DNA from: Phycisphaerales bacterium | Lineage (GTDB): Bacteria; Planctomycetota; Phycisphaerae; Phycisphaerales; SM1A02 | Reading direction: 5' to 3' | Assembly: GCA_046350455.1 (NCBI GenBank) | Contig: JAXMAM010000001.1 | Location: 57,130-121,129 of the forward strand | Length of the DNA stretch: 64,000 nucleotides | Shown here: positions 1 to 64,000 of the stretch, one piece after another | Numbering within the stretch: position 1 is the first letter of the stretch | Layout of the letters: every line of letters begins with the position of its first letter | The notes under the pieces: generated by a model | What the model was told of the DNA's origin: nothing | Database searches by the model: none | What the model saw: only the letters and a program-made list of their open reading frames with translations | Program-made: the position numbers and the translations under genes

Positions 1-264
1 CAGACCGTGCTCAGCCAGATCCACGCCAGGCTCCACCACCAAGGCGCGCTGCTGCTGTCTTCGGTGACTGGGGACGGGACAGAGCCAACCATGAGCGTTG
101 GGGACCAAGGCACCCGCGTGGTGACGTACCTGCGCACGCCTGCTGCCATCCAGGAGATGGTGATACGGGCTGGCTTTGCCGTGCTGTCCAGCCACAGCGT
201 GCCAAGCCCAGAGAACGCATCCGTACAGACGTCCGACGTGGTCCTGCTTGCGCGGAAGAAGTGA
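1..264 (+). CDS. 3' end of a class I SAM-dependent methyltransferase-like gene (partial; continues upstream of window)
   Basis: The frame is open from nt 1, with high GC3. The C-terminal peptide ...GTRVVTYLRTPAAIQEMVIRAGFAVL... resembles the MTase C-terminal motif. No start codon lies inside the window. Confidence 0.35.
   Translation, partial: QTVLSQIHARLHHQGALLLSSVTGDGTEPTMSVGDQGTRVVTYLRTPAAIQEMVIRAGFAVLSSHSVPSPENASVQTSDVVLLARKK
137..250 (+). repeat. copy A of a ~110-bp duplicated segment (lies inside the methyltransferase 3' end)
   Basis: About 88% identical to 2925-3032 (core gccgtgctgtccagccaca.cgtgc.aagccca.agagaacgc.tc.gt.cagacgtc.gacgtg). Confidence 0.6.
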
Positions 265-290
265 GCAGCGCTGCGCTGCACCCACGGCGC

Positions 291-1205
291 TCAGATGGTC
301 CACGCACCCAGCAGGATGCCAAGGTCTGTGCCGCTAACGTCGCCATCGCCGTCTACGTCGGCCCGGCAACCACTGCAAGATCCCCAAGAGCCCAGAAGAA
401 TGCCGAGATCGGTTCCGTCCACGCGGCCATCGCAATCGAGATCAGCGGCCTGCTCTGTCCACACATCCTCTCCTCCGAGCACCGGTGCCGTGGCTTCGCT
501 GAACCCCACACCGAGCGTTCCATGCATGCCCATCGGACTCTCGTCGGCGATGGTTGTACTCCCTGGCGCCTCGTTGAAGTTGAACAACAGCACGGTAGAC
601 GGGAGGACCGGCAGATCGCCGCTTGGTGGGGTGAATGAAGGTCCCGAATAGAGCGCCGCATTTGAAACGCGGAACGAGTCCACCAAGCCAATGAAGGACG
701 GAAGCACGCTCGAAACGTCAACTCGCTTCACCGCGCCGATGGCGCCAACGCTGCCGGGCGCAGAAGAGTCCCCCACGTTGCTTCCGGATGAGCGGCTTGT
801 CAAGAGCATTCCATCCACATACAAGCTCTCCATCGCTCCAGTGTTGACATACGCCACGTGGATCCACCGGCCAGGATGCAGGCAGGTTGCCACGTACAGG
901 CTTTCATTGCTGTTGGGCCAGGCGTAACCGCTCAGAAAAGATGGACCAATCCACAACGACTTGTTTTCCTGCGCGGGCATGTGCTCGTTGTAGAGCATGC
1001 CAGAGCCAAGGGGATTGCTGAGCACCTTGACGACCGCCTCATAGGTCGCGGTCGTGCCGAGCTGCGTATCGCCTTCAATCCGGATTGTGTCCGTCGATTG
1101 CGCAAAGTACGCATACTGGGCCGATGCCGGCGCGGCGCACGCGCCAAGGGCAACCAGGGCGAGTCCAGATGCGGCGAGAACGTCAATGGATTTCAGGGCG
1201 ACCAT
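291..1205 (-). CDS. secreted LamG/concanavalin-like domain protein with C-terminal tandem dockerin-type repeats
   Basis: Signal peptide MVALKSIDVLAASGLALVALGACAAPASAQ. LamG-like core (LYVDGMLL...FRVSNAALYSG). C-terminus DLDCDGRVDGTDLGILLGSWG / DVDGDGDVSGTDLGILLGAWT. The first 74 codons of the listed ORF are low-complexity shadow. Confidence 0.6.
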   Translation of the reverse strand: MVALKSIDVLAASGLALVALGACAAPASAQYAYFAQSTDTIRIEGDTQLGTTATYEAVVKVLSNPLGSGMLYNEHMPAQENKSLWIGPSFLSGYAWPNSNESLYVATCLHPGRWIHVAYVNTGAMESLYVDGMLLTSRSSGSNVGDSSAPGSVGAIGAVKRVDVSSVLPSFIGLVDSFRVSNAALYSGPSFTPPSGDLPVLPSTVLLFNFNEAPGSTTIADESPMGMHGTLGVGFSEATAPVLGGEDVWTEQAADLDCDGRVDGTDLGILLGSWGSCSGCRADVDGDGDVSGTDLGILLGAWTI

Positions 1206-1530
1206 GCAGTCAGTGTAGTGGCCCTTCAACACTGGGCGGCTCGCTGCCCTCGTGCCGCGTTGATGGCTTCTACTGGGCGCTTGTCTTCGGCAGCACCACG
1301 CCGTCAGACTGGGCTGCGCCCTCAGGGGGGCTGGGCTATCCGCTGGCCACGGGGCCGGTGGCTGTGGAGGTGGTGGCCACGCTGGGCGGATGGAAGCTGT
1401 GGACGCACTCGCGCGATCTGCGTGCATCCTTTGCTGTGCCCGGCGAAGTGCTGTACTGGCTGGCCATCATCGGCATCCTTGCTGCCAGGCGGAAGCCAAT
1501 CCAGCCGTAAGCAGCGCATGCGGAGCGGCT

Positions 1531-2986
1531 TCACCCCCCCGGCGCAAACTCCGCAAGGAACGATTCCCACGGCTGGATGGCGTCGAACTCCTCGGGGGCG
1601 CCCTTGGCTCGCTGGCGCGCCTCTGCCAGCGACGCATCGGCCGCAGTGGTGTCGCCTGTGGCTCGCTGACACGCGCTGCGAAGAAGCGCGGCCAGCGGCG
1701 GCTGCCTGAGACCATTCATCGCAGCAGTCTCCTCCGCTGTCTTGAGCAGCGGAAGCGCATCGCTCCATCGGCCCTGACGCACCAGCGCCAAGGCCAGAGC
1801 AAGGTCGGCGCGGGTCACGTGGGAACGCCCCTCCACTGCGCGGCGCGCGCATTGCTCGGCATCCGCATAGGCCTGCGCAGGAAGCCCCGGGAGCTGCGCC
1901 AACGGTCACGCAATCAAGAGATGGTATCCCGCTGAAATCGGTGGTTCGCCAGGAAGCGCCTCGCAGGCCAGCATGGCGGAGGCCTGGTCTGCCAGGATGG
2001 CTCCAGCTTCGGAGGCTCGGCCCTCTGCAGCAAGCGCCAGCGCAGCATCGCGAGTGGATGCAATGAGCGCGATGGCTGTGGGCCAGGTCCGGCGGTGCAC
2101 ATCCTCCCAGGCGCTGCGCACCATCTCTCGGCCTTCCTGGGTCCGGCCCTGCGCCACCAGAGCGCGGCCCAGCATTCGGCGGCAGTTGGCGGCTGCGGAG
2201 CTGCCGGGATCTGTGTCGTGCTGGGCCACATCCAGCGCACGGCGGGCCAGGGCCTCTGCCGCATCCGGTGCGCCTTCGCCCAGCGCCATCACGCTGGCCC
2301 ACCAGAGCGCGGTGCCTTGTGCTGCGCGGAGCGGCGGGTTGCCTGTGGCGTCGCCTTCGGCCAGCGTCTCCAAAAGCCTGCGGAGGGGGCCACGCGCTGC
2401 ACCTGTGGTGCTGTCCGCAAAGCTCTCGAGCAGGGGAAGCATGGGCATGAGCACGTCTCGGCGCGCTGCGTCGGGCTGGGGGGCTGCGCGGATCGAGTCA
2501 GCCAGCGCTGTGGCAGCGTCCGCGCGCGCCTTGCTGATGGTGGTGGTGGTGGCGTCCTGAGCGTAGGCCGAGATCAGGCCTTCGATGGGCTCCAGATGAT
2601 CCGCCAGCGGCCCGAGAATCCCAGCCAGGAGCCCGCGCCGCCCGCTCGTGAGCTCGAATGTAAGGACGCGTTACGCCGTAGCGGACGTGCTCCTGCGAGC
2701 CGCCCGTGCGCTCAAAGAGCCCGCGACACCCTTCGACGAGGCACTTCTGAGCCTCATCCGCGCGCCCCATGCGGCCCAGGAGCATCCCCTCCAGCGAAGT
2801 CAGCTCCGCCTCCAGCCAATGTCCGGGTGGCACGTGGTGCTGGAGCTCCTCCCGAGCCTGGCGCGTGAACCGCAGCGCCACGGGATCCATGCCACCCCAT
2901 GTGGCGTCTTCTGCCGCGCGCGTCGCTCCAGCGGCCATCCAAGCGATTGTGGCGAAGGCTGGCTCTGCCGTGCTGTCCAGCCACAT
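1531..2986 (-). pseudogene. TPR-repeat protein, apparently disrupted (in-frame TGA at 1906-1908; frame change near 2665-2680)
   Basis: Three Ala/Leu-rich TPR-like ORF pieces (1531-1902, 1906-2454 extending open to 2670, and 2498-3118). The first two are in the same frame and separated only by TGA-CCG-TTG. The third lies in another frame with a garbage tail. Confidence 0.35.
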
Positions 2987-3032
2987 CGTGCTAAGCCCAA
3001 GAGAACGCGTCGGTGCAGACGTCTGACGTGTT
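2925..3032 (+). repeat. copy B of the ~110-bp segment: non-coding remnant of the methyltransferase 3' end
   Basis: Aligns to 137-250 at about 88% identity. In the + frame it still reads AAIQAIVAKAGSAVLSSHIV versus AAIQEMVIRAGFAVLSSHSV. Confidence 0.6.
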
Positions 3033-3036
3033 GTTG

Positions 3037-4554
3037 TCACTCTTGCCTGAGCACGGTGAGCACCCGCTCTTCGAGCAGCCCGCGGGAGAGTTCCGATGGA
3101 ACAGCGATTCCGATCCACACCTCGCCAATGAGTCCGAGTTCTGGCGCTGTGCCGCTGGCAAACAGCTGCTCAGTGCGCGCAAAGTCAATCTGTCCCCGAC
3201 CGAGGTAGGGTGTGCAGAGCGCAATGGAGGAGATCCCTTTGGCTGGAATGCGGCGCTCGCGGCCCAGGCGACCGCGGCGCAAGAGCCGCAAGGCTCCTGG
3301 CTCCACGATCCAAGCCAACGTGCCCCGTTGAAATCGTGCGCGGGGGCGTGCGACGGGGCGGCGGTAGAGGACCACGGCATAGCCCCAGAAGCAGAGAAAG
3401 GGAACCGCAGCGGCAAACTTGAGCACCTTGCCCCAGCTGCGAAGCGCGCCGTCGCCGATCACATGACTGTCGAGCAGCAGTCCCAGCCCCAGGAACACCA
3501 CCAAGAGTAGCAAGAGCGCCATGCATACCTTGGTTGATTCAGGATCGTCCACCGTGTACCCCGCAGAGCGACTTCCCATGATCACGATGGACCCAGCGGG
3601 TGCTTCCAGTCCGCACTTCGCACAGCGCACAGGTCCAGGAAGTGGCTCCCACCAAGGTTCGGTGGTGGCGGATCCCTCTGGCAACGGCGAACTGCAGCAG
3701 GGACACATGAGTGGGAGCGCAGGCGTAGAGGCCTCTTGCGTGGCTGGCACCTTCCAGCGCGAGGACTGATTCGCCCGAACCAGTGCCACATCTTCAACCT
3801 GACCTCCGTGCAGCGCCAACTCCAACTGCTGAGCGTATGCGTCCGCGCTGAGGCCATCGGGAAGCGGTGCCCACATGACGCCCATGGCGTCATCGCGCTC
3901 CCTGCTCACCAATCCAAGCCAATGCGAGTACCACCGCGTGGATGGTGGCGTCCTCGCCCAGTTGGACAGAGGTGTGTCGAGCGAAATGCGCGCGAGCACC
4001 GGCGCATTGGGATCGCCTAGGAGCGGCACATGGCGATGGGCAGTCACAGAGCGGATGTCCAACGCTGATATGGAGTGCGGTTCAGCGGTGGAATTGGGAA
4101 TGCCCCTCCAGAGGTGCATCGCTCCGCGCATGATCAACACACGCCGCTCCCTGCCTCCACCGCGCCGTGCCGCATCGGCAGCCTTCCACCGCCGCCAGAG
4201 GACAAAGCTGGCGATCCCCAGTGCCAGCACCATTGCCGCGGCCAACTGCATGTCACGTGCAGTGACGCCGCCGATGGCGCTTTGCGTGAACACGATCAGC
4301 GAACACACGATGACCCACGGGATTGCAAAGATGACGGAAACCACAAGTTGGTTCGTGCCGCTGTCGCCTAGGCCGCCAGGGTCGATCACCGCTCTGGGCG
4401 CCACCCCAGCAAGGCAATGGGCACCCTGCGGGATCTCCAAGGCACACTCTGGGCATTCGACGCACGCACGGTAAGGTCCTCCCACGCGATCTGGCGCGCC
4501 TGGGAGTCCCGTCAGTTCATATGCACAGCGCGGGCAGCGTTCGACAGCAGGCAC
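3037..4554 (-). CDS. zinc-ribbon membrane protein, paralog family member 1 (CxxC-x-Y-E-L ... CPEC plus second CxxC...CxxC)
   Basis: 505 aa. CPRCAYELTGLP...CVECPECALEI, a TM helix (VVSVIFAIPWVIVCSLIVF), a second TM near residue 340, and CPCC...CAKC. Confidence 0.5.
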   Translation of the reverse strand: MPAVERCPRCAYELTGLPGAPDRVGGPYRACVECPECALEIPQGAHCLAGVAPRAVIDPGGLGDSGTNQLVVSVIFAIPWVIVCSLIVFTQSAIGGVTARDMQLAAAMVLALGIASFVLWRRWKAADAARRGGGRERRVLIMRGAMHLWRGIPNSTAEPHSISALDIRSVTAHRHVPLLGDPNAPVLARISLDTPLSNWARTPPSTRWYSHWLGLVSRERDDAMGVMWAPLPDGLSADAYAQQLELALHGGQVEDVALVRANQSSRWKVPATQEASTPALPLMCPCCSSPLPEGSATTEPWWEPLPGPVRCAKCGLEAPAGSIVIMGSRSAGYTVDDPESTKVCMALLLLLVVFLGLGLLLDSHVIGDGALRSWGKVLKFAAAVPFLCFWGYAVVLYRRPVARPRARFQRGTLAWIVEPGALRLLRRGRLGRERRIPAKGISSIALCTPYLGRGQIDFARTEQLFASGTAPELGLIGEVWIGIAVPSELSRGLLEERVLTVLRQE

Positions 4555-5332
4555 GCGGGAAATCTACCCCGACTCAAATGCCAGTGCTGTGCGGAAACGT
4601 CATCCCGTCTACTGCACTCGTTCGGCTCCTTGTATGGCGCGTCTCCACAGCTCAATGTCGCTGGGGCGTGTGTAGGTCTGTGCAAACCACCAACGCTGTA
4701 CAGCGCTGACCCCGCGTCATGTGAACACCCAATGATGTTCTTAGACGCACCTCCCTACGCATACTGCATGCCGCCGAACAGTGCGCGGGGGTTGCCTGGA
4801 TTTCGGCTGGGCCCAGCGAGGCGCCCTGGCGCTTTGCGGTGGATTGGAACAATCATTGGCACGGAGATGAGTACCCGCAGTGGAGCGCCGAGCCCAAGTG
4901 GTAGTTGCGCGGGTCGATGGAGCAGGCCGAAAGACAGCAACTGGCCGCGCTGGCACTCAGACTGGAGTTTGTCAATCAAGATGCTGATGGACTTCACGTG
5001 CTGCTGAGAGCCCTACAGGAGGTGCACTGCAGCACCTTCACCTTGAAAGTGCAGCCGTGCCCTGAGTCTGGCTCCGGGCGTCGTCGGCTGGCGGCTTGTG
5101 TTCAAGCCCGCTATTGGACGCGCACTTGGACGCGCAACTGTCTCTGACGATGGACCAATCTTGCGCTGGGGTGGCGCTGCGGGGTCTGTTTGGCAATGGG
5201 ATGTGATCAGTTGACATTCTGGGAGGCTGCTCACGGCCCCTCTGGCCAGACCCAGAGATAACCCTCCTTGGTCCTTGTATTTTTCACTGGTGAAACTACC
5301 TTGGGGAGTCGATCTCGTAGAAGAACTCCACC

Positions 5333-7585
5333 ATGCAGACCCTCCACCGCGCCCGAACCATCGTTGCCGCAGCGCTTTGCGCTCTTGCTTCCCCCCTCGC
5401 TGCCATGGCTGGCGACAATTCGGCCACCTGCACGGGTGCCACCCACAGCTGCTACGAGCGAGGCGCTCCTGGCTGCAACGACAGCGCCTGCTGCGAGCAG
5501 ATCTGCGCGCTGGATCCCTATTGCTGCAACGCGGAGTGGGACATCTCCTGCGTGAACCGCGCCATCCTGGTCTGCGGCTTCCCCGCCTGCGACTGGGCCT
5601 GCCCGCCCGGCGCCACGCCAGAAGGCGAGCCCTGCGGCACCCAGATCAACGGTGGCTGCGAGCTCCCCATCAACGGCGACAGCAGCTGCTGCCGCAGCAA
5701 CCCCACTGGCAGCTGCGATGACGGCACCTGCGCTGCCGCAGTCTGCGCTGACTGGAGCAACTGCTGCGAGTACGAGTGGGACCAGTTCTGCGCGCAGCTG
5801 GCGTTGCGCTACTGCCCAGACCTGTGCACGCTGGGTGCGCCGGCCTTCACGCCCATCGCCTGCGGTCAGACCATCTGCGGCACCATCTGGGCTGACAACG
5901 GCCAGCATGACAACGACTGGTTTGAGTTCACCATCGCCGAGACTCGCCGCGTGACCATCACGGTGAGCTCCAAGCTGGACCTGCGCTTTGGCATCGCCAA
6001 CAACCACGGAATTCCGGACTGCGGCGGCTCGCTCCAACTGAGCCCCTTCAGTTTCACGGGTGTGTGTGGCACCACCACGGTGGAGGCCTGCCTGGTGGCT
6101 GGCACCTACTGGGTCCAGGTGGCTCCCACCGCGTACGGCGACTTCCCCTGCGACAGCGGCCTCAACGAGTACTTCATCAGCCTGGCCTGCGGCGAGGCAT
6201 GCATCCCGCCCACCTGCGGCTCTCCTGAGGCGGGCAGCTGCTTTGAGGCTGGTGGCTCGCCTTTCTGCGCCGACGCTGCCTGCTGCGCGGTGGTCTGCGA
6301 GGTGAATCCATACTGCTGCGACGTGGCGTGGGACGTGTCCTGCGTGGCAGAGGCCAAGACCTACTGCGTGAGCTGCGACCTGGCCACCGTGCCAGGCGAA
6401 GTGCACGAGCAGGAGCCCTGCGGTGCTGACACCAACGGCGGCTGCAACCTGCCGCAGCTGGGCACCAGCTCCTGCTGCCACCCCGGCAGCGCTCCAGGCT
6501 GCGACAACGGCGACTGCCAGCAGCTGATCTGCGAGTACGACGCCTACTGCTGCGAAGTGATGTGGGACGCATACTGCTCCAACATCGCGCCCCTCCTCTG
6601 CCCCGACCTCTGCCCGCTGGGCTCGCCGGCCTTCGAGCCCATCTCGTGCGGCATGACCATCCGCGGCACCGCGTGGGCGGAGAACGGCTTGAAGGACACA
6701 GACTGGTACGAGCTGCAGGTCTCGCAGCGGACCACCATCACCTTCTCTGGCACGGCGCAGTTCCCGCTGGTGATCGGCCTGTCAGACACGGGCGGCACAG
6801 GCGGCTGCGTGTACGGCACGGGCTGGTCGCAGCTCAATCCCTACGTGCTTGCCAACCCCTGCAACGAGGCCACCTTCACCACGTGCATCGAGCCTGGCAC
6901 CTGGTACCTCTTTGTGGCGCCGCAGATCACCTTCAACTGGCCATGCGTGGACGCTGGATGCCACTGCCCAGACCTGAACAACGACGGCGTGGTGGACGGC
7001 ACTGACCTGGGCATCCTGCTGGGTGATTGGGGCCCCGGCGAGAGCTGCGCCAGCCTGGACGGCGTTCCAGGCGTGGACGGCGTGGACCTGGGCCTGCTGC
7101 TGGGATCGTGGGGTCCGTACCACTGCACCAGCACCGGCAAGAACGAGTACGTCGTGAACCTTGAGTGCGGTGGCGAGTGCACCTCCAAGGTGGCCAACGA
7201 CACCTGCGCCGAGGCCACGCCGATCGGCGTGGGCTCCACTGAGTTCTCCACCGTGGGCGCCACCAGCGGCGGACCCGTGCTCCCCAAGTGGTGCGACGAG
7301 TTCGGCCTGATCTTTGTGCGCGATGTGTGGTTTGAGTTCACCGCACCATCCACGGGCCTGCTCCTGGTCTCCACCTGTGACCAGGCCAACTTCGACACCC
7401 GCTTGGCGGTCTACACCGGCGCGTGCAGCGCGCTGGAGATCGTGGGCTGCAACGACGAGGACGAGGCGTGCCTGATGCACACCTCGCAGCTCTACGTGGT
7501 GGTGGAAGAGGGCGTGAAGTACAAGATCCGCGTTGGCAGCTACGCCGACTGGGGTTCTGGCACGCTGACGCTCACGTATCCCTGA
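5333..7585 (+). CDS. large secreted protein with four Cys-rich ~40-aa modules, PPC (pre-peptidase C-terminal)-like domains and a dockerin-type repeat pair
   Basis: Signal peptide MQTLHRARTIVAAALCALASPLAAMAG. Four repeats of the form C..ACC..(I/V)C..(D/N)PYCC..WD..C. DNDWFEF / DTDWYEL / DVWFEF PPC motifs. CPDLNNDGVVDGTDLGILLGDWG ... GVDGVDLGLLLGSWG. Strong GC3 skew. Confidence 0.7.
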   Translation: MQTLHRARTIVAAALCALASPLAAMAGDNSATCTGATHSCYERGAPGCNDSACCEQICALDPYCCNAEWDISCVNRAILVCGFPACDWACPPGATPEGEPCGTQINGGCELPINGDSSCCRSNPTGSCDDGTCAAAVCADWSNCCEYEWDQFCAQLALRYCPDLCTLGAPAFTPIACGQTICGTIWADNGQHDNDWFEFTIAETRRVTITVSSKLDLRFGIANNHGIPDCGGSLQLSPFSFTGVCGTTTVEACLVAGTYWVQVAPTAYGDFPCDSGLNEYFISLACGEACIPPTCGSPEAGSCFEAGGSPFCADAACCAVVCEVNPYCCDVAWDVSCVAEAKTYCVSCDLATVPGEVHEQEPCGADTNGGCNLPQLGTSSCCHPGSAPGCDNGDCQQLICEYDAYCCEVMWDAYCSNIAPLLCPDLCPLGSPAFEPISCGMTIRGTAWAENGLKDTDWYELQVSQRTTITFSGTAQFPLVIGLSDTGGTGGCVYGTGWSQLNPYVLANPCNEATFTTCIEPGTWYLFVAPQITFNWPCVDAGCHCPDLNNDGVVDGTDLGILLGDWGPGESCASLDGVPGVDGVDLGLLLGSWGPYHCTSTGKNEYVVNLECGGECTSKVANDTCAEATPIGVGSTEFSTVGATSGGPVLPKWCDEFGLIFVRDVWFEFTAPSTGLLLVSTCDQANFDTRLAVYTGACSALEIVGCNDEDEACLMHTSQLYVVVEEGVKYKIRVGSYADWGSGTLTLTYP

Positions 7586-7602
7586 GCCTCAGGGAGTTGA
7601 TT

Positions 7603-7656
7603 TCGGCGCCGCTTCCAACCCTGCTGCGGTTGGGCGGGGCGCCTCTTTTTTTGTGC
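7603..7656 (+). terminator. Rho-independent terminator after the 5333-7585 gene
   Basis: cggcgccgcttccaaccctgctgcggttgggcggggcgcc forms nested GC stems (ggcgcc/ggcgcc and ccaacc/ggttgg), followed by tcttttttt. Confidence 0.55.
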
Positions 7657-7741
7657 GTTCGCCGCCGGCGCGCGAGAGGAGAAGGGCGATCAGCCGCGCC
7701 AGAGCGCGTCTCGCTACGCTAGTTGGACCTGCACGGGGAGC

Positions 7742-8455
7742 ATGCACATGAGCCACGCACACATTGCATCGTTGTCAGAGCTGGCTGATCAGGTGGCAGA
7801 GCAGGGCTGGGTTGTCACTGAACCGGTGGTAGAGCCAGAGCTCATCGAGCAGGCCATTCAGGAGACGGCGCACCTGCCAGCAGCGGCTGGCATTCGTAAC
7901 CTGCTTGATCACGCTGCGTGGGCTCGCACCATGGCGCGGCACCCGGCGGTGCGCGCCATTCCAGAGTCCATGCTGGGTGCGCAATGCTTTGTGGCGCGCG
8001 CCATCTTGTTTGACAAGACGCCCGACTGCAACTGGAAGGTGCCTTGGCACCAGGACCTGACCATCGCTGTCCGTGAGCGGCGCGACATGCTGGGGTTCGG
8101 GCCATGGTCTGTGAAGGAAGGCGTGCACCACGTGCAGCCGCCCGCGGAGGTGCTGGCGCGCATGGTCACCGTGCGCGTGCATCTGGACGAATGCGGCGTG
8201 GACAATGGCCCCGTGCGCGTGATCCCGGGCTCGCATCGGCACGGCGCGCTTGCGCCAAGTGCAGCAGAAAATCTGCGCCAGCAGACGCCCGAGGCTACGT
8301 GCGCGGTGGCCAAGGGTGGCATTCTGGCATTTGCGCCGCTGGTGCTGCACGCGTCATCGCCAGCCAAATTGCCGTGCCGTCGTCGTGTGGCTCACTTTGA
8401 GTTTGCAGTGGACGACTTGCCCGGAGGACTGCAGTGGGAAACCCAGTGGCGGTGA
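7742..8455 (+). CDS. phytanoyl-CoA dioxygenase (PhyH) family Fe(II)/2OG oxygenase
   Basis: NWKVPWHQDL motif, the HxD...H arrangement (VRVHLDECGVDNG ... GSHRHG), length 237 aa. Confidence 0.6.
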   Translation: MHMSHAHIASLSELADQVAEQGWVVTEPVVEPELIEQAIQETAHLPAAAGIRNLLDHAAWARTMARHPAVRAIPESMLGAQCFVARAILFDKTPDCNWKVPWHQDLTIAVRERRDMLGFGPWSVKEGVHHVQPPAEVLARMVTVRVHLDECGVDNGPVRVIPGSHRHGALAPSAAENLRQQTPEATCAVAKGGILAFAPLVLHASSPAKLPCRRRVAHFEFAVDDLPGGLQWETQWR

Positions 8456-8530
8456 AGTTCCTTGGCGCGGACGCTCGCGCAGCGCTCTCGCTGGCGCGTT
8501 AGCGGCCCACTCTCGCACGATGCCCAGCTG

Positions 8531-9172
8531 ATGATTCTCTTCCTCGCATTCATCCTCTTGCTGGTGTCCGTCCTTCTGAGCGCCATGCCATCGCTGCGCG
8601 GGCGCACAGGCTGGGCCCGGAACGCAGCGCTGTGGATTGGCGTGGGTGTCGTGGGCGTGTGGGTGGCGCACTTTTCACTGCGAGCGCTGGATCTCACCTG
8701 GCTCACGCCAGCCATCCAGGAAGAGCGTTGGTTCCGCGCAGACGCGCCGGGAGAACTGGCAAATATGGTCACTCTGGACGCACGGATGGTGGTGCGCCGA
8801 GACACACATGTGTTCTCCACAACACGCGGGGAAGAGCGCATGGTCTCGCTGGACACAACCGCTCGAGACGTGCGGAAGAAGGACGCAGACCTGCACATGC
8901 ACGAGCCAGCTGGCGATGGTCATTCAGGCGCAACAGACGCGCCGGCTGGCGACGCCGCCCGCGTGCTGGCCGAGTGGACGCGCGCGCTGAGGCAGAGCAA
9001 CGGTGCGGCGCCACAATGGAGCACATCGGTTCGACGGGAAGACCTGCCCGTGCACGCTTCCGATGCCTGGATGCTGTGGGGTGATCCCGCCGCAGAGGGC
9101 ATGGTGTTGTGCGGCGTGACGGGCGCTGGCGTCATCGCCATGTGGGTGATGGCGCGGAGGGCGGCGCGTTGA
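8531..9172 (+). CDS. hypothetical membrane protein
   Basis: Internal ATG at MILFLAFILLLVSVLLSA, two or three predicted TM helices, good GC3. No recognisable domain. Confidence 0.35.
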   Translation: MILFLAFILLLVSVLLSAMPSLRGRTGWARNAALWIGVGVVGVWVAHFSLRALDLTWLTPAIQEERWFRADAPGELANMVTLDARMVVRRDTHVFSTTRGEERMVSLDTTARDVRKKDADLHMHEPAGDGHSGATDAPAGDAARVLAEWTRALRQSNGAAPQWSTSVRREDLPVHASDAWMLWGDPAAEGMVLCGVTGAGVIAMWVMARRAAR

Positions 9173-9190
9173 GGCTTGCTGCTGCAGCGG

Positions 9191-9730
9191 TCAGCGCGCG
9201 CGCCGGCGGCCGCGGGCGGTCAGCCCAGCCAGGCCAAAGAAGGCCACAGCGCCAGGGGCGGGTGACTGCTCGATCTTCAGATACACCAGCGGATCGCCGA
9301 CCAGGCCCTGGCCAGTGCCGTCCCAGCGCACCTTGTTGCCGTCCTGGATGATGGCGGTGCCTTGCGTGGCGGTGACGCCCACCAGGGAGTGGTCGTTCTT
9401 CAGTCCGATGATCTCAAACGCATGCAGGCTGTACTGGCCTGGGCCGTAGTTGGAGAAGTCAATGCAGAAGGTGACAGACGTGGGGCTGTTCACCCACGAC
9501 GAGACGGTGACAAAGAAGTTGGAGCTGGTGCTGTCCGCAAAGGTCTGGCCGGAGGTGCCCAGCGCGTGGTTCATGCCGTTGATGTTGGAGCCCCAGTACG
9601 TGTAGCCGTTCTGTGGGCCAGCCACGCCCTGAATGAACACCTCATTGCCAGCGATCATCTCAGCCGTGGCAGTGGTGGTGACAAGGCAGGCGGACGCAAG
9701 CGCAAGGGTGCAGGCCAGAGAACGGTTCAT
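9191..9730 (-). CDS. PEP-CTERM-type sorted secreted protein (PAPG variant)
   Basis: Signal peptide MNRSLACTLALASACLVTTTATA. C-terminus SPAPGAVAFFGLAGLTARGRRRAR (motif, TM helix, Arg cluster). Confidence 0.6.
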   Translation of the reverse strand: MNRSLACTLALASACLVTTTATAEMIAGNEVFIQGVAGPQNGYTYWGSNINGMNHALGTSGQTFADSTSSNFFVTVSSWVNSPTSVTFCIDFSNYGPGQYSLHAFEIIGLKNDHSLVGVTATQGTAIIQDGNKVRWDGTGQGLVGDPLVYLKIEQSPAPGAVAFFGLAGLTARGRRRAR

Positions 9731-9860
9731 GGGAAGGGCTCCAGCCACCAGGGTGGCGTAGGCCGGCGCTCAGGAAGGAAACGCGCGCGGCCGAAAGGGT
9801 GCACCGAGGCTACCAGCGGGGGTGCGTGGCGCTGCGCGGAAAGCAGCAGTTTGGGGAAGA

Positions 9861-10375
9861 TCAGCGCAGCACCAGCTTCACAGTCTCCCTGGCGCCGCAC
9901 CGAGGCGTTTCAGCCGACCAGCCCCGTGACAGCTCTGCAAAGCCGTTTTTCTTCAGCACCCGCAGCGAGGGAAGGTTGGTAGCAGCGGTGGTTGCAAAGA
10001 GCGGGCGTTTGGTGAATTCCGCAAGCATGAGCGCCACGGCGCGCGTGGCGATGCCGCGGCCCCAGTGCTCCGGTGCGATGACGTAGCCAATGGAGTCCTC
10101 TTCCTCCTGCGGTGAGATGTTCACAGCGCCCACCACGACGCCACCCTCCAGGATGACGCGTGGCATCACGCGCGTGGCAGTGCCGTCCTGGTCTGCCAGG
10201 ATCTCCGCCCAACGGGCTTGGAACGCTGGCCAGTCGCGGGGTTTGGTGCCGGCCAGAGCGTTGCACCGCTCGTCCTGCTCAAGCGCAAAGAGCGTGGGCA
10301 CATCCGCCTCCTGCGTGCGGCGCAGCACGATGAGATCCGCCTGATGACCAGGAGCGCTCAACGCGCGGCGCTCCT
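9861..10375 (-). CDS. GNAT family N-acetyltransferase
   Basis: VGAVNISPQEEEDSIGYVIAPEHWGRGIATRAVALMLAEF... is an acetyl-CoA binding motif (Q/RxxGxG/A). No ATG is present; a probable TTG start lies near 10375. The long N-terminal part of the listed ORF is shadow. Confidence 0.5.
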
Positions 10376-11614
10376 TGACCGCGCGGCGCTCCCTGAGCGC
10401 GTGGTTGCACCTGCCGTGCCCACCGAACGCACCGTCCACTGAAGCGCCAGACCAAGCTGCGCGGCCAGGCGCTCTGCAGCGGCGCGTGCGTGCCGGGCTG
10501 ACTGGCGGCGTGGTTCGGATGGCTCGGCCCACGCGCGGTCCACGCGCAGCACGCCGCGCTCTCGGTCGCTGCTGAGGTCCAGCCGGCACACCAGGCGGTC
10601 GCACACCAGCACGGGCATGGTGTAGTAGCCGTACAGCCGCTTGCGGGCGGGCACGAACGCCTCGAACCGGTAGTCGAACCCAAAGAGCTCCAGCAGGCGG
10701 GTGCGGTCGCGGATGAGCGGGTCGAAGGGCGACAGAAGGCGGGGCGCTGCGGCCGCACGCGCGCTTGCTGCGGCAGCGGCAGCCGCACGGGCCTTCCAGT
10801 CGGGCAGTGCAAATCCAGGGCGCGGAGCCCGCCCGCGGCGCTCCAGCAGCACTGGCTGAATCCGCCCTGCGCGCGCAGCGTTCCGGCACCACGCCTGGGC
10901 GTCTGCCAGGCCGATGGCGTTCAGGAACGCAGCGATCTCTTTGGCAGTAGCGGCGCCAAGCCGGTCCAACGCCGCGGTGCACGCCCACTCCACGTGCGCC
11001 TCATGGTCTGGGCGTGGTGGATGCTCGCCATGCACGCGCGCGGCAAGGTCGTACACTTTCTCAAAGTTGCGGCGCGAATGGATGGCCACCTCGCCGGTCC
11101 GCCAGAGAAACTCCAGCGCAGCCTTGTGCGGCGACCAATCCCACCAGCCTGTGGAGCGCGGGCGCTCCGACGGCAGGAGGTCGTGCACCTGACGAACGGT
11201 GAGCGGGCCAGAGGCTTCCAGCGCCCCTCGCACCGCCTGCATGCGCAGCTTCCAGTCTGGTCCCAGGCGTTGGCGCATCCATGCGTTCTTCAGATACCGC
11301 GCGCGGCTGCGTTCAAAGCGGTGAAGCCACCAAGGCAGCCAGTCTGCGCGGATGAGGCTGGCGTCGTGCGTCCAGTGCTCAAAGAGAGAGCGCTTGATCT
11401 CGGCGTGGTGCGCCAGCTGCTGCGGTCTGTAGCCGTCCAGTCTGGCGTGCATGATGAGGTGGTGCGCACGCTCCACCGCAGTGATGCTGTCCAGCTGGAT
11501 GAAGCCCAGCGCCCGGACCACGGACATTACGCGGGCGCTTGTGGCATTGACAGGCTTTGCATGGAGCGCGCAGCCAGCCAGCAGCAGGTGCTGCGCCGCA
11601 CGCACAGGAATCAT
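10358..11614 (-). CDS. winged-helix DNA glycosylase YcaQ-like (DUF1006) protein
   Basis: About 418 aa with characteristic blocks (SVVRALGFIQLDSI, LFEHWTHDASL, YGYYTMPVLVCDRLVCRLDL). Family call is from memory. Confidence 0.5.
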   Translation of the reverse strand: MIPVRAAQHLLLAGCALHAKPVNATSARVMSVVRALGFIQLDSITAVERAHHLIMHARLDGYRPQQLAHHAEIKRSLFEHWTHDASLIRADWLPWWLHRFERSRARYLKNAWMRQRLGPDWKLRMQAVRGALEASGPLTVRQVHDLLPSERPRSTGWWDWSPHKAALEFLWRTGEVAIHSRRNFEKVYDLAARVHGEHPPRPDHEAHVEWACTAALDRLGAATAKEIAAFLNAIGLADAQAWCRNAARAGRIQPVLLERRGRAPRPGFALPDWKARAAAAAAASARAAAAPRLLSPFDPLIRDRTRLLELFGFDYRFEAFVPARKRLYGYYTMPVLVCDRLVCRLDLSSDRERGVLRVDRAWAEPSEPRRQSARHARAAAERLAAQLGLALQWTVRSVGTAGATTRSGSAARSRSAAR

Positions 11615-11768
11615 GGTGGGAGTGCTGGCTGGCACGGCGACTTTCAGAAATCTGCTCGACCTAGAAACAGCCCAAAAAGTGCGTGGAACAAGTGCACCAG
11701 ACTCGTACGATATCGGGGTCGCCTGTGATCGGCACGGGCTTCGTGGGTGTCTTCAAGGAGTTCGTTCC

Positions 11769-12920
11769 ATGGTTCAGGTGTCGTTCCGCGGTGGTGTGGG
11801 TGCGGCTGTTGCCAGCATGCTGGTGATGTGCTCCTCGGCTTTCTCACTGGGCAATTCAACCTGCTTCTGCGCTGGTGACTATGACCAGTCCGGCACGGTG
11901 GATGGTTCTGACCTGGGTGTTCTCCTGGGCCAGTGGGGCAATTTCACTTCCACCTATGACCTGAACGGCGACAACTTTGTGGATGGCACCGACCTGGGCA
12001 TCCTGCTCTCCTACTGGGGCGCCTGCGAATCCATCGCCAACGATGTGTGCGCCAACGCGCAGCTGATTGACCTTGACGGGATCACTGAGTTCTGCAGCAC
12101 CCACGCAAACACGGAAGGTCCGGCCGTCTCGCCCGCTCTGTGCGACGGCTTGTCCACCATCTACAACGATCTGTGGTTCCAGGTGGATGTTCAGAGCGCC
12201 GGCTACCTCACAGTGAGCACCTGCGCTGGCGTGACCAACTGGGATCCTGTCATCGCTGTCTATGGTTCCACGTTGCCCGACATCTCGCCGTGCCCCACAA
12301 GCGGCTTCAGCCTTGCGCCGCTGGTGGCGTGCAACGACGACAACGTCAACACGCTTGGCTGCACCCAGCTTCAACCCTTCATTGGAATGTCCGTCGCGGG
12401 CGGCAAGTCCTACAAGATCCGCGTGGGTGGGCACGGCCCCGGGGACAGCGGCGCGGGAGCGCTCCGGCTGCAGTATTCCCAGTACGGCGCCACCTGCACG
12501 TTTCCGGTCAATGCCCCCAACAATCAGGCCGTCGTGGAGGTCTTTGGCACGACGGTGGACAACGATGTGACATCCTTGCCCTCCAACTGTTTTGGCGGCC
12601 AGCCGCAGGGACCCGCCGAGTGGATCCGGTACACGCCCACCTGCACGGGCACGCTGGTGATCACCACCTGCCACCCAGCGACGGACTTTGACACGGTGCT
12701 CAACGTGATGAAGTACACCAACGGCGGCTTTGGCTGCCCCAACTTCCTGCTGGGCTGCAACGATGATTCAGCCGCGCCGAACTGCCAGATTGATGGCTTC
12801 AACCGGCGTTCGCGCGTGGAAGTCAGCGTGACTGCCGGCGAAGACATCTACATCGTCGTTTCCGGCTACAGCGGCGCCAGCGGCAACTACGGCGTGGTGA
12901 TCACGCGTGTCTGCAACTGA
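11769..12920 (+). CDS. secreted protein with N-terminal dockerin-type repeat pair and two PPC-like domains
   Basis: Start MVQVSFRGG, then a signal-like stretch. DYDQSGTVDGSDLGVLLGQWG / DLNGDNFVDGTDLGILLSYWG. DLWFQVDVQSAGYLTVSTC...KIRVGGHG and a second PPC-like block. Confidence 0.6.
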   Translation: MVQVSFRGGVGAAVASMLVMCSSAFSLGNSTCFCAGDYDQSGTVDGSDLGVLLGQWGNFTSTYDLNGDNFVDGTDLGILLSYWGACESIANDVCANAQLIDLDGITEFCSTHANTEGPAVSPALCDGLSTIYNDLWFQVDVQSAGYLTVSTCAGVTNWDPVIAVYGSTLPDISPCPTSGFSLAPLVACNDDNVNTLGCTQLQPFIGMSVAGGKSYKIRVGGHGPGDSGAGALRLQYSQYGATCTFPVNAPNNQAVVEVFGTTVDNDVTSLPSNCFGGQPQGPAEWIRYTPTCTGTLVITTCHPATDFDTVLNVMKYTNGGFGCPNFLLGCNDDSAAPNCQIDGFNRRSRVEVSVTAGEDIYIVVSGYSGASGNYGVVITRVCN

Positions 12921-13000
12921 AGTCGCGGCGGGGCTGGCTCACCGCCCTTTGTGCTCTCGTGGCCTGGTGCCCCAGGCAGAATCAAACCTCGGAGTTCCCA

Positions 13001-13639
13001 ATGAATCGCTCACATCCACACCTTCGCTGCCTGGTTCCGGGCCTGTTGCCTGCCTTGTCTCTGGCTGCCGCTGCGCACGCCACGGTGATTGACTTTGAAG
13101 ATCTTCCGCACTCGGGCGGCGCCATCTTGCCGGTGGCAGGCGACCACTACGCGTCCAGCGGCTTGTACATCAGCTCGGGCACCATTCCTGGCCTGCCGCA
13201 GGTGGGAGATGTGTTCACCATGACCGACATGGTGAACGAGTTCGCCTACGTGAGCAATTCCAGCAGCGTGTCAAGCCCCAACCTTGCGGGCGCGCGCGAT
13301 CTTGGATTGCAGGATTCGCTCTTCTCCTTCTCCACGCCGGTCAGCAGCTTTTCACTGACGTCCGACAGCGTGTCCGACGGGCCCACCTTCCGCCTCCTGG
13401 CTTTGGAGGCCACTGGCGAGCCCAACACCTTCCGCGTGCTGGCGGTGGATGAGGCTGAGTCTGGCTACCAGGATCACTTGGGCTTCACCATCGCTGGGGG
13501 ATTCTCGTTTGTGGCGTTCCAGGTGACCACCGAGCAGGAGGGCTACGACAACCTGGAGTTCACCTTTGTGCCAGGCCCAGGTGCGCTGGCCCTGCTGGCG
13601 GCGGGCGCGCTGGGCATGTCGCGCCGTCAGCGGGTGTGA
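13001..13639 (+). CDS. PEP-CTERM-type sorted secreted protein (VPGPG variant)
   Basis: Signal peptide MNRSHPHLRCLVPGLLPALSLAAAAHA. C-terminus FVPGPGALALLAAGALGMSRRQRV. Confidence 0.6.
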   Translation: MNRSHPHLRCLVPGLLPALSLAAAAHATVIDFEDLPHSGGAILPVAGDHYASSGLYISSGTIPGLPQVGDVFTMTDMVNEFAYVSNSSSVSSPNLAGARDLGLQDSLFSFSTPVSSFSLTSDSVSDGPTFRLLALEATGEPNTFRVLAVDEAESGYQDHLGFTIAGGFSFVAFQVTTEQEGYDNLEFTFVPGPGALALLAAGALGMSRRQRV

Positions 13640-15333
13640 TCGGTCCCCTTGGAAATGCCTGACCACCAGGCGTCCAGCGGCACGGCCTTGAGCGCGTCGC
13701 GCACGTCCTTGGCTGGGCGGTCTGCCACCACAAGCTCTGCAAGCGCCTGCGCCTGCGGGGTAATCTGGTCCAGATGGAAGGGCGCCACCAGCACTGCCGC
13801 CTCGGGTGTGCTCCAGGAGACCGGACGCCCCGAGTTGTGCGCATAGGCGTACTCCGCGGTGAGCGCCGCCAGCACGCGCTGGGCATCGGTCAGGCCTGCG
13901 AGCCACTGGCTTGATTCGGTCCGGTCCAGTTCGCGGCCCTCGTCCTGGTCGTCTGTAAAGGTGAAGCCGCAGCACCGCTGAATGCCTGCCAGCGTCTCAG
14001 TTGCCAGCGCGAAGGTCCTCGCGTCTGGGTCCAGCACGAACGCCGCCATGTCCGATCCAATGCCGTGCTCCTCCTTGCAGTGGCGGATCACAGCCTTGGT
14101 CAACGAGGCAAGCTGGAGCGCGCGCGCGTTGTCGCCGGCCGCGCGCCGCTCTGCTGCGCGGTCCTGCAGCCACCGGCCCACCACCACACGCTCCAGTCCA
14201 TCGGGCCAGACGATGTGTGCACAGCACGCGTCGCAGCGTGCGGCAAGGGCGCTGAAGCGCTGCGTACTTGCCGCCAGCTCCGCAGCCCGCAGCGCAGCCT
14301 CCATGCTCTCCGGCCGCGCGGGATCGGCCGCGGAGATCAAGCGCGCGGCGTTGCGATAGCGATACAGTCCGTTCGTCAGGCGCTCGCGGGCCTCTGCATG
14401 CTGGTCATGGCGGGAGAGAACCTCCAGGTTCTCCAGAACAGGGCTGCATACGGCGGACACACGTTCGCACATGGAGGCCGCCTGCCTCAGCTGGGACGCA
14501 AGATGCGCACCCCATGCGCCGCACCCTTGTCTGCTGGCCGCTTTCCCAGCAAAATCTCGCATCGCCGCCACCGCCTCTGCGGCGCTGGTGCTTCTAGCCA
14601 CGGCAGCGCGGCCCTCCTTCAGCAGCTGCTGTGCGCAATCAGCAATCGCTGCATCTGACCGCTGCGTGACGATCTCCAGCTCTGTGGCTCCAAGTTCCTC
14701 TGCTAGCTGCGCGGTGGGCTCGGCGGACTGCAGGAGGTGCTCATGGCGCGTGAAGCACTGCGCCAGGATTCCAAGCGAGTCTGGACGTGCCAGCGGCTGA
14801 ATGGCCGCATGCAGGCGCGCTGCCTGCTCTGGGTTGAGTGCGCCGCATTCCATCAGCTCCTGGGTGATCCGCAGTGCATTGAGGGTGCAGCGCGTGAACA
14901 GCGCCCCACTGATGTGGCATGGGCCAGATGCCGCCGCCGTGGCCTTGGAGGCGCGCGCCAGAGATGCAACGGCTGCAACCGCGTCGTCCGGGCTTCCGTC
15001 TGCCAACCGCGAGAACGCCGAGGCGGTGATGGCAAACACACCCTGCGAGGCTTGGTTGTACGTGGCTTGTTCCAGTGCAGTGGTGCGCTCCAGCGCTCGC
15101 ATGGCATCCCGGGCGGCCGCAAAGCCCTTTGACAACCTGCGCTGGTCGCTGCTCAGGACCGCGCTGGGGCAGTCCAGCACCTGATACATCACCGTGCGCG
15201 CGTCTGGTCCAACAACGCGATCAAACTGCTCAAGCTTGTCCTGGAGCGCTGCGGCCGCAGGGCGCTGGTCCTGCGGGTTGGCTGCCCCGCAGGCCAGCAT
15301 GGCAAGCGCCCACGCTGTGGCCAGCCGCATCAT
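13627..15333 (-). CDS. hypothetical secreted alpha-helical protein (about 568 aa)
   Basis: Signal peptide MMRLATAWALAMLACGAANPQ, many Cys, no recognisable domain. Converges on and overlaps the 3' end of the 13001 gene by 13 nt. Confidence 0.45.
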   Translation of the reverse strand: MMRLATAWALAMLACGAANPQDQRPAAAALQDKLEQFDRVVGPDARTVMYQVLDCPSAVLSSDQRRLSKGFAAARDAMRALERTTALEQATYNQASQGVFAITASAFSRLADGSPDDAVAAVASLARASKATAAASGPCHISGALFTRCTLNALRITQELMECGALNPEQAARLHAAIQPLARPDSLGILAQCFTRHEHLLQSAEPTAQLAEELGATELEIVTQRSDAAIADCAQQLLKEGRAAVARSTSAAEAVAAMRDFAGKAASRQGCGAWGAHLASQLRQAASMCERVSAVCSPVLENLEVLSRHDQHAEARERLTNGLYRYRNAARLISAADPARPESMEAALRAAELAASTQRFSALAARCDACCAHIVWPDGLERVVVGRWLQDRAAERRAAGDNARALQLASLTKAVIRHCKEEHGIGSDMAAFVLDPDARTFALATETLAGIQRCCGFTFTDDQDEGRELDRTESSQWLAGLTDAQRVLAALTAEYAYAHNSGRPVSWSTPEAAVLVAPFHLDQITPQAQALAELVVADRPAKDVRDALKAVPLDAWWSGISKGTDHTR

Positions 15334-15433
15334 GGCAGGAGCATAGGGCAGTAGGACGCTGGGCTCCGCCGCAAGCGGCCGTGCGCGAGCGTGCGCATGG
15401 CCTTGCACACCAGGGAGGAACCCGGCCAGACTT

Positions 15434-16935
15434 TCAGGGCTTGCTAGCCAGTTGATCCCACTCAGGTCCGAACGCAAAGGCGTAGTTCTTCCAGCGCCCG
15501 ATGGATGCGCGGTTGATGCTGCGCCGCACCTGCTGCGAGCTCAGCGTGAGCACGGCACGCTGGTTCTCTTCCGGCGCAAGCACGGCGGGCTCAAACTCCA
15601 GTCCAAGATGCTCCAGCATGCGGCGCGCCTGGCCCGCTGGGTCATCCACCAGCTCTTCATACTGCACCTTCAGCGCGCGCAGCCGAAGCGCTTGGACCGC
15701 CTCTGGCACCAGCTGGCGCTCCATGATGGTGCACCGCCGAATGGCCTCCAGGCTGGAAGTGAACGCCCACTGCGTGGCGTGGAACGCCGAGAGGTACATG
15801 CTGATGGCGCGGTCGCGCGGGTCACGCTCCACGTGGAGGTACCGCGCGTCTGGCAGCACCGCGGCCAGCCACGGCAGATAGCGCCACGGATACAGCGACT
15901 TGTCCAGCGTCCAGGACGTGCCCGGCCGAGAAGGGCGCCAGCCTCTGCCTGATACTCCGCGCGGATCCGCGCAGCATCCGATGGAAGCAGGCCGGACAGG
16001 TTCTCAAGGCCAAAACCCAGCGCAGCCACGCTCTGGCGTACGCGCACCACACCCTCATACTCACCAATGCCAGCAATCTGCGAGTGGCGGTCCAGCATCT
16101 GCTCCACCAGCGTGGTGCCGCTGCGGGGCAGGGCCAGCATGAAGGCCGTTTGGCGCGGGGCGGCCGCTGCGGCGTCGCGTTGCATGCGCTCGCGTGCTGC
16201 GTGGGAGGCAGCGGCCTGCAGGTATGCGCGCTGGCGCGTCAGCTCTGCCTGCATGGGCCCCAGATCAAATGGACCAGTGGTGTCTTTGTGCACCGTTGTG
16301 GCCAGATTGAACGCCTCCTGGTACCGGCCCTCTGCATCCAGGCGCTGCACAGCCGCAAAGCCAGCGGTACGGCGGATGGCGGGCGTGCGGCCAGACTTGG
16401 CCACCTTGAGCAGCAGGTCCAGCCCGGCCTGCGTGCTCTCACGGCTCACACGGCGCGCTTCAAAGAGCACCGCGCGCTCATCCTGCAGCCACGGACCTCC
16501 GGCGTGCAGGTGCTCGTCCAGCTCCTGCGTGCGCCCGGCCTGCTCCAGCACGTAGGCCAGCGCGCGGGCAGCGTCGGATGACAGCACGCTCTTGGAGTCC
16601 ACCAACTTGCGCAACCTTGCGATGGCCTCCTGCGTGAGGCCGGTGTTGTGCTCGCTGAGCGCCATGATGAGCTGGATGGGCTGATCCGCAGGCGCAGCTT
16701 TCAGGAGGCGCGAAGCCGCCTGGCGGGCCTCGCCAAAGAGGCCGAACGCAAACGCTGCACGTGCCAGGCAGGACCACGCGTTCAGATCATTGATCTGCCG
16801 CCGGGTGGCGGCGCGGCTCAGCGCGAGCGCTTCGCCATGCTTGCCCTGTGAAAGCAGCGCATCAATCTCGCGCGGGTTGAAAGGCGCATGCCTGGAAGCC
16901 ATGGGAGGCGGATGGTAGTCGGCGAGCGGGGCCAA
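15434..16935 (-). pseudogene. TPR-repeat / sulfotransferase-domain protein interrupted by a frameshift near 15900
   Basis: N-terminal TPR-like repeats. 5'-PSB motif LPRSGTTLVEQMLD in ORF 15670-16935. 3'-PB motif YLHVERDPRD only in the separate frame of ORF 15434-15859. Tandem 7-bp tgtccag/cgtccag sits at the junction. Confidence 0.45.
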
Positions 16936-16948
16936 CTAGAATGAGCCC

Positions 16949-17335
16949 ATGCAACGCAACGTGCTCACCACAGATGATCTGGTGTTTGTGGGTTTCAATG
17001 GCAAGGTGTTCGCGGTGAATTTGCACACGGGCGACCGCGTGTGGCGGTGGCAGGCGCCGAGCGGCTCACGAGGCGTGCCCATGATTCTGCCACTGGGCGA
17101 ACGGCTCATCGTCAGCATCAACGGCTACACGTGGTCGCTGGACATGGCCTCTGGAGCGGAGCAGTGGTACCAGCCGTTCAGTGGCGAAGGCACGGGCATT
17201 GCAGCGCTGGCCTCAAAGAGCAGCAGCGGCTTCGGCACGCCCGCTGCAGCGCAAGCCGCTGCACAGGCTGCAGCGCAGGCTGCCGCAGCCGCGGTGGTGG
17301 CGAGCAGTGCGGCTGCTTCAGCGGCAAGCAGCTAG
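16949..17335 (+). CDS. small protein with a PQQ-like beta-propeller repeat and Ala-rich tail
   Basis: VFVGFNGKVFAVNLHTGDRVWRWQ resembles a PQQ repeat. Good GC3. 128 aa. Confidence 0.35.
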   Translation: MQRNVLTTDDLVFVGFNGKVFAVNLHTGDRVWRWQAPSGSRGVPMILPLGERLIVSINGYTWSLDMASGAEQWYQPFSGEGTGIAALASKSSSGFGTPAAAQAAAQAAAQAAAAAVVASSAAASAASS

Positions 17336-18000
17336 CGCGCGGATTGGTTCACGGCAAAGCCGGCAGGTGCAGCGCGCCACTCCTCGCGCAGCATGCCAAA
17401 GACCAGCGTGTCGTCCCAGCCGTGGCCGGGCACCCAGCGCTCCTTGCGCAGAGTGGCTTCGTGCGCGAAGCCCAGGCGCCTGGGCACTGCGCTGGACGGA
17501 ACATTGAGCGCAGCACACCGAATGTGGATGCGCCGCAGTCCCCAACCGCCCTGGTCTTGCGGCATGAACGCCCAAGTGACCAGCGCAGCCACAGCCTCGG
17601 TGCAGAAGCCCTGCCGCCGACGGTCGGCGCGCATCCAGTAGCCGATCTCAGCCTCGTGGTAGGCGTGCACCATGCGGTGCAGGCCCGTGCCGCCCAGTGC
17701 ATCGCCTGTCATGGCATCAAAGATCGCCACCACCACGTCCTCAGGCTGGCCGTCTGCGCGCTCGCGCTTCTCCCGCTGGCGCTCGATGGCCGCGCAGCAC
17801 TGCTCCACCGTGCGGTTGTCTGTCAGGGTCCACGGAAGCCATGGCAGGAAGCTCTCTCGATCAATGGTGAGCGCGGCCAGCATGGCGGGAGCGTCTTCCA
17901 GCTGCCAATAGCACAGCGATAGTCGGCTGGTGCGGCAGCCCGTAGGCAGGGGCTGTGGCGCTGTCCACGGGGCGGGTGCGTTCGAGCCTTGCAGAGACAT
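17332..18000 (-). CDS. GNAT family N-acetyltransferase (RimJ/RimL-like)
   Basis: IGYWMRADRRRQGFCTEAVAALVTWAF (acetyl-CoA site), 222 aa. Confidence 0.55.
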   Translation of the reverse strand: MSLQGSNAPAPWTAPQPLPTGCRTSRLSLCYWQLEDAPAMLAALTIDRESFLPWLPWTLTDNRTVEQCCAAIERQREKRERADGQPEDVVVAIFDAMTGDALGGTGLHRMVHAYHEAEIGYWMRADRRRQGFCTEAVAALVTWAFMPQDQGGWGLRRIHIRCAALNVPSSAVPRRLGFAHEATLRKERWVPGHGWDDTLVFGMLREEWRAAPAGFAVNQSAR

Positions 18001-18098
18001 GTTTTGAACGATAGCCGCCGCTGGTTACGATGGCTCCGCGCAGGGCCCCTTTGCCTTGCGCGCGTTCCCACCCCTTTCTTCAAACTCTGGAGTCGTCC

Positions 18099-18722
18099 AT
18101 GCGTTTTGCAGGTTCCCGTTGTGTGGCTCTCGCCTCTCTGCTGTCCCTGGCGCCTGCGGTGCCAGCGCTGGGCAACCTCATTCAGAACGGTGACTTTGAA
18201 GCTGGCAACACTGGCTTCACGTCCGCCTTCACGTACACGTCCGCCAGCTTCTCTCCGTACGTCAATCAGTACGGCGTGGTGAACAACAGCTGGGAGTGGA
18301 CCAGCTTCTGGAACACAGTGCAGGGCGATCACACCACCGGGCAGGGGCTGTTCCTCATTGCCGACGTGGGCTCCACCAGCACCATCTGGCAGCAGACGGT
18401 CAATGTGAGCGCGGGCACCAGCTACACGCTGAGCGCGTGGCTGGCCACGTGGACCACGTTTGCTCCCGCCACCATTGGCGTGGAGATCAACGGCGAACTG
18501 GTCACTGTGTGGAATGCGCCGGGGGCTGTTGGCCCGTGGGTGCAGAACGCCGCAGTGTGGAACAGCGGTGCATCCACCACAGCCACCATCCGCTTCTTTG
18601 CCACGCAGGTCTTCCAGCCCGGCGACGATGTGGCCATCGATGACATCCAACTGGTGCCAGGCGCAGGCGTGCTGCCAGCCCTTGCATGCGGCGCCACGCT
18701 GCTGCGCCGCCGCCGGCGCTAG
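18099..18722 (+). CDS. PEP-CTERM-type sorted secreted protein (VPGAG variant)
   Basis: Signal peptide MRFAGSRCVALASLLSLAPAVPALG. C-terminus QLVPGAGVLPALACGATLLRRRRR. Confidence 0.6.
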   Translation: MRFAGSRCVALASLLSLAPAVPALGNLIQNGDFEAGNTGFTSAFTYTSASFSPYVNQYGVVNNSWEWTSFWNTVQGDHTTGQGLFLIADVGSTSTIWQQTVNVSAGTSYTLSAWLATWTTFAPATIGVEINGELVTVWNAPGAVGPWVQNAAVWNSGASTTATIRFFATQVFQPGDDVAIDDIQLVPGAGVLPALACGATLLRRRRR

Positions 18723-18831
18723 CTGCTGCGGGTGGCTCGCCAGCGCGGCTGCTTGCCGCGCTGGTGGGCGACCGACAGAGCGGTACACTGCGGGGGTCCC
18801 GTTCGTTCATCATCCTGAAGAGGTGTTCAAT

Positions 18832-19470
18832 ATGACGTTCCCGCATCGCCTTGCGTTGGTTTCTGCTGCCGCCTTGATCCTTGCTCCGGTGTCTGCCGCC
18901 AACATCCTGGTGAACGGCGGCTTTGAAGATCAGCCCAACTGGGGCATCAACGGCGATGGTGGCTACACCCGCCTGAGCGGCGGTGAAATGCCCGGCTGGG
19001 TCATCGCTGACGGCCACTCGGTGACCGTGCATCGCGAGTTTGGCTATCCGACGATCTCTGGCAACTACTCCATCAACATGGACGGCGAAGGGTTCAACGA
19101 CCACAACGCCGACTTCTATCAGGACTTCGCCACCGAGGCTGGGCACGTCTATGCGTTGGAGTACGACTGGTCCACGTGGTGGTTTGGAACGCCCGTCCTG
19201 GGTGTGCAGGTGATCAACCTGGCTGACTCCTCTCTGGTGGTGAACGACGAGCACGGTTGGGTGGAAGGCGGCGTGCACCACGAGTCCATCCAGTTTGTGG
19301 GCACAGGCGGCGCCTTCCGCCTGCGGGTGCTTGAGACCTTTGAGTCTGGCATCAACGACAACACCTTCATCGTGGACAACTTCCAGATCAATGAAGTCCC
19401 GGGTCCTGGTGTTGCTGCCGTGCTGGCTTGCACTGGCCTGATGCGCTCGCGTCGGCGGCCCGGTCGCTAG
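18832..19470 (+). CDS. PEP-CTERM-type sorted secreted protein (VPGPG variant)
   Basis: Signal peptide MTFPHRLALVSAAALILAPVSAA. C-terminus NEVPGPGVAAVLACTGLMRSRRRPGR. Confidence 0.6.
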   Translation: MTFPHRLALVSAAALILAPVSAANILVNGGFEDQPNWGINGDGGYTRLSGGEMPGWVIADGHSVTVHREFGYPTISGNYSINMDGEGFNDHNADFYQDFATEAGHVYALEYDWSTWWFGTPVLGVQVINLADSSLVVNDEHGWVEGGVHHESIQFVGTGGAFRLRVLETFESGINDNTFIVDNFQINEVPGPGVAAVLACTGLMRSRRRPGR

Positions 19471-19512
19471 CGCTGCGCACAGCAGCGGCAGGCTGGGCCA
19501 GAGAGGATTGCA

Positions 19513-19953
19513 GTGGCGACAGAGCCTCCTAAGCACCTGCCTGCACCAGTTTCCTCTGAAGGCGCACCGCATGGAGGCGCGTCCAATGTAGGCGCGCCGA
19601 TTGATAACGCGGCGCTCGCACACATGAAGCCGCGGCGCACGGCGCGTTTCCTGCTCGCCCTGGTGGTGGCGTTGGCGTCTGATCTGATCGGCATGCCGCT
19701 GGAACTGGCGCCGCCGCTGTCCATCGGGCTGGATGTTGTGACTGCGCTGGTGCTGTGGGCCATCCTGGGGCGCGGCTGGCTTCTGCTGGTGGCGCTGGTG
19801 CTGGAGGCGATTCCAGGCCTGGGGCTGGTGCCGTTCTGGACCATGGCGGTCTGCGGCATGGAGTTCATCACCGCCAGCGCCCAGGTGCGCATGAAGCAGC
19901 TGCTGGGGCGGAAGGGCGTCGCAGGAGAAGGCAGCCAGGATGACCGCGGGTGA
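19513..19953 (+). CDS. small hypothetical membrane protein
   Basis: Two TM helices (FLLALVVALASDLIG ... LVLWAILGRGWLLLVALVLEAIPGLGLVPFWTMAV). Confidence 0.35.
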   Translation: MATEPPKHLPAPVSSEGAPHGGASNVGAPIDNAALAHMKPRRTARFLLALVVALASDLIGMPLELAPPLSIGLDVVTALVLWAILGRGWLLLVALVLEAIPGLGLVPFWTMAVCGMEFITASAQVRMKQLLGRKGVAGEGSQDDRG

Positions 19954-20971
19954 CCGGCCGGCAGCTTCGGTCCGCCAGGCGCCGGCGCGCGGCGCAGGCT
20001 GGGTCCGGCGTGGGCTGCGCACGCTCCTGATGCTGGCGGTGCTTGTCTATCTGGGTTGGTGCGTGACGCTGTATGTCATGCAGGACGCCATCCTGTACCA
20101 GGCTGCGCAGGCAGGCATGCCTTGGAAGGACGCAGCGATCGCTGGGCTCCCGCGGCTGGTTCGGATGCAAGATGCCGCACCGGATGGCACGCGCACGGAA
20201 GCGTGGCTCTTCGCAACGGATCAGGGGCGCAGCCGTGGCCTGGTGGTCTTCTTTCACGGCAACGCAGAGCTCATCCAGCACGCGTTGTACGAGGCCCGTG
20301 AGTGGAACCAGCGTGGCTACGACGTGCTGCTGCCCGAGTACCGCGGCTATGGGCTGGCGCCTGGGAAGCCGTCGCAAGCGGCGATCGTGGCCGATTCTCT
20401 GCGCGCGCTCCGGCAGGCCGCGGCGCGCACAGGTGCCACGCACCTCATCCTGCACGGCCGCTCGCTGGGCACCGGCGTGGCGGCACAGGTGGCTGCAGCG
20501 GTCGCCACGGCACCGGCTGCGCCTGGCATTGCGCCCAGCGCCGCACCGCCCGCCACGCCACCCGCCACTTCACTCGCCACTCCACCCGCCACTCCACCCG
20601 CCGCACCGCCCGCCGCTTCGCCCGCCGCTCCGCTGGTGTTGGACGCGCTAGTGCTGGAGAGCCCCTTTGCCAGCGTGGCTGGATTCGCGCATGGCTACGG
20701 GGTGCCGGAGTTTCTGGTGAGCAATCCGTATCGCACCAACGAGGTGCTGCCAGCGCTGCAGTGCCCCATCCTGATTCTGCACGCGCGCCACGATGAGATG
20801 GTGCCGTTTGAGCAGGGCCAGTCCCTGGCTGCGCTCAACCCGCGGGCGCGGCTGGTGGAGATGGAGGGCTCCCACAACTCGGGACTCTCGCAGGACGCGG
20901 TCTACTGGGCTGCAGTGGATGACCTGCTGAAGCAGCTGCCTCCAGGCACACCGGCCCAGCCTTCGCCCTAG
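19940..20971 (+). CDS. alpha/beta hydrolase with Pro/Ala-rich low-complexity insertion
   Basis: N-terminal TM, FFHGNAE, the GxSxG nucleophile elbow HGRSLGTG, an Asp/His pair near the C-terminus, and the insert TAPAAPGIAPSAAPPATPPATSLATPPATPPAAPPAASPAAP. Confidence 0.55.
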   Translation: MTAGDRPAASVRQAPARGAGWVRRGLRTLLMLAVLVYLGWCVTLYVMQDAILYQAAQAGMPWKDAAIAGLPRLVRMQDAAPDGTRTEAWLFATDQGRSRGLVVFFHGNAELIQHALYEAREWNQRGYDVLLPEYRGYGLAPGKPSQAAIVADSLRALRQAAARTGATHLILHGRSLGTGVAAQVAAAVATAPAAPGIAPSAAPPATPPATSLATPPATPPAAPPAASPAAPLVLDALVLESPFASVAGFAHGYGVPEFLVSNPYRTNEVLPALQCPILILHARHDEMVPFEQGQSLAALNPRARLVEMEGSHNSGLSQDAVYWAAVDDLLKQLPPGTPAQPSP

Positions 20972-21876
20972 CTCTGGTGCCGCGCGACGTAGCTGCGGAG
21001 CGCTTGCTCAATCTTTGGGTCTGTCATCTGGAGCGCCTTGGCCTCCGCCATGGCCTGGTCCATTGGCACCTTGCAATCCAGCACGCGGTAGGCGGCCCAC
21101 GATGGCGCTGTGCGATTGCTGGACCGGCAATCCATGACCACCACCTGGTGGTCCTTTGCGGCCTGGCGCAGCATGGCACGCGCCTGGTCCAGTGCCTGGT
21201 CAGTCAGCGCTGCAGCTTCCAGTTCGCCCACCTGCTTGGCGTCGGGCTGTGCCAGCTGGAATCGGTGAGGCACGCCGCCGATGGCCAGCTCGCTGGCGGG
21301 AAGGGGGCCTCCAGCAGGCAGCTTGGATGTCTCGCGGTCGTTGGCGTCGGCTCCCTCGCGCACAAAGTCGCTCACGCCCATGGCGTGCGAGCGCATGAGC
21401 GCGATGGTTTCTGGATCGGCGCATGACTCCCGGATGCGCACGCCCTTGTCAATGAGCGTCACCTCCAGCCGCACCTTGGCGTGATTCTCAAAGAGCTCAA
21501 CGAACACAGGGTCCCACCCGCGCACCATGGCACCCGCCTTCATGCGCTCCTTCATGGCCTTGGCATGGTCCTGGATGCGGGCGGCGACTGCTGGATCATC
21601 GCTCTCGGTGGTGGCAACCACCACACCCACATCGCCCTCCTGCGTGTGCACCACCGAGCGCCGGATCTTGGAGTGTTCTGCCAGGAGCTGCATCCACACT
21701 GCCCGGTCCTGGCCAACCGTGTTCACGCTGGCGTTGGGATCTGGTGTGGAAGTGGTGTTCGGGCTGGCGTGGGAGCTGGTGTCGGGGCTGCTCGCACACG
21801 CACCCATGACCGCAGCCGAGATCACGGTCAGGGCCAGCGGGCGGAGACGGAGCCTGGGTTGGCGTGGAGTGGACAT
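20968..21876 (-). CDS. hypothetical lipoprotein
   Basis: MSTPRQPRLRLRPLALTVISAAVMGACASS (lipobox) followed by an S/T/P-rich linker. The first 52 codons of the listed ORF are shadow. Confidence 0.4.
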   Translation of the reverse strand: MSTPRQPRLRLRPLALTVISAAVMGACASSPDTSSHASPNTTSTPDPNASVNTVGQDRAVWMQLLAEHSKIRRSVVHTQEGDVGVVVATTESDDPAVAARIQDHAKAMKERMKAGAMVRGWDPVFVELFENHAKVRLEVTLIDKGVRIRESCADPETIALMRSHAMGVSDFVREGADANDRETSKLPAGGPLPASELAIGGVPHRFQLAQPDAKQVGELEAAALTDQALDQARAMLRQAAKDHQVVVMDCRSSNRTAPSWAAYRVLDCKVPMDQAMAEAKALQMTDPKIEQALRSYVARHQS

Positions 21877-21945
21877 CGAGTCAAGAGTAGTGAGACGCGG
21901 TCCGCTGCGGGGGTTCCTGGGAGTGTTGAAGCGCGCTTCCTGTGC

Positions 21946-21999
21946 TCCCCTTGACACGCAAGGGGAAAGGCGGCATACTCCCCTTGTTGAACAAGGGGA
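21946..21999 (+). promoter_or_regulatory. two tandem palindromic operator-like sites upstream of the PadR gene
   Basis: tccccttgacacgcaaggggaa and tccccttgttgaacaaggggaa each have 8-bp inverted arms TCCCCTTG/CAAGGGGA with a 6-nt spacer. They lie 6-50 nt before the ATG at 22005. Confidence 0.4.
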
Positions 22000-22004
22000 A
22001 CCCC

Positions 22005-22376
22005 ATGCCAAGCACTCAAGATGAGATTCCACCAGGCACGCTGGACCTGCTGATTCTGCGCTGCATCACGGATGCTCCGCAGCACGGCTATGCCATCGCG
22101 CGGCGCATCAAGCAGCGGTCACGGGGCGCGTTGCTGGCCGAGGAGGGTTCGCTGTATCCAGCGTTGCACCGGCTGGTGCGCCTGAAGTACGTCACCGCCG
22201 AGTGGGGCGTGAGCGAGAACAAGCGCAAGGCCCGCTTCTACCGCATGACATCCGCTGGCCGCAAGCGCCTTGAGGCCGGCAGCACGGTGTGGCGCCGCGT
22301 GTCTGCGGCAGTGAACGCGGTGCTGGACGGCCGAGGCGCAGAGCCAGAGTCCGGAGGCGCGGCGTGCGCGGGCTGA
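22005..22376 (+). CDS. PadR family transcriptional regulator
   Basis: LDLLILRCITDAPQHGYAIARRIKQRS...EGSLYPALHRLVRLKYVTAEW is a PadR winged-helix signature. Confidence 0.65.
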   Translation: MPSTQDEIPPGTLDLLILRCITDAPQHGYAIARRIKQRSRGALLAEEGSLYPALHRLVRLKYVTAEWGVSENKRKARFYRMTSAGRKRLEAGSTVWRRVSAAVNAVLDGRGAEPESGGAACAG

Positions 22377-22414
22377 ATGCAGGCCGCCATGGCGCCAAAG
22401 GGGACGGCGATGCC

Positions 22415-23101
22415 ATGGCCGATGCAGTTGCCGACGAACTGCAGTTCCACGTGGAGTCCTGCGTAGCGGAGTTGATGCGCGATGGTCTATCAGAGGACGC
22501 CGCACGCGCTGAAGCGCTGCGGAGGTTTGGAGACATGCAGGCCCACGCAGAGGCCTGCCGGCGCCAGGCGCCAGGAGCACACATGAGCCGGATGATGAAG
22601 ATCGCCGTGGCCGGGGTTGCTGGAAGCATGGCCGTTGCGCTGGTGACCACCGGACTGCTTGCCTTCAAGCAGCACGGTGAGCTTGCTGAGGCGCGCGCGT
22701 CTCAGAAGCGCGCTGAGGAGCTGGTGGGCAAGATGAACCTGGAGCTCACGCAGCTGCGGGCCGCAGCAGGCGCGTCGGTGCACGACACCGGCGTGGTCTA
22801 TGTGGATGGTGTCATTGCACGCCCCGGCGTGTACAGCCTTCCTGCAGTTGGTGATCTGCGCGCGTCGCGGTTGGTGGCTGCGGCTGGCGGCATCAAGGCA
22901 GATGTTCACATCGAAGTGGAACCAGACAGCGAGAGCGATCAGCGGATCAAAGAATGGCAGGCCAAGGGTGCCACAGTGGTGCCTGGCTACCACCAGCGGC
23001 CGGCGCTCCGCGTGCGGCTCAGCCACGCGGATGGCCTGCAGGGGATTGACCCCGTGCTCCGCGCCAATGACATGGTGCGTGTCATCGCGGCCGGCGAGTA
23101 G
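22415..23101 (+). CDS. PadR-associated membrane protein with C-terminal SLBB-like domain
   Basis: N-terminus ELQFHVESCVAELMRDGLSEDAARAEALRRFGD is typical of genes downstream of padR. One TM helix. DGVIARPGVYSLPAVGDLRASRLVAAAGG. Confidence 0.45.
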   Translation: MADAVADELQFHVESCVAELMRDGLSEDAARAEALRRFGDMQAHAEACRRQAPGAHMSRMMKIAVAGVAGSMAVALVTTGLLAFKQHGELAEARASQKRAEELVGKMNLELTQLRAAAGASVHDTGVVYVDGVIARPGVYSLPAVGDLRASRLVAAAGGIKADVHIEVEPDSESDQRIKEWQAKGATVVPGYHQRPALRVRLSHADGLQGIDPVLRANDMVRVIAAGE

Positions 23102-24302
23102 CCCCCTTGCTGGCCAGCGTGCAGCCCATCAGCTTGTAGAGCACGCGCGCGCCCACGTTGGCGTTCCACTCGCCGTCGCCGGCGGCTGGCGCCACTTCGC
23201 AGAGGTCGAACCCCACCACGCTCTTGCCGCTCTTGGCAAGCACGGCCAGCAGGTGCGCCACCTCTGCAAAGGTCAAGCCTCCTGGCACTGGCGTACCTGT
23301 GGCAGGGCAATGGTCTGGCGTCAGCCCATCAATGTCAAACGAGATGTACACCTTGCTGGGCAGCGTCTTCACGATGTCCTTGCAGATGGCGTTCCACGCA
23401 GCGCGTGCGCCACCGGCGGCCTGGCGGTCGCGCAGGTCTTGGTCGTAGAAGCAGCGCACGCGCCCCTTGGACTGCTCCACAAACTGTCGCTCGCGCATGC
23501 CAAAGTCGCGGATGCCCACCTGGGTGAGCCGTGCCACGCCTGGCAAGCGCGTCATCACGTTGTGAAAGATGCTGGCGTGCGACCAGGTGAACCCCTCAAA
23601 CTCCTTGCGCAGGTCTGCATGCGCATCAATCTGCAGGATGCCCAGGCCGGGATGCTTCTCCGCCAGCGTCTGGATGAGCGCAAATGGACTGGCGTGGTCT
23701 CCTCCCAGGAGCGCTGGAATGGCGCCGCGCTTGATGATCTCTGCGGCGCGCGCGCCCACCATGCGGTGCACCTGCATGCTGGCTGCGTTCACCGCTTCGG
23801 CGGCCTTGGCATGCGCACGATTGCCAGGCTGCACGCCGCCGGCACGGAGCACTGACTCGGCTACCTTGCGGGCGGCCGTTGACAGCGCGGCTACATCCCG
23901 CGGGATGGGGAGCATGGCGATGCCTGCCTGCCAGATGGGGCCGTACTGCAGGTCCTCCAGGTCCACCTGCTTGCTGGCTTCCAGCACAGCGGCTGGGCCG
24001 CGCGCGGTGCCGGGCCGGTAGCTGGTGGTGGCGTCAAAGGGCACAGGGATGACCACCAGGGCCGCCTCCTGCACGGGCGTGGAGAGCCCGAACAGCCCGT
24101 CTCCAGTCGCTGCAGAATCCGGATCAAAGTTGATCTGATTTTTGCATGCCGCCGGGCGAGGGGTCCCGCCGGGATGGCTGGCGCGCGTGGCGGGTGTGGC
24201 GTGCGCGGCGGGATTGGCACGCTTGGCACGGTTGGCGCGCTCGGCACGATTGGCGCGCTGGGTGTGGTGGGTGGTGCGGCCGGAAGGGGAGGTGGAGGCC
24301 AT
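23082..24302 (-). CDS. ureohydrolase (agmatinase/arginase/formiminoglutamase family)
   Basis: LGGDHASPF and SFDIDGLTPDHCPATGTPVPGGLTFAE motifs. The start is placed at MASTSP; the N-terminus is low-complexity (RANRAERANRAKRAN from tandem DNA repeats), so the true start is uncertain. Confidence 0.6.
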   Translation of the reverse strand: MASTSPSGRTTHHTQRANRAERANRAKRANPAAHATPATRASHPGGTPRPAACKNQINFDPDSAATGDGLFGLSTPVQEAALVVIPVPFDATTSYRPGTARGPAAVLEASKQVDLEDLQYGPIWQAGIAMLPIPRDVAALSTAARKVAESVLRAGGVQPGNRAHAKAAEAVNAASMQVHRMVGARAAEIIKRGAIPALLGGDHASPFALIQTLAEKHPGLGILQIDAHADLRKEFEGFTWSHASIFHNVMTRLPGVARLTQVGIRDFGMRERQFVEQSKGRVRCFYDQDLRDRQAAGGARAAWNAICKDIVKTLPSKVYISFDIDGLTPDHCPATGTPVPGGLTFAEVAHLLAVLAKSGKSVVGFDLCEVAPAAGDGEWNANVGARVLYKLMGCTLASKGATRRPR

Positions 24303-24589
24303 TTTCGCACTGTAGAGGCGCGAAGGGTGCCCTGCGCAGGCGTGCCCTGCGCAGGCGCGCGTGGCGCAGATGCGCCCTGTGGCCACGCGGGGGCGGCGGT
24401 GGGGCGCTGGGATGCACCCGCTCTGCAAGGGTCGTATTGACAAGGAGTTGTGTGACACCCCGGAGGGTGGCCTGGGATTCTCACAGGGTCTGAACACGCC
24501 GGCGGAGCCACAGCACAGGGCGAGCTTCTGGCGGGAGGTAGCCTTTGGGCTCGTCGTCGCGCGTCATTCACGAGATCTGGAGGTCAGAC

Positions 24590-27082
24590 ATGAGCCTTGC
24601 CTGTCGGTCGCTGCGTGTGGTCGCCCTGTTTTTCACTGGTGCAATCTCGCTGGGGGTTGCGAACGCGGCGCAGGCGCAGGTGATGACTGGCGCGCCAGGC
24701 GCACCTGGCACGCGGGAGTTCCCAGACTCGCGCACGCTGCCGCTGCCCAAGCCAAAGTTCGACGGGCAGATCATGCCCAACCTCATCGACAGCACGCCCA
24801 GCTGGCCAGCCACCATCGCGCCGCCAGAGGGCGCCCCCAACGTGCTGCTCATCCTGATTGACGACGCTGGCTTTGGTTCCAATGCGGTGTTCGGCGGCAT
24901 AGTGCCCACGCCAGCGCTGGACAAGATTGCCAAGCGCGGCATCCGGTACACGCAGATGCACAACACAGCCCTGTGCTCGCCCACGCGCGCAGCGCTGCTG
25001 ACCGGCCGCAACCACCATGCGGTGAGCTACGGCGATGTGGCCGAAGGAGCTGTGGGTTACCCCGGCTATGACACCGTGACTGGCCCAGACTGCGCGCACC
25101 TGGCCATGACGCTGAAGCAGAATGGGTACGCCACGGCCTGGTTTGGCAAGAACCACAACGTGCCCATCTGGACTGCCACGCCCATGGGGCCGTTTGATCA
25201 ATGGCCCGTGGGGCTGGGATACGACTACTTCTACGGGTTCGTGGGCGGCGACACCAGCCAGTGGCAGCCAGGAAACCTGTTCCGCAACACCACGCCCATC
25301 CACCCCTATGACGGGCATCCAGGCTGGAACCTGGTGACCGCCATGGCGGACGACGCCATCGAGTACATCCACACGCAGACGTCCACCAATCCCAAGCGCC
25401 CGTGGTTCATCCACTATGCGCCGGGCGCCACGCATGCGCCGCACCACCCCACCCAGGAGTGGGTGGACCGCATCAGTGCCATGCACCTCTTTGACGACGG
25501 CTGGGAGAAAGTGCGCGAGCGCATCTTTGAGAACCAGAAGAAGCTGGGCGTCATTCCGTCGAACGCTGTCCTGCCAGAGTGGCCATCATTCCTGCCCAAG
25601 TGGGACTCGCTGAATGCAGACCAGAAGAAGCTGTACCTGAAGCAGATCGAGACCTGGGCTGCATACATGGGCTACGTGGACAACGAGACCGGACGCGTGG
25701 TGGAGACGCTGGAGAAGCTGGGCCTGGCGGACAACACGCTCATCATCTGGGTGTGCGGTGACAACGGCATGAGCGGCGAAGGCTCCATGAACGGCACGCC
25801 CAATGAAGTGGCCTACTTCAACGGCTTTGCCTTCACGGTGGAGCAGATGCTTCCGTTCATGCCAGTGTGGGGAACAGACAAGACGTACCCGCACTTTGCA
25901 GTGCCGTGGGCCTTTGCCATGGACACGCCATATCGCTGGATCAAGCAGGTGGCTTCGCACCTGGGCGGCACGCGCACGGGCGCAGTCATGGCCTGGCCCA
26001 AGCGCATCAAGGACGCTGGCGGCATCCGCAACCAGTTCCACCATGTGATTGACATTGCCCCCACGGTGCTGGACGCCATCGGCATTCCGCAGCCCACGTT
26101 TGTGAACGGCATCCAGCAGCGCCCATATGACGGCGTGAGCATGACCTACACGTGGGACAAGGGCAATGCCAACGCACCCACCACGCACACCACGCAGTAC
26201 TTTGAGATCTTTGGCAACCGCGCCATCTACCACGATGGCTGGTACGCGTGCACCACGCCGGCTGTCTATCCATGGCAGGGCATCACCGCCACGCCGCCCA
26301 CCGACGTGATGAACGGCTACCAGTGGGAGCTGTACAACCTGAAGGACGACCCCACGCAGGTGAACAACCTGGCGGCCAAGGAGCCAGAGCGCCTGCGCAT
26401 GATGCAGGAGCTGTGGCTCATCGAGGCCACGCGCAACAACGTGCTGCCGCTGAACAACTCGCAGCTGCCGGTGCTGACAGCGTTGCGTCCCGGCCCAGCC
26501 GCAGAGCGCACGCACTTTGTCTACACCGCCCCCATGATGTCCACGCAGTTTGCGGCAGCGCCTTCCATCATCAACCGCTCGTACAAGATCACAGCCGAGT
26601 TTGAGGTGCCAGCCAGCGGTGCCAACGGCGTGCTGGTCACGGAGGGTGGCCGGTTCAGCGGCTATGGCCTGTACCTGAAGGACGGCAAGCCCACCTTCAC
26701 CATGAACCTGCTGGACATCGAGCGCCCCAAGTGGCAGTCCCCAGACGCGCTGAAGCCAGGCAAGCACACGGTGGTGTTTGAGTGGACGATGGCTCCGCAG
26801 GGCGCAGCGCTGGCCCGCGGCGGCACCGGCACGCTGACCGTAGACGGCAAGAAGGTGGCGGAGAAGACCCTGCCGCACACGCAGCCAGTGATCTTTGCCT
26901 GGGACGAGACCTTTGACGTTGGCCTGGACACTGGCACCTCCGTGGACGACGCGGACTACCAGGTGCCGTTTGCCTTCACCGGTGTGTTTGGCACGGTGAC
27001 CATTGACCTGGGCGCGCTCACTGCGACCCCAGAGGCCATTCGCACTATGATGGAGGAGGCAGCCAAGAAGCGCGACCGCTGA
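24590..27082 (+). CDS. arylsulfatase (sulfatase family)
   Basis: Signal peptide MSLACRSLRVVALFFTGAISLGVANAAQAQ. NVLLILIDDAGFG ... CSPTRAALLTGR (the formylglycine motif CxPxR) ... GKNHN. Confidence 0.7.
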   Translation: MSLACRSLRVVALFFTGAISLGVANAAQAQVMTGAPGAPGTREFPDSRTLPLPKPKFDGQIMPNLIDSTPSWPATIAPPEGAPNVLLILIDDAGFGSNAVFGGIVPTPALDKIAKRGIRYTQMHNTALCSPTRAALLTGRNHHAVSYGDVAEGAVGYPGYDTVTGPDCAHLAMTLKQNGYATAWFGKNHNVPIWTATPMGPFDQWPVGLGYDYFYGFVGGDTSQWQPGNLFRNTTPIHPYDGHPGWNLVTAMADDAIEYIHTQTSTNPKRPWFIHYAPGATHAPHHPTQEWVDRISAMHLFDDGWEKVRERIFENQKKLGVIPSNAVLPEWPSFLPKWDSLNADQKKLYLKQIETWAAYMGYVDNETGRVVETLEKLGLADNTLIIWVCGDNGMSGEGSMNGTPNEVAYFNGFAFTVEQMLPFMPVWGTDKTYPHFAVPWAFAMDTPYRWIKQVASHLGGTRTGAVMAWPKRIKDAGGIRNQFHHVIDIAPTVLDAIGIPQPTFVNGIQQRPYDGVSMTYTWDKGNANAPTTHTTQYFEIFGNRAIYHDGWYACTTPAVYPWQGITATPPTDVMNGYQWELYNLKDDPTQVNNLAAKEPERLRMMQELWLIEATRNNVLPLNNSQLPVLTALRPGPAAERTHFVYTAPMMSTQFAAAPSIINRSYKITAEFEVPASGANGVLVTEGGRFSGYGLYLKDGKPTFTMNLLDIERPKWQSPDALKPGKHTVVFEWTMAPQGAALARGGTGTLTVDGKKVAEKTLPHTQPVIFAWDETFDVGLDTGTSVDDADYQVPFAFTGVFGTVTIDLGALTATPEAIRTMMEEAAKKRDR

Positions 27083-27117
27083 CCGCGGCGCGCCGCTGCC
27101 AGGGAGCTATCGCAGCC

Positions 27118-28023
27118 ATGGGCAAGATCAAGCGTTCCGGTGAGTTGTTCGTGCAGGCTTGGGGTGTGCTGAAGGGCGACCCAGCCCTGGCCATGTTCCC
27201 CATCATCAGCTCGGTGGCCACGCTGGCGGTTGTTGCCAGCTTTGTGCTGCCGGTGGTGCTGAGCCCGGAACTGCGAGAGACCTTCACCGGCGTGCTGGAA
27301 TCCCAGGGCCGCCACAGCTCGCACGCCGCGGCCCAGGACGGCCAGGCGGTGAGCGCTGGCGGGCGCGTGCTGGTGCTGGGCATCATGTTTGCGTTCTATC
27401 TGGTCACCAGCTTTGTCACCATCTTCTTCAACGCAGCGCTCCTGGGCGCAGCAGACCGCAAGTTCCGCGGTGAACCCACTGGCGTGGGCGTCGGCATCAG
27501 CGTGGCCATGAGCCGCCTGCCGCAGATCATTGGCTGGTCCATCCTGAGCGCGATTGTGGGAACCATCCTGCGTGCGCTCGAGGAGCGCGTGGGCTTCCTG
27601 GGCCGCATTGTCATCGGCTTGCTGGGCGTGGGCTGGGCCATTGCCAGCTACTTCGCAGTGCCAGCACTGGTGCTGGAAGGCGTGGGGCCGTTTGAGGCGG
27701 TGAAGCGCTCTGTGTCGGCCATCCGCAAGTCATGGGGCGAAGGCCTGGTGCTGGCTGTGGGCTTTGGCGTGGCTGGCTTCCTGGTCACGCTGCTGGTGCT
27801 GGCGTTCATCGCGGGCGGAATCGTGCTTGGCATCATGACGGAAAGCGTGGCGCTGGGCATCGCAGTTGGTTCGCTGGGTGTGCTGCTGCTGCTGGCCTGG
27901 GCGGTGGTGGCCAGCACGCTGAAGACCATCGTGCAGATGGCGCTGTACCGGTACGCAGTGGATGGCGTGGTGCCCAACGGGTTCCAGCAGTCCTCGCTGG
28001 CGGGAGCGTTTGCGCGGAAGTAA
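27118..28023 (+). CDS. polytopic membrane protein of unknown function
   Basis: About 6 TM helices. MGKIKRSGELFVQAWGVLKGDPALAMFPIIS. Confidence 0.4.
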   Translation: MGKIKRSGELFVQAWGVLKGDPALAMFPIISSVATLAVVASFVLPVVLSPELRETFTGVLESQGRHSSHAAAQDGQAVSAGGRVLVLGIMFAFYLVTSFVTIFFNAALLGAADRKFRGEPTGVGVGISVAMSRLPQIIGWSILSAIVGTILRALEERVGFLGRIVIGLLGVGWAIASYFAVPALVLEGVGPFEAVKRSVSAIRKSWGEGLVLAVGFGVAGFLVTLLVLAFIAGGIVLGIMTESVALGIAVGSLGVLLLLAWAVVASTLKTIVQMALYRYAVDGVVPNGFQQSSLAGAFARK

Positions 28024-28084
28024 GTTGCCAGCGCGCGCGGGTGACTGGTCCGCGCCATGTGACTGATCCGCACGGTATGACGGT

Positions 28085-29407
28085 TCAAGGCTGTGGCATG
28101 GTCACGTCTTGCTTGAAGAACTGCACCTCGGCGCGCAGGTAGCAGGTGAAGTCCACGGTGCTCTCGGCAGCCTGCTGGGAGGCCCGCAGCAGCACGTCTA
28201 CTTGCTGGCCTGGAGCATTGCTTGCGGGCCAATCTCCGCCCATGGAGTGGCCCCATGAACCAGTTGGATGATTGCACAGCGTGCCAATGCGCACCCATGG
28301 ATCACTGGGGGTGCTGGAGTTCCGCGCGAACACCTCGAACGCCAGTGGATGCTGGGACCCCACGCCACTGAACGACAGCCCCAGATGGCCCTGCCGTCCC
28401 GATGGGCTCCAGGTCACCCGGTCCAGGCGCAGTGACTTGCGGAGCGCAGCAGCAGCCTCTTCATCGTCTATGGGTTGCGCGGTGGCGGCTCCTGCAGGCA
28501 CCACCAGCGACACCAGCGGATACGACTCCTCCCACGTTGCAATGGTTGGCTGTCCCAGGCGGATGGTCAGTTTGAGCACTCGCACCTGCACTAGCGTGCC
28601 ACACTGCGCGGTCTCCAGATCCAGCCAGTTGGTGGTGGTTGAGTTGCGGCTGATGTCGCTGGTGCTGCCTCGCTCTGAGAAGCCTCCGTCTGCATGGTCT
28701 TCGCGCACGCTGATCTCAAGCGGCCCAATGGTGCCTTGGCCAAGCCGCGTGGCGCGCGACTCAACCTTGGCGGGCAGCTTGCGTCCGGCCTGCACCACAG
28801 GTCGAGCAGCCACGGTCAACTCCAATGCCTGTCTGGCGTAGGTGGCCCAGTCAGCAGGTGCCAGCCGCGCTGAAGTATGCGCTGATTCCACCAGCGAACC
28901 CCACGCAGGCTCCCACGGCTGAGAGCGGTCTGCTTGCAGCGCCAGCGCACGCTGCACCAGTGCATCAAGGTCTGCTTGCGGCAGCGCATTGGATGGCACC
29001 CGGCTTGCAAGCTCATTCAGCGCAGGGACCTCCAGCTGGGGAGACCAGCGGGTCTCCAGCATGAGCGCCCAGTTTGGCAGCGCTGCCTGCACAGCGGGCG
29101 ATGCAAAGCGGCTGCTGCCCACAATCAGGCCCAGCACACACGCACTTGCCAGGCCCATCACTCCCAGCAGCATGGCCAGCGGCCGCCGCCTGCGCAGATG
29201 CGGCAGCACCGCGCGGGGCGCGGCAAGGTCTGCGCCGCACTCTGGGCAGCGCACAGCAGGGCTGGCGGCGATGGTGCTGGCCGCCAGGTCATACCGGCAG
29301 CGGCGGCACGTGGGCCCAACGCGCAACACGGTGCCACGCACGCCCCAGCCAGCGAGCGCAAGCCCACAGGCACCCAGCAGCAGCAGCCCAGCGGTCTCGA
29401 GGGTCAT
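28085..29407 (-). CDS. zinc-ribbon membrane protein, paralog family member 2
   Basis: N-terminal TM, CRRCRYDLAASTIAASPAVRCPECGADL, a second TM, and a periplasmic domain. Confidence 0.5.
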   Translation of the reverse strand: MTLETAGLLLLGACGLALAGWGVRGTVLRVGPTCRRCRYDLAASTIAASPAVRCPECGADLAAPRAVLPHLRRRRPLAMLLGVMGLASACVLGLIVGSSRFASPAVQAALPNWALMLETRWSPQLEVPALNELASRVPSNALPQADLDALVQRALALQADRSQPWEPAWGSLVESAHTSARLAPADWATYARQALELTVAARPVVQAGRKLPAKVESRATRLGQGTIGPLEISVREDHADGGFSERGSTSDISRNSTTTNWLDLETAQCGTLVQVRVLKLTIRLGQPTIATWEESYPLVSLVVPAGAATAQPIDDEEAAAALRKSLRLDRVTWSPSGRQGHLGLSFSGVGSQHPLAFEVFARNSSTPSDPWVRIGTLCNHPTGSWGHSMGGDWPASNAPGQQVDVLLRASQQAAESTVDFTCYLRAEVQFFKQDVTMPQP

Positions 29408-29434
29408 GGACGCTGCATAGCGTAGCTGGCGTGC

Positions 29435-30790
29435 TCAGCCAGTCCACGCTGCCAGCATGATGCCCAGGTCTGTGCCGTCTACCAGCAGGTCGTTGTTCAG
29501 GTCTGCAGCGCAGTTGTTGCACACGCCCCACGCGCTCAGCAGCAGGCCCAGGTCTGTGCCGTCCACGTGGCCGTCGCAGTTCAGGTCTGCTTCTGCGCAG
29601 GCAGGGCAGCCGTTCCACTGCGCAATGCTGGCAGCAGGCGTGGCGCCAACCATGCTGAACGCGCCGCCCACGCAGAGTGATTGCGATCCGTCAGGATTGT
29701 GCAAGGCGTACAGCGCGCGCACACCGCCGTTGGGCTGCTGAGGCAGCTCCTGCCAGCCAGTTCCAGTCCACTTGGCCAGCATGCGCGTGGGCACGCCACC
29801 GCTGGTGGTGAAGTCGCCGCCTGCGTACAGCGCAGGGCCAGTGCCGTCGTCGAACTGCCCAAACGACATTACGTTGTTGGTGAGGCCAGCGCCGGCAGCC
29901 ACCCAGTTGGTGCCGTCCCAGCGCGCAACATTCAGTGAAGGAGCGCCAAAGAAGCCACCGGCGAAAAGCTGTGGGCCTGCGGGTGTCTGCAGCACGCCCA
30001 GCGCATACAGCTGCAGTGCGTTGATGCCAGCGCCCATGGCGCTCCACGCGCCTGCGCGCCAGCGGGCCACCATCTTCACGGGCTGCCCGCCTGCGGTGGT
30101 GAAGATGCCTGCTGCGATCAGCGAAGGGCCAGCAGGATTGCCATCGCTGAGGCCAGCCAGCGCGTACACGCTGGAGCCCACGCCCAAGCCGAGCGGTGCC
30201 CACGTGGTGCCGTTCCACTTGGCTACGCGATTGGCGGCCACGCCGCTGATGACTGTGAAGTTGCCACCGGCATACAGCGCGGGTCCGCTGCCAGAGGTGT
30301 CGTCGTAGACACACAGCGTGCGCACGGAGCCGGGCGTGGGCGTCATGGCGCCCGTGCCCACAGGAGCCCAGCGTGCGCCATTCCACTTGGCGATGCCCTC
30401 TGCTGTCACGCCGTCCATGCTGCCAAACTGGCCACCGGCGTAGAGCTCAGGACCGTTGCCAGTGCCGTCGTCAAAGACGGTGAGCGCGTAGACGCCAAGC
30501 AGCGGGTTGCTGCCTGCCACGCCAGTGCCCACTGACTGCCAGGTGCTGCCAGTCCAGCGGGCGATGCCGTGCACCGTCTGCCCGCCCATGACGGTGAACT
30601 GCCCGCCGGCGTAGAGGGCTGGTCCACTGCCGTCGTCGTACTCCACCAAGGCGTGCACGAAGTGGTCAGCGCCGGTGTCGAGCGTGGTCCAGTACGGGCC
30701 GCACTCTTGGCCAGCGCGCGCAGAGGAGGTTGCGAATGCCGCCAGAAACGCAGCGCCCAACAGAGTGGCCCAGCCCACGAGGTGTCTCAT
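29435..30790 (-). CDS. secreted beta-propeller-like repeat protein (about 9 LYAGG.F...G.A..IAKWNG..W repeats) with C-terminal dockerin-type pair
   Basis: Signal peptide MRHLVGWATLLGAAFLAAFATSSARA. C-terminus DLNCDGHVDGTDLGLLLSAWG / DLNNDLLVDGTDLGIMLAAWTG. Confidence 0.55.
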   Translation of the reverse strand: MRHLVGWATLLGAAFLAAFATSSARAGQECGPYWTTLDTGADHFVHALVEYDDGSGPALYAGGQFTVMGGQTVHGIARWTGSTWQSVGTGVAGSNPLLGVYALTVFDDGTGNGPELYAGGQFGSMDGVTAEGIAKWNGARWAPVGTGAMTPTPGSVRTLCVYDDTSGSGPALYAGGNFTVISGVAANRVAKWNGTTWAPLGLGVGSSVYALAGLSDGNPAGPSLIAAGIFTTAGGQPVKMVARWRAGAWSAMGAGINALQLYALGVLQTPAGPQLFAGGFFGAPSLNVARWDGTNWVAAGAGLTNNVMSFGQFDDGTGPALYAGGDFTTSGGVPTRMLAKWTGTGWQELPQQPNGGVRALYALHNPDGSQSLCVGGAFSMVGATPAASIAQWNGCPACAEADLNCDGHVDGTDLGLLLSAWGVCNNCAADLNNDLLVDGTDLGIMLAAWTG

Positions 30791-30917
30791 GCAGCACAGT
30801 GTGCCACAGGCGCGCAGAACTCCAGTGGCAGCAAGTGGTTGCAGCGCCATTATGCGGACCAGCGCAACGTAAACTGTTGGCCCAGTTGCGTTCCCAGCAG
30901 CTCCTGAGGAGAACCCC

Positions 30918-33083
30918 ATGTCATTCAACGTGATCCAGTCCGGGTTGCATTCGCACCTTCCAGCCACCTTGGCTGCCACCGGCGGAAGCGTGGCCTTGGC
31001 TGCGATGTTCGCAGTCATCGGTGGCCTGGGCGGATTGGTGCTCCTGTACTTCATCGTCACCCGCTGGGTGGTGAACGTGGGCGCCACAGAGCTGGCCATC
31101 ACAGAGCGGCGCTTCTCTGGCCGGCGGCTTCCGGCTGGGCGCGTGTTCGCCGCCAATGGCGAGGTGGGCATCCAGGCTGCGTACCTGGCGCCGGGTATGC
31201 ACATCGTGCCGTGGCCCTTCGTGCGCGTGGTGGGCAAGTACAGCTTTGTCACCATCGGCTCGGATGAGCTGGGCGTGGTGACCGCCACCGACGGCGAGTC
31301 CATGCCAGCTGGGCGCATCTACGCAGAGGACCGCGCTGGTTCGCAGCACGACAACTTCCAGAACCCCACTGCGTTCCTGAACGGCGGCGGCATCCGCGGC
31401 AAGCAGCTGCGATTCCTGACCAACGGCACGTTCAAGATCCATCCGCTGCTCTTTAAGGTGGAGAAGATCAAGAAGACCGTGGTGCCGCAGGGCGCCATCG
31501 GCGTGATCACCGCGGCAGACGGCGTGCCGCTGGAGCAGGGCCAGCTGCTGGGCAAGAGCGTGCAGGGGCACGACTCGTTCCAGAAGGCGGAGATCTTCCT
31601 GACTCAGGGCGGCCAGAAGGGCCCGCAGATTGAGTTCCTGCGCCCAGGCACGTACAACATCTTCACGGACATGTTCCAGGTGACGCTGGAGCCAGCCATC
31701 GCCATCGCAGATGATCAGGTGGGCCTGGTGGAGGCGCGCGACGGCAAGCCCATGCCGCGCGAGGACGTGGTGGCGCCCACGCCGGACGTTCGGACGCACA
31801 ACAGCTTCCAGGATGGCCAGGCCTTCCTGGACAACGGTGGCTACCGTGGCCCGCAGGAGTCGGTGCTGCGGCCGGGCACGTACTACATCAATCCCTACCT
31901 ATTCAGCGTGATGGGTGCGCCGCTCACGGTGATCAAGCAGGGCGAGGTGGGAGTACTGATCTCCAACGTGGGCAAGGATCCGGCCACGCTGCCAGCAGAG
32001 CTGCAGTCTGTGGCGGCAGTGCAGAGCACGCCGCTGGAGCGCAGCGCACAGGACCCTGAGGAGGTCCGCGTGGACACTGGCGTGCGCACTCGCCACGTGG
32101 TGCCAGAGGGCTTCCGCGGCATCCAGCGCAATGTGCTGGGGCCAGGCAAGTACAACATCAACCCGCGCGCATTCACGGTGATCCCCATCCCCACCACCAC
32201 GCGCAGCGTGGAGTGGGGCGGCGACGAGCGCAAGCAGGGCAAGGGGTTCGATCCGTTCCAGGTGGTCTCGCACGACGGCTTTGAGATGCGCGTGGAGGTG
32301 CGCTGCCAGTACCGCATCCTGCCAGAGAACGCGCCGTACGTGGTGCAGAAGCTGGGCTCCATCGCAGACCTGGAGGCCAACGTCATCCATCCGCAGATTG
32401 ACGGCATCTTCCGCGCGCAGGTGTCCAAGAGCCCAGCCATCAGCTACCAGCAGAACCGCGCTGAGGAGCAGGCTGCGGCCGAACGCGCGGTGCGCGAGGA
32501 CCTGTCGTTGTACAAGGTGGAGGTGGTGTCCGTGATGATCACCAACATCCATCTGCCGGAAGCGCTGATGAAGACCACGCAGGAGAAGAACCTGGCCGAG
32601 CAGCGCAAGAGCATGTTTGACTCGCAGGAGCAGGCAGAGAAGCGCCGCATCGAGTTCCAGAAGACCAAGAGCCAGGCGGACCAGCAGGACGCGCTCATCA
32701 AGGCGGAAGTGGGCATCGCCATTGCCAAGCACGAGGCTTCGCAGGCCGAGGAGCGCGCGCGCGGCACAGCTGCGCAGATCCGCATCCAGGCCGAGGCAGA
32801 AGCAGCGCGCAACAAGGCAGTGGGCGACGCTGAGGCCGCGGTGATCCGCTCCAAGGGCGAGGCACAGGCCGAGGCCTACCGCCGGCAGGTGGAGGCGCTC
32901 ACCGCCAACGGCGTGACCATGGTGGAGGTGACCAAGTCCATCGCAGGCGCTGGGCTGAAGATCACGCCCGACATCGTGGTGGGCGGTGGTGGCCGCGAGG
33001 GCGGCGGTCTGGTGGACGTGCTGCTGGCCAACATGCTGCGCGAGCAGCGGACCAAGGAGATGGCGGGCAGCGCGGGGGGCTGA
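30918..33083 (+). CDS. flotillin-like SPFH/band-7 family protein
   Basis: N-terminal TM, repeated SPFH-type segments, and a long EA-rich coiled coil (QAEAEAARNKAVGDAEAAVIRSKGEAQAEAYRRQVEAL). 721 aa. Confidence 0.65.
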   Translation: MSFNVIQSGLHSHLPATLAATGGSVALAAMFAVIGGLGGLVLLYFIVTRWVVNVGATELAITERRFSGRRLPAGRVFAANGEVGIQAAYLAPGMHIVPWPFVRVVGKYSFVTIGSDELGVVTATDGESMPAGRIYAEDRAGSQHDNFQNPTAFLNGGGIRGKQLRFLTNGTFKIHPLLFKVEKIKKTVVPQGAIGVITAADGVPLEQGQLLGKSVQGHDSFQKAEIFLTQGGQKGPQIEFLRPGTYNIFTDMFQVTLEPAIAIADDQVGLVEARDGKPMPREDVVAPTPDVRTHNSFQDGQAFLDNGGYRGPQESVLRPGTYYINPYLFSVMGAPLTVIKQGEVGVLISNVGKDPATLPAELQSVAAVQSTPLERSAQDPEEVRVDTGVRTRHVVPEGFRGIQRNVLGPGKYNINPRAFTVIPIPTTTRSVEWGGDERKQGKGFDPFQVVSHDGFEMRVEVRCQYRILPENAPYVVQKLGSIADLEANVIHPQIDGIFRAQVSKSPAISYQQNRAEEQAAAERAVREDLSLYKVEVVSVMITNIHLPEALMKTTQEKNLAEQRKSMFDSQEQAEKRRIEFQKTKSQADQQDALIKAEVGIAIAKHEASQAEERARGTAAQIRIQAEAEAARNKAVGDAEAAVIRSKGEAQAEAYRRQVEALTANGVTMVEVTKSIAGAGLKITPDIVVGGGGREGGGLVDVLLANMLREQRTKEMAGSAGG

Positions 33084-33248
33084 GCACCCAGGCAGGCGGC
33101 ACTGGCCGGCGTTGGCGCAGCTGTTTGCGCAACGACGTTGGGTTTTGGCGGATTCTGGCGCACCACGCTGTGCGGCTGGCGTAGGTGCGCCGTGAAGCAG
33201 TCGAAGGACAACCAAGTGCGGGCGGCTGCATCTGGCCCGTGGCGGCGC

Positions 33249-34340
33249 ATGCAGGCTGCCGGCAGGATGTGCTGCGTGCTGGTCGCCAGCGCAGTGGGGC
33301 TGGGTGCCGCGCTGCTCTTTGTGATGGGTCGCGTGGGGCCAGCGCCGGTGGAGGCCATCACAAGCCCATTCACCGCGCACGCATGCGTGGCGCTGTGCGT
33401 GGCGGCGGCGGTGTTTGTGGCGCTGCGGGCGTTCCGGCGTGCCGCAGCGCTGGGAGTGCTGTGCGCGTGGGCTGCGGTCATTGTGGGGCCGGTCGTCCTG
33501 CCGCATGCCAGCGCGCAGCAGGCTGGCGCGCAGCACGCGCAGCTGGACGTGCCAGCGGAGAGAGCGCCGGACGAGCAGCTGCGGGTGGCTTCGTTCAACG
33601 CGCTGGTCAGCAACGCGCCCTCTGAAGAGAAGCTGCGCTGGCTGGTGGACACGCACGCGGATGTGCTCTGCGTGGTGGAGTGCAACACGCCCTGGCTGGC
33701 GGCGCTCAAGCAGGCGCGGGAGAACGGACAGCTGGTGTGGCCCCATTGCATTGCCCAGGCGCATGACGACGCTGCAATTGGAATCGCCATCCTGAGCCGG
33801 TTTCCGCTGGAACAGGCGCAGATCCTGCAGCTGCCGGGCGCGCGCAACCTGCATGCCGTGGCAACCGCGGTGACCCCTGGTGGTTCAGTGCGCGTGCTGG
33901 CGGTGCATCCCATGTCGCCGGTGTCCATCCGCTGTGTGGGCATGCGCAATGACGAGCTTGCGTGGCTGGCGGGGATGTGCGCGGCCAGCAGCGCGCCCAC
34001 GTTGGTCGTGGGCGACTTCAACGAGACACCGTATGGCCGCGCGTTTGCGCAGTTTGTGGACACCACTGGCTACGCCAGCGCACGAAACGTGGCTGGCGTC
34101 TGCCCCACGTGGCCAGGCCAGCTGGCGCGCGAGCACTTGCCCATGCTGGCGGGCATACCCATCGACCACGTGCTGATGTCGCGCCACTTTGCGCCAGTGC
34201 AGATGCAGGTGGGGCCGTACCTGGGGTCAGATCATCTGCCAGTGGTGGCGGATGTACTCAGGGTGCAGGGGGCGGGTGGCCTGGCTGAGCGGGTTGAGCA
34301 GGCTGGGCAGGGCGGCTCGGTTCAGCCTGCGGCACGATGA
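33249..34340 (+). CDS. endonuclease/exonuclease/phosphatase (EEP) family membrane protein
   Basis: Three N-terminal TM helices. EEP motifs LRVASFN, VLCVVE, VVGDFN, SDHLPV. Confidence 0.5.
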   Translation: MQAAGRMCCVLVASAVGLGAALLFVMGRVGPAPVEAITSPFTAHACVALCVAAAVFVALRAFRRAAALGVLCAWAAVIVGPVVLPHASAQQAGAQHAQLDVPAERAPDEQLRVASFNALVSNAPSEEKLRWLVDTHADVLCVVECNTPWLAALKQARENGQLVWPHCIAQAHDDAAIGIAILSRFPLEQAQILQLPGARNLHAVATAVTPGGSVRVLAVHPMSPVSIRCVGMRNDELAWLAGMCAASSAPTLVVGDFNETPYGRAFAQFVDTTGYASARNVAGVCPTWPGQLAREHLPMLAGIPIDHVLMSRHFAPVQMQVGPYLGSDHLPVVADVLRVQGAGGLAERVEQAGQGGSVQPAAR

Positions 34341-35886
34341 TGGTGGCATCCGCGGCGAGTTCTACGCAGGCGCTGCCGGGTGGAAGCACAGGAACGCCGC
34401 GGCTGTCCAGCGGAAACGTGTGCTTGAACTGGGCGAACGGCACCACCACGCTCCACGCGTGCAACGTGATGGTGTGGCGGCCATGAGTGGTGATTGCAGG
34501 CAAAGTGAAGGTGCTGGTCTGGCTCGCGTTCCCTTCGGTGACCATCCAGGGCTCAAGCGGCTGGGCGACGCCGTCCATCGTCACACTGCTGATCTGGATG
34601 CAGCGCATGTGCGTGAGCTGGAAGTGGTTGGGGCCGAACCATGCAGTGACTGCAAGCGTGAGGGGCTGTCCCATGGCCAGCGCAGCGGGGGGCTCAAGCT
34701 GCACCTGCGTGGTGGCTCGGATGAGGTTCTCAGCGTCGCTTGAAGCGAGCGCGCCACTGAGAAGCGCCTTTCCCGGGACAGAAGTGTGAACGAAGTTCGA
34801 GGAGTCGTGTCTGCCGCTGTTGGCGACCAGCGCATCGCACAGCGCGTGGAGCTCTGTAGGGCTGAGCGTGCGGCCCTCGAGATGCTGGGTGAGGAGCCAT
34901 TGCTCGCGCGGGGCTGCGCCCTGCACCTTTGCCACCAGCGCAGCAGGCGACATCCAGCGGTAGTGCAACCCCATTCCGCTGATGATGGGCCACGCAAAGA
35001 GCGGAGTGGTCAGCAGCGCAATGACCATGATGGGCTTCCAGGAGATGGATTGGAACGGCTGGACCACGCTGCCTGGGGCGGAGAGCCCAGCGCCGCACTC
35101 TGTGCACGTGGCTCGGCTCCGTTGTGGGGGAAGTTCATGGCCGCACCTGGCGCAGCGCAACGGCGCGCTGCGTGCTGCGGCGATGGCGGGCGCCATGCTG
35201 GCCATCATGGCGGCCATCATGATGGCCGTTCCCACCGTGATGGGAAGGAAGTTGGTCTCAGTCATGAACCCAATGCCAGCCACCTGCGTGAAGACCCACA
35301 TCCACAGCATCATGGGCAGCGCCAGCCCGACGGAGGCTGCGGCAAAGCGGCGTATCCACGCAGCCTTCGCATCAAGGAGCGTGGCGCGCGCGCGATCCTG
35401 GAGGCGCACCGTCCAGAATGCGTCGGGGGACTGCGCGATCATGTGTGAAACGGCTTGAAAGGCCGCGCTCGCACGGCCCTTCCAGCCCAGGATGGTGCCT
35501 TCCCAGTACTCGCAGAGCAGCGCGGAGTGCTCTTCTGAGAGACCGTGCCTGCACGGTGTGCGGGTGACGGGCTTGTTGCACCGAGGGCAGAAGTTCCCCT
35601 TGGACGCCAGGAGCAGCGTGTGCCGACGAAACAGCAGGAGGTGGCTTTGCCACAGGAGAGGCGCAAAGGAGAGGCAGAAGTACAGTCCCAGCGCGAGCGC
35701 TGCCAGCCAGAATGGGATGCCGAGCGGTGGCTCTGGTTGGGTCCGGGTGCTGGAGAGGATCCTGGGGAGAAGCGCAAGGAACAGGCACGCCGCCAGACCA
35801 AGGGGAAGCAGGACAAAGCGCAGCAGCACGGCGCGCTGGCGCCACTGCTTGAACTGCGCTGGCGTGATGGTCCACTCAACCCGCAT
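34258..35886 (-). CDS. zinc-ribbon membrane protein, paralog family member 3
   Basis: CPRCNKPV...C and RCARCGHELPPQRSRATCTECGAGL, multiple TM helices, a periplasmic C-terminal domain, and a PAQPAQPAQPG tail. Confidence 0.5.
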   Translation of the reverse strand: MRVEWTITPAQFKQWRQRAVLLRFVLLPLGLAACLFLALLPRILSSTRTQPEPPLGIPFWLAALALGLYFCLSFAPLLWQSHLLLFRRHTLLLASKGNFCPRCNKPVTRTPCRHGLSEEHSALLCEYWEGTILGWKGRASAAFQAVSHMIAQSPDAFWTVRLQDRARATLLDAKAAWIRRFAAASVGLALPMMLWMWVFTQVAGIGFMTETNFLPITVGTAIMMAAMMASMAPAIAAARSAPLRCARCGHELPPQRSRATCTECGAGLSAPGSVVQPFQSISWKPIMVIALLTTPLFAWPIISGMGLHYRWMSPAALVAKVQGAAPREQWLLTQHLEGRTLSPTELHALCDALVANSGRHDSSNFVHTSVPGKALLSGALASSDAENLIRATTQVQLEPPAALAMGQPLTLAVTAWFGPNHFQLTHMRCIQISSVTMDGVAQPLEPWMVTEGNASQTSTFTLPAITTHGRHTITLHAWSVVVPFAQFKHTFPLDSRGVPVLPPGSACVELAADATIIVPQAEPSRPAQPAQPAQPGHPPPAP

Positions 35887-35912
35887 GCGGGTGGCAGTAT
35901 CGCATGGTGGCG

Positions 35913-36602
35913 CTAGTCCCAGGACAGTGCGGCGTCTGTGACCTGTGCGCCAGCCGCAGCGGCGGCTTTCTGGATGACCAGGTAGATGTCTGGCGCAGAG
36001 CCGGGGGCAGCGCTGCCCTGGAAGACGCAGTCGCCGTTGATCATGGGGCAGCTGAGCGACTCACAGTGCGAGTCACTGAAGCAGACGGCGTGGGCCCAGC
36101 CGGCGCTCCGCTTGGAGAAGTGTGCCGAGTAGGGGGCGTCCGCGTCTGCGCAGTTGCGTGGGCCGCGAAGGGCCATGATGGGGCCGAGCGGCGCGTTGCT
36201 GCAGGAGAGGCTGAACCGGTCGCTGGCATCCAGCGGCGGCATGGCATAGGACGCGTTGCAGCGGGTGTTGAGGTCCAGCTGGAAGGGCGTGCCAGCGGTG
36301 TGCGCGGTGACGGTTGGGTGGTTCTCCAGCGGTGAGATCAGCAGGTCGGCGGCGATCAAGTTCTGCGTGATCATCCAGCTGTAGAGGTCGGCGTGACTCT
36401 GGATGGAATCCGGCAGTCTGCGGCCCTTGTGCTCGTTCAGCGCGGCGGAGAGCGCCGTGGCGATGCTTCGGATCTGCATGCTGTCTCGCACGCCCCTGGC
36501 GGGGCGGTGGCCATCTGTGTTGAGCATGACCAGCAGGTAAGCGCCGCCACAGGCCAGGAGCGCTGCAATCGGAATGAGGGTGGTTCGGTAGGAGGCGGCC
36601 AT
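35913..36602 (-). CDS. hypothetical exported/membrane-anchored Cys-rich protein
   Basis: N-terminal anchor MAASYRTTLIPIAALLACGGAYLLVML, then 10 Cys. Good GC3. Confidence 0.35.
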   Translation of the reverse strand: MAASYRTTLIPIAALLACGGAYLLVMLNTDGHRPARGVRDSMQIRSIATALSAALNEHKGRRLPDSIQSHADLYSWMITQNLIAADLLISPLENHPTVTAHTAGTPFQLDLNTRCNASYAMPPLDASDRFSLSCSNAPLGPIMALRGPRNCADADAPYSAHFSKRSAGWAHAVCFSDSHCESLSCPMINGDCVFQGSAAPGSAPDIYLVIQKAAAAAGAQVTDAALSWD

Positions 36603-36714
36603 TGGTCTTTCGTTTGCTGGACGTCTTCCATATGCTCCGGAAAGCGGGTGCGGCTTTCGCGGCCAGCACGGATGGATTCACTGTGCAGAGGCAAACATAT
36701 CATGGAGCACGGGC

Positions 36715-37239
36715 ATGACTGCAACTGAATCGGACGCTGGTGCGGGACGCGCTGCCGCAGGACCAGGAGCTGACACCGCCGCCACGCATCGCCGCCTGGC
36801 GGCGCAGTGCTTCAACGATGCGTGGCGGCTGATGGAGAAGGCGCCGCGGACACCGCAGGAGGATCTGCTGATGTTCGAGACGTGCATGGCCTCCATCTAC
36901 CACTGGAGGAATAGCCCGGACTGCACCGCGAAGAACCTGAGCGTGGGGTACTGGCAGGCTTCGCGGATCGCGGCCATGCTGGGGTGGAGTGCAGAGGCGG
37001 TGCGCTTTGCCGAGCTCTGCAGCCAGAGCAGCACTGGCCTCACCTCCTTCTACGCGGGGTACGCGGCAGAGGCTGCATGCAGGGCGGCGCTTTGCAGCGA
37101 AGATGCGGCTGCAGCAGCGCGGCACCTAGCAGCGGCAGAGCAGCTGTGCGGCGCAGTGGGTGATGCCAAGGACCGGGCGCTCCTGGCCGGAGATCTGCAG
37201 CAGCTGCGGGCGCAGGTGGAGGCGCGGGGCGCGAGCTAG
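36715..37239 (+). CDS. hypothetical cytoplasmic protein
   Basis: 174 aa, helical with Ala-rich ends, GC3 skew. No known motif seen. Confidence 0.3.
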   Translation: MTATESDAGAGRAAAGPGADTAATHRRLAAQCFNDAWRLMEKAPRTPQEDLLMFETCMASIYHWRNSPDCTAKNLSVGYWQASRIAAMLGWSAEAVRFAELCSQSSTGLTSFYAGYAAEAACRAALCSEDAAAAARHLAAAEQLCGAVGDAKDRALLAGDLQQLRAQVEARGAS

Positions 37240-37267
37240 CGCTGGTGTGGCGCGCGCTGGTGTGGCG

Positions 37268-37998
37268 CTAGCGGGTCGGCGGAGCAGGGCGGGCTGTGCC
37301 GCTGGTGGCTGCGGCGTCCGAGTCGTCCACCAGCCAGGCCTGGACAGCCACCAGCACAGTCTCGCCGCTGCCATCGAGCGCTGGCATGGTGAGCATGGCG
37401 GTCTGTCCCTTGGGCAGGATGAATGAGCGTTCCACAGTCGTGGTGCGGAGGATGGGTTCGCCCACAGGCAGCGAGGTGCCTGGGACCTCCTTTCGTCCCA
37501 CGCACTGATCCATGCGCACCACCAGACGCTTGATGCCGACCGCGCCATCAGCTGTGGGCGCGGCGGTCACTTCCATGTGCAGGCCTTCCTGGTAGGGATC
37601 ATCGTGCACCAGGCGCAGGTCCCGTTGCTTGCGGCTCCATGTGCTCCGGAAGCCACCTGGCGACCGATGTCCACCTGCGCTGCACTGTCGGCCGAGATGA
37701 ACAGTCGCGGCGCGGTGACCACGTGGCTGGCGAGGTCGTCCAGCCCCAGGCGCTTGCCGTCGTCCATCACGGCGATGTCCTGCGCGATGACCAGGGAGGG
37801 TGCAGCGTCGCCGGGGAGCGATTCGATCACGGCGCCCTCGGCCAGCAACTGCGAGTCTCGCAGCTGGTAGACGTGCGTCTGGATCAGGATGAACGACTCG
37901 CGTGTTCCAGCTGGGGCGGGCGTGGCGGCGGGTGCACCTGGCGGGGTGGCACCACCCTGCAGGAGCGTGGCGGCGGCGATGCATGCGGCGAGGATCAT
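37268..37998 (-). CDS. exported protein(s) downstream of the anti-sigma gene; two ORFs in different frames (possible frameshift near 37570)
   Basis: Signal peptide MILAACIAAATLLQGG. ORF 37567-37998 and ORF 37268-37576 (MEVTAAP...) overlap by 10 nt. Start coupled to the anti-sigma stop by ATGA at 37995-37998. Confidence 0.35.
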
Positions 37999-38471
37999 GG
38001 GTGTCCTTGGGTGAGCGGGGCTGGTTGCGGCGTCCACCGGGTGATGTCCAACGTGGGTGTGCCTGGGCTGCGGGTGAAGAACACGGGAACAGCGGGGCTG
38101 GTGGCACGGGCGCGCGGCGTGCGCTGGGTGTGCGGCGGAGGCCATGCAACATCCAGTGCAACAGCGCAGAGGAGTCCGGCCGCTACGGCAGCCCAGGTCA
38201 GACTGAGGCCAGGCGCGGCGCGAAGCAGCCGAGCGGGGTGGGGAGAGCGGGCGGGGTGGGGCGAGCGGGCAGAGTGCGCAGAGCGCGCGGAGTGCGGCGA
38301 ATGTGCGGAGTGGGGCGAACGGGCGGAGTGCGGCGCCAGGGCGGCGGCATCCGCTTCGGCCAGGCGTGCAGCCAGGCGGGTTTCATGACCGCCGGCCAGC
38401 GTAGGCAGCGGCGCTGCAGCCAGCAGGTGCTCCACGTCGGGCACGTGGGTGGCGTCGAATGGCTCAGCCAT
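37995..38471 (-). CDS. putative anti-sigma factor (single-pass membrane protein) with tandem HSARSP-type repeats
   Basis: Located immediately (2 nt) after the ECF sigma stop. TM helix WAAVAAGLLCAVALDVAW. Cytoplasmic APHSARSPHSAHSPHSARSAHSARSPHPARSPHPAR. Confidence 0.4.
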   Translation of the reverse strand: MAEPFDATHVPDVEHLLAAAPLPTLAGGHETRLAARLAEADAAALAPHSARSPHSAHSPHSARSAHSARSPHPARSPHPARLLRAAPGLSLTWAAVAAGLLCAVALDVAWPPPHTQRTPRARATSPAVPVFFTRSPGTPTLDITRWTPQPAPLTQGHP

Positions 38472-38976
38472 GGTGCGCCTCCGGGGTGAGTTCGGCACGG
38501 AGCTGTTCTAGGGCGCGGAAGTAGCGCGCTGAGACAGTGCCCAGCGGCTGGTCCAGCACCAGCGCCACCTGCGGCAGCGTGAGGCCAGCGCGGGCGTGGA
38601 GGACCACCACCTCTGCGGAGGCAGCGGGAAGGGTGTCGAGCGCTGCCTGCAGGGCCAGGAGGTCGTCCGGCTGCGGCGTGTCTGCATGGACCTCGATGGA
38701 GCGGCCCGGGTGGAACGAGGGCGTGCGGCGCGCCTGCCGGGCGCGGTCAGCCGCCTTGTTGCGGATGGCGCGGAAGGCGTAGGCCTCTGGTGCGGTGATG
38801 GGGTGGCGAATGGCCAGCATGGAGAGGAGGGCTTCGTGGACCAGGTCTTCCGCGTCGCTCCGGGAGCCGGTCAGGATGGCGGCATAAGCGGCGAGCGCCT
38901 GATGGCGGCTTCGATAGAAACCGTCCAGCCACTGACTGGTGACAACCGTTGCGTGCAGGTGCATTGGGTCCACCAC
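38464..38976 (-). CDS. ECF-type RNA polymerase sigma-70 factor
   Basis: Region 2 (AEDLVHEALLSM) and region 4 HTH (LTLPQVALVLDQPLGTVSARYFRALEQLR). 170 aa. Confidence 0.7.
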   Translation of the reverse strand: MVDPMHLHATVVTSQWLDGFYRSRHQALAAYAAILTGSRSDAEDLVHEALLSMLAIRHPITAPEAYAFRAIRNKAADRARQARRTPSFHPGRSIEVHADTPQPDDLLALQAALDTLPAASAEVVVLHARAGLTLPQVALVLDQPLGTVSARYFRALEQLRAELTPEAHHG

Positions 38977-39025
38977 AAGGACGAAGCTGAGCAGACGTTC
39001 GCTGCACCCAATCCCCGAATTTCCC

Positions 39026-39528
39026 GAAATTGGTGCCTGGCACGGGTGTCCCTACTTTCGGGGGGGCGACCGATGGTGGCGCTGCTGGGGGCGTGGGAGG
39101 GGCTGCGAAGCGGCTGCCGAAGCAGCGCACGCCGCCGCCGATCCGCCGGCACGCGCCGCCGCCGATCGTCCATCTCTCGCAGCGGCCGCAGCGCGGGGCC
39201 GGGGGGCGCGGCGTAGCGGCGTTGAGCGGAGCGAGGCAGGCTGTGTGGGTTCCTGGGCTCGCGGGCCGTTCCACCTGCCAAGCGCACGCGAAGCCGAGGC
39301 GAAGGCGGAACCTGGTGGAGCCGAGCCGTCCGCGGCCGCGCCCCCCGGCCCGCGCGGAGGCCGCGGGCGAGGCACGCACGGGACGGCCCGCACGGAGGCC
39401 GCGACACGGGGCGCTCGCGGTTCAGCGCGCGGTCCGGCGCGGGATCCCCGCGCCCCGCAAAAACCCGGGACAGGAGTGCCAGGCACCAGTTTCAGAAAGT
39501 AGGGACACCCGTGCCAGGCACCAATTTC
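39026..39528 (+). mobile_element. MITE-like non-autonomous element, copy 1 (about 503 bp, about 35-75-bp terminal inverted repeats beginning GAAATTGGTGCCTGGCACGGGTGTCCCTACTTTC)
   Basis: The left end gaaattggtgcctggcacgggtgtccctactttcgg and the right end ccgaaagtagggacacccgtgccaggcaccaatttc are reverse complements. The internal GC-rich core is the reverse complement of the core of the copy at 56133-56749. It contains no credible CDS. Confidence 0.6.
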
Positions 39529-41023
39529 AATCGTCCGCGTGGCCGAAGAGCGCGCGCACCACGCTGGCCATCCGGTCGGGCACAGCCAGCGCCACTTCGT
39601 CGCCTACCTCGAACACCGTGTCGCCACGCACGCGCTCTGCACGGCCGTTGCGCACCAGGAGCGCCACGGTCACCTCGCCGGGTAGCTTGGCCTCGGCCAG
39701 CGTCTTGCCCGCCACGGGCGAATCCGGATGCACGGGCATCATGATGAGCGCAGCGTCCATGGGCTGCGCGGTCACAATGTCAATGGTGGCCGAAGCCTGC
39801 GGCGCGGGCGGCAGCCGCAGCCGCAGCATGCCCATCACCCAGCGCACCGTGGCGCCAGGAATCACATTGCCTACGATCACGCAGAAGAACACCACCTTGA
39901 AGATGATCTGCAGTTCGTCGTTGCGCGTGTCGCCCGCGCTGACCATGAGCGGGATGGTCATCAGGATGACCGGCACTGCGCCGCGCAGCCCCAGCCACGC
40001 CACGCCTGCGATCTCGCTGGCTGGGAAGCCAAACGGCCACAGCACCAGGGTGACCACCAGCGGCCGTGTGATCAGCGCCAGCGCCAGCGCCAGCACGGTG
40101 CCGCCCACCGCCACAGGGAACTCCACCATCACAGCCGGATTCACCACGAACCCCAGCGCCACAAACATGACGATCTGCGCCAGGTACGCCATGGTGGCGT
40201 GGAACCGGATGAGCGTGGCGCTGAATGGCAGCTGCCGGCTGTTGCGCAGGTACAGCGCTGCCATGAACACCGCCAGCAGCCCGCTGGCGTGCAGGCTCTC
40301 TGCCACGCCATATGCCAGCAGCGCCACCGCCAGCGTGCGCGCGGGGTAGGCCTCGGGCGCGTCGTCGCGGAAGTGCTGGATGGCGTTCATGGCCACCCAG
40401 CCGATGAACACGCCCAGAAACGCGCCGCCTATCAGCTTCCACGCGATCCCCGGCAGCACCATCCAGCTGAAGCCGTCCCCCATGCTCATGGCTGTGAACG
40501 TGGCCACCAGGATGAACGCCATGGGGTCGTTCAGGCCGCTCTCCAGCTCCACGGTCTCCTTCACGCGGCCAGCGATGCGCTCGCCGCCCAGGATCTGCAG
40601 CACGCTGGCTGCGTCGGTGGAGCCCAGCACGGCGCCCAGGATGAGCGCTGCTGCAAAGGTGATGCCCGGAATGAGCAGCCACGCCACCACGCCGGTCACC
40701 AGGCTGATGCCCAGCACGCCCACCGTGGCCAGCGCGACCGCAGGCCAGAACACGCCGCGCACGCGCCGCAGGTCCGTGCACAGCCCGCCGTAGAACAGGA
40801 TGAGCGACAGCGCCACGTTGCCCACCACGTAGAGCACGTCGTAGTCGCCCACAGCGCTGCGCAGCTCTGGCTGGCGCCCCAGCGCCATGCCCAGCGCGAT
40901 GAACACCAGCGCCGTGGGAATGCCCAGCCGGCTGCTGGCCCGAGCGCTGAACGCAGCCGCGCCCAGGAGCAGCCCTGTGAGAGCCAGCAGCACTGGGAGC
41001 GTGTAGAAGAGCGCGCTTGACAT
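39527..41023 (-). CDS. CPA1-family Na+(K+)/H+ antiporter (NhaP-type) with C-terminal TrkA-C/RCK_C domain
   Basis: Start [15 protein letters not shown]. 10-12 TM helices. C-terminus ...[44 protein letters not shown]. The stop TGA overlaps the last 2 nt of the MITE TIR. Confidence 0.7.
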
Positions 41024-41051
41024 GGTGGCCAGTCCGGGGACGATACCCCGC

Positions 41052-42368
41052 ATGCAGCAGGCCTTCCCATCTGTCCAGCAGGTGCGCTACGAGGGCCCTG
41101 CCACCACCAACCCGCTTGCGTTCCGCCACTATGACCCGAGCGCGCTGGTGGAAGGCAAGCCCATGCGCGACCACCTGCGCTTTGCTGCGTGCTACTGGCA
41201 CACCATGCGCAACGGGCTGGCGGATCCCTTCGGCGCGCCCACGGCGCTCATGCCATGGGACGATGGCAGCAGCTCGGTGGACAACGCGCTGCGCCGGGTG
41301 GACGTGTTTATCGAGTTCCTCACCAAGTGCCAGATTGACTGGTACTGCTTCCACGACCGCGACCTTGCCCCGGAAGGCGCCACGCTCCGCGAGAGCAACA
41401 CCACCCTGGACCGCGTGGTGCAGCACCTGGCTGCGCAGACCAAGGCCGCTGGAAAGCGCCTGCTGTGGGGAACTGCCTGCCTGTTTGCCCACCCGCGCTA
41501 CCTGGCTGGCGCTGGCACCAGCCCCAGCGTGCAGGTCTTTGCGCACGCTGCAGCGCAGGTGAAGAAGGCCATGGAAGTGACGCACCAGCTGGGCGGACAG
41601 GGGTACGTCTTCTGGGGCGGGCGCGAGGGCTACACCAGCCTGCTCACCAAGGACATGCCGCGAGACCTGCGCCACCTGGCCAGCCTGCTGCACATGGCCG
41701 CTGCGTGGAAGAAGGAGCTGGGCTTCAGCGGCCAGCTGTACATCGAGCCCAAGCCGCGCGAGCCCAGCGTGCATCAGTACGACTACGACGCCGCCACCGT
41801 GCTCTCCTTCCTGCGCGAGCACGGCCTGCTGGGCACGTACACGCTGAACATCGAGACCAACCACGCCACGCTGGCCGGCCATGAGATGGAGCATGAGCTG
41901 CGCGTGGCTGCAGCAGCCAACGCGCTGGGCAGCATTGACGCCAACATGGGCACGCCCCACTGCGACTGGGACACAGACCAGTTCCCCACCGACCTCTACC
42001 TGACCACGCGCGTCATGCTGGTGGTGCTGGGCATGGGCGGGTTCACCACAGGCGGCCTGAACTTTGACGCCAAGCGCCGCCGCGAAAGCTGGGAGCCAGA
42101 GGACCTCTTCCGCGCGCACATCGCTGGCATGGACGCCTTTGCCTGCGGGCTGAAGGCAGCGGCTGCCATCCGCGCAGATGGCCGCCTGGCCCAGGCGCTG
42201 CGCGACCGGTACGGCAGCTGGGACACGCCGCTGGGCCAGCGCATCGAGGCAGGCAGCGCCACCATGGCAGAGCTGGAAGCCATGGTGCTGGACGCCGCAG
42301 TGCCGCCACCTCCCAGCGGGCAGCAGGAGCGGCTGGAAGCGCTCTTCAACCAGTTCATCCAGGGGTGA
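41052..42368 (+). CDS. xylA: xylose isomerase
   Basis: [28 protein letters not shown]..., FHDRD, WGGREG and further conserved blocks. About 438 aa. Divergent from the antiporter, 28 nt apart. Confidence 0.85.
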
Positions 42369-42427
42369 GCGGGCGCAGGGGCGGGTCCCGCGCAGGCGGC
42401 CCACGCAGCGCCGCGGGGCCCGCAGGC

Positions 42428-43429
42428 CTACGGCGGCGGGATGTACGTGTACGTGCCGCCCGTGTCCTCTGCGATGCGCTTCAGCACTGGCTCTGCAGCC
42501 TGCGAGTAGAACGCGATGGTGTGGATGACCACCTTGTGGTCCCCGTTGTACTGGTCCAGCACGTTGTCCACGGGCGCGCCGTTGAACTCGCCGTCGGTCA
42601 TCAGGTAGATGGTGTCGGGCCGCGGCTCGCGCAGCGCGATGCGCAGGGCTTCGGTGGGGTCGGTGCCGCCGCCGCGCTCCTGGGCGCGCAGCCACTCGAT
42701 GGCAGCCTTCTTGTTGGCATCCGTGGCGGCCACCAGCGAGCCGGGCGGCATGGCCAGGGCTGTGTCGTCAAAGAACACAATCAGGAACGCGCCGTTGTTG
42801 GGCAGTTTCTCAATGGACCGGCGCAGCTCCAGCTTGGTGTGCACCAGCTTCTGGCCAGCCATGCTGCCAGAGAAGTCAATCACATAGACCACGCGGCGCG
42901 AATCCGTCCGCACGCCCATGAACTCTGTGCCGCCGCGGGTGCCAGAGGCGCCCTCCACGCCGTGGCTGTCGCCAGAGCCCACCACTGGCGGCGCAGCAGG
43001 TGGCGCCACGGGCTGCGGTTCCTCGTCTGGCAGCGTGAAGCCAAACTTGGGCGGCGTCTGCTCAGCAGGCGGTGCGTTGCTGGGCGGACCGCTGGCCACA
43101 GCGGGGGAGCCAGCCCCAGGGCCCACGCCACCCGTTGCGTCCATCACATCGTTGCCGCCGCTCCCTGCACCGGTGCCCTTTTCACCAGACCCGGGACCAT
43201 TGCCGTGCGTGCCAGTGCCAGTGCCTGTGCCGCCGCCAGCGCCACCAGTGCCATGCCCATAGCCCAGGCCACCTCCGCGCAGCTGGCCATCTGGCCGGGC
43301 TGCATCTGATCCCGCCAGCCAGGCAGCCACGCACAGCACCATGGCTGCCACAAAGGTGGCTGCGATGCCCACCACCGCGGTCAGCCGCTCGTGTGGTTCG
43401 CAGGTGGTGCCGGTATTGACGTGCTGCAT
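42428..43429 (-). CDS. membrane-anchored von Willebrand factor type A (vWA) domain protein
   Basis: N-terminal TM, Gly-rich linker, then VVYVIDFSGSMAGQKL (the MIDAS motif DxSxS) ...TDGEFN. Divergent from the operon, about 65 nt apart. Confidence 0.6.
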   Translation of the reverse strand: MQHVNTGTTCEPHERLTAVVGIAATFVAAMVLCVAAWLAGSDAARPDGQLRGGGLGYGHGTGGAGGGTGTGTGTHGNGPGSGEKGTGAGSGGNDVMDATGGVGPGAGSPAVASGPPSNAPPAEQTPPKFGFTLPDEEPQPVAPPAAPPVVGSGDSHGVEGASGTRGGTEFMGVRTDSRRVVYVIDFSGSMAGQKLVHTKLELRRSIEKLPNNGAFLIVFFDDTALAMPPGSLVAATDANKKAAIEWLRAQERGGGTDPTEALRIALREPRPDTIYLMTDGEFNGAPVDNVLDQYNGDHKVVIHTIAFYSQAAEPVLKRIAEDTGGTYTYIPPP

Positions 43430-43494
43430 GGCGTGCAGGCGGAAAGTTCGCAGGTTCGCTGTGAATCTGGTCAGGGACGCCCGGAAAGCCGCCT

Positions 43495-44981
43495 TTGACT
43501 AGCGTATACGGAAGGGAACACGCCCTCTCCCACAACATTCACGAGGGAATCTTGACCCGCACGCTCAAGTCTTCCTGCACCTGCCCCCATTGCTGGCACC
43601 GTTTCCGGCCCGACGAGGTCATGTGGATCGCCGCCCACCCCGAACTGGTGGGCGACAACCTGCTGTCCGCAGAAGACCCGGTGCGCTTCCTGCCCAGCCG
43701 GTTTACGCCCGATGGGCACGCGCTGGACCCAGGTGGCCAGCCCACCCGCCGCCTGGCCTGCCCGCATTGCCATCTGGAGGTGCCGCAGCTGGTGCTGGAG
43801 CGCCCCATGGTGTTCATGTCCATCGCGGGCAGCCCCTCCAGCGGCAAGAGCTACTTCCTGGCCAGCGCCATGTGGCAGATGCGCCAGGATCTGGCCCGCT
43901 TCTTCAGCGTGGCCTTCACCGACACCGACCCCGCCATGAACCGGATGATCGCCCACAACGAGGCGCGCCTGTTCCTGAACGAGGACGCCAACGCGCTGGT
44001 GGCCATCGAGAAGACCGAGATGGAAGGCGCGCAGTACAACTCGGTGCAGTTCGACCCGGGCGCTGCCACGCTCCTGGCGCATCCGTTCATCTTCACCGTG
44101 CGGCCTGGGCGCGACCATGTGAACGGACACGGCGCTGGGCGGCTGACCACGCTGCTGACCCTGTACGACAACGCAGGCGAGCACTTCATGCCGGGCGCAG
44201 ACACCACGCGCGCGCCAGGCACCAAGCACCTGGCCAAGTCGCAGGTGCTGATGTTTGTGTTCGACCCCACGCAGGACGTGCGCTTCCGCCAGCGGCTGCA
44301 GGCTGTCTCCAGCGACCCGCAGCTGGCGGCAGGGCGCCGCACCGTGCGCCAGGACCAGCTGCTGGTGGAGATGGCGCGCCGCATCCGCATGCATGCAGGC
44401 CTGTCGCCCACCGCGCGCATCAAGCGTCCGCTCTTCCTCCTCCTCAGCAAGAGCGACATCTGGAAGGACCTGCTGCGCGATTCCAGCAGCCAGCCGCTGG
44501 ACGTGATCACCCCGCCCTACACGCGCGAGCGCGTGGGCCTGGGCAAGATGGACATCCGCCGCGTGGATGCAGCCAGCGACGCAGTGCGCGCGCTCCTCAC
44601 GCAGCTGGCGCCAGAGATCGTCACCGCCGCAGAGGACGCCTTTGAACGCGTCATCTACGTGCCTGTGAGCGCCACCGGCACTTCGCCCGTGCTCGATCCG
44701 GCCAGCGGCCTCCTGAAGGTGGCGGTGTCCAAGATCGCGCCAGCGTGGTGCGCATGCCGTTCATCTACTCGCTGGCGCGCTGGTCCAAGCACATGATGGC
44801 CACCAACAAGAGCGAGCCGCCGGGGTCGTTCTATGAGGAGGATGAAGGCACGCCAGAGACGCCGCCACCCGGCCACCCAGATGATGCTGGCGATGCTGGC
44901 GAGGCAGATGCGTCCGACGCAGCAGCGCGCGACGCTGGCCCGCCGCTCACACCCGTGGAGGGCCACGTGGATGGCGCATGA
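43495..44981 (+). CDS. zinc-ribbon + P-loop GTPase (G1 GSPSSGKS, G3 DNAG, G4 SKSD, G5 SAT); probable frameshift near 44735-44750 (upstream frame stops at 44796, downstream frame continues to 44981)
   Basis: CTCPHCWHRF...CPHCH, then MVFMSIAGSPSSGKSYF, TLYDNAGE, LLLSKSDIW, YVPVSATG. A TTG start at 43495 or 43553 (the latter preceded by GAGGGA). A second frame with high GC3 runs 44716-44981 and overlaps the next gene's start. Confidence 0.5.
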
Positions 44982-45471
44982 GCTGGTGTACACCTCGGCT
45001 GCGCGCGGTCTGCGCGATGGCACCAGCGGCTTCTGCACGGTGGCCATGACGCGTGGGCTTCCGCTCACCTTGGTGCCGCGGCTGGAGACGCTGGGCGGGT
45101 ATCGCCCTGGACCAGCTGGCGATGGGCCAGTCGCGCTCTCCCGCGGCCGGGAGAAAGCGGCAGCGTGCTGGGTCTGCTCTTCTACGCGCTGGGTGGGACC
45201 CGCAGCGCCGGACCACACGCAGCGCAGCAACAAGATCGCCACTACCTGGTGCTGGACGAAGAACCGCATCGATGGCCCAGCATGGCTGCTGGTGCTGCTG
45301 CGCTGCTGCGGCCTGGCGCGGACCGCCGGCGTGGTGCTGGCCGAGCAGCCTGCGGCGCTCCCCACTGCGCCTGCCACTGGGCCAGCGCCCCGTCAGGCGG
45401 GGGCGCTACGCGCGTGCAGGCGACGCTGGCTGCAGGGGAAGCTGGCTTCCAGCGCTCGGTGCTGGCGATGA
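44968..45471 (+). CDS. small protein of unknown function (operon gene B)
   Basis: ATG within ATGGCGCATGA overlapping the upstream stop. GC3 favours this frame over most of its length. An ambiguous 45100-45190 stretch leaves the frame uncertain. Confidence 0.3.
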   Translation, partial: WMAHELVYTSAARGLRDGTSGFCTVAMTRGLPLTLVPRLETLGGYRPGPAGDGPVALSRGREKAAACWVCSSTRWVGPAAPDHTQRSNKIATTWCWTKNRIDGPAWLLVLLRCCGLARTAGVVLAEQPAALPTAPATGPAPRQAGALRACRRRWLQGKLASSARCWR

Positions 45472-46346
45472 GCAAGCCAGCGCATGTGATCTACCCCGCT
45501 GGCATGGATCCCATGCCGCTCATCCTGGAGGCGCAGCAGCTGCTTCCTGCCTGGGCGCGCTGGCGGGCCACCTTCAGCACCTACTTCCTGCAGCCCGTGG
45601 CGGGTGCGCCGTGCCTGTGGCGCTTCTGCCTGGATGGCACGCCTGCCGCAGATGCCGCGCGCGCCTCCAAGGGCGTGGTGATTGACCTGACCAGGCAGCT
45701 GGGTGAAGCACCCGATGGCCGCTATGTGCGCGCGGCGCGCTCGGGCTCCCTGGAGGGCGAGGCTCCCGCAAGCGCGCAGGCTGGAGCCGCCGCGCCCCGG
45801 GGCTCGCGGAGCGGCGGTGCTGCGTTTGACGAGGAAGAGCCACAGGGCGGCTTCGCAGAAGGGCCGAACGCTGGCAGGTTGATGGACGAGCACGGCGAGC
45901 CGATCGGATTGGCGCCGCTGGAGTCAGCCGCCTCCAGCCGCTCCAGGCGCTTGAAGTCCAGCACCGATCAGGGCAGCGGGCCCACCTTCCGGCTGAGCCC
46001 CGCTGTCATTGGCGCGATTGCTGGCGCTGGCACGCTGGCGCTGGTGGTGGTGGTGGCCGTGCTGTTCTCGCGCGGAAGCGGGCAGACGCCGCAGCAGCCG
46101 GATGAGGCGGAACTGTCGGGCCAGGCGCAGCCATCAGGCCAGGCAGCGCGTCAGGGCAAGGCGCCGCCAAAGGGCCTGCCGTGGCCTCCCAAGGAGCCGG
46201 GGCAACGGCAGCAGGTGGTGGTGCAGGCCCCGAGCCAGCGCCTGTGGAGCCGCAACCTGTTGGCACGCAACCTGTCCAAACACAGTCTGTCCAGCCACAG
46301 CCAGTCGAGCCACAGCCGGACAAGCCATCATCAAGCGAGCCATTGA
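45468..46346 (+). CDS. membrane protein with one TM helix and Pro/Gln-rich linker (operon gene C; probably continuous with 46181-47500 through a frame change)
   Basis: The ATGA overlap with the gene B stop is weaker evidence because that boundary is itself low-confidence. TM FRLSPAVIGAIAGAGTLALVVVVAVLF. GC3 is high until about 46200. The C-terminal SHSQSSHSRTSHHQASH tail looks out of frame. Confidence 0.4.
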   Translation: MSKPAHVIYPAGMDPMPLILEAQQLLPAWARWRATFSTYFLQPVAGAPCLWRFCLDGTPAADAARASKGVVIDLTRQLGEAPDGRYVRAARSGSLEGEAPASAQAGAAAPRGSRSGGAAFDEEEPQGGFAEGPNAGRLMDEHGEPIGLAPLESAASSRSRRLKSSTDQGSGPTFRLSPAVIGAIAGAGTLALVVVVAVLFSRGSGQTPQQPDEAELSGQAQPSGQAARQGKAPPKGLPWPPKEPGQRQQVVVQAPSQRLWSRNLLARNLSKHSLSSHSQSSHSRTSHHQASH

Positions 46347-47500
46347 CGGGCAACGCGCAGCCAGCGGCACCCACGCAGCCAGCGCAGCAGCCCACGCAGC
46401 CCACAGAGCCCACGCAGCCAGCGCAGCAGCCCACGCAGCCCACCGCGCCTGCGCAGCCAGCGCTGGTGCCAGCTCCAGCGCCGGACCGCCCTTCGCGGCA
46501 GGTGGTCATGCGCCTGGTGGAGAACGCGGACACGCTGTTTGCCAGCGTGCAGCTCAACCAGCTCTGGGGCATCACCGGTGCGCGGTTCGCGCCTCCGCCG
46601 CTCCTGCAGCAGCAGGGCGTGGTGGCAGAGGACAACCAGCTGCGCATGCCAGGCGTGCATCCTTCGGCGGTGGTGGAGCTGAAGGATGGCGGCATCCGCA
46701 TCAGCTTCCCTGTGCGCGGCAACGGGCTTGAGGCGCTGGCGTCGGTGATCCGCATGCGCACCAGCGCCAAGCCAACCGACTACGCCCGCGCAGTGCTGCG
46801 CCGTGTGCCGCTGCTCCTGACCGACGCCAACGGCGTGGTGGTGGCCACTGCGCGGGTGGAGGCAGAGCCGCGCGTGGAGCTCCGCCGCAACGCGCAGCAG
46901 GCGCAGCTGCCGCTGACCGTGCGCGAACTGGCCATCCGCGCCGCCGTGGTCCACGACACCCCGCAGGGGCGCGAGGAGCTGGACTCGCGCGAGATCATGC
47001 CCGGACAGTCGCTGCCGGTGAAGGGCCGCCACGGCGACCTGCTGGTGACCTTTGAGAACGCCTACTCCCTGGCCGTGACGCCAGAGTCTGCGTCCGCTGC
47101 CGCGGCAGAGCAGGCCCGGCTTGCAGACGAGATGCAGAAGATCAGCGCCCGCCTTGGCGCGGTGGCGGTCCTGCAGCGCAAGCTGAAGGGCGCGAGCAGC
47201 GTGACCGACACGGACGTGGCGCGCGCCATCACCGAAGTGCAGAACGCGCTGAACGACGACGAGAAGGAGCACACCAAGGATGCCAAGGGCAAGGCGCAGC
47301 CGCTGACGGACACAGAGACGCTCCAGCGCGTGCTGCCGCGCTTTGAGGCGCGCTGCAAGCTGGAGGCGGAGACCACGCGCACAGCGCTCCTGGAGGCGCA
47401 GAAGCGCTCCCGCACCACCCCGGACGACAAGCTGCGCGTGGAGTTCTACGGCACGGATGGCATGCTCCTGGGCGTGGTCCTCCCGGAAGGAAAGTCCTGA
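46181..47500 (+). CDS. Pro/Gln-rich linker (PVEPQPV.. / QPTQPTEPTQPAQQ repeats) plus about 330-aa C-terminal domain (operon gene D or 3' part of gene C)
   Basis: High GC3 from about 46210 to 47500. Stop overlaps the next start (TGATG at 47500). Confidence 0.45.
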   Translation: MASQGAGATAAGGGAGPEPAPVEPQPVGTQPVQTQSVQPQPVEPQPDKPSSSEPLTGNAQPAAPTQPAQQPTQPTEPTQPAQQPTQPTAPAQPALVPAPAPDRPSRQVVMRLVENADTLFASVQLNQLWGITGARFAPPPLLQQQGVVAEDNQLRMPGVHPSAVVELKDGGIRISFPVRGNGLEALASVIRMRTSAKPTDYARAVLRRVPLLLTDANGVVVATARVEAEPRVELRRNAQQAQLPLTVRELAIRAAVVHDTPQGREELDSREIMPGQSLPVKGRHGDLLVTFENAYSLAVTPESASAAAAEQARLADEMQKISARLGAVAVLQRKLKGASSVTDTDVARAITEVQNALNDDEKEHTKDAKGKAQPLTDTETLQRVLPRFEARCKLEAETTRTALLEAQKRSRTTPDDKLRVEFYGTDGMLLGVVLPEGKS

Positions 47501-48606
47501 TGCTGCACCTGACCACCTTGCTCTGCGTGCTGCTGCTCACGCCGCCACCGGTGCCGGGCGGCGCGCCCTTCAAGCCGCCGCTTGCACCGCGCAATCCGCC
47601 CGGGACGCGGCCCAACACGCCGCCCATCGGCCCGGGTGGCAAGCAGCCGCCCGCCACTCCCACCACGCCTTCGCAGCCCAAGGCGCCAGGTCCCACCAAG
47701 CCAGCGGACACCCAGTCTTCGCAGCCCGCCGAGGAGGCCAAGCCGCCAGCGGCCACCGTGGCGGACACGGATCTGGTGCTGCTGGACACCAAGCTGCTGG
47801 TGCCCAAGTTGGACGCCATGCACGACGTGCAGCCGCTCAGCGGCGTGATTGGGCGATGCCCATCCTCGGTGGTGTCGGCGGTGCCAGCGCTGCCAGATCA
47901 GAGCGGGGTGCTGACGTGGCAGACAGATCCTGACCAGGTGAGGCTGATGGCTCGCAACGCAGCGGGGCAGAGCAGCGTGCTGGGTGTGCTGCGCTGGAAG
48001 GGCGCCTCGCTGGAGTGGTCGTGGTCTCGCTGCAGCCAGTCTTCGTTCACGCAGGCGGTGGCCGACGCAGAGCGTCTCCTGCGCTGGATGACCATCCGGA
48101 TCACGCTGGAGGGCGGCAAGCAGAAGCTGGGCACTGCAGCAGCGCAGCGCGTGGTGCGCACGCTGCCTGGCTTTGGTGAGTCGGCCATCATGCAGCTTCC
48201 GCCCGTGCGTGGCCTGGTAGTGGTGCCAGAGGCATCCGCCGTGTGGACGGTTACGCCGCCAGGTGGTGGCCAGACCATCCACCTGGAGAGCCCTGCGGGC
48301 GGTCTGGACATCCGGGTGGACACGCAGCAGCGCCGGCTGGTGGCGGACTTCTCCGCAGCTGGCGGCAGCGTGACCGTGGCTGAGCTCAAGCAGACCATCG
48401 CAGACCGCACCAAGGAGCTGCAGCGCGCCACGCCAGACGAGAAGCTGCTGATCGAGGCGGAGATCCAGAAGCTGAAGAACGAATTGGCCGCGGCAGAGGC
48501 CGAGGCCCACAAGCGCGCCCCGTGGTCGCCGCTGCCTGTGCTGCGCATGCAGGACGAGGTGGGCCGCGTGGTGGCCGTGCTGGAACTGCAAGTGAAGGGA
48601 TCATGA
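47500..48606 (+). CDS. N-terminally anchored protein with TonB-like Pro-rich spacer and about 250-aa C-terminal domain (operon gene E)
   Basis: MLHLTTLLCVLLLT anchor, PPPVPGGAPFKPPLAPRNPPGTRPNTPPIGPGGKQPPATPTTPSQPKAPGPTKP, and a coiled coil at the C-terminus. Confidence 0.5.
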   Translation: MLHLTTLLCVLLLTPPPVPGGAPFKPPLAPRNPPGTRPNTPPIGPGGKQPPATPTTPSQPKAPGPTKPADTQSSQPAEEAKPPAATVADTDLVLLDTKLLVPKLDAMHDVQPLSGVIGRCPSSVVSAVPALPDQSGVLTWQTDPDQVRLMARNAAGQSSVLGVLRWKGASLEWSWSRCSQSSFTQAVADAERLLRWMTIRITLEGGKQKLGTAAAQRVVRTLPGFGESAIMQLPPVRGLVVVPEASAVWTVTPPGGGQTIHLESPAGGLDIRVDTQQRRLVADFSAAGGSVTVAELKQTIADRTKELQRATPDEKLLIEAEIQKLKNELAAAEAEAHKRAPWSPLPVLRMQDEVGRVVAVLELQVKGS

Positions 48607-51512
48607 ACAGCGTCACCCGTGAAATGTTCGACGCCGTGCGCGATGCACTGGCGGGCCGCGAGATGGACGAAGCCCAGCGCCGCGACCTGGCGCAGCGCGT
48701 GAGCGAGGCCGGCATGGCGTTCCGCCGCCGCGTGGATCGCGCCGTGCGCTATACGCGCGATGGTCTGCGCTTGGAGGCCGCTGCGGAGGCGGAGGCAGAT
48801 CCCTCCATCTTTGAGGTGGCGCAGGCGCTGGACAGCCCCGACCTGCACAAGTGGCGCGCAGCGTGCCAGCGTGCGCACCTGCCAGCGCCGGACGCCCCGG
48901 ATCCAGCCGCGCTCGGCGAGATCGAGGAGGCCATCGCCCAGCTGCGTCCGCTGCGCAAGTACATGGCCCGCATGCGCACGCTGGTGCTGAGCGACGCGCC
49001 GCCGTGGGACCGCCTTCTGGTGCTGCGCAGCCTGCGTGCGCACGACCCGCACAACCACGCATGGAAGGAGGACCAGGCTGCGCTGGAGCCAAAGGCCGCA
49101 GAGTGGCTGGCGGAGCGCTGCGAGAAGGCAGTGCAGGCAGGGCACCTGAACACCGCTGCGCGCATGCTGGAGCATCTGGAGGATGGCGGCTGGCGCTCGC
49201 TGGACGTCAGCCGCCCTGTTGGCCAGCTGCGCACTGCGCTGCACGCCGCCGTGGTGGCGGAGTGCGTGCGCAAGGCGGCCCCCGTGGTGGAGCGGCTGGA
49301 GGCGGAGTGGGCCGCGGAGGACGCGCCTGCCGTGCGCGCCACGCTGGCTGAATGGCATGAGCTGAACGCCCGCGCGGTGGAGCACGACGGCCAGATGGAG
49401 GACGCGCTCTTGGCCCGCGTGGCCCGCGTGGAGGAGTGGCTGGACGAACGCACGCAGCTGGCCGAGGCGCAGCGCGACCACCGTGACCGCGCGGCCGCGC
49501 TGCAGCGCATCCTGGACGCGCAGGTGGCGCCGCTGCAGGAGATCCGCGCCGCCCTGAAGGCCAGCGAGGACACCAGCGAGGGCTGCCCAGACGACCTGCG
49601 CCGCCGCACGCTGGACCGCATCGACCAGCTGGAGCGCAAGCAGCGCGCACGGCGCGCCGCCGTGGCGGGTGCTGGTCTGCTGGTGCTGGCTGCAGCGGTG
49701 ACCGGCGTGTGGCTGGGGGTGAAGTACGTCACCCACAACGCAAGCGTGTCCAACATCGCGGCGTCCATCCAGAATGCAGTGGACGCTGGGCGGCTTGAGG
49801 ATGCGGAGCGCATCCTGAAGGAGGCGCAGGCGGACCCGGCTGTGGCCGGCGACGAGCGCATCGGCATCGCTGGCGCAGCGCTGGCCCGGGCGCAGCTGGC
49901 GCGCACGCAGGCGGTGACCAACTTTGCGGCCCTCATGGCGGAGGCCGGAGATCCGGAAAGCGCTGCCGCGCACCCAGAAGCTGTGGAGGAGGCCAAGGAG
50001 CTGGCGCGCACGCCAGAGCAGCAGGCAGCGGTGGAGGAGTGGGTGCGCAAGCGCCGCCGCGCAGAAGCGCAGCGTGCCGCCGAGCGCACGCGCGACCTTT
50101 CGCAGCGCATTGCAGAGCTGGCCAAGGAGGTCAGCGCGGTGGATCCAAGCACCGCCGAGGCGCCCAGCACGCTCACTGCGCTGGAGACCAAGCTGCAGGC
50201 CCTGGAGCGGAGCGCGGCAGACCAGCCGGAACTTCGCCAGCAGCTTGACAACGTGCGTGCGCTGGTAGTGGCGCAGCGGTCCTCTGCGCAGAGCGCTGCG
50301 GCTGGTTCAGAGCGGCAGAGCGCACTTCAGGCGCTGGCCGCGCAGTCCACTGAACCGCTGGCGCTGGCTGGAGCCATCAAGGCCTTTGCTGACCGCTATC
50401 CCGGCACGCCAGAGGCCGTGGCGCTGGCGCAGGCCGCTGTGGCTGCGCCGCAGTGGAACGCCGTGGCGCAGTGGAACGAAGTCGTGGGCACGCGGCCGTG
50501 GGGGCGCGCGGCGCAGCTCTCCAACGAAGAGCGCGACACCATGCGCGACGCGCTCAAGGCGTACGTGGACGCGTATCCGGCGTCGCCCTTTGCGGCTCTG
50601 GCCAGGCAGATGATGGCCATGCTCTCCAACCCGGAGAGCTGGCGCGGCTGGGCCAGCGGCAAGCTGGACACGCTGCCTGCCTTCACCTACTACGTGGTGG
50701 ATCTCATTGATGGCTCGCGGCTGTACACCACCCAGGACCCAGCGCGCATCAACCTGCAGTCGCGGGCCAATCTGCCGCAGTACAAGGTGATTCCAGTGCT
50801 GCAGAAGGATGATCCGGCGGGCGGCACGGTGCTGATGGACGTGGACACCGCGCGCATCAAGAAGGCTGGGCCCTCCCCGCAGATGCTGCTGGCTGGCCAG
50901 CTGCGCCAGGTGGTGGCGGATCCAGAGCCTCAGGGCGACTGGGCCAACGGCATGACCGCTGCGCTGGCCGTGCTGCAGCGCGTGCGCGACGCACAGGACG
51001 TGGACGGCGCCTTTGCCGCACAGCTGGCGCGCGGCGTGCTGGAGTCGCTGGACGCCGAGGCGCCTGCCGAACTCCGCCCCGCGCTGCAGAGCGCGGCCAA
51101 GCGCATCGCGCGCGAGCGCCCAGAGGACGTGGCGTGGGTGGCGGGCTCGCAGCCCGCACGGGCACGCAGCGCCGAGCTGCGCGCGCTGCTCAAGCAGGTG
51201 CTCACGGTGGAGGCGTGGCGCAAGACGCTTGCGGAGGCGCCCGCAGCCGTGGCTGGCGCCATGATGCGGCCAGTGCCGGTGGGCATGCTGATGGGGCTGG
51301 AGAGCCGTGTGCTCACCACGCCGCCGGGCACCAGCGCGCCAGCGGGCGCCTCGCTGCTGGCGCTGAAGGTGGGCGTGGGCACTGTGCCATCGGAGCTGGT
51401 GCGCATCGGCCAGGTGGATGGCGCTGGCGCGGTCACGCTTGATCAGGCGGCAAGCGCCTTCCCCATGGGCACCATGGTCTTTGCCCTCCCTTCCAAGGGG
51501 GCAGGCCAGTGA
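48603..51512 (+). CDS. 996-aa bitopic alpha-helical/coiled-coil protein (about 390-aa cytoplasmic, one TM, about 580-aa periplasmic; TolA-like architecture) (operon gene F)
   Basis: ATGA overlap with gene E stop at 48603-48606. TM RRAAVAGAGLLVLAAAVTGVWLGV around residue 390. Ala/Glu/Arg/Gln-rich heptad-like segments. Strong GC3. Confidence 0.55.
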   Translation: MNSVTREMFDAVRDALAGREMDEAQRRDLAQRVSEAGMAFRRRVDRAVRYTRDGLRLEAAAEAEADPSIFEVAQALDSPDLHKWRAACQRAHLPAPDAPDPAALGEIEEAIAQLRPLRKYMARMRTLVLSDAPPWDRLLVLRSLRAHDPHNHAWKEDQAALEPKAAEWLAERCEKAVQAGHLNTAARMLEHLEDGGWRSLDVSRPVGQLRTALHAAVVAECVRKAAPVVERLEAEWAAEDAPAVRATLAEWHELNARAVEHDGQMEDALLARVARVEEWLDERTQLAEAQRDHRDRAAALQRILDAQVAPLQEIRAALKASEDTSEGCPDDLRRRTLDRIDQLERKQRARRAAVAGAGLLVLAAAVTGVWLGVKYVTHNASVSNIAASIQNAVDAGRLEDAERILKEAQADPAVAGDERIGIAGAALARAQLARTQAVTNFAALMAEAGDPESAAAHPEAVEEAKELARTPEQQAAVEEWVRKRRRAEAQRAAERTRDLSQRIAELAKEVSAVDPSTAEAPSTLTALETKLQALERSAADQPELRQQLDNVRALVVAQRSSAQSAAAGSERQSALQALAAQSTEPLALAGAIKAFADRYPGTPEAVALAQAAVAAPQWNAVAQWNEVVGTRPWGRAAQLSNEERDTMRDALKAYVDAYPASPFAALARQMMAMLSNPESWRGWASGKLDTLPAFTYYVVDLIDGSRLYTTQDPARINLQSRANLPQYKVIPVLQKDDPAGGTVLMDVDTARIKKAGPSPQMLLAGQLRQVVADPEPQGDWANGMTAALAVLQRVRDAQDVDGAFAAQLARGVLESLDAEAPAELRPALQSAAKRIARERPEDVAWVAGSQPARARSAELRALLKQVLTVEAWRKTLAEAPAAVAGAMMRPVPVGMLMGLESRVLTTPPGTSAPAGASLLALKVGVGTVPSELVRIGQVDGAGAVTLDQAASAFPMGTMVFALPSKGAGQ

Positions 51513-52543
51513 GCGAGGGCTGGCATGTCCGGCAGGCAGGCCGCCAGAGCGGGCCGTTTGACCTGGAGCGGCTGCGCACCATGGCGCAGCGTGGCGCGCT
51601 TACGCGGTTCCACCAGCTGAGTCGCGATGGCGAGGAGTGGATCTCTGCTGCCAAGGTGCGGGCCGTCTTCAACGAGGATGGGTCGGTGGCAACCGGCCCC
51701 ACAGACAGCGGGGCATCCTTCAGCAGCACCAGCGCCTTTGAGGCCTTTGCCAACATGCGCATGCCAGAGCTGCCGGCGCTGCCCACAGCGCACTTCCGCG
51801 GCGGGGCGTTTGGCGCCACCGTGCTGTGGGCGCAGATCGCAGCGCTGGCGCTGGGCACGCTGGCCATGGTGGCTCCCACCAGCCGCGATGCTGATGGCGC
51901 GCTGCAGTGGTGGTTCCAGGAGGGGGCGCTGAGCATCTCGGTGCATGCCATGACGCTGCTGGCGTTCCTCACGTGGTGGGTGGTGGCGTTCCTGCCGCCC
52001 AACGCGTCGGTGGGCGCGTCGCTGGCTGCGGTGTCTGCGGTGCTGGCTGCAGGCAGCATGCTGCCGGCTGTGTCCTGGGCGCCGTGGGCGCTGCCAGCTG
52101 CCGCGGTCCTGCCGCTGGCGGCCATGCTGGTTGCCTTCGGCACAGAGGGCTCCAAGGCCGTGGGCGCGGTGGCCATCACGCTGTGCATCGAGGCCGGCCT
52201 GGCCCTGGTGGTGGCGGGCCTCCTGCTGGCATTCAACTTCAGCGGCTGGGGCCTGGCGGCCGTGCTGGTGCAGCTGGCTGGAACCGTGGCGCTGATCATC
52301 GGCGCTGTCCGCACCAAGAGCGGGTTGTCGCACGCGTTTGCGCTCACCGTGGGCGGCGCTGCGGCCATGGCCGTCACCATGTTCCTGGCGAGCGCTGCAG
52401 CCCTGGCTGGTGAACAGCCTGCGCATGGAGCGGCTGGAGCAACGTCCGCTGCGCTGTGCGTGTGCCTCTCCGTGCTAGCGTGGAGCGCGTCGCACCAGGC
52501 GCTGGGCGGTCCGCTGATCATCAAGTCAACCACAGAGTCATGA
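51509..52543 (+). CDS. DUF4339 (GYF-like) N-terminal domain fused to about 6 TM helices (operon gene G)
   Basis: GTGA overlap with gene F stop. WHVRQAGRQSGPFDLERLRTMAQRGALTRFHQLSRDGEEWISAAKV matches the DUF4339 pattern (W...G...GP.....L......G.....T.VW......W). Hydrophobic helices follow. Confidence 0.55.
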   Translation: MSEGWHVRQAGRQSGPFDLERLRTMAQRGALTRFHQLSRDGEEWISAAKVRAVFNEDGSVATGPTDSGASFSSTSAFEAFANMRMPELPALPTAHFRGGAFGATVLWAQIAALALGTLAMVAPTSRDADGALQWWFQEGALSISVHAMTLLAFLTWWVVAFLPPNASVGASLAAVSAVLAAGSMLPAVSWAPWALPAAAVLPLAAMLVAFGTEGSKAVGAVAITLCIEAGLALVVAGLLLAFNFSGWGLAAVLVQLAGTVALIIGAVRTKSGLSHAFALTVGGAAAMAVTMFLASAAALAGEQPAHGAAGATSAALCVCLSVLAWSASHQALGGPLIIKSTTES

Positions 52544-53439
52544 GCGCACAGACACCCACCACCGCAGATCCTTCGTCGCACAAGCAGCGCGCAGAGGCGC
52601 CCAGCAGCCAGCACCGCCTGGACGCCCGCAAGGGCGACCTGGAGTGCATGGTGGGCCTGCCATCTGGGCGGTACACCTCAGCCAGCGCCACGCTGTGGCT
52701 GGCTGGGGCGGCGGCGCTCACGGCGGCGTGCGGCGGGCTGCTGCTCCTGCTGGCGCCGCAGGGCTACGTGCTGCACATGCTCAACCGGTGCTGGACCAAC
52801 TGGGCGGTGGTGCTGCTCACGTGGTGGAGCCTGTGCATCCTGATCAACAAGTGGATCAAGACCAGCATCCAGATGAAGGCAGTGCGCATTGACACGCTGG
52901 TGCCGCGCCGCGGCGACTTTGTGCTGAGCCCCGGCACTGCAGGCGACGTGCTGCGCCACATGCGCGCCATCGCGGAGCGGCCCAAGGACTTCCTGCTGTT
53001 CCGGCGCATTGACATGGCGCTTTCCAACCTGGGCAACATCGGTGAGGTGCGCGACGTGGGCGCTGTGCTGGAGGGCCAGGCAGACTCGGACGCCAGCCAG
53101 GTGGACAGCAGCTACACCGTGCTGCGCGCGGTCATCTGGACCATCCCCATCCTGGGGTTCATCGGCACGGTGATCGGTCTGTCGGACGCCATCGGCAGCT
53201 TTACGGAAGTGCTCACGCAGCCAGGTGCGGACGTGGCGGCCATCAAGACCAAGCTGGGACCGGTGGTCACAGGCCTGGCCACGGCGTTTGAGACCACGCT
53301 GGTGGCGCTGCAGGCAGCGGTCATCGTGCAGCTGATCTCCACGTGGGTGTTCAAGCGCGAGGAGGACATGCTGGACGCCATGAGCGAATACACCACCGAG
53401 CACATCCTGAGCCGGCTGAAGCTGACCGACTGGAAGTGA
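52540..53439 (+). CDS. MotA/TolQ/ExbB-family proton channel subunit (operon gene H)
   Basis: ATGA overlap with gene G stop. Four TM helices. C-terminal signature ILGFIGTVIGL...LGPVVTGLATAFETTLVALQAAVIVQL. Confidence 0.65.
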   Translation: MSAQTPTTADPSSHKQRAEAPSSQHRLDARKGDLECMVGLPSGRYTSASATLWLAGAAALTAACGGLLLLLAPQGYVLHMLNRCWTNWAVVLLTWWSLCILINKWIKTSIQMKAVRIDTLVPRRGDFVLSPGTAGDVLRHMRAIAERPKDFLLFRRIDMALSNLGNIGEVRDVGAVLEGQADSDASQVDSSYTVLRAVIWTIPILGFIGTVIGLSDAIGSFTEVLTQPGADVAAIKTKLGPVVTGLATAFETTLVALQAAVIVQLISTWVFKREEDMLDAMSEYTTEHILSRLKLTDWK

Positions 53440-53457
53440 CGCCGGAGCGCCTGCACC

Positions 53458-54288
53458 ATGGGACGCCGCAAGAAGAAGCAGCAGGAGTCGCTCACGCTGT
53501 TCTCCTTTCAGGACATCATGGCATGCCTGACGGGCGTGCTCATCCTGATCTCGCTGCTGCTTGCACTGGACGGCCTGAGCGACCGCATTGACGACGCTGG
53601 CGCGCCTGGATCCGCCGCAGAGGCCGATGCCGCGCAGCGCGTTGAGCAGCTGGCAGCGGAGATCAAGACGCTGGAGGAGCAGGTGGACGTGCGCATGCGC
53701 GGCCTGCCTGTGACCGAGGACGAGGTGAAGGTGCTGGAGGCGCGCGCAGCCAGCATGCAGCGCGAACTGGATGAGGCCCAGCAGCGCGACCGCACGCTGG
53801 CGGCAGAGGTGGCGCGCCTGGAAGAGGAGGAGAAGGCGCTGATGGTGCGGCGCCAGGCTGCGGAGCGCACCCTGGTGGAGCAGGAGCTCCAGAAGCGGCG
53901 GCAGCGCGTGCAGTACCGCCCCGGCGGGCAGCAGGAGCGGACGCCGCTGTTCGTGGAGGTCTCGGCCAGTGGACTGCGCGTGGGCAAGCTGGACGCAGAG
54001 CGCACGCCAGTGATGCTGGCTGATCTGCCAGGCGCTGCGCCGCTGCCACCCAGGCCTGAAGAGGGGCTGGCCAAGGCGCTGAATCCGCTCGGGCCGGATG
54101 CGTACTACGTGCTGTTCGTGGTGCACCCGGATGGCATCAAGCGGTTCGAGGCGCTGCGCGCAGCGGTCTTCCGCAATGGCTACGAAGTGGGCTGGCAGCT
54201 GTGGGACGCAGCTGCGGGCGCGTTCCTGCAGCCAGCACCTGTGGTCACGCCCGCTGCGGCACCAGCAGGCGCGGGGGGTGGCTCATGA
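53458..54288 (+). CDS. TolR/ExbD/MotB-like subunit 1 with conserved TM Asp, long coiled coil and ExbD-like periplasmic domain (operon gene I)
   Basis: MGRRKKKQQESLTLFSFQDIMACLTGVLILISLLL (compare MotB YADFMTLLMAFFLLL). Coiled coil. ...YYVLFVVHPDGIKRFEALRAAVFRNGYEVGWQL. Confidence 0.55.
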   Translation: MGRRKKKQQESLTLFSFQDIMACLTGVLILISLLLALDGLSDRIDDAGAPGSAAEADAAQRVEQLAAEIKTLEEQVDVRMRGLPVTEDEVKVLEARAASMQRELDEAQQRDRTLAAEVARLEEEEKALMVRRQAAERTLVEQELQKRRQRVQYRPGGQQERTPLFVEVSASGLRVGKLDAERTPVMLADLPGAAPLPPRPEEGLAKALNPLGPDAYYVLFVVHPDGIKRFEALRAAVFRNGYEVGWQLWDAAAGAFLQPAPVVTPAAAPAGAGGGS

Positions 54289-55091
54289 ACCGCGGGCCGT
54301 TCAGGCGCCGGCGGCGGCGGCGAGCTGGGTCGCTGGCGGGCGACCCGTTCATCCTCTTCCTGGATGCCATCACCGATGCGCTGGGCGTGGTGATGTTCCT
54401 GCTGTTGATGGTGGTGCTGGCAGCACGCGCGTCCAACGTGGTGTCCAGGCTGGGCGGTGGCAAGCAGGCAGCGGCGGCAGCATTGCAGGAGGAGCGCGAT
54501 GCGCTGGCTGTGGAGCTGGCAGCGCTGCCGCCTGCGGGGGACCCGGAGGTGGCGGATCGCTGGCGCGCTGCGCAGGCCACGCTGGCCAGCCTGCGGCCGC
54601 AGCTGGACCGCGCTGCGCCTGCCATCCGCATGCGCGTGAATGAGTCGCAGTCCAAGCGAGTGGCGCTGACGTCGCTGGACACCGAGGTGCAGACGCTGGA
54701 GGCGCGCGTGAAGGCGCAGGCTGCCACGGCCAGCGTGACGCCTTCGCTGGTGCGCGTCAGCCGGTTCAAGAGCGACGCGCGCAAGCCCGTGCTCCTGGGG
54801 CTCAACCAGGGTGCGCTGTCTGCGCTCAAGGTGTCGCACGACACCAAGAGCATTGCGCCACCTGCCAGCGGCACGGCGGTGCCCACAGCCGCGGCAGCGC
54901 GCGCTGCGCTGGAGACGCTGCTGTCTGGCCAGCCGCGCGACACGTATCGAGTGGAGCTGGTGGTGTGGGCCAATTCCTTCGCGCAGGCCAAGCTGGTGGA
55001 GGAGGCGCTGGCCGAGATGGGGTACGACGTGAACCCGCTGCCAGTGGTGGACGGAGGCGTGCTGGAGCCCGGTGCTGGCGGCGTGCAGTAG
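54285..55091 (+). CDS. TolR/ExbD-like subunit 2 with conserved TM Asp (operon gene J)
   Basis: ATGA overlap with gene I stop. DPFILFLDAITDALGVVMFLLLMVV (compare ExbD/TolR TPLIDVMLVLLIIF). C-terminus YRVELVVWANSFAQAKLVEEALAEMGYDVNPL. Confidence 0.55.
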   Translation: MNRGPFRRRRRRRAGSLAGDPFILFLDAITDALGVVMFLLLMVVLAARASNVVSRLGGGKQAAAAALQEERDALAVELAALPPAGDPEVADRWRAAQATLASLRPQLDRAAPAIRMRVNESQSKRVALTSLDTEVQTLEARVKAQAATASVTPSLVRVSRFKSDARKPVLLGLNQGALSALKVSHDTKSIAPPASGTAVPTAAAARAALETLLSGQPRDTYRVELVVWANSFAQAKLVEEALAEMGYDVNPLPVVDGGVLEPGAGGVQ

Positions 55092-55139
55092 GAGGGGCGG
55101 GGTGCGGCGGGAGCGCGGCGCGGCGTACCATGGTGGGAC

Positions 55140-56132
55140 ATGCGCCGCGTTGCAGCCAGAGTGTTGGTCCTTGCTGCGGCGGCGTGTCTGCTGAGCGCGA
55201 GCCTGGCGGGGCTGGCTGGGTGCGGCAGGCCCATCACCGTGCAGGCATTGGCAGCGGGGTCGGATGCGCCGGTGGATGATGTGCGCATCTATCGCCACAT
55301 GTTCACGTGGTTCACGCTGTTCCCAGGCAAGAAGAGCGTGGAGACTGGGCCCGATGGCACAGCGGTGGTCACAGTGGGGCCGTCGAACACCAATCTCACC
55401 ATGCTTCGCCAGGGGTACGAGCCAGTGCTTTTGGGCGTGTTCGAGCAGGGCGCGCCCAGCATCCAGCCAGATGACGGTGGATACGACTATGTGCTGCTGT
55501 ACTCCACCATCAAGGACAAGCAGGTAGTGCCTGTGGAGTTCCGGCCTGTGCGGCGCGTGCCGCTGCAGCTGCATGTGGTGGATGCGGACAGCGGGCAGCC
55601 GCTGGCAGGTGCCACAGTGTTTGGGACCACGTATCTGTATCTGCCGCAGCCAGGCGTGGAGGCCGACTGGGGCTATCCGCCCGTGCAGGAAGTGACCACC
55701 AGCGCGCAGGGCCAGGCCGTGGTGGACCAGGTGAGCGGATTCCGCAATCGCGTGACAGTGCGCAAGCCGGGCTACTGCGATGCGGAGCTGGACATTGATG
55801 GCCGCAAGCTGGGCAGCGAGGCCGCGCGCGAGGTGGCGCTGCGGCCCTTCCGTGTGAAGCACGTGGATTTTCAGGTGTTTGACGCGTCCACGCGCATGCC
55901 TGTGGCCGGCGCAGAGGTGGTGCTGGGCGAGCAGCGCGACGGTCTCCCCATGAGCCCAGATGGCTGGAAGGCGGTCACTGGACCGACGGGCCGCACGGGC
56001 GTGCAGGCAGTGCCCAACATGGAGCCGCCGCTGATGACCGTGCGTGCCAAGGGCTACCCGGAATGGCGCGGCGCCCCGCTGTGGCGCGCGCTGCAGGACG
56101 GCGGCACCAAGCGCATCGAAATCCGCAAGTAG
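55140..56132 (+). CDS. lipoprotein with two or three carboxypeptidase-regulatory-like (transthyretin-fold) domains, in the Pal-like position (operon gene K)
   Basis: Lipobox LAGLAGC. TGPDGTAVVTV / DADSGQPLAGATVFG / VFDASTRMPVAGAEVVLG...TGPTGRTGV. The stop TAG is immediately followed by the MITE TIR. Confidence 0.55.
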   Translation: MRRVAARVLVLAAAACLLSASLAGLAGCGRPITVQALAAGSDAPVDDVRIYRHMFTWFTLFPGKKSVETGPDGTAVVTVGPSNTNLTMLRQGYEPVLLGVFEQGAPSIQPDDGGYDYVLLYSTIKDKQVVPVEFRPVRRVPLQLHVVDADSGQPLAGATVFGTTYLYLPQPGVEADWGYPPVQEVTTSAQGQAVVDQVSGFRNRVTVRKPGYCDAELDIDGRKLGSEAAREVALRPFRVKHVDFQVFDASTRMPVAGAEVVLGEQRDGLPMSPDGWKAVTGPTGRTGVQAVPNMEPPLMTVRAKGYPEWRGAPLWRALQDGGTKRIEIRK

Positions 56133-56749
56133 GAAATTGGTGCCTGGCACGGGTGTCCCTACTTTCGGAACCTCGTGCCAGGCACTCCTGTCCCGGGTTT
56201 CTGAGGCGCGCCGTAAGACCGTGCGGTACCGCGCGCTGAACCGCGCGCTGAACCGCGCGACGGACCGCAGGCACCGCGTGCCGCGGCCTCCGCGCGGTCC
56301 GGGGGGCGCGGCCGCGGACGGCTCGGCTCCACCAGGTTCCGCCTTCGCCTCGGCTTCGCGTGCGCTCGGCAGGTGGAACGGCCCGCGAACCGGGGAACCC
56401 ACACATCCTGCCTCGCTCCGCTCAACGCCGCTACGCCGCGCCCCCCGGTCCCGCGCTGCGGCCGCTGCGAGAGCGAGGTGATCAGCCGCTGCGAGAGCGA
56501 GGTGATCAGCCGCTGGGCGCGGAAGCCGGTCGAGAGTGGTGCTTGGCAGCACGTTCCCAGGCGACACGTGCCAGGTCACCATGCTCACTGGCACCTGCGT
56601 CCCAGGCACCTGTGTCCCAGGCACCCTTGACCCTGGCATCACTCTCCCTGGCACCACCCTCTGCGGCACGTATCTCCGAAAGGAGGGACACCCGTGCCAG
56701 GCACGAGTTTCGTCAGAAACCCGGGACACCAGTGCCTGGCACCAATTTC
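56133..56749 (+). mobile_element. MITE-like element, copy 2 (about 617 bp, inverted relative to copy 1, with internal tandem duplications)
   Basis: The same TIRs as copy 1. The internal core is the reverse complement of the copy 1 core. It contains the tandem duplications cgcgctgaaccgcg x2 and gctgcgagagcgaggtgatcagcc x2. The 3' end of asd lies inside the right end. Confidence 0.6.
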
Positions 56750-57768
56750 GGGAGGTGCTCGGCGATTTGGATGCCGGTCAGCGCAGCGCCCTTGCGGATT
56801 TGGTCGCCGGCCACAAAGAGCCACAGGCCCAGGCCCGCGGGCTGGCTGGCGTCGCTACGAATGCGGCCCACCAGCACTGGGTCGCGGCCGGACGCGTGGA
56901 TCGGCTCGGGGAAGCGGTTGGCCGCGCGGTCGTCCACCACCTCCAGGCCGGGCGCCTTTGCCAGAATCTGCCGCGCCGCATCCTCGGTGAGCGGCTTGCG
57001 CAGCGTGAGGTTGATGGCCTCGGAGTGCGACCGCAGCACTGGCACACGCACGCACGTGGCGGCCACGCCAATGGTGCTGTCCTCCATGATCTTGTGCGTC
57101 TCCAGCACCAGCTTGCGCTCCTCCTCGTTCATGCCGTCTGCGCCCACGGCGCTGTTGTGGCTGAACAGGTTGAACAGATACTGCCGCCCGAACACCGCGG
57201 TGGTGTACGGCTTTCCCGCAGCAAACTCGTGCGCCTGGCCTTCCAGCTCCGCCATGGCCTGCGCACCAGCGCCGCTGGCCGCCTGATACGTGCTCACCAC
57301 CATGCGCGCTACGCCCACGGCGCGGTGAATGGGCGCCACCGCCATGAGCGCGATGATCGTGCTGCAGTTGGGCACCGCCACAATGCAAGGCTCGGTCCGC
57401 CCCTTCAGCACGTGGCCGTTCACCTCCGGAATGACCAGCGGCACCGCAGAGTCCATGCGGAACGCGCTGCTGTTGTCCACCACCCACGCGCCCTCTGCGA
57501 CAGCGCGCGGTCCCCACTCCTTGCTCACGCCCTTGCCAGCGCTGAAGAACGCAATGTCCACGCCGCGGAAGCAGCCCTCGCGGAGCGCCTCCACCTGCAC
57601 AGGCTGACCGTTCACCATGAGCGTCTTGCCAGCCGACCGCGCACTGGCGAACAGCCGCACCTGGCCATGCGCCACGTGCCGCTCCGCCAGCAGCTGCAGG
57701 AACTCCTGGCCCACCGCACCAGTGGCGCCAACAACAGCAACGCAGGGCATGGAATGAGTCTGGCTCAT
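56713..57768 (-). CDS. asd: aspartate-semialdehyde dehydrogenase (C-terminal 11 codons supplied by the MITE TIR)
   Basis: MPCVAVVGATGAVGQEF (NAD(P) binding), active-site Cys region, 351 aa. The tail ...[19 protein letters not shown] ends inside the element. Confidence 0.85.
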   Translation of the reverse strand: MSQTHSMPCVAVVGATGAVGQEFLQLLAERHVAHGQVRLFASARSAGKTLMVNGQPVQVEALREGCFRGVDIAFFSAGKGVSKEWGPRAVAEGAWVVDNSSAFRMDSAVPLVIPEVNGHVLKGRTEPCIVAVPNCSTIIALMAVAPIHRAVGVARMVVSTYQAASGAGAQAMAELEGQAHEFAAGKPYTTAVFGRQYLFNLFSHNSAVGADGMNEEERKLVLETHKIMEDSTIGVAATCVRVPVLRSHSEAINLTLRKPLTEDAARQILAKAPGLEVVDDRAANRFPEPIHASGRDPVLVGRIRSDASQPAGLGLWLFVAGDQIRKGAALTGIQIAEHLPKLVPGTGVPGF

Positions 57769-57852
57769 GGGGGCAAAGATGCTACATCGCCCCGTTGCGC
57801 CTCGGGCCTGCAGTCTGCCTGTGCGCGGCCGGCGCAGCGCACCGGGCCTGCC

Positions 57853-58269
57853 TTACGCCCTGCGCCGTGGTTCTGGGGCCACCAGGAAGAACCGGCCGAC
57901 TGCGGCATCAAAGCTGGTCTGGTCCGCACGCTCAAAGGTGAACGTGCCCTCCATGGTGCCCCAGCTGGTCATGAGCGGCGCATAGCTCTGGTACTCGAAC
58001 TTCCCACCAGGCGACAGCGTGGGCTGCTGGCCAACCACGCCCTCGCCCTCCACGTCATGCGCGCCGCCGTCCGCGTCCACGATGTGCCAGCGACGCCGGC
58101 GCAGCGTGACCGGAAACTCGCCCTCGTTCACGATCATCACGTGATAGGCAAAGTGAAACCGGCCGCTGGCGGGGTCGCTGCTGTCAGCAACAAACGCAGG
58201 CGTGACGCTGACGCGGATGCCGTCCGTGACGGCCTCGCTGCCGAACTTGACTGGCGTAGCGGTGGTCAT
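57853..58269 (-). CDS. apaG: ApaG/DUF525 domain protein
   Basis: 138 aa. FAYHVMIVNEG...TLRRRRWHIVDADG...GEGVVGQQPTLSPG matches the ApaG fold consensus. Confidence 0.6.
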   Translation of the reverse strand: MTTATPVKFGSEAVTDGIRVSVTPAFVADSSDPASGRFHFAYHVMIVNEGEFPVTLRRRRWHIVDADGGAHDVEGEGVVGQQPTLSPGGKFEYQSYAPLMTSWGTMEGTFTFERADQTSFDAAVGRFFLVAPEPRRRA

Positions 58270-58338
58270 GGCTCGTGCCCAATTCTAGGCAAGCAGCGTG
58301 CCAAGCCAACGCAAACCCATCCGAGTCCCGCCCGCCCC

Positions 58339-59166
58339 TCACGCTGGCTTCACAGGCCCCAGCAGCGCCCGAAGCGCGTCGCCGGGGTCTGGCTCGCGCA
58401 TCAGGCTCTCGCCCACCAGCACGATATGGACCCCGTGCTCCCGCAGACGCGCCAGATCGGCAGGCGTGCGGATGCCGCTCTCTGCCACCATGACACGCCG
58501 CGTGGGTGCCTCCACCATGTCCGCCACGCGCATCACATGACGGATATCGGTCTGCATGGTCTCCAGATTGCGATTGTTGACACCCAGCAGTCCGTATCCA
58601 GCATGCGGGAAGCCAATGTGCGACAGCACCCGCCACAGGTTGTCCACCTGGTGGACCTCCAGCAGCGTGGTCATCTGCAGCTCGGTGGCCAGGATCTGAA
58701 AGTCAATGATCTGCGCCTCGCTCAGGCACTCTGCGATCAGCAGCACTGCATCAGCACCTGCTGCGCGCGACTCCCACACCTGGTACGGATCCACAATGAA
58801 GTCCTTGCGCAACACCGGCAGCGGCACGGCATCGCGGATGCGGTGGATGAAGTCCAGCTGCCCGCCAAAGAACTCCTGGTCTGTCAGGCAGCTGATGGCC
58901 GACGCCCCCGCCTCGTAGTATTTGCGTGCGATCTCCACTGGGTCGAAGTCGGCCCGGATGACACCCGCAGAGGGGCTCTTGCGCTTTACCTCCGCAATCA
59001 CACGCGTGCCAGTCGGATGCCGGTCGTCCACGACGTTGCGGAAGAAGTTCCGCGGCCTGCCCAGCTCTGCGATGCGCTCCTGCAGCACCTTCAGCGGCAC
59101 GCGTCTCTGCGCCTCCGCCACCTCGCGGCGCTTGTGTTCGACGATGTGCCTCAGGACCGGGACCAT
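58339..59166 (-). CDS. trpC: indole-3-glycerol phosphate synthase
   Basis: IAEVKRKSPS, RKDFIVDPYQ, LLIAECL and other IGPS blocks. 275 aa. Confidence 0.85.
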   Translation of the reverse strand: MVPVLRHIVEHKRREVAEAQRRVPLKVLQERIAELGRPRNFFRNVVDDRHPTGTRVIAEVKRKSPSAGVIRADFDPVEIARKYYEAGASAISCLTDQEFFGGQLDFIHRIRDAVPLPVLRKDFIVDPYQVWESRAAGADAVLLIAECLSEAQIIDFQILATELQMTTLLEVHQVDNLWRVLSHIGFPHAGYGLLGVNNRNLETMQTDIRHVMRVADMVEAPTRRVMVAESGIRTPADLARLREHGVHIVLVGESLMREPDPGDALRALLGPVKPA

Positions 59167-60133
59167 GGCGGGCGTACGTACGGCGTGCTGCCTGGTTGCC
59201 GCGCTGGTTGCAGTGCCAGCGGAAGCGGCGGGGCAGGTGGGAGAGGGTAGCGCAGCCCCAGATCAGGCGTGGCTCACGGTGCTGCTGTTCTCGGTACTGG
59301 CAGCGGTGTGCGTATCGGCCTTCGTGCGCGTGCCGCTGTTCCGCATCCCGCTGGGCACAGGGCCGGCCACGCGCCTGCGGTCAGACGTGCTGGTGCTGGG
59401 CTGGGTGGGAGCGATCGTGGCAGCCCAGCCTGGCGCATGGGCGGCTGCCAGCGTGGCGGGTGCGTGGACAGACTGGGACGCGCTGCCTGCGCTGGCGCAG
59501 AGCACGCTGCTTGGGCTGGGTGCAAACGTGGGTTCGCTGGCGTGGCTGGTGGCCATCCTGGTGCTGGCTGGGGTGCGGTGGGTGGAGCCGGCGGTGGAGC
59601 CCGCGCACGCCGCTGCGCCGTTCACGCCTCCTGCTCGCGCCCCGGCGGTGCTCTCGCTGGCGCTGGTGTTTGTCAGCTCGCTGCTGGCGTGGCCAGTGTG
59701 GACCGCGCTCGGCGGGATCGTCACGCTCATTCAGGAGCGTCTGGGCAGCCGCGCGCCCACGCTTGGCCATGAAGTGCTGGACGCCATGGTCCACTCGTCA
59801 GACCATGGCTGGCGCGTTGCGTCCATGCTGCTGGCGCTGGTGAGCGCGCCGGTGGTGGAAGAGCTGGCTTCCCGCGGGTTCCTGCAGCAGGGCATCAAGC
59901 GGCTGCAGTTCAGCCGGACCGTTGCAGTGCTGTGCACCTCTGCGGTGTTTGCGCTCATGCACTGGTCGGTGCTGCCAGCGCAAGCAAAGGCCTCTGGCCT
60001 CACAGTGCTCTTCACCGTGAGCGTGCTGTGGGGCTGGCTGTACGAACGCACCGGCCGCCTGTGGACCTGCATGCTGGGCCACGCGCTGTTCAACCTGGCC
60101 AACCTGCTGCAGGCGCTCAGCGTGGGTCAATGA
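59165..60133 (+). CDS. CPBP (CAAX protease/Abi) family intramembrane metalloprotease
   Basis: Motifs EELASRGF, FALMHW, HALFN. Multi-pass membrane protein. The ATG shares the CATG tetranucleotide with the divergent trpC start. Confidence 0.55.
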   Translation: MAGVRTACCLVAALVAVPAEAAGQVGEGSAAPDQAWLTVLLFSVLAAVCVSAFVRVPLFRIPLGTGPATRLRSDVLVLGWVGAIVAAQPGAWAAASVAGAWTDWDALPALAQSTLLGLGANVGSLAWLVAILVLAGVRWVEPAVEPAHAAAPFTPPARAPAVLSLALVFVSSLLAWPVWTALGGIVTLIQERLGSRAPTLGHEVLDAMVHSSDHGWRVASMLLALVSAPVVEELASRGFLQQGIKRLQFSRTVAVLCTSAVFALMHWSVLPAQAKASGLTVLFTVSVLWGWLYERTGRLWTCMLGHALFNLANLLQALSVGQ

Positions 60134-60145
60134 CCTGCGCAGCGG

Positions 60146-61789
60146 TCACGGCCCACTCGCCGCTGCCGGCTTGTCCAGCATCTTGATGCTGGTGGGCGGC
60201 TTGCCCAGGCTGTCGTAGGACAGCGAGCGGTGGATGTCCAGGTAGGTGGCGTCGTCCTGCGCCATGGCACGGGCGCCATCCAGGTCTGGGTGGATCTCCA
60301 GCGCGTAGGGCTTGCTTGGATCGAACCCTGGCGCGGTGACGCGCTGCAGGTTGTCAGGCGCGTTTGGCACCACCTTCAGGGGCCAGCGTCGGTCGCCCTG
60401 CTGCAGCGTGACCTGCAGGCGCATGATGGCGCCATTGAAGAAGGTTGAGTTGGATCCCTCCAGCACATAGGAGTCACTGGAGTCATCCTTGGTCAAGACA
60501 TAGGCGCGCAACTGGTCGTCCAGCCAGCCGTACCACTGTGGGTTGTCCACGGGCGTGAGCACCAGCGACTCGCGTGGCTTGATGACGAACTGCTGGCGCC
60601 AATGCATGGGAATTCCGTCCTCTGGCACTGGCTCGCTGGGGCCGCTGGTCTGCACCATGCGTCCATTCACCATGCGGGGCGTGCTGGGAGCGCGGCGCGA
60701 CTGCTGCAGCCACGCCTCTGCCTTGGCGCCGGTCAGCAGCACGCAGTCTGCGTCCACCTCGATGGTGCCAGAGGTGGGCGGCTCCAGGATGAGCAGCATG
60801 CGCTGCGAGCCCAGGCCTGTGGGCATGATCTGGTCCACCGGCTTCCATGCGTCGTCCCCCGCGCCGCTGGGACGCCAGCGCGCCAGCTTCACAGCCAGCG
60901 CCAGCCGGTTGCGGACAGCGAAGCCCAGCGGCGAGCCGGCAAAATTGGCCTGCAGGTTGGGCGACACTGGCGTGCCGTACACCAGCGTGGGAGGCTCGGC
61001 CGCGGGCTGGAAGAGCTTGTTCAGGAAGGCGGGCTGCGCCAGCAGGTCGTCAAAGGCGCGTTCGTCGGCGGATCCGGCCATGGTGATCAGCTGTCCGATG
61101 GCCTTCTGGTCCAGTGCTTCGAACTTCTCCTCTGAGTCTGCCAGCGTGGCGGCGACGAGCCTCACCAGCTGGTTCCGGGCGCTGCTGCCGCGCGAGTACA
61201 GGAACGGAAGCACGTTGGGCGACAGCACGGCGGGGAGCACCGCGTCGCGCACGGCCTGGTCGTTCCGCATGCGGTCCATCACCTGGTTGACCATGCCGAT
61301 TGGGCTCGCTGGCCCCATGCCAACGCGCGCGCGCGGGCCGCGGCTGGTGAGCTCTGCCACCACCTCGGCCACCGCGCTGCGGTCGCCAGCTCCAGCCAGC
61401 GTGAGCAGCTCGTCGATGGAGACAGCGTTGGCCAGCGTGCGGTCGCGCCAGTTCATGACCGCGTAGTTGAGATGCGTGGCAGCCATGGCGGCGCCACCAG
61501 CCATCACCATCAGGCCCAGCACCGCCACGCCCCAGCGGCGGGAACGCACGCCAAACCGCACGCTGCGCCGGCGCTTGAGCGACTTGCCGCATTCAGGGCA
61601 CGTCTCTGCTGTGTCTGGCGTGGCGCGCAGGTCAAACCCGCACGCTGCGCAGCGCGGCGCCCAGCCAGCCACGCGGCCTGCCAGGCCAAGGCCCAGCGTC
61701 ACGCCGCCAGCCGCAGCCAGCACCAGCGGCGCGTAGATCAGCGCTTCAAACAGCTCGACCGGAATGGCTCGGAGTGCAGAGACGATCAT
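60146..61789 (-). CDS. zinc-ribbon membrane protein, paralog family member 4
   Basis: N-terminal TM, RCAACGFDLRATPDTAETCPECGKSL, a second TM, and about 400-aa periplasmic domain. Confidence 0.5.
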   Translation of the reverse strand: MIVSALRAIPVELFEALIYAPLVLAAAGGVTLGLGLAGRVAGWAPRCAACGFDLRATPDTAETCPECGKSLKRRRSVRFGVRSRRWGVAVLGLMVMAGGAAMAATHLNYAVMNWRDRTLANAVSIDELLTLAGAGDRSAVAEVVAELTSRGPRARVGMGPASPIGMVNQVMDRMRNDQAVRDAVLPAVLSPNVLPFLYSRGSSARNQLVRLVAATLADSEEKFEALDQKAIGQLITMAGSADERAFDDLLAQPAFLNKLFQPAAEPPTLVYGTPVSPNLQANFAGSPLGFAVRNRLALAVKLARWRPSGAGDDAWKPVDQIMPTGLGSQRMLLILEPPTSGTIEVDADCVLLTGAKAEAWLQQSRRAPSTPRMVNGRMVQTSGPSEPVPEDGIPMHWRQQFVIKPRESLVLTPVDNPQWYGWLDDQLRAYVLTKDDSSDSYVLEGSNSTFFNGAIMRLQVTLQQGDRRWPLKVVPNAPDNLQRVTAPGFDPSKPYALEIHPDLDGARAMAQDDATYLDIHRSLSYDSLGKPPTSIKMLDKPAAASGP

Positions 61790-63369
61790 GCGGACGATCC
61801 GTCGCTATTGTGCCACGCCCGGCCCTCGCGGGCCAAGAGCTCATCTGCAGATGCAGGCCCCCAGCTGCCTGGCGCGTAGTTGCCGCGGATGCCTTCGCGC
61901 AGCGGTGCGCTGGCAGGACCCAGGAAGGGCATCACAGCGCGCCAGGCGTCCTCGGTCTCCTCACGGGTCTTGAACAGCGTCTGGTCGCCGCGCATGGCGT
62001 CCACGATGAGCGGGCCATACGCCTCCACAGGGCGCGTGGCAAACTGGCTGCAGTAGTCCATGCTGAGCTCCGCTGGGCGGAACTGGATTCCAGGCCCCGG
62101 CACCTTGCTGTTGAAGCGCACGCGGAAGCGCTCGTGCGGCGCGATCTCGATGATGATGCGATCGGGCGTGATGGCTTCGCGGGTCACGGCGCGGAACAGG
62201 TTGGCCGCTGGTGGCTTGAACTGCACCACGATCTCGGTGGACTTGCGCGCCAACCGCTTGCCCGTGCGCAGGTAGAAGGGCGTGCCGCCCCAGCGCCAGT
62301 TGTCAAAGGTGATGCGCAGCGCTGCAAAGGTCTCTGTGATGCTGCCAGGCGCGACGCCGGGGAGATCTGCGTAGGCAGGGGTGGGGGGGGTGCTCGCGGT
62401 CGTGCTGGCAGCGCTCGCGCTCGCGGCGCTCGTGCCCGCGGCGGTCGCGCCCGCGGAGTACTGCCCCAGCGCAGCCACGCGCGTGATGTCCTCTGCGCGC
62501 GGCAGCTGGATGCTCTCCACGATCTTGCGCTTCTCTGCGCGGATCTGGTCGGCCGTGTAGCTGCTGGGCGGCTCCATGGCCACGAATGCCATCACCTGCA
62601 GCAGATGGCTCTGGATCATGTCGCGGATGGCGCCCGTGTTGTCGTAGAAGGCGGTGCGGTTGTCCACGCCCAGCGTCTCTGCTGCGGTGATCTGCACGTG
62701 GTCCACGTAGCGCGCGTTCCACACCGGCTCAAAGATGCTGTTTGCAAAGCGGAAGACCAGCAGGTTCTGCACCACCTCCTTGCCCAGGTAGTGGTCGATG
62801 CGATAGACCGCGTCCTCCTCGAACACGCGGCCCAGCGCGCGGTTCAGCGCGCGTGCGCTGCCCAGGTCGTGCCCGAACGGCTTCTCCACGATGATGCGCT
62901 GCCAGCTGCGCCGCGTGCGGTCCAGGCTGCACCACTGCTTGCCTTCGGTCACCATGCCGGCCGCGTCAATCTGCGCGATGATGGGCTCGTACAGCTCGGG
63001 CGCCACGCTCAGGTAGAAGAGCACGTTGCCGTGGCAGCCGTACTGCTCCTGAAGCGCGCTCACGCGGGCGGCGATGGGGGCCCACGCTTCGGCCTTCACT
63101 GCGTCGCCGGGCAGGTAGTGGATGCGCGCGGCCAGTGCGGCCCATGCGGCGGCGTCAAAGTCGCTGCCAGCTGCGGCGCGCACGCCTTTCTCCAGATCGT
63201 CGCGGAAGCTCTGGTCTGTCTTGGGCGACCGGCTGACGCCCAGGATGCACGTGTTGTCCGGCAGCGCACCAGCGCGGGCCATCTCGTACATGCTGGGGAT
63301 GAGCTTGCGGTGCGTCAGGTCGCCCGACGCACCGAGGATCACAATGACGCACGGTTCAGCATTCGCCAC
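61786..63369 (-). CDS. zwf: glucose-6-phosphate 1-dehydrogenase
   Basis: IVILGASGDLTHRKL (NADP), RIDHYLGKE active-site motif, 527 aa, GTG start. A low-complexity poly-Ala/Ser insert lies around residue 300. Confidence 0.85.
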   Translation of the reverse strand: MANAEPCVIVILGASGDLTHRKLIPSMYEMARAGALPDNTCILGVSRSPKTDQSFRDDLEKGVRAAAGSDFDAAAWAALAARIHYLPGDAVKAEAWAPIAARVSALQEQYGCHGNVLFYLSVAPELYEPIIAQIDAAGMVTEGKQWCSLDRTRRSWQRIIVEKPFGHDLGSARALNRALGRVFEEDAVYRIDHYLGKEVVQNLLVFRFANSIFEPVWNARYVDHVQITAAETLGVDNRTAFYDNTGAIRDMIQSHLLQVMAFVAMEPPSSYTADQIRAEKRKIVESIQLPRAEDITRVAALGQYSAGATAAGTSAASASAASTTASTPPTPAYADLPGVAPGSITETFAALRITFDNWRWGGTPFYLRTGKRLARKSTEIVVQFKPPAANLFRAVTREAITPDRIIIEIAPHERFRVRFNSKVPGPGIQFRPAELSMDYCSQFATRPVEAYGPLIVDAMRGDQTLFKTREETEDAWRAVMPFLGPASAPLREGIRGNYAPGSWGPASADELLAREGRAWHNSDGSSA

Positions 63370-63381
63370 CCCCGCAGAATA

Positions 63382-63417
63382 GGAAAATGGTGCCTGGCAC
63401 TCCTGTCCCTACTTTCT
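63382..63417 (+). repeat. solo MITE TIR (degenerate), 13 nt upstream of the zwf start
   Basis: ggaaaatggtgcctggcactcctgtccctactttc versus the TIR gaaattggtgcctggcacgggtgtccctactttc. Confidence 0.45.
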
Positions 63418-63429
63418 GGGGCGACGGGG

Positions 63430-63590
63430 GCCGGGGGGCGGTGCGGTGGTCAGGCGGAGGGGCGCGCCTCACGCGGCACGCCGCGCCTCACGCCGCGCAC
63501 CCCGCTTCACGCGGCGCCGCGGGGTTCACGCTGGGCTGTGCCTCGCGTGGTCCGGTCCGCCTCACGCAGCGCCGCGGGCCTCGCGCCGCC
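63430..63590 (+). repeat. GC-rich degenerate ~20-bp tandem repeats containing the palindrome CGCGGCGCCGCG (zwf upstream / recombinase downstream)
   Basis: cctcacgcggcacgccgcg, cctcacgccgcgcacccc, cttcacgcggcgccgcgggg, cctcacgcagcgccgcgggc, cctcacgcagctccgcgggc ... Confidence 0.4.
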
Positions 63591-63593
63591 ACC

Positions 63594-64000
63594 TCACGCA
63601 GCTCCGCGGGCTTCGCGCGGGTGGAATCGCTCAATGGTGCGCCGCAGGTGGCTGCGGTCCACATGGGTGTACACCTGCGTGGTGCCGATGTCCGAGTGCC
63701 CCAGGAGCTCCTGCACCACGCGCAGGTCTGCGCCGCCTGCCACCAGGTGCGTGGCAAACGAATGCCGCAGGAGGTGCGGATGCACCCCGCGGATGCCGGC
63801 CAGCGCTGCATACCGCCCCACGATTTGCCACACCGCCACGCGCTCGATGGGCCGGCCGGTGTGCGAGAGCAGCAGCCGGTACCGGTCGCGCCCGTCGTTC
63901 CAGCGCAGCAGGTGCGGGCGCAGTTCTGCCAGGTATCGCTTGGTGGCCTCGATGGCCGGCACGCCGATCGGCACCAACCGGTGCTTGTTGCCCTTGCCGA
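63594..64000 (-). CDS. tyrosine recombinase XerC/XerD family, C-terminal part (gene continues beyond window end)
   Basis: [36 protein letters not shown] carries the catalytic R, H and Y. Confidence 0.7.

Follow-up and report, generated by a model that had tools for sequence, protein, structure and literature searches.

Two inverted copies of a non-coding palindromic repeat around a 16.6-kb chromosomal segment in a Phycisphaerales bacterium

Two inverted repeat elements in a 64,000-nucleotide stretch of DNA from the MAG of a Phycisphaerales bacterium (the window, GCA_046350455.1 JAXMAM010000001.1:57130-121129) bracket 16.6 kb of genes, and the arrangement raises the question of whether they are the ends of one mobile or invertible unit, as a preliminary description proposed, or independent members of a dispersed repeat family. 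The existence of both inverted-repeat-bounded copies, copy 1 (39026-39528) and copy 2 (56133-56749), was borne out by a 34-mer search and by a repeat finder. The terminal 34-mer GAAATTGGTGCCTGGCACGGGTGTCCCTACTTTC was noted without mismatch at 39026 (+), 39495 (-) and 56133 (+) and with 3 mismatches at 56678 (-), where the number of matches expected by chance was 0. In agreement with the preliminary description, the cores of the two copies were reverse complements of each other (96.4% identity over 193 nt), and the repeat finder paired inverted arms of 241 nt at 89% identity (39126-39366 with 56281-56521) and of another 116 nt at 86%. The terminal arms extended over 34 nt at 100% identity in copy 1 and over 37-47 nt at 84-85% in copy 2. 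Thus, inverted termini were present as described but not a single long terminal inverted repeat, each end being built of one or two 34-nt units. The first 25 nt of the unit form an imperfect dyad, GA(A/C)Annn-GTGCC-W-GGCAC-nnnT(G/T)TC. A profile search for the unit found exactly 8 in the 64 kb, confined to three loci (next best match, E = 0.08), and the palindromic centre GTGCCWGGCAC was likewise observed 8 times versus 0.31 expected. The third locus, overlooked in the preliminary description, is a partial member (63383-63595) made up of one unit and a GC-rich tail, and its ortholog is present in another contig (L005). The features are as follows.

39026-39528, unstranded: copy 1, 503 bp, non-coding, ordered unit a, GC-rich core, unit b, unit c; flanked on one side by an ECF sigma gene (start side) and on the other by a K+/H+ antiporter gene (stop)
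39026-39059, plus strand: unit a, of type 1 (GGG-TGTCCC-TAC), with 61 nt between its outer end and the downstream sigma-factor ATG (38964)
39126-39366, plus strand: core of copy 1, internally palindromic, with an 11-bp closing stem (GGGGGCGCGGC/GCCGCGCCCCC)
about 39302-39335: conserved motif GGCGGAACCTGGTGGAGCCGAGCCGTCCGCGG within the core of copy 1
39460-39493, minus strand: unit b, type 2 (TCC-TGTCCC-GGG), inner member of the right-hand doublet
39495-39528, minus strand: unit c, of type 1, with the same sequence as units a and d; its initial GA completes the antiporter stop codon (T, then GA)
39529-56132, unstranded: intervening segment with genes for antiporter, xylose isomerase, VWA, DO-GTPase2/GAP1, MotA/ExbB, GYF and CarboxypepD_reg (Pfam)
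56133-56749, unstranded: copy 2, 617 bp, ordered units d and e, core, tandem duplications, half-unit array, units f and g; flanked by the convergent genes CarboxypepD_reg and asd
56133-56201, plus strand: units d (56133-56166) and e (56168-56201), d directly after the TAG stop of CarboxypepD_reg (56130-56132)
56281-56521, minus strand: core of copy 2, with a perfect tandem duplication (24 bp x2.3) at 56461-56515
56590-56661, plus strand: inner half-unit (GGCACnnnTGTCCCa) in a degenerate tandem array of 15-bp period
56678-56749, minus strand: units f (56678-56711) and g (56716-56749)
63383-63595, unstranded: third, partial member, with solo unit h (63383-63416, plus strand) and a GC-rich tail of 180 bp that contains 19-bp repeats; flanked by a xerC/D-like gene (stop) and by zwf, the GTG start of which (63369) is 13 nt from unit h

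The internal tandem duplications reported for copy 2 were also found (24 bp x2.3 at 100%, 12 bp x2.7 and 15 bp x3.3). In the same copy, unit g encodes the last 12 codons of asd, the TGA stop of which (56713-56715) falls in the spacer between units g and f. The G+C content of copy 1 was 75% overall and 80% in its inner part, and this copy folded far better than shuffled sequences on both strands (z -7.6 and -8.3), whereas the fold of a single unit (-3.4 kcal/mol, z -0.8) was no better than that of shuffles. Neither copy has coding capacity, as had been described: the open reading frames that cross the elements, which are long because of the 70-80% G+C, gave no Pfam match at E <= 0.1, and gene callers called no genes at the elements in homologous loci. 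When copy 1 was translated in six frames and searched as a protein query, zero matches were returned, the search being swamped by low-complexity words. A query of the unit-encoded peptides alone returned one match, in which an element core adjoins a truncated biotin carboxylase gene (P0121/L016). No Rfam family matched at gathering scores, and permissive thresholds gave only chance-level matches (E = 2 and 5.7). A consensus scan of copy 1 for promoters and terminators found no sigma-70-like site and one terminator-like match, the unit itself. On inspection, two further readings were rejected, namely a sigma-54 promoter for TGGCAC, where the -12 position is TCCC and not TTGC, and a tRNA-like reading of the core sequence GCTCCACCA, which has no T-arm.

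The history of the bracketed segment was evident from comparisons of gene order. In two relatives, asd and CarboxypepD_reg are convergent neighbours with no element between them (29-bp overlap in L013, 55-bp spacer in L014), and the order and orientation of the operon (MotA/ExbB, GYF, a 980-aa gene and GAP1; at least 10 kb) are the same in both as in the window. A third relative (L012) is alike on the asd side and in the operon, with three extra genes interspersed, and gene order from GAP1 to the antiporter is collinear in a conspecific strain (strain B, L025). Because the asd junction and the operon are syntenic in element-free relatives, the 16.6 kb is ancestral, ordinary chromosome that neither arrived nor was flipped as a unit, contrary to the proposal of a composite mobile or invertible segment. 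By the same comparison, copy 2 is an insertion into an ancestral junction, since the relatives are syntenic there without it; at 77-80% Asd identity, their empty sites are too diverged to place the insertion point to the base. The tail of Asd is unit-encoded in the window, and the Asd of these relatives ends in other tails.

Copy 1, on the other hand, coincides with a synteny breakpoint between conspecific genomes, at which only the far side varies: beyond the element at the antiporter, the genomes have three different neighbours, the sigma gene, a DegT gene or a gene for a 507-aa protein. The join of antiporter, copy 1 and sigma gene is known from the window contig alone, and misassembly of that contig may be the source of the breakpoint; the other synteny differences derive partly from metagenome contigs. 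The elements may be hot spots of rearrangement between strains, although some of the breakpoints may be assembly artefacts.

Conspecific contigs contained related elements at no fewer than 9 further distinct sites between genes, where they flank DinB_2, Phenol_MetA_deg, ferredoxin, DCD, DegT, 507-aa and accC genes; the copy number in the genome is an extrapolation from some 130 kb of sequence. These elements took the form of monomers, head-to-head dimers or solo units. Monomers are inverted pairs of units around a core, and units also occur in doublets. Their outer ends coincide with stop codons, and units typically abut or supply the stops of neighbouring genes. Short-read contigs repeatedly terminate within the elements. 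Differences within the species were seen at two junctions: at asd, a monomer is present in the window and in L005 and an extra element in strain B, and at the 3' end of the antiporter gene, a monomer is present in L026 and L031 and a dimer in L025 and L029, each state being represented by two independent assemblies. Thus, the recent insertion activity proposed for these elements is well supported by their absence from the orthologous asd junction in relatives, by structural polymorphism within the species and by the many other intergenic sites, and the elements are not conserved at orthologous positions in all relatives.

One pair of contig types presents a filled and an empty version of a single site. 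In L032, a related MAG locus to which the homology of the window begins at unit b, the order is DinB_2, unit-core-unit, sigma gene; in eight contigs (L017-L024) with flanks identical to those of L032, the order is DinB_2, GAAACCCGTGCCAGGCACCAATTTC, sigma gene, and a single 25-bp dyad, GAAAnnnGTGCC-W-GGCACnnnTTTC (12+1+12 bp), is retained. This is one pair only, and either state may be the earlier. Among the distinct dyad sites, 27 were outer/inner hybrids, three were inner/inner fusions at the centres of dimers and one, that of the empty site, was outer/outer. The half-unit tandem duplications also start at the dyad centre.

An exact scan for the unit pattern in GTDB species-representative genomes matched only another Phycisphaerales MAG (L001), which carries a related element with the same termini around an unrelated core of lower G+C, and Saccharothrix, probably by chance; corresponding scans matched only L003 in JGI metagenomes and nothing in IMG/VR, and blastn of copy 1 against PLSDB plasmids found nothing; neither the source genome nor its closest relatives are among these collections. 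No published description of this repeat family in the uncultured Phycisphaerales lineage was found. These results identify a new repeat family in that lineage, the elements of which are real, recently active, dispersed and unstable.

On balance, the two copies are probably independent members of this lineage-specific, multi-copy family of non-coding mosaic palindromes, in the style of BIMEs or MITEs, with gain and loss at the dyad. The building blocks are the 34-nt unit and the GC-rich core of about 200 bp, itself palindromic. Elements are inserted at gene junctions that existed before, in most cases exactly at a stop codon; they leave no target-site duplication, and they replace or supply gene ends such as the asd tail and the antiporter stop codon. 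Loss could leave one hybrid dyad, as the single filled and empty pair suggests, and fused and duplicated forms are joined at the dyad centre. Gain and loss may proceed by breakage and joining, or by strand exchange, at the dyad, presumably through an enzyme acting in trans and encoded outside the window, and a duplication-free mechanism (a HUH/RAYT-like enzyme or a site-specific recombinase) seems more probable than one that uses a DDE transposase. The losses could be due in part to replication slippage on the hairpin. Indeed, the difference between L032 and L017 could reflect RecA-independent slippage from one 11-bp palindromic centre to the other, for which an enzyme would not be needed.

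Among known systems, the closest resemblance is to mosaics of the BIME/REP type, with gain and loss at the dyad. The BIMEs and the REP and REPIN sequences of Proteobacteria are mobilised by RAYT, a Y1 HUH transposase of the IS200/IS605 type, and TIRs flank the RAYT-like TIRYT genes (PMC3733652). As in these systems, a short dyad unit occurs solo, in inverted pairs, in clusters and mixed with other conserved motifs; it is extragenic, mostly directly after coding regions or between convergent genes; it lacks a target-site duplication; and strains differ in its copy number and arrangement. Type-1 units also contain GTAG, and all units contain GGGACAS, comparable to the GGGGWSAS reported for TIRYT TIRs (PMC3733652). 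The unit has an 11-nt palindromic centre within a 25-nt imperfect dyad, but in contrast with REPs the lone unit is not a stable stem-loop, its hairpin being non-significant. Further differences are the lack of GTAG in type-2 units, the 200-bp GC-rich palindromic core, and the RAYT and TIRYT genes, none of which was found; the six frames of the window contained neither a HUH/Y1 (RAYT-type) nor a Y-NP motif.

An unlikely but arguable alternative is that the elements are classical MITEs, that is, deletion derivatives of an insertion sequence moved by a DDE transposase that recognises the 34-nt units as terminal inverted repeats. Perfect 34-bp terminal repeats, small non-coding bodies (503 and 617 bp), multiple intergenic copies, ends with one or two binding-site-like repeats comparable to those of Tn7, Mu or IS21-type elements and an element type with the same termini and another core (L001) would all be expected of such derivatives. 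Similarly, bacterial MITEs such as Correia/NEMIS of Neisseria, RUP, ERIC and Nezha are 0.3-0.6 kb, non-coding and bounded by terminal inverted repeats, occur in multiple intergenic copies with long hairpins, alter the ends of neighbouring genes and can carry the same termini around different cores. However, no target-site duplication was found at copy 1 (flanked by TTTCCC and AATCGT), at copy 2 (AAGTAG and GGGAGG), at the L001 element or at the L032/L017 pair, and neither a cognate or autonomous insertion sequence with unit termini nor a partner transposase was found in the window, in the GTDB species-representative, JGI metagenome and IMG/VR scans or by blastn against PLSDB. Moreover, the termini consist of modular units, which are found alone and in inner/inner fusions as well, and the empty site keeps a hybrid dyad, which neither cut-and-paste nor copy-paste DDE transposition leaves. 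Thus, of the MITE-like character first ascribed to the copies, the non-coding, inverted-repeat-bounded, repeated and recently active nature holds, whereas membership of the classical MITEs is not established because neither a target-site duplication nor a partner transposase was found, and solo and hybrid units do not fit it.

It is distinctly unlikely that the 25-bp dyads are crossover sites of a tyrosine or serine recombinase, with cores and gene blocks (e.g., the 16.6 kb) excised, integrated and exchanged as modules in the manner of Acinetobacter dif modules. The occurrence of all attachment-like site types (outer/inner, inner/inner and outer/outer), the alternating orientation of sites around cores and gene blocks and the location of conspecific synteny breakpoints at units are consistent with such exchange. 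However, a dedicated recombinase was not found, the sole one nearby being a xerC/D-type gene that is truncated and looks ordinary; the asd junction of element-free relatives lacks a dyad; some breakpoints may be artefacts of assembly; and the same products could arise from homologous recombination between 200-bp cores of about 90% identity together with slippage at the 11-bp centres. The site itself, GC-rich with 12-bp arms and one central base, differs from the 28-bp dif site with its 11-bp arms and AT-rich 6-bp centre, and we take the 25-bp dyad to have no resemblance to dif consensus sequences. The chromosomal setting, the non-coding nature of the cores as modules and the single link to Xer, through the gene adjoining the third locus, are also different. 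What is shared with dif modules, the shuffling of which is documented (PMC6449649, PMC13141974), is the presence of imperfect-dyad sites that alternate in orientation and bound modules, of hybrid sites and of neighbouring DNA shuffled between close relatives.

There is only a slight chance that the elements are cis-acting sequences of the host, retained for a function as structured RNA, terminator, insulator or promoter cassette and propagated by gene conversion. Several observations would suit such a role: both strands fold strongly, the core is more conserved across copies than the rest of the element, a 32-38-nt core motif is present at 92-97% identity upstream of zwf in unit-free relatives, and the elements lie at the ends of genes or precede, by 13-71 nt, the starts of the sigma, zwf, DCD and Phenol_MetA_deg genes and a tRNA gene. 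In addition, the core motif GGAAC-N15-CGTC resembles an ECF-type promoter. However, this motif was not enriched (three found versus 1.6 expected), points antisense into the neighbouring gene in both window copies and is retained as no more than a lead. That the two strands fold equally well points to palindromic DNA rather than to an RNA, no Rfam family matched, the elements are absent from orthologous sites in relatives, and there was no covariation (term +0.64, compensatory changes at 3 of 55 pairs), the 10 core copies compared being too similar to inform.

Finally, joint mobilisation or inversion of the 16.6 kb by the two copies is extremely improbable since, although the copies are inverted, have nearly identical cores and bracket a gene block as in a composite transposon, with copy 1 at a breakpoint, the block and its right-hand junction are ancestral and syntenic in element-free relatives (L013 and L014; in L012 the asd side and the operon are the same but for the extra genes), the stretch from GAP1 to the antiporter is collinear in strain B, variation between genomes lies only beyond the antiporter, no transposase was found and no direct repeat surrounds the pair (TTTCCC and GGGAGG; outer flanks GAATTTCCC and GGGAGGTGC).

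In annotation, the 16.6-kb block, which carries the conflict-system-like GTPase/GAP1 operon, belongs to the core syntenic chromosome and not to a mobile island or composite transposon. The elements break short-read assemblies, rewrite gene ends and coincide with strain-level rearrangements, and are useful for quality control of MAGs and for strain typing. If the dyads were recombinase sites after all, the three kinds of dyad site and the three neighbours of the antiporter element would be recombinase products, and the family would be the chromosomal counterpart, of Planctomycetota type, to the dif modules of plasmids and would reshuffle gene order between strains. For the mosaic palindromes that we favour, gains, losses and fusions that are duplication-free and centred on the dyad, together with the abutment on stop codons, offer a handle for finding the enzyme, which may be RAYT/TIRYT-like or a recombinase.

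Searches of the window with the 34-mer GAAATTGGTGCCTGGCACGGGTGTCCCTACTTTC gave matches with no mismatches at 39026 (+), 39495 (-) and 56133 (+) and a match with three mismatches at 56678 (-), against a chance expectation of none. The ends of the elements were found to be composed of one or two 34-nt units each, rather than of a single long inverted repeat, and a profile of the unit detected exactly eight copies in the window (units a to h), distributed among three members.

39026-39528: copy 1, 503 bp, perfect 34-nt inverted termini; a single left-hand unit and a right-hand pair
56133-56749: copy 2, 617 bp, inverted termini of 37-47 nt at 84-85%; two units on either side
63383-63416: eighth unit, head of a third, partial member that continues as a GC-rich tail of 180 bp containing 19-bp repeats and lies between a xerC/D-type gene and zwf

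The interiors of copies 1 and 2 were reverse complements over 241 nt at 89%, with a central 193 nt at 96.4%, and the G+C content of the elements was 70-80%. Together with the 34-mer matches, the reverse-complement interiors confirmed the preliminary description of two GC-rich, inverted copies bounded by terminal inverted repeats. Equally borne out were the internal tandem duplications of copy 2 (exact repeats of 24 bp x2.3 and 12 bp x2.7, plus a 15-bp array) and the absence of coding capacity, as open reading frames crossing the elements had no family match in Pfam. A search of the elements against Rfam also gave no family match. On both strands, folding was far more stable than in shuffled sequences (z -7.6 and -8.3), which is the outcome expected of nested DNA palindromes; folding of a single unit was not significant (z -0.8).

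Within the unit, nucleotides 1-25 make up an imperfect dyad, GA(A/C)Annn-GTGCC-W-GGCAC-nnnT(G/T)TC, whose outer arm is GAAA and whose inner arm is GACA (read as TGTCCC). Its 11-nt centre occurred 8 times in the window, compared with 0.31 expected, and the distinct dyads counted comprised 27 of outer/inner, 3 of inner/inner and 1 of outer/outer type. Half-unit tandem duplications were seen to begin at the dyad centre. Degenerate half-unit arrays with a 15-16-bp period adjoined intact units in the window (56590-56661) and in two conspecific contigs (L017, about 7180-7240; L026, 9636-9690), making such arrays a recurrent feature of the family, with repeats that start at the dyad centre where boundaries are clear (window and L026). 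Directly adjoining the third, partial element, here and in conspecific locus L005, is a gene that runs off the window (63596-64000, - strand) and encodes the C-terminal 135 or so residues of a xerC/xerD-type tyrosine recombinase (...LLGH...TQVYTH...); it looks like the housekeeping gene.

Exact protein matches put the window on a 227-kb contig of an NCBI MAG, Phycisphaerales bacterium, with locus tags U0636_ (proteins MFO0782131-MFO0782152). Sequences for comparison came from two conspecific genomes, GCA_044230435.1 (in pieces; loci L005 and L032; Asd 99% identical up to a frameshift) and strain B (pieces from several ENA and Logan assemblies; L006-L011 and L017-L031; Asd 97%), and from three loci of more distant relatives (L012, L013 and L014; Asd 77-80% identical). 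In L013 and L014, trpC-apaG-asd converged on CarboxypepD_reg, beyond which lay MotA/ExbB, GYF, a 980-aa gene and GAP1, in the gene order and orientation of the window and with no element at the junction, where asd and its convergent neighbour overlapped by 29 bp in L013 and lay 55 bp apart in L014. The same asd side and operon, without any unit, were present in L012, with three additional genes in between, one with a lectin domain after asd and the other two after CarboxypepD_reg. The stop codon of CarboxypepD_reg, which reads CTACTT... on the asd strand, was conserved and copy 2 began at the immediately following base, while Asd was conserved through ...IAEHL, after which 12 codons read into unit g of copy 2; Asd tails in the relatives were unrelated to this unit-encoded tail. 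The element-free syntenic junction and the unrelated Asd tails indicate that copy 2 was inserted into a junction that already existed. The suggestion that the inverted copies flank the 16.6-kb segment as a composite or invertible unit was unsupported, given the identical order and orientation in the element-free L013 and L014 and a search of the window that found no direct repeats flanking copy 1, copy 2 or the pair. The segment is ancestral and neither arrived nor inverted as a unit.

The operon at 43495-56132 encodes DO-GTPase2, GAP1-N2/GAP1-M, a 996-aa ORF (the 980-aa class in relatives), GYF_2, MotA/ExbB-like and CarboxypepD_reg proteins, and a VWA gene at 42428-43429 is divergent to it. 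Since operon order was conserved in all relatives examined, the operon is a core-genome feature rather than an island. In-frame tandem repeats were noted at 46356-46472 (39 nt x2.8), where the GAP1-like gene region is rich in P/Q/A, and at 20539-20634 (12 nt x about 8).

Orthologous sites differed in their element content. Downstream of asd, the window and L005 shared the same monomer (unit-core-unit), and strain B had an additional element fused to it head-to-head. Downstream of the antiporter gene, strain B had either a monomer (L026 and L031) or a head-to-head dimer (L025 and L029), each state being found in two independent assemblies. Upstream of the sigma gene, the site was filled in L032 (DinB_2-TAG / unit-core-unit / sigma) and empty in eight strain-B contigs with the same flanks (DinB_2-TAG / GAAACCCGTGCCAGGCACCAATTTC / sigma). 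The empty site GAAACCCGTGCCAGGCACCAATTTC consists of one dyad whose arms are both of the outer kind, and dimer centres are the converse dyad with two inner arms (GGGACAnnnGTGCCTGGCACnnnTGTCCC). These comparisons showed that elements insert into pre-existing junctions without target duplication, that their loss apparently leaves one hybrid dyad and that fusions occur at dyad centres. At a separate indel, where no units were present, a CoA_transf_3 (CoA-transferase) gene found in both conspecifics (L017 15526-17155; L032 10073-11688) was absent from the window (33081-33269).

The lack of target duplications and the hybrid empty site argue against a DDE transposase and fit a site-specific recombinase or an enzyme of the HUH/RAYT-like kind. 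Such an enzyme would probably act in trans, cutting and rejoining DNA or exchanging strands at the dyad; a search of the window for HUH motifs found none. Alternatively, losses could come about without any enzyme, through slippage between the 11-nt centres that lie at the hairpin base. A chromosomal system that shuffles modules via recombination at dyads, by analogy with dif modules, seems improbable. With respect to an RAYT-like enzyme acting in trans, Di Nocera et al. (PMC3733652) described REPs, together with 'TIR' repeats, flanking RAYT-like genes; these repeats have a GGGGWSAS motif in common and are single, dimeric or grouped, mostly after coding regions. The present units have GGGACAS, with GTAG in type-1 units, and the likeness is a lead only. 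The label 'MITE-like' held insofar as the elements are non-coding, bounded by inverted repeats and multi-copy, but failed on the target duplication looked for in MITEs. The elements belong to a known kind, the bacterial non-autonomous mosaic or palindromic intergenic repeats, among which BIME/REP-type repeats are closest in behaviour.

Whenever a unit was seen with its outer end towards a gene's 3' end, the stop codon of that gene was at the unit, being either completed by the unit's first base or bases (T/GA, T/AA or TA/G, the slash marking the unit boundary) or placed, as TAG, directly before it. For asd, the stop was inside the element, reading having run 36 nt into unit g. This coincidence reflects either target preference or selection.

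Stop codons at outer ends of units
Window: 39527-39529; 56130-56132; 56713-56715
L001 (another Phycisphaerales MAG): 692-694; 992-994
L017 (strain B): 8133-8135
L032 (GCA_044230435.1): 4032-4034
L025 (strain B): 9567-9569; 10452-10454; 12667-12669

The core was the best-conserved part across copies and was too uniform for a covariation test. A 32-38-nt piece of it, GGCGGAACCTGGTGGAGCCGAGCCGTCCGCGG (window 39302-39335 and 56312-56345), was retained at 92-97% identity in L012 and L014, within GC-rich repeats lying upstream of zwf; neither locus had units. The motif lay inside a 170-bp tandem repeat in L012 (83-120 and 254-291) and matched at 84% over 45 nt at the contig start in L014 (1-45). GGCGGAACCTGGTGGAGCCGAGCCGTCCGCGG contains a small hairpin and GGAAC-N15-CGTC, which looks in sequence like an ECF-type promoter, is oriented antisense into the neighbour in both window copies and was not enriched in the window. 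Several top repeat families of the window were explained by a dockerin- or EF-hand-like coding motif of 60-80 nt, DLN(N/G)DG.VDG.DLG.LL..WG, in several large genes on both strands (300-446, 6969-7133, 11958-12039 and 29444-29590).

Several additional junctions in conspecific contigs were occupied by units or complete elements (beside DinB_2, flanking Phenol_MetA_deg on either side, at the stop of a ferredoxin gene, ahead of DCD, at DegT, at a 507-aa gene and fused to a truncated biotin carboxylase gene), with a density of roughly one site per 10-15 kb of examined sequence, and many short-read contigs terminated inside elements. In L016 (1014-2014), a called 254-aa 'protein' consisted of about 120 N-terminal biotin carboxylase residues and translated element core, joined directly with no unit at the joint; this fusion is either a deletion or rearrangement endpoint within the core or a chimeric contig. 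An element in L001, located between convergent genes, had the same termini, which contained both TAA stops, and an unrelated core of lower G+C, and in a metagenome contig (L003) a lone unit lay 25 nt upstream of a tRNA gene. When GTDB species-representative genomes, JGI metagenomes and IMG/VR were scanned for exact matches to the unit pattern, a search that would miss diverged units, almost nothing was found beyond L001 and L003, a result that fits a narrow lineage for the family. Copy 1 had no blastn match among PLSDB plasmids, and a literature search found no description of these elements.

Copy 1 coincided with a change in gene order (regions compared: window 38964-39545; L032 3990-4500; L017 9871-10010; L025 9545-10480; L026 9580-10050). 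The order in the window was antiporter / unit c / unit b-core-unit a / sigma, and homology to L032 started at unit b. In both conspecific genomes, DinB_2 preceded the sigma gene (L032 and L017), and the antiporter element was followed by sigma in the window, by DegT in L026 and L031 and by the 507-aa gene in L025 and L029. The antiporter-copy 1-sigma join, seen in no other assembly, could be a misassembly. Gene-order differences between the conspecific genomes fell exactly at elements, and the elements therefore mark points of rearrangement, which could have arisen by ordinary recombination between dispersed repeats or by recombination at dyads.

Follow-up and report, generated by a model that had tools for sequence, protein, structure and literature searches.

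A predicted GTPase switch and a proton-channel-type membrane motor in one operon of planctomycetes and their relatives

A gene run in a Phycisphaerales contig, analysed within a stretch of 64,000 nucleotides (the window), is a genuine operon, conserved in Planctomycetes, Verrucomicrobia and Lentisphaerae, in which a proton-channel-type membrane motor is encoded together with a predicted GTPase switch. Judging from sequence, we give about an even chance to a multi-protein machine of PVC bacteria in which the GTPase switch would be coupled to the ion-driven motor, with a conserved role in the envelope likelier than a variable role in defence.

Both halves of the operon have been noted separately in computational papers, neither of which connects them (PMC7159879, PMC12204202), and what is new here is the combination of the GTPase/GAP1/GYF half with the motor half. 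Kaur, Burroughs, Iyer and Aravind (eLife 2020) predicted that DO-GTPase/GAP1-N2 loci are conflict systems and mentioned planctomycete versions of the pair that are tied to a GYF and TM-rich protein; MotA, ExbB and TolQ have zero occurrences in that paper (PMC7159879). A later study (Mol Biol Evol 2025) described a PVC cluster of a TPR gene together with a tolQ-like gene, a heterologous tolR-like pair and an inner-membrane-tethered vWA protein, and proposed force transduction driven by the PMF with the vWA protein as force transducer; the GTPase, GAP1 and the GYF protein go unmentioned there (PMC12204202). Matched by description, that cluster is probably the other half of our operon. The word ‘undescribed’ in a preliminary description of this DNA was therefore too strong, because its first four reading frames (A to D) form the DO-GTPase/GAP1-N2 pair and the other half probably corresponds to the later cluster.

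Gene content and broken frames

From about 43.5 to 56.1 kb, the plus strand codes continuously, with GC3 giving a strong frame signal (Table 1). Genes E, F, G, H and J overlap the preceding stop codon by 1–4 nt (ATGA or GTGA), bearing out the tight, mostly overlapping operon that had been proposed, and gaps of 18 nt and 48 nt separate H from I and J from K, respectively. The starts of H and J were corrected to 52540 and 54285. Nine genes lie on this strand (GTPase, GAP1, E, F, G, H, I, J and K) rather than the ten first counted, because the supposed small protein B and the separate genes C and D are fragments of GAP1, which is a single gene of 815–839 amino acids in relatives. The tenth member of the operon, overlooked earlier, is a vWA gene transcribed divergently from that of the GTPase.

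Table 1 Genes of the operon and the evidence for each assignment
Gene	Product	Position	Strand	Evidence
vWA	Membrane-tethered vWA protein, 333 aa	42428-43429	-	Pfam VWA_3, tblastn
GTPase (A)	Zn-ribbon TRAFAC GTPase, DO-GTPase2 type	43552-44981	+	Pfam DO-GTPase2, motifs
GAP1 (B, C and D joined)	GAP1 protein	44971-47500	+	Pfam GAP1-N2 and GAP1-M on fragments
E	Exported or anchored protein, 368 aa; Pro-rich linker and beta/helical domain	47500-48606	+	
F	Bitopic helical-repeat protein, 969 aa	48603-51512	+	AF2 model
G	N-terminal GYF domain, then ~7 hydrophobic segments	51509-52543	+	Pfam GYF_2, TM scan
H	Divergent MotA/ExbB/TolQ-family channel subunit, 299 aa	52540-53439	+	Pfam MotA_ExbB
I	Bitopic partner subunit	53458-54288	+	Invariant FxFQD motif
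J	Paralogue of I	54285-55091	+	hhalign, invariant LD
K	Lipoprotein with at least one carboxypeptidase-regulatory-like beta-sandwich domain	55140-56132	+	Pfam CarboxypepD_reg

The GTPase had been given a start at 43495; it begins instead at TTG 43552, preceded by an RBS-like GAGGGA, and its corrected stop is the TGA at 44979–44981. A frameshift in it had gone unnoticed: a 1-nt deletion at about 44747–44755 moves the last ~75 codons into another frame. The frame of GAP1 is interrupted by some 34 indel events within 45142–45468 and by a 1-nt deletion at 46232, as mapped by frameshift-aware alignment and indel maps against L088 and L097, two assemblies that are ~97% identical. Because both genes are intact in these assemblies, the indels are restricted to small patches in the window and L088 has indel patches of its own elsewhere, breaking genes that the window has whole, we read the frameshifts as artefacts; the broken frames are most likely unpolished assembly errors.

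The GTPase half and its neighbours

Pfam matches above the cutoffs were obtained for DO-GTPase2, GAP1-N2, GAP1-M, GYF_2, MotA_ExbB, VWA_3 and CarboxypepD_reg. The identification of the first gene as a Zn-ribbon GTPase stands: it matches DO-GTPase2 at 28.1 bits (cutoff of 27), carries a CPHC...CPHC Zn-ribbon and the P-loop GSPSSGKS, keeps all nucleotide-binding motifs and is 75% identical to intact orthologues of 439–453 amino acids. Across 42 PVC GTPase sequences, CPxC...ACPxC, G..SGKS, YDNAGE and K.D.W are invariant. The GAP1 fragments match GAP1-N2 (44.8 bits) and GAP1-M (46.6 bits), and GAP1-N2 is matched at 75–96 bits in Botrimarina, Victivallis and one verrucomicrobial genome. GAP1 begins in the cytoplasm with GAP1-N2 and GAP1-M, crosses the membrane once (TM segment by hydropathy scan) and continues through a Pro/Gln-rich repeat linker, encoded by tandem repeats in the DNA, to a periplasmic C-terminal domain. 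This periplasmic part differs by lineage (Ig and ConA-like domains in L057; 24% identity to L004).

The pair resembles the published DO-GTPase/GAP1-N2 systems in its TRAFAC GTPase, which carries a Zn ribbon and a Walker-B Glu, the downstream GAP1 (N2, M and C-terminal TM), the GYF and TM-rich partner, the recurrent vWA neighbours and a membrane-proximal location (PMC7159879). It differs from them in its constant partners: here these are a channel of MotA/ExbB type, the two TolR-like paralogues with their Asp, and the 969-aa bitopic helical protein. Moreover, the operon has a single GTPase gene and no FNIII-repeat protein, tubulin, HSP70, kinase theme or effector domain, and its conservation and synteny look housekeeping rather than diversifying.

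Protein F starts at ATG 48603, so that its length is 969 amino acids rather than the 996 first reported, and it is 100% identical to NCBI MFO0782141.1. In an AF2 model (pLDDT of 84.8), residues 1–352 are cytoplasmic and helical, a TM segment spans about 353–376, and the helical periplasmic part includes two small beta domains (697–757 and 891–962); residues 51–150, in the cytoplasmic part, are the best-conserved stretch. F matches no Pfam family, nor any PDB fold at E ≤ 0.001, and the likeness to TolA once suggested for it was found in neither sequence nor fold. In G, the GYF domain was confirmed (GYF_2, 30.8 bits; cutoff of 25.8), whereas the six TM segments became about seven hydrophobic ones. 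G was found in 31 of 46 loci by a local HMM, and verrucomicrobial loci have at its position a shorter protein with a GYF-like N terminus (by eye) and TM segments. The Victivallis GTPase bears its own N-terminal GYF_2 domain.

The vWA protein has a TM segment at residues 18–36 (hydropathy scan), then a linker rich in Gly, and at its C terminus the vWA domain (VWA_3, 53.8 bits); its gene is found by tblastn with the operon-flanking vWA genes of L001, L004 and L081. A vWA-domain ORF adjoins the cluster in ~18 species loci; it lies directly 3′ of J in Botrimarina and several other Planctomycetia/Lentisphaerae loci, and close downstream in Victivallis. Several features are shared with the published force-transduction cluster: such a TM–linker–vWA protein, the position of a helical-repeat (TPR-annotated) gene upstream of the tolQ-like one, the two differing tolR-like genes and the PVC distribution. 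In our clade, however, the vWA gene is upstream and divergent, and the SHLS/His motor-binding motif is not evident, by inspection, in the vWA TM segment (PMC12204202).

Two further genes, E and K, were each found in only 5 of the 46 loci. E has no Pfam family match, is 31% identical to its L004 orthologue and is a lineage-specific accessory; paralogy with the GAP1 C terminus did not reach significance. K is a lipoprotein (lipobox LAGC, Cys28) with a CarboxypepD_reg domain (41.6 bits), as described previously, and is 51–58% identical to its orthologues. It is specific to the Phycisphaerales clade and, given its rarity, is not a core analogue of Pal, whose place in Tol–Pal it had been noted to occupy.

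Motor subunits and a candidate mechanism

H belongs, as first proposed, with the MotA/TolQ/ExbB proteins (MotA_ExbB, 37.8 bits; cutoff of 22.9). It has four predicted TM segments and ends ~36 residues past the last one, and therefore lacks a long cytoplasmic tail. P203, G206, G209, T210, T252 and T253 are invariant, and the P-x-x-G-x-x-G-T and TT pore motifs are kept. H is 69–73% identical to its L001 and L004 orthologues and 69–74% identical to most of the Planctomycetota proteins listed. Among solved stator sequences it has a single, weak match (TolQ, E = 0.25), and in a defence library its best matches are ZorA models (E = 2 × 10−5). Beyond the operon family, its nearest relatives are long and ZorA-like (450–950 amino acids, 35–38% identity), scoring up to 73.6 bits with ZorA models.

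I and J, obligately paired paralogues, each keep an invariant Asp in their single TM helix, close to its cytoplasmic end. In I, an N-terminal TM segment with the invariant FxFQD (D19) is followed by ~95 residues of coiled coil and, at the C terminus, an alpha/beta domain; J has an invariant LD (D27) in its TM segment, a coiled coil and a C-terminal domain. The two families align over their full length in hhalign (probability of 99.65%, E = 5 × 10−25). Their earlier assignment as TolR/ExbD/MotB-like survives in the TM Asp, the paralogous pairing and a C-terminal fold that is compatible with TolR (the head of I superposes on it), but not in profile matches: none to ExbD, TolR or MotB was obtained in Pfam (0 of 83 members; for Pfam ExbD, 0 of 41 members tested) or in a PDB profile search, and hhalign against these families gave E = 0.03 with a probability below 2%. 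The N terminus of I has weak ZorB1 matches.

We hypothesize that H5 and an I/J heterodimer would form a 5:2 stator-type motor, in which ion flow via the Asp residues may turn the I/J pair or alter its conformation. This work would reach periplasmic partners through the ~14-nm coiled coil and the TolR-like head that I/J extend into the periplasm; candidate partners are the tethered vWA protein, those portions of F and GAP1 that lie in the periplasm and, for this clade, also E and K. From the cytoplasm, the GTPase–GAP1 pair might gate assembly or activity, possibly recruited by the GYF domain binding to a Pro-rich tail. F would serve as a second bitopic scaffold beside GAP1, and G as a cytoplasmic GYF adaptor carried by a polytopic membrane domain. 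The absence of ExbD, TolR or MotB profile matches for I and J, the weak resemblance of H to solved stators and the ZorA-like identity of its nearest outside relatives were counted against this machine reading.

That the operon is a diverged but ordinary Tol–Pal, TonB–ExbBD or Agl–Glt orthologue in a known arrangement is effectively refuted, and we hold it very improbable. H does belong to the same superfamily, with TolQ as its nearest solved sequence, and shares the conserved Thr and Pro–Gly pore motifs of the Tol and Ton channels; their TM-Asp partners have a periplasmic fold like that of the I head, and bitopic proteins with Pro-rich periplasmic linkers occur in both. AglQ and AglS form a heteromeric TolR-like pair, which I and J recall. 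However, the operon has no TolA or TonB C-terminal domain, TolB, Pal/OmpA domain or TonB-dependent receptor or transporter; H reaches 15 bits with the NCBIfam TolQ model (cutoff of 221) and has four TM segments, not three; the coiled coil of I and J is foreign to ExbD and TolR; and these systems have nothing that corresponds to the GTPase, GAP1, F or GYF components. With no OmpA or peptidoglycan-binding domain, TonB C-terminal domain or ZorA tail, the preliminary description was right that this is not canonical Tol–Pal, TonB, MotAB, GldLM or Zorya.

Its comparison with the Myxococcus gliding apparatus (AglR/AglQ/AglS, MglA and the ZnR-GYF protein GltJ; PMC11135422) remains apt as a functional analogy, not as orthology. 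In both, the architecture is trans-envelope, two different TolR-like subunits accompany a TolQ-like channel, the switch is a cytoplasmic GTPase, and a membrane protein bears a GYF domain, with a Zn ribbon close by. By contrast, the GTPase here is a DO-GTPase and not Ras-like as MglA is, the Zn ribbon sits on the GTPase rather than on the GYF protein, and the operon lacks AglZ and homologues of the outer-membrane or periplasmic Glt proteins.

Conservation and alternative readings

Among the matches listed, 46 species-level loci had enough flanking sequence, drawn from Phycisphaerae, Planctomycetia, Verrucomicrobiota and Lentisphaerota. I was present in all 46, F, GAP1 and J in 45 each, and the GTPase in 42. 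H–I–J is accompanied by F and GAP1 in 45 of these loci and by the GTPase in 42, which excludes the chance adjacency that had been named as a possible refutation.

This linkage outlasts rearrangement. In L041, L044 and L078, H–I–J comes first and GTPase–GAP1–F second; in L050 and L052, the blocks run divergently. Movement as blocks would suit two co-travelling but mechanistically uncoupled systems, GTPase–GAP1–F for signalling and G–H–I–J, with or without the vWA protein, for force transduction as proposed for the published cluster (PMC12204202). So would L061 (Neorhodopirellula), in which G–H–I–J occurs without the other block within 9 kb, and the independent discovery of the halves in separate studies. 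We nevertheless consider such uncoupling improbable, as the blocks adjoin in 45 of 46 loci across phylum-level distances, coding overlaps span the F–G–H boundary in this clade, GYF domains occur on G and on the Victivallis GTPase, and a non-systematic look turned up no H-family representative in a different conserved context.

A Zorya-like conflict system, acting against phages or other invaders, is possible although rather unlikely. Here H, I and J would sense envelope damage, and GAP1 and F would relay it to the DO-GTPase, which would trigger a putative effector response. Kaur et al. class DO-GTPase/GAP1-N2 loci in this way, planctomycete GYF–TM ones included (PMC7159879), and the ZorA and ZorB1 matches of H and I point in the same direction, as does the lineage-variable periplasmic part of GAP1, which fits a sensor under diversifying pressure. 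As in ZorAB (Nature 2024; PMC11946911), the A subunit (H) is of the MotA/ExbB superfamily and the B subunits (I/J) bear an Asp, in a setting other than flagella or Tol/Ton. In contrast to Zorya, H lacks the long tail, there are two different B subunits, these carry a periplasmic coiled coil and TolR-like head in place of a peptidoglycan-binding domain, no ZorC, ZorD or ZorE-type effectors are encoded, and the locus, instead of being sporadic, shows conservation and synteny.

Other features also speak against a conflict role. No operon product has a recognizable nuclease, protease or pore-forming effector domain. Gene content is near-constant over four PVC lineages, and between genera the GTPase (75% identity) and H (69–73%) evolve at the pace of core metabolic enzymes (61–81% for asd, G6PD and IGPS). 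The site beside asd–apaG–trpC–zwf is held across the clade, and no mobile or defence-island genes flank the operon in the window.

Tandem second copies of the operon occur in L058 and L059. Such duplicates, more typical of accessory systems, were counted for the conflict reading and against a housekeeping one, as was the conflict role predicted in the sole prior paper on DO-GTPase/GAP1 (PMC7159879).

The plus-strand gene run and its frameshifted patches

A GC3 frame plot of the window, which has a G+C content of about 68%, shows an unbroken plus-strand coding run from approximately 43.5 to 56.1 kb. Translation of the candidate open reading frames (ORFs), followed by comparison with their orthologues in the public assemblies L001, L004, L088 and L097, gave a count of nine plus-strand genes: the GTPase, GAP1, E, F (a 969-amino-acid bitopic helical protein), G (a GYF domain with transmembrane (TM) segments), H (a MotA/ExbB-type channel), its Asp-bearing partners I and J, and the lipoprotein K. 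The preliminary description was right about the continuous run and its GC3 signal; its count of ten was one too many, and its boundaries are corrected here. Two of its entries, ‘B small protein’ and ‘C/D’, are fragments of a single GAP1 gene split by frameshifts. The other genes that it listed do sit in one run, which lacked in that account a divergent, membrane-tethered vWA gene. The junctions are as tight as it stated: the starts of E, F, G, H and J share 1–4 nt with the stop before them, with gaps of 18 nt from H to I and 48 nt from J to K. F and I are deposited at NCBI as MFO0782141.1 (U0636_00470) and MFO0782144.1. No Rfam families, tRNAs, sigma-70-like promoters or above-background terminators were found in or around the operon. 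One plus-strand ORF was considered as the upstream neighbour and discarded; it has no Pfam match, overlaps the real vWA gene almost wholly and is a typical high-GC shadow ORF, a trap for a naive ORF list.

Features of the operon and of the rest of the window (window coordinates)
Feature	Position	Strand	Remarks
vWA gene	42428–43429	-	Divergent from the GTPase gene; TM helix, Gly-rich linker, vWA domain (VWA_3, 53.8 bits)
Shadow ORF	42365–43309	+	314 amino acids
GTPase gene	Start TTG 43552; corrected stop TGA 44979–44981	+	GAGGGA motif ahead of start; stop overlaps next start codon
GAP1 gene	44971–47500	+	Single gene
Tandem repeats of the GAP1 linker	46241–46463		15-, 30- and 39-nt repeats
K–asd intergenic region	56132–56713		580 nt, convergent
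12-mer repeat, K–asd spacer	56228–56259		2.7 copies
24-mer repeat, K–asd spacer	56461–56515		2.3 copies
15-mer repeat, K–asd spacer	56590–56638		3.3 copies
AlkZ-like gene	10358–11521	-	
Arginase gene	23082–24074	-	
Sulfatase gene	24617–27082		
DUF6159 gene	27118–28023		
SPFH/Band 7 gene	31038–33083		

One base is missing from the GTPase gene at about 44747–44755, which shifts its last ~75 codons into another frame; intact orthologues have 439–453 amino acids and are 75% identical to the window copy. GAP1 orthologues are single ORFs of 815–839 amino acids, and tblastn and frameshift-aware alignment traced an orthologue through the window in all three frames. Relative to L097 (96.9% nucleotide identity), GAP1 carries about 34 indel events in 45142–45468 and a 1-nt deletion at 46232. 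L088 is also ~97% identical to the window and has GAP1 open, and the genes are intact in both assemblies. Indels relative to the two are found only in patches at 44755, 45142–45468 and 46232–46438, with the ~34 events falling within 330 nt; the remaining ~10 kb of the operon, as far as ~55.1 kb, contains no gap columns, and substitution density is ordinary throughout. The L088 assembly (GCA_044230435.1) has indel patches of its own at L088:11000–15000 (window 56.2–59.9 kb), where apaG, trpC and an Rce1-like gene are fragmented, unlike the intact copies in the window. The patches of the two metagenome-assembled genomes (MAGs) lie in different places, so both carry local errors.

We read the frameshifts as most likely unpolished assembly errors; the indel pattern looks like patchy polishing of a long-read MAG. 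Under such errors, the deposited GTPase and GAP1 genes would look like pseudogenes. True pseudogenization of the pair is unlikely, given that the indels occur only in patches, the ancestral protein can still be read from the shifted frames, both ~97% identical assemblies are intact and the patches of L088 lie elsewhere.

Elsewhere in the window, a codon-usage gene caller returned many short, low-scoring ORFs amid few clear genes in positions 1–38000, where more frameshift patches may hide. Small, perfect tandem repeats lie in the K–asd spacer, with copy numbers that differ from those of L088; in L004 this spacer is only 70 nt.

Predicted motor subunits and their partner proteins

H matches the MotA_ExbB family (PF01618) with 37.8 bits, above the cutoff of 22.9. 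Residues P203, G206, G209, T210, T252 and T253, which correspond to the pore signature of the superfamily, are invariant in 32 sequences, and the motif IPILGFIGTV is what we take to be the counterpart of the P-x-x-G-x-x-G-T-V motif of ExbB and TolQ. The protein is 299 amino acids in length and has four predicted TM segments, ending ~36 residues past the last. When compared with solved structures, the H profile reached only TolQ (E = 0.25), so H represents a deep branch of the MotA/ExbB/TolQ superfamily. More than half of the H-family representatives (82 of 149; see proteins P0151–P0269) are longer than 400 amino acids, and those sampled match ZorA defence models with up to 73.6 bits; by these matches, the 290-amino-acid operon type of Planctomycetes, Verrucomicrobia and Lentisphaerae (PVC) appears to be a tail-less sister of ZorA-like proteins. 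A fusion of G to H was sought among the 149 representatives and found in none.

I and J are full-length paralogues (hhalign probability 99.65%, E = 5e-25). In each, the single TM helix carries an invariant Asp at its cytoplasmic end: D19 of I (FxFQD) in 42 sequences and D27 of J (LD) in 41. The AF2 helix of the single N-terminal TM segment spans residues 17–44. These residues and the H match bear out the proposed MotA/ExbB-type channel with two paralogous Asp-bearing partners. None of the 83 members (42 of the I family, 41 of the J family) matches Pfam ExbD, MotB_plug or OmpA; profile searches of the PDB with both families returned coiled-coil noise only, and single-sequence hhalign of I and J against Escherichia coli ExbD and TolR returned nothing. 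Alignment by hhalign to an ExbD/TolR reference of ten sequences, built from annotated genes, was colinear and fell short of significance (E = 0.03, probability 1.7%). Judged by position, topology and structure, I and J appear to work like ExbD/TolR-type partners, to which sequence profiles do not assign them. In its structural model, I carries a long coiled coil in the periplasm and a head that may have a TolR-like fold. Family membership alone would predict a 5:2 (A5B2) stator.

The GTPase scores 28.1 bits with Pfam DO-GTPase2 (cutoff, 27), and distant orthologues fall slightly under the cutoff at 20–26 bits. Two knuckles (CPxC...ACPxC), G..SGKS, YDNAGE (a Walker B with Glu) and K.D.W are invariant in 42 PVC sequences, motifs by which the protein looks like an active NTPase. 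N-terminal extensions of generally ~60–300 residues (~130–300 in most) occur in verrucomicrobial and Lentisphaerae GTPases; that of Victivallis vadensis DSM 14823 (L075:1485–3293) has a fused N-terminal GYF_2 domain (32.7 bits) as well as the Zn ribbon.

GAP1 is encoded directly downstream. Its window fragments match Pfam GAP1-N2 (44.8 bits) and GAP1-M (46.6 bits), the intact L004 protein scores 62.7 and 56.9 bits, and the curated GAP1-N2 model scores 75–96 bits in Botrimarina, V. vadensis and a verrucomicrobial chromosome. The periplasmic linker of the protein, rich in Pro and Gln, is encoded by tandem repeats (PQPV and PTQPAQQ units) and varies in length among close relatives through in-frame 9- and 15-nt indels. 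On a Verrucomicrobiae chromosome (OY969416.1; L057:5017–7062), the linker and domain seen in the GAP1 of the window are replaced by an Ig I-set-like domain and a C-terminal region with a weak ConA/GH43_C2-like signal, indicating that the extracytoplasmic part has been swapped between lineages.

G combines a GYF_2 domain (30.8 bits) with about seven hydrophobic segments, and K has a lipobox (LAGC) followed by a CarboxypepD_reg domain (41.6 bits). E, F, I and J match no family in Pfam or NCBIfam. The suggested TolA-like nature of F is not supported. F is helical in its AF2 model and most conserved in cytoplasmic residues 51–150 (53 sequences); JGI names its orthologue P0370 a TPR repeat protein. 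We considered E as a paralogue of the periplasmic region of GAP1, and the BLASTP comparison was not significant.

Conservation of the gene combination across PVC bacteria

An exhaustive search recovered H relatives in 187 clusters (50% identity) at E ≤ 1e-30. Scanning one genome per species with an alignment of diverse H relatives identified at least 569 loci that encode an H relative. The best 80 of these, taken for analysis, are from Phycisphaerae, Planctomycetia, Verrucomicrobiota and Lentisphaerota, and a few with titles of other taxa are probably mis-binned. An HMM for each window product was iterated over six-frame ORFs of the 80 loci, and presence was counted in the 46 species loci whose flanks extend 9 kb or more upstream of H and 2.5 kb or more downstream.

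I was present in all 46 loci, J, F and GAP1 in 45 each, the GTPase in 42, G in 31, a vWA-like gene in 17 and K and E in five each. The GTPase, GYF and motor genes are clearly co-conserved across genomes, not adjacent by chance in this one; co-occurrence in the 46 loci and the missing Tol and Ton domains support the earlier proposal of a conserved, non-canonical assembly on a MotA/ExbB-type motor. For three of the four loci without a GTPase match, extra genes appear to push the GTPase past the locus edge, and verrucomicrobial loci without a G match have a shorter protein at the same position, with TM segments and an N-terminus that is GYF-like by eye. The conserved core is therefore the GTPase, GAP1, F, the GYF–TM protein, H, I and J; the vWA gene is a frequent accessory, and E and K are clade-specific, a distribution that does not support the Pal-like role suggested for K.

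The I and J genes adjoin H throughout the 46-locus set and directly follow it in nearly all. Rearranged loci keep the linkage: H–I–J precedes GTPase–GAP1–F in three, and the blocks are divergent in two. That the operon consists of two co-travelling but independent modules is improbable.

With a stricter HMM of the vWA domain alone, about 18 species loci proved to have an adjacent vWA ORF. In Phycisphaerae this ORF lies upstream and is divergent, and in Planctomycetia and Lentisphaerae it mostly sits a short way downstream of J (immediately after it in L081, ~0.6 kb after it in L075). In L081 (Botrimarina colliarenosi Pla108; L081:12725–15309), the next gene after vWA encodes a Ser/Thr protein kinase (Pkinase, 136.6 bits). 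A Thermoguttaceae locus (L058) and a rumen planctomycete locus (L059) have a tandem second GTPase–GAP1–F(–G) block after the first operon, and L059 also has a second I–J pair; these copies point to paralogous expansion in some lineages.

Comparison with known systems and possible roles

Kaur et al. (2020) defined DO-GTPases and GAP1-N1/N2, and pointed out N2 systems in planctomycetes that are coupled to GYF domains joined to a region rich in TM segments; MotA, ExbB and TolQ are not mentioned in the text or supplement searched (PMC7159879). Within the literature searched, the terms GAP1-N2, DO-GTPase1 and DO-GTPase2 occur in that paper only (‘double-GTPase’ occurs in one unrelated methods paper). 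The window shares with these systems a DO-GTPase with a Walker B Glu and an N-terminal Zn ribbon, and GAP1-N2/GAP1-M directly downstream. The rapidly evolving third component with FNIII repeats does not show up in the Pfam scans: no window product matches FN3, and the nearest related signal is the weak Ig I-set match within one verrucomicrobial GAP1. Scans of the window products with Pfam, NCBIfam and PADLOC also returned none of the effector modules (SLATT, peptidases, FGS and others) or the tubulin, HSP70 and kinase themes; the kinase after the vWA gene in Botrimarina alone recalls the kinase theme of actinobacterial GAP1-N2 systems (Kaur et al.).

The other half of the locus resembles a PVC cluster of TPR, a tolQ–tolR pair and vWA (PMC12204202), with its helical F, tolQ-like H, two tolR-like proteins I and J and a TM-tethered vWA protein. 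That paper mentions no GTPase; its description of the cluster, which has a reference locus in Tichowtungia, fits F–(G)–H–I–J–vWA of Botrimarina. The vWA proteins of the window and its relatives have a conserved C-x-x-[HR]-E-R-x-[ST]-A before the TM segment and, by eye, no obvious S-H-L-S spacing of the SHLS/His motif reported there. Each half of the locus has thus been noticed before, the second probably, with opposite readings (conflict system and force transducer). ‘Undescribed’ was consequently an overstatement for the parts; the joined PVC-wide operon was noticed in neither paper. The idea that the mucin-utilization locus of Akkermansia might be the present operon found no support in the literature searched.

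A canonical Tol, Ton or Agl orthologue is essentially excluded. No product has a Pfam or NCBIfam match to a TolA or TonB C-terminal domain, TolB, Pal (OmpA-like) or a TonB-dependent transporter, and the NCBIfam TolQ model reaches 15 bits, where its cutoff is 221. Unlike Agl–Glt, with its MglA-type Ras-like GTPase, AglZ and GltA–K, the window encodes a DO-GTPase2, and its other products match no named gliding family in Pfam or NCBIfam.

The firm points of the proposed mechanism are that H belongs to its family and conserves the pore residues, and that the obligately paired paralogues I and J each have an invariant TM Asp. Five H subunits would form a ring around an I/J heterodimer, in which ion flow via the Asp residues would drive rotation or a conformational cycle. 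The coiled coil and head of I/J may act as a shaft, or as an element that reaches out to partners in the periplasm, candidates for which are the tethered vWA protein and the periplasmic domains of F and GAP1, and in this clade E and K. Both GAP1 and F are bitopic, their cytoplasmic domains are conserved, as are the catalytic motifs of the GTPase, and the GYF domain recurs in G and, in one lineage, on the GTPase. In GltJ, a GYF domain binds a Pro-rich segment of AglZ and a linker binds MglA-GTP (PMC11135422). By analogy, the GTPase–GAP1 pair may gate motor assembly or activity, or relay the periplasmic state inwards, and the GYF domain would do so by recruiting a tail rich in Pro, for example PETPPPGHP at the C terminus of the GTPase.

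Between the window and two other genera, the GTPase (75% identity) and H (69–73%) are conserved like asd, zwf, apaG and trpC (61–81%); F, G, I, J and K share 37–58%, and the periplasmic part of GAP1 only 24%. The neighbours asd–apaG–trpC...zwf are kept throughout the closest clade, no mobile or defence genes occur near the operon in the window, and no window product has an effector domain recognizable in Pfam, NCBIfam or PADLOC. Because the GTPase and H are conserved as core enzymes and F is most conserved in its cytoplasmic part, with fixed neighbours and without mobile genes, defence genes or an effector domain, we favour a housekeeping role, and put the chance that the operon encodes a GTPase-gated envelope machine at about even.

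A Zorya-like defence (conflict) system is rather unlikely, and has several observations in its favour. The sole DO-GTPase/GAP1 paper in the literature searched predicts conflict systems (PMC7159879); the best defence-library matches of H are ZorA models, and its next-nearest relatives (35–38% identity, 450–950 amino acids) resemble long-tailed ZorA (maximum, again, 73.6 bits); lineages differ in the domain type of the extracytoplasmic part of GAP1; and two loci have tandem second copies. The differences from Zorya are that H has no long ZorA tail, that no product has the peptidoglycan-binding or OmpA domain expected of ZorB, and that none matches the effectors ZorC/D/E/F/G. PADLOC matches of window products reach at most 21 bits for ZorA and 15 bits for ZorB1. 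Were the operon a defence system, it would be a Zorya-like one with an unusual GTPase relay and unusually stable, vertical inheritance.

Recognition of the whole operon bears on how PVC bacteria energize outer-membrane processes. To our knowledge, some PVC members have no recognizable TolA and TonB, and many planctomycetes have no FtsZ. A bolder proposal, to which we give only a small chance, is that the operon is the superphylum’s own trans-envelope force-transduction apparatus: a GTPase-gated rotary 5:2 motor with heterodimeric B subunits as a periplasmic coiled-coil drive shaft, doing the work of Tol–Pal or TonB in lineages without canonical TolA and TonB and, for many planctomycetes, without FtsZ. 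That work would be outer-membrane tethering or constriction at division, or energized uptake or adhesion, and ‘GAP1-N2 conflict systems’ would, at least in PVC bacteria, be cell-biological machines. Heterodimeric B subunits with a long periplasmic coiled coil would be a new architecture in the 5:2 motor family, and the motor would be under GTPase control. The seven-gene core, with or without vWA, is a concrete target for tests in tractable PVC bacteria.

Near the operon, the L004 relative alone has a small accessory insertion, an AbiEii/DUF6088 toxin–antitoxin pair between the Rce1-like gene and zwf (L004:17105–18798), in a region that is otherwise syntenic.

What the first reader, a model, noticed from the sequence alone, without database searches (positions are those of the whole stretch)
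43495..44981. Operon-leading gene is a zinc-ribbon GTPase with all five G motifs, apparently split by a frameshift near 44735-44750
After two CxxC pairs (CTCPHCW ... CPHCH) come G1 GSPSSGKS, G3 (hh)DNAG, a variant G4 SKSD and G5 SAT, spread over about 300 aa with large insertions, so this is not a small Ras-like protein. The frame carrying these motifs stops at 44796. A second frame with high GC3 is open from 44716 to 44981 (…VVRMPFIYSLARWSKHMMATNK… with an acidic tail) and its stop overlaps the start of gene B (ATGGCGCATGA). A single-nt indel near ccagcgtggtgcgc would join the two into a protein of about 495 aa. The divergent upstream neighbour is a membrane-anchored vWA protein.
Basis: partly seen in the sequence, partly recalled or inferred. 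Interest (0 to 1): 0.65.

Follow-up and report, generated by a model that had tools for sequence, protein, structure and literature searches.

The report
Known conflict-system GTPase, broken by deletion
The gene is a zinc-ribbon GTPase of an already described bacterial conflict system (DO-GTPase2 with its GAP1-N2 partner), and the split is a one-base deletion found only in this assembly, so it is probably an assembly error or a very recent lesion and not a programmed frameshift.

Summary
A 414-codon frame (TTG 43552 to stop 44796) carries two CxxC knuckles, G1, G3, G4 and G5. A second frame (44757-44981) carries the rest of the protein.

The split is one missing G (GCAGTG to GCATG at 44754/5). 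There is no slippery site. Of 80 related genomes, 78 read through this point in one frame. Three conspecific assemblies, 99.1-99.6% identical, are intact and have an identical C-terminal tail. Both halves show housekeeping-level purifying selection.

The window is an NCBI Phycisphaerales MAG, where the product is annotated as a 391-aa hypothetical protein. The next gene, GAP1, is also broken: a 328-nt scrambled patch with 51 indel columns, plus another 1-nt deletion. An unrelated sulfotransferase gene 29 kb away is frameshifted too. All the GTPase/GAP1 lesions lie in a 1.85-kb segment that is otherwise about 99.6% identical to a conspecific contig.

Estimated likelihoods: consensus/assembly artefact about 0.55, real recent inactivation about 0.35, programmed frameshift below 0.03.

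The parts
42428..43429 (-). Divergently transcribed membrane-anchored vWA protein (333 aa). It is a conserved neighbour of the system.
   Evidence: Pfam VWA_3 at 53.8 bits. It lies in the same divergent position in 42 related loci and in L001, L002 and L083.
43552..44796 (+). DO-GTPase2 gene, 5' part as it reads in this assembly: TTG start, 401 authentic codons, then 13 out-of-frame codons (CRSSTRWRAGPST) and a premature stop.
   Evidence: Equals NCBI MFO0782135.1 when read from the internal ATG at 43621.
43576..43596 (+). First CxxC zinc knuckle (CTCPHCW).
   Evidence: C11/P12/H13/C14/W15 are at least 90% conserved in 62 homologues. It lies upstream of the ATG used in the public annotation.
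43759..43773 (+). Second CxxC zinc knuckle (CPHCH).
   Evidence: C70/P71/C73/H74 are invariant.
43828..43851 (+). G1 / Walker A, GSPSSGKS.
   Evidence: G93, G98 and K99 are invariant.
44008..44019 (+). Candidate G2 / switch I threonine (EKTE).
   Evidence: K154 and T155 are invariant. The assignment as G2 is an inference.
44167..44184 (+). G3 / Walker B, DNAG, followed by the family-specific glutamate (DNAGEH).
   Evidence: D206-E210 are invariant. The conserved Walker B glutamate is a stated hallmark of DO-GTPases.
44446..44457 (+). G4, SKSD (a variant of NKxD).
   Evidence: K300 and D302 are invariant.
44668..44676 (+). G5, SAT.
   Evidence: S373 is invariant, in the context VPVSAxG.
44754..44755 (+). 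Frameshift site: one G is missing (conspecifics GCAGTG, window GCATG).
   Evidence: Inserting G restores a 476-aa protein that is 99.1-99.6% identical to P0123-P0125.
44757..44981 (+). 3' part of the same gene in the other frame: the last conserved helix PFIYSLARW (44757-44783), an acidic disordered tail, and the stop at 44979-44981 that overlaps the start of gene B.
   Evidence: Helix 402-411 is predicted confidently and the tail has pLDDT below 50. The amino-acid sequence is identical to the conspecific tail.
44971..47500 (+). GAP1 gene (GAP1-N2 and GAP1-M domains, TM helix 46005-46076, PQ-rich linker, ectodomain). It reads in three frames in this assembly.
   Evidence: Pfam GAP1-N2 at 45.5 bits and GAP1-M at 46.6 bits, in different frames. 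Supported by tblastn and frameshift-aware alignment. The gene is intact, at 838-839 aa, in L001 and L083.
45141..45468 (+). Scrambled patch inside the GAP1-N2 domain. Blocks identical to conspecifics alternate with blocks full of small indels. The conserved hhvvL motif ends up out of frame.
   Evidence: 24 mismatches and 51 indel columns in 351 aligned columns against L083, compared with 0.3-0.4% divergence in the flanks. A family profile matches different frames in different blocks.
46231..46232 (+). Second isolated 1-nt deletion in GAP1 (GCCCC-GAG). The site is T or C in conspecifics.
47500..48606 (+). Gene C (368 aa), a paralogue of the GAP1 ectodomain. Intact.
   Evidence: A single tblastn match to the L001 orthologue at 86.6% identity, plus a 24% match to GAP1 residues 410-792.
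48603..51512 (+). Gene D (969 aa, one TM helix, helical). Intact. Its start overlaps the stop of gene C.
51509..52543 (+). Protein with a GYF domain and a polytopic TM region.
   Evidence: Pfam GYF_2 at 30.8 bits against a cut-off of 25.8. Hydrophobic segments. Matches the planctomycete GAP1-N2 partner described in PMC7159879.
52540..55091 (+). MotA/ExbB-like channel protein (52540-53439) followed by two single-pass TM/coiled-coil proteins (53458-54288 and 54285-55091).
   Evidence: Pfam MotA_ExbB at 38 bits. Weak ZorA/ZorB PADLOC matches. The MotA-like gene is found downstream in 29 related loci. Gene calls in L083.

Best explanation
Identity. The gene encodes the switch GTPase (DO-GTPase2 family, TRAFAC class) of a GAP1-N2-type GTPase-centric conflict system. 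The operon is tightly overlapped: GTPase, GAP1 (membrane-anchored), a GAP1-ectodomain paralogue, a 969-aa helical membrane protein, a GYF/TM-rich protein, a MotA/ExbB-like protein and two single-pass membrane proteins. A divergent vWA gene lies upstream.

Proposed mechanism. This is inferred from Kaur et al. 2020 and is not tested. GAP1 and its variable extracytoplasmic module sense an invader. The zinc-knuckle GTPase binds GTP and acts as a threshold switch through the GAP1-N2/M domains. The membrane components carry out the response.

The split. It is not a feature of the system. It is a single missing G at 44754/5 that is private to this MAG assembly. It removes the last conserved helix and the acidic tail, and it uncouples translation of GAP1 from the GTPase gene. 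The most likely cause is a consensus or assembly error in a strain-heterogeneous stretch of the contig. The same 1.85-kb stretch holds a scrambled 328-nt patch and a second 1-nt deletion in GAP1. The second possibility is a very recent real lesion.
For: Family membership:
- Pfam hits above their cut-offs: PF19993 at 28.1 against 27, PF20013 at 45.5, PF20014 at 46.6, and GYF_2 at 30.8 against 25.8.
- The motifs are invariant in 62 homologues.
- The paper's description matches: TRAFAC GTPase, Walker B glutamate, N-terminal zinc ribbons, GAP1-N2, planctomycetes, GYF plus a TM-rich partner.

The split is not a family feature:
- 78 of 80 GTDB loci read through the junction in one frame. The other two are L060, cut by a contig end, and L031, shifted at a different place.
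- L001 and L002 are intact.
- Conspecific P0123-P0125 are intact and 99.1-99.6% identical to the repaired protein.
- There is no XXXYYYZ heptamer and no homopolymer of 4 or more in 44640-44800.

The lesion is recent or artefactual:
- dN/dS against L001 is 0.076 before the shift and 0.125 after it. NhaP, vWA and XylA give 0.075-0.111.
- The 74 residues after the shift are identical to those of P0123 and P0124.

Evidence for a local sequence-quality problem:
- Against L083, the window has 0 indel columns in 8541 columns (46451-54991) and 3 in 3150 columns (41605-44753), but 51 in the 45141-45468 patch, whose flanks differ by only 0.3-0.4%.
- Mismatches against L083 almost vanish between 44647 and 46527, and every lesion lies inside that segment.
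- An unrelated TPR-sulfotransferase gene at about 15932 carries a complex indel (GCGCG to TTCT) relative to intact 488-aa homologues.
Against: - No reads are available, so artefact and real mutation cannot be separated.
- The isolated indels are concentrated in the two core genes of one conflict system, while C, D, GYF and MotA are clean. Real inactivation would also produce this.
- The nearest GTDB relative, L031, also has frameshifts in both genes at other positions.
- The PF19993 hit is only just above its cut-off and covers profile positions 88-173 of 226.
- No member of this family has been characterised experimentally in the literature searched, so the mechanism is inference.
Confidence: 0.55

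Rival explanations
1. The lesions are real. This strain has recently switched off the system through a 1-nt deletion in the GTPase gene, a scrambled GAP1-N2 domain and a 1-nt deletion in the GAP1 linker, while conspecific strains keep it intact. On this reading the locus shows an on/off polymorphism of a costly conflict system.
For: - All frame-breaking changes between 41.6 and 55 kb fall in the two core genes.
- Conflict systems are commonly lost or inactivated (general knowledge).
- L031, a different species, also has frameshifts in both genes while its NhaP and XylA neighbours each match in one piece.
- NCBI accepted the contig, and the truncated ORF is annotated.
Against: - dN/dS on both sides of the shift is as low as in housekeeping neighbours, and the residues after the shift are identical to those of P0123 and P0124. 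Any inactivation would therefore have to be extremely recent.
- Neutral decay cannot put 75 differences into 328 nt while the flanking 1146 nt carry 4.
- Blocks inside the patch are identical to conspecifics, which argues against import of a divergent allele.
- An unrelated gene elsewhere in the window has a similar odd indel.
Confidence: 0.35
2. A programmed -1 ribosomal frameshift, or transcriptional slippage, makes the full-length GTPase from the two frames.
For: The two frames overlap by about 150 nt (44646-44796), and the downstream frame keeps coding character and conservation.
Against: - There is no slippery heptamer and no homopolymer of 4 or more in the overlap.
- Homology places the switch at GCA|TG, which offers no tRNA re-pairing.
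- The two-frame arrangement is absent from 78 of 80 related loci and from all conspecific assemblies.
Confidence: 0.02
3. The sequence is correct and functional as it stands: a 414-aa GTPase lacking the last helix, plus an independent 78-aa acidic protein from the GTG at 44745.
For: Both ORFs exist. The G domain and all G motifs lie upstream of the break.
Against: - The lost segment contains the invariant P403 and the near-invariant V402, Y406 and W411, and forms a confidently predicted helix.
- No homologue among those inspected ends before this helix. Shorter entries are N-terminal truncations.
- The stop/start overlap with GAP1 is lost.
- GAP1 itself is unreadable.
Confidence: 0.03

Closest known systems
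DO-GTPase2 / GAP1-N2-type GTPase-centric conflict systems (Kaur, Burroughs, Iyer, Aravind 2020, eLife 9:e52696; Pfam PF19993, PF20013, PF20014)
   Same: - A TRAFAC GTPase with a Walker B glutamate and N-terminal zinc knuckles.
- A GAP1 gene immediately downstream with N2 and M domains and a C-terminal TM.
- vWA and GYF/TM-rich partners.
- A planctomycete host.

   Different: - This copy is frameshifted.
- There is one GTPase gene, not a paralogous pair.
- There are only two CxxC knuckles, enough for one zinc site, whereas the paper speaks of two ribbons.
- The conserved MotA/ExbB-like gene and the two single-pass genes downstream are not named in the paper: the term 'MotA' occurs 0 times.
YcjX stress GTPase (PDB 6nz4)
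   Different: Sequence identity is 15%. The profile built from 62 homologues finds no GTPase among PDB sequences beyond a marginal Der match at E 0.095. YcjX has no zinc knuckles and no GAP1 partner.
Rag, Rab and Arf small GTPases and translation-factor G domains
   Different: This protein is about 2.5 times larger, with an N-terminal zinc module, internal insertions and a C-terminal helix plus acidic tail.
Zorya ZorA/ZorB (a MotA/MotB-like stator in an anti-phage system)
   Same: A MotA/ExbB-family protein followed by single-pass membrane proteins, inside a conflict operon.
   Different: The PADLOC matches are weak (E 1.7e-5 for ZorA, 0.003 for ZorB). The window operon proteins scanned (C to ExbD2-like) gave no match to any other Zorya component. 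Pfam does not recognise the single-pass proteins as MotB/ExbD.
Genes with programmed frameshifts (dnaX, prfB, IS3 transposases)
   Same: Two overlapping coding frames that together encode one protein.
   Different: There is no slippery site, and relatives do not conserve the arrangement.

Membership tests
DO-GTPase2 (PF19993) of GAP1-N2 systems | Match to the family profile above Pfam's gathering score | tested here: met
   28.1 bits against a cut-off of 27, over profile positions 88-173 of 226, for the window ORF. This is borderline. PF19993 is precomputed for most close homologues.
DO-GTPase2 (PF19993) of GAP1-N2 systems | TRAFAC-class GTPase fold with Walker A, a DxxG Walker B followed by a conserved glutamate, and a [NT]KxD-like G4 | tested here: met
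DO-GTPase2 (PF19993) of GAP1-N2 systems | One or two N-terminal zinc ribbons | tested here: inconclusive
   Two conserved CxxC knuckles lie 55 residues apart. That gives four Cys, enough for one zinc site. The geometry in the model and the metal content were not examined.
DO-GTPase2 (PF19993) of GAP1-N2 systems | A GAP1 gene (N2 type) directly downstream | tested here: met
   GAP1-N2 at 45.5 bits and GAP1-M at 46.6 bits. The GAP1 start overlaps the GTPase stop. The same order is seen in 68 or more related loci.
DO-GTPase2 (PF19993) of GAP1-N2 systems | Two paralogous GTPase genes (the 'double' arrangement, present in 38% of systems) | tested here: not met
   tblastn with the orthologous GTPase found it only at 43552-44978 in the window, and none of the other operon genes gave a GTPase family hit. 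The paper does not require this feature.
DO-GTPase2 (PF19993) of GAP1-N2 systems | GTP binding and hydrolysis; a role in conflict or defence | not testable with these tools
   The literature search found no experimental work on the family.
Programmed ribosomal frameshift | A slippery sequence at the point where the frames join | tested here: not met
   No XXXYYYZ heptamer, no partial in-frame heptamer and no homopolymer of 4 or more in 44640-44800. The junction is GCA|TGC.
Programmed ribosomal frameshift | The two-frame arrangement is conserved in orthologues | tested here: not met
   78 of 80 GTDB loci, plus L001, L002, L083 and L084, read through in a single frame.
Pseudogene (real inactivation) | Relaxed selection after the lesion | tested here: not met
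   dN/dS is 0.076 before the shift and 0.125 after it, equal to the housekeeping neighbours. The tail is identical to that of conspecifics P0123 and P0124. This still allows a very recent lesion.
Pseudogene (real inactivation) | The lesion is supported by the underlying reads | not testable with these tools
   No reads are available. The window's own contig is not in the searchable contig collections.
Zorya-like ZorAB module | ZorA and ZorB profile matches, plus ZorC/D or another Zorya-specific partner | tested here: not met
   Only weak ZorA (E 1.7e-5) and ZorB (E 0.003) matches, and no other Zorya component.

The most novel reading that the evidence does not exclude
The lesions are genuine. 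A freshwater Phycisphaerales strain has only just silenced a DO-GTPase2/GAP1-N2 system that its conspecifics keep. The 328-nt patch of GAP1-N2 was scrambled by a localised, non-neutral process, or reflects several co-existing hypervariable GAP1-N2 alleles in the population. That would point to strong, ongoing conflict acting on the domain thought to couple sensing to the GTPase switch.
Probability: 0.25. Interest if true: 0.45.

Novelty: new member of a known kind. Interest (0 to 1): 0.2.

Why it matters
- It settles what the gene is, and shows that the intriguing frameshift is not biology conserved in the family.
- It corrects the public annotation. MFO0782135.1 (391 aa) lacks the first zinc knuckle at its N-terminus and ends in 13 out-of-frame residues. 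The neighbouring GAP1 gene is unreadable in this assembly.
- It flags a stretch of this MAG contig, and at least one other gene, as unreliable.
- The system itself has been described only computationally. The intact conspecific operon (L083) is a cleaner starting point for experiments. Its conserved MotA/ExbB-like module suggests a link to membrane energetics that the original description did not name.

Tried and rejected
- **Looking up the window's own contig.** Exact look-ups with gene C, vWA, XylA, NhaP and P0121 all returned nothing on record.
- **Scanning JGI metagenome contigs.** The junction pattern with or without the extra base gave 0 hits.
- **Sequence search of PDB** with the family profile gave only spurious DARPin/ankyrin matches and a marginal Der hit.
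- **PADLOC** found nothing for the GTPase, GAP1, C, D, GYF or vWA proteins.
- **Rfam** on the whole window gave no hit.
- **GYF and MotA-like ORFs as a split fusion gene.** Rejected. The relatives with the clearest gene boundaries (L009-L011, L023, L025, L027, L030) have two adjacent ORFs separated by a stop, and L083 has two gene calls.
- **The whole 46233-46450 region as scrambled.** Rejected. It is in-frame variation in the PQ repeats plus one clean 1-nt deletion at 46231.
- **The GAP1-N2 patch as an imported divergent allele or an inversion.** Import does not fit, because the blocks between the scrambles are identical to conspecifics. Reverse-complementing the L083 block by eye gave no match.
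- **A uniform random-error model.** It does not fit either: there are 0 indel columns in 8.5 kb downstream against 51 in 328 nt.
- **ExbD/MotB assignment of the two single-pass proteins.** Pfam does not support it, even at E up to 1.
Full report
**1. What is in the sequence**

The window has 67% G+C, so the third-codon-position signal is strong.
- The position%3=1 frame runs from 43495 to a stop at 44794-44796. Its GC3 is 0.80-1.00 up to about 44680.
- The position%3=0 frame then takes over (GC3 0.90 at 44740). It is open from 44646 to a stop at 44979-44981.
- That stop overlaps the ATG of the next gene at 44971.
- Homologues start at MTRxLK, which corresponds to the TTG at 43552. The authentic gene is therefore 43552-44981, and the repaired protein has 476 residues, not about 495.

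**2. What the gene is**

- Pfam places the ORF in DO-GTPase2 (PF19993, 28.1 bits against a cut-off of 27).
- Pfam places the next gene in GAP1-N2 (PF20013, 45.5 bits) and GAP1-M (PF20014, 46.6 bits). The upstream divergent gene is vWA.
- A search of 5.8 billion proteins gave 1287 homologues, mostly annotated PF19993 or unannotated.
- In a 62-sequence alignment reaching 42% identity, these are invariant or nearly so: both CxxC knuckles, GxxxxGK, K-T (candidate G2), DNAGE, KxD and the G5 serine.
- AlphaFold2 on the 94%-identical orthologue P0001, using that alignment, gave pLDDT 87.3 and pTM 0.85.

**3. It is already described**

Kaur et al. 2020 (PMC7159879) define the 'GTPase-centric systems'. 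Their description includes:
- a previously unrecognised TRAFAC family with a conserved glutamate in Walker B, and often 1-2 N-terminal zinc ribbons;
- a downstream GAP1 protein whose N domain comes in two types;
- for the GAP1-N2 type, occurrence in planctomycetes among others, GAP1 often fused to C-terminal TM segments, vWA partners, and in planctomycetes a partner with GYF domains fused to a TM-rich region.

The window matches point by point. It has DNAGE; GAP1 with a TM helix at 46005-46076; and a GYF_2 protein with many hydrophobic segments at 51509-52543.

The operon is tightly overlapped, with ATGA or GTGA junctions. It is conserved in relatives. Among 82 loci, many of them cut short by contig ends, vWA is present in 42, D in 38, GYF in 30 and the MotA-like gene in 29. 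The only other paper in the library that mentions these names does so once, and I found no experimental work.

**4. The frameshift in the GTPase gene**

- Homologues read ...KIAPAWCAVPFIYSLARWS... straight across the junction.
- At the DNA level, the 89%-identical syntenic contigs L001 and L002 have GCGGTG. The conspecific contigs L083 and L084 have GCAGTG. The window has GCATG. One G is missing at 44754/5, and the surrounding 60 nt are identical to the conspecifics.
- Inserting the G gives a protein 99.1-99.6% identical to P0123-P0125.
- Nothing suggests recoding. There is no XXXYYYZ heptamer and no run of four or more identical bases in 44640-44800.
- 78 of 80 species-representative loci read through in one frame. 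The exceptions are a contig end (L060) and L031, which is shifted about 145 codons earlier.
- As it stands, the ORF loses helix 402-411 (invariant P403; near-invariant V402, Y406, W411), which is confidently modelled. It also loses the acidic tail and the stop/start overlap with GAP1.
- No natural homologue that I inspected ends before that helix.

**5. Source of the window**

A cluster look-up showed that the truncated product, read from the internal ATG at 43621 to ...CRSSTRWRAGPST, is NCBI MFO0782135.1. It is named 'MAG: hypothetical protein U0636_00440 [Phycisphaerales bacterium]' and sits on a 227-kb contig. The same 90% cluster holds intact proteins from three Logan assemblies of other sequencing runs. 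The C-terminal 74 residues of P0123 and P0124 are identical to the window's second frame, and P0125 differs there at one residue.

**6. The next gene is broken too**

- The 838-aa GAP1 of L001 matches the window in three frames: 44971-45429, 45384-46232 and 46241-47494.
- Frameshift-aware alignment and a profile of 68 GAP1 N-termini show local frame excursions inside the N2 domain. The conserved hhvvL motif (HYLVL) lies out of frame.
- The table below gives the comparison with the conspecific contig L083.

| Window region | Divergence from L083 | Indel columns |
|---|---|---|
| 41605-44753 | 2.8% | 3 |
| 44757-45140 | 0.3% | 0 |
| 45141-45468 | 21.4% | 51 |
| 45469-46230 | 0.4% | 0 |
| 46231 | one missing base in a C-run | 1 |
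| 46233-46450 | 18.4%, mostly in-frame PQ-repeat variation | 16 |
| 46451-54991 | 2.5% | 0 |

- The site at 46231 is T in L083 and C in L084.
- Inside the patch, blocks of up to 49 nt that are virtually identical to L083 and L084 alternate with blocks full of small insertions and deletions.
- Mismatches against L083 almost disappear between 44647 and 46527 (four across the stretch), and every lesion lies inside that segment.

**7. Elsewhere in the window**

- A TPR-sulfotransferase gene on the minus strand is split. Sulfotransfer_3 profile positions 3-43 fall in one ORF and 121-216 in another.
- Its homologues are single 485-505-aa proteins.
- The window differs from two 93%-identical relatives by a complex change, GCGCG to TTCT, near 15932.
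- Housekeeping genes that I checked give full-length matches: asd, trpC, apaG and an AlkZ-like gene to their Pfam profiles, and NhaP and XylA to their L001 orthologues.

**8. Artefact or real?**

Selection analysis against L001 gives dN/dS 0.076 before the shift and 0.125 after it. For comparison, NhaP is 0.076, vWA 0.075 and XylA 0.111. The gene has therefore been under normal constraint in both halves, and the lesion is either an artefact or extremely recent.

The scrambled GAP1 patch cannot be neutral decay: it has 75 differences in 328 nt, against 4 in the flanking 1146 nt. It does not look like an imported divergent allele either, because the intervening blocks are identical to conspecifics.

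The explanation I favour is a consensus error where reads from more than one strain, or poorly polished long reads, were merged. This explains three things:
- the alternation of perfect and garbled blocks;
- the co-location of all lesions in a segment with a different similarity profile;
- the similar oddity in an unrelated accessory gene.

A real, very recent inactivation of the two core genes of a costly system remains plausible. It would also explain why the lesions are concentrated in those two genes, and why L031 has independent frameshifts in the same two genes. Without reads I put the probabilities at:
- artefact: about 0.55
- real: about 0.35
- programmed frameshifting: about 0.02
- functional as it stands: about 0.03

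**9. Mechanism**

This is inferred from Kaur et al. 2020 and from the anatomy found here; none of it is tested.
- GAP1 spans the membrane once. Its ectodomain has a secreted or periplasmic paralogue, gene C.
- Its cytoplasmic N2 and M domains are thought to contact the GTPase.
- The GTPase would act as a nucleotide-dependent switch or threshold.
- The outputs would be the membrane proteins downstream: D, the GYF/TM-rich protein, the MotA/ExbB-like protein and two single-pass coiled-coil proteins.

**10. Verdict**

However, the family is already known, and the frameshift is a private defect of this assembly, not a biological feature. Interest is low.

Noticed in passing
window 44971-47500 (patch 45141-45468; 46231): The GAP1 gene downstream of the finding is unreadable in this assembly. 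A 328-nt patch alternates blocks identical to conspecifics with blocks full of small indels (51 indel columns), and there is a separate 1-nt deletion in a C-run. It is intact at 838-839 aa in L001 and L083.
   Followed up: yes
window ~44647-46527: Apart from the lesions, this 1.85-kb segment is about 99.6% identical to conspecific contig L083, while the flanks differ by 2.5-2.8%. All three lesions in the GTPase and GAP1 genes lie inside it. This suggests a haplotype switch, either a chimeric consensus or a recent recombination.
   Followed up: partly
window 15437-16935 (- strand), lesion near 15932: An unrelated TPR-sulfotransferase gene is frameshifted by a complex change (GCGCG to TTCT) relative to intact 488-aa homologues (P0126, L085, L086).
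   Followed up: yes
window 43552-43620: The public annotation (MFO0782135.1, 391 aa) and the Logan gene calls (453 aa) start at the ATG at 43621. They therefore omit the conserved first zinc knuckle (CTCPHCW). The conserved start is the TTG at 43552.
   Followed up: partly
window 52540-55091: A MotA/ExbB-family protein (Pfam 38 bits) is followed by two single-pass TM/coiled-coil proteins, each with an Asp at the start of its TM. The MotA-like gene lies downstream of the GAP1-N2 operon in 29 related loci. The 2020 description does not name it. The matches to Zorya ZorA/ZorB are only weak.
   Followed up: partly
window 47500-48606 vs 46500-47497: Gene C (368 aa, hydrophobic N-terminus, P-rich linker) is a paralogue of the extracytoplasmic C-terminal half of GAP1 (24% identity over about 380 residues).
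   Followed up: partly
window 46356-46472: Three tandem 39-nt repeats encode a PQ-rich 13-residue unit in the GAP1 linker just outside the TM helix. The adjoining stretch at 46312-46352 and the repeats themselves (a 9-nt indel at 46438-46446) vary in frame relative to L083.
   Followed up: partly
window 39179-39366 (+) and 56281-56468 (-): A GC-rich element of about 190 nt, with roughly 35-nt terminal inverted repeats, occurs twice in inverted orientation (about 96% identical). It brackets the 17-kb block from NhaP to the end of the operon region. One copy is conserved in L001 and L002. The minus-strand fold has a z-score of -3.7. There is no Rfam hit.
   Followed up: partly
L031 8784 and 9902-10021: The closest GTDB representative (contig_50290, labelled Nitrospinota but syntenic with the Phycisphaerales loci) also has frameshifts in both the GTPase and GAP1 genes, at positions different from those in the window. 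Its NhaP and XylA genes are intact.
   Followed up: partly
window 1-24000 and 37268-37902: Much of the first 24 kb scores weakly for coding with a codon model trained on the window's long genes. A possible further frame switch at about 37652 (minus strand) was not resolved, because neither ORF has a Pfam hit.
   Followed up: no
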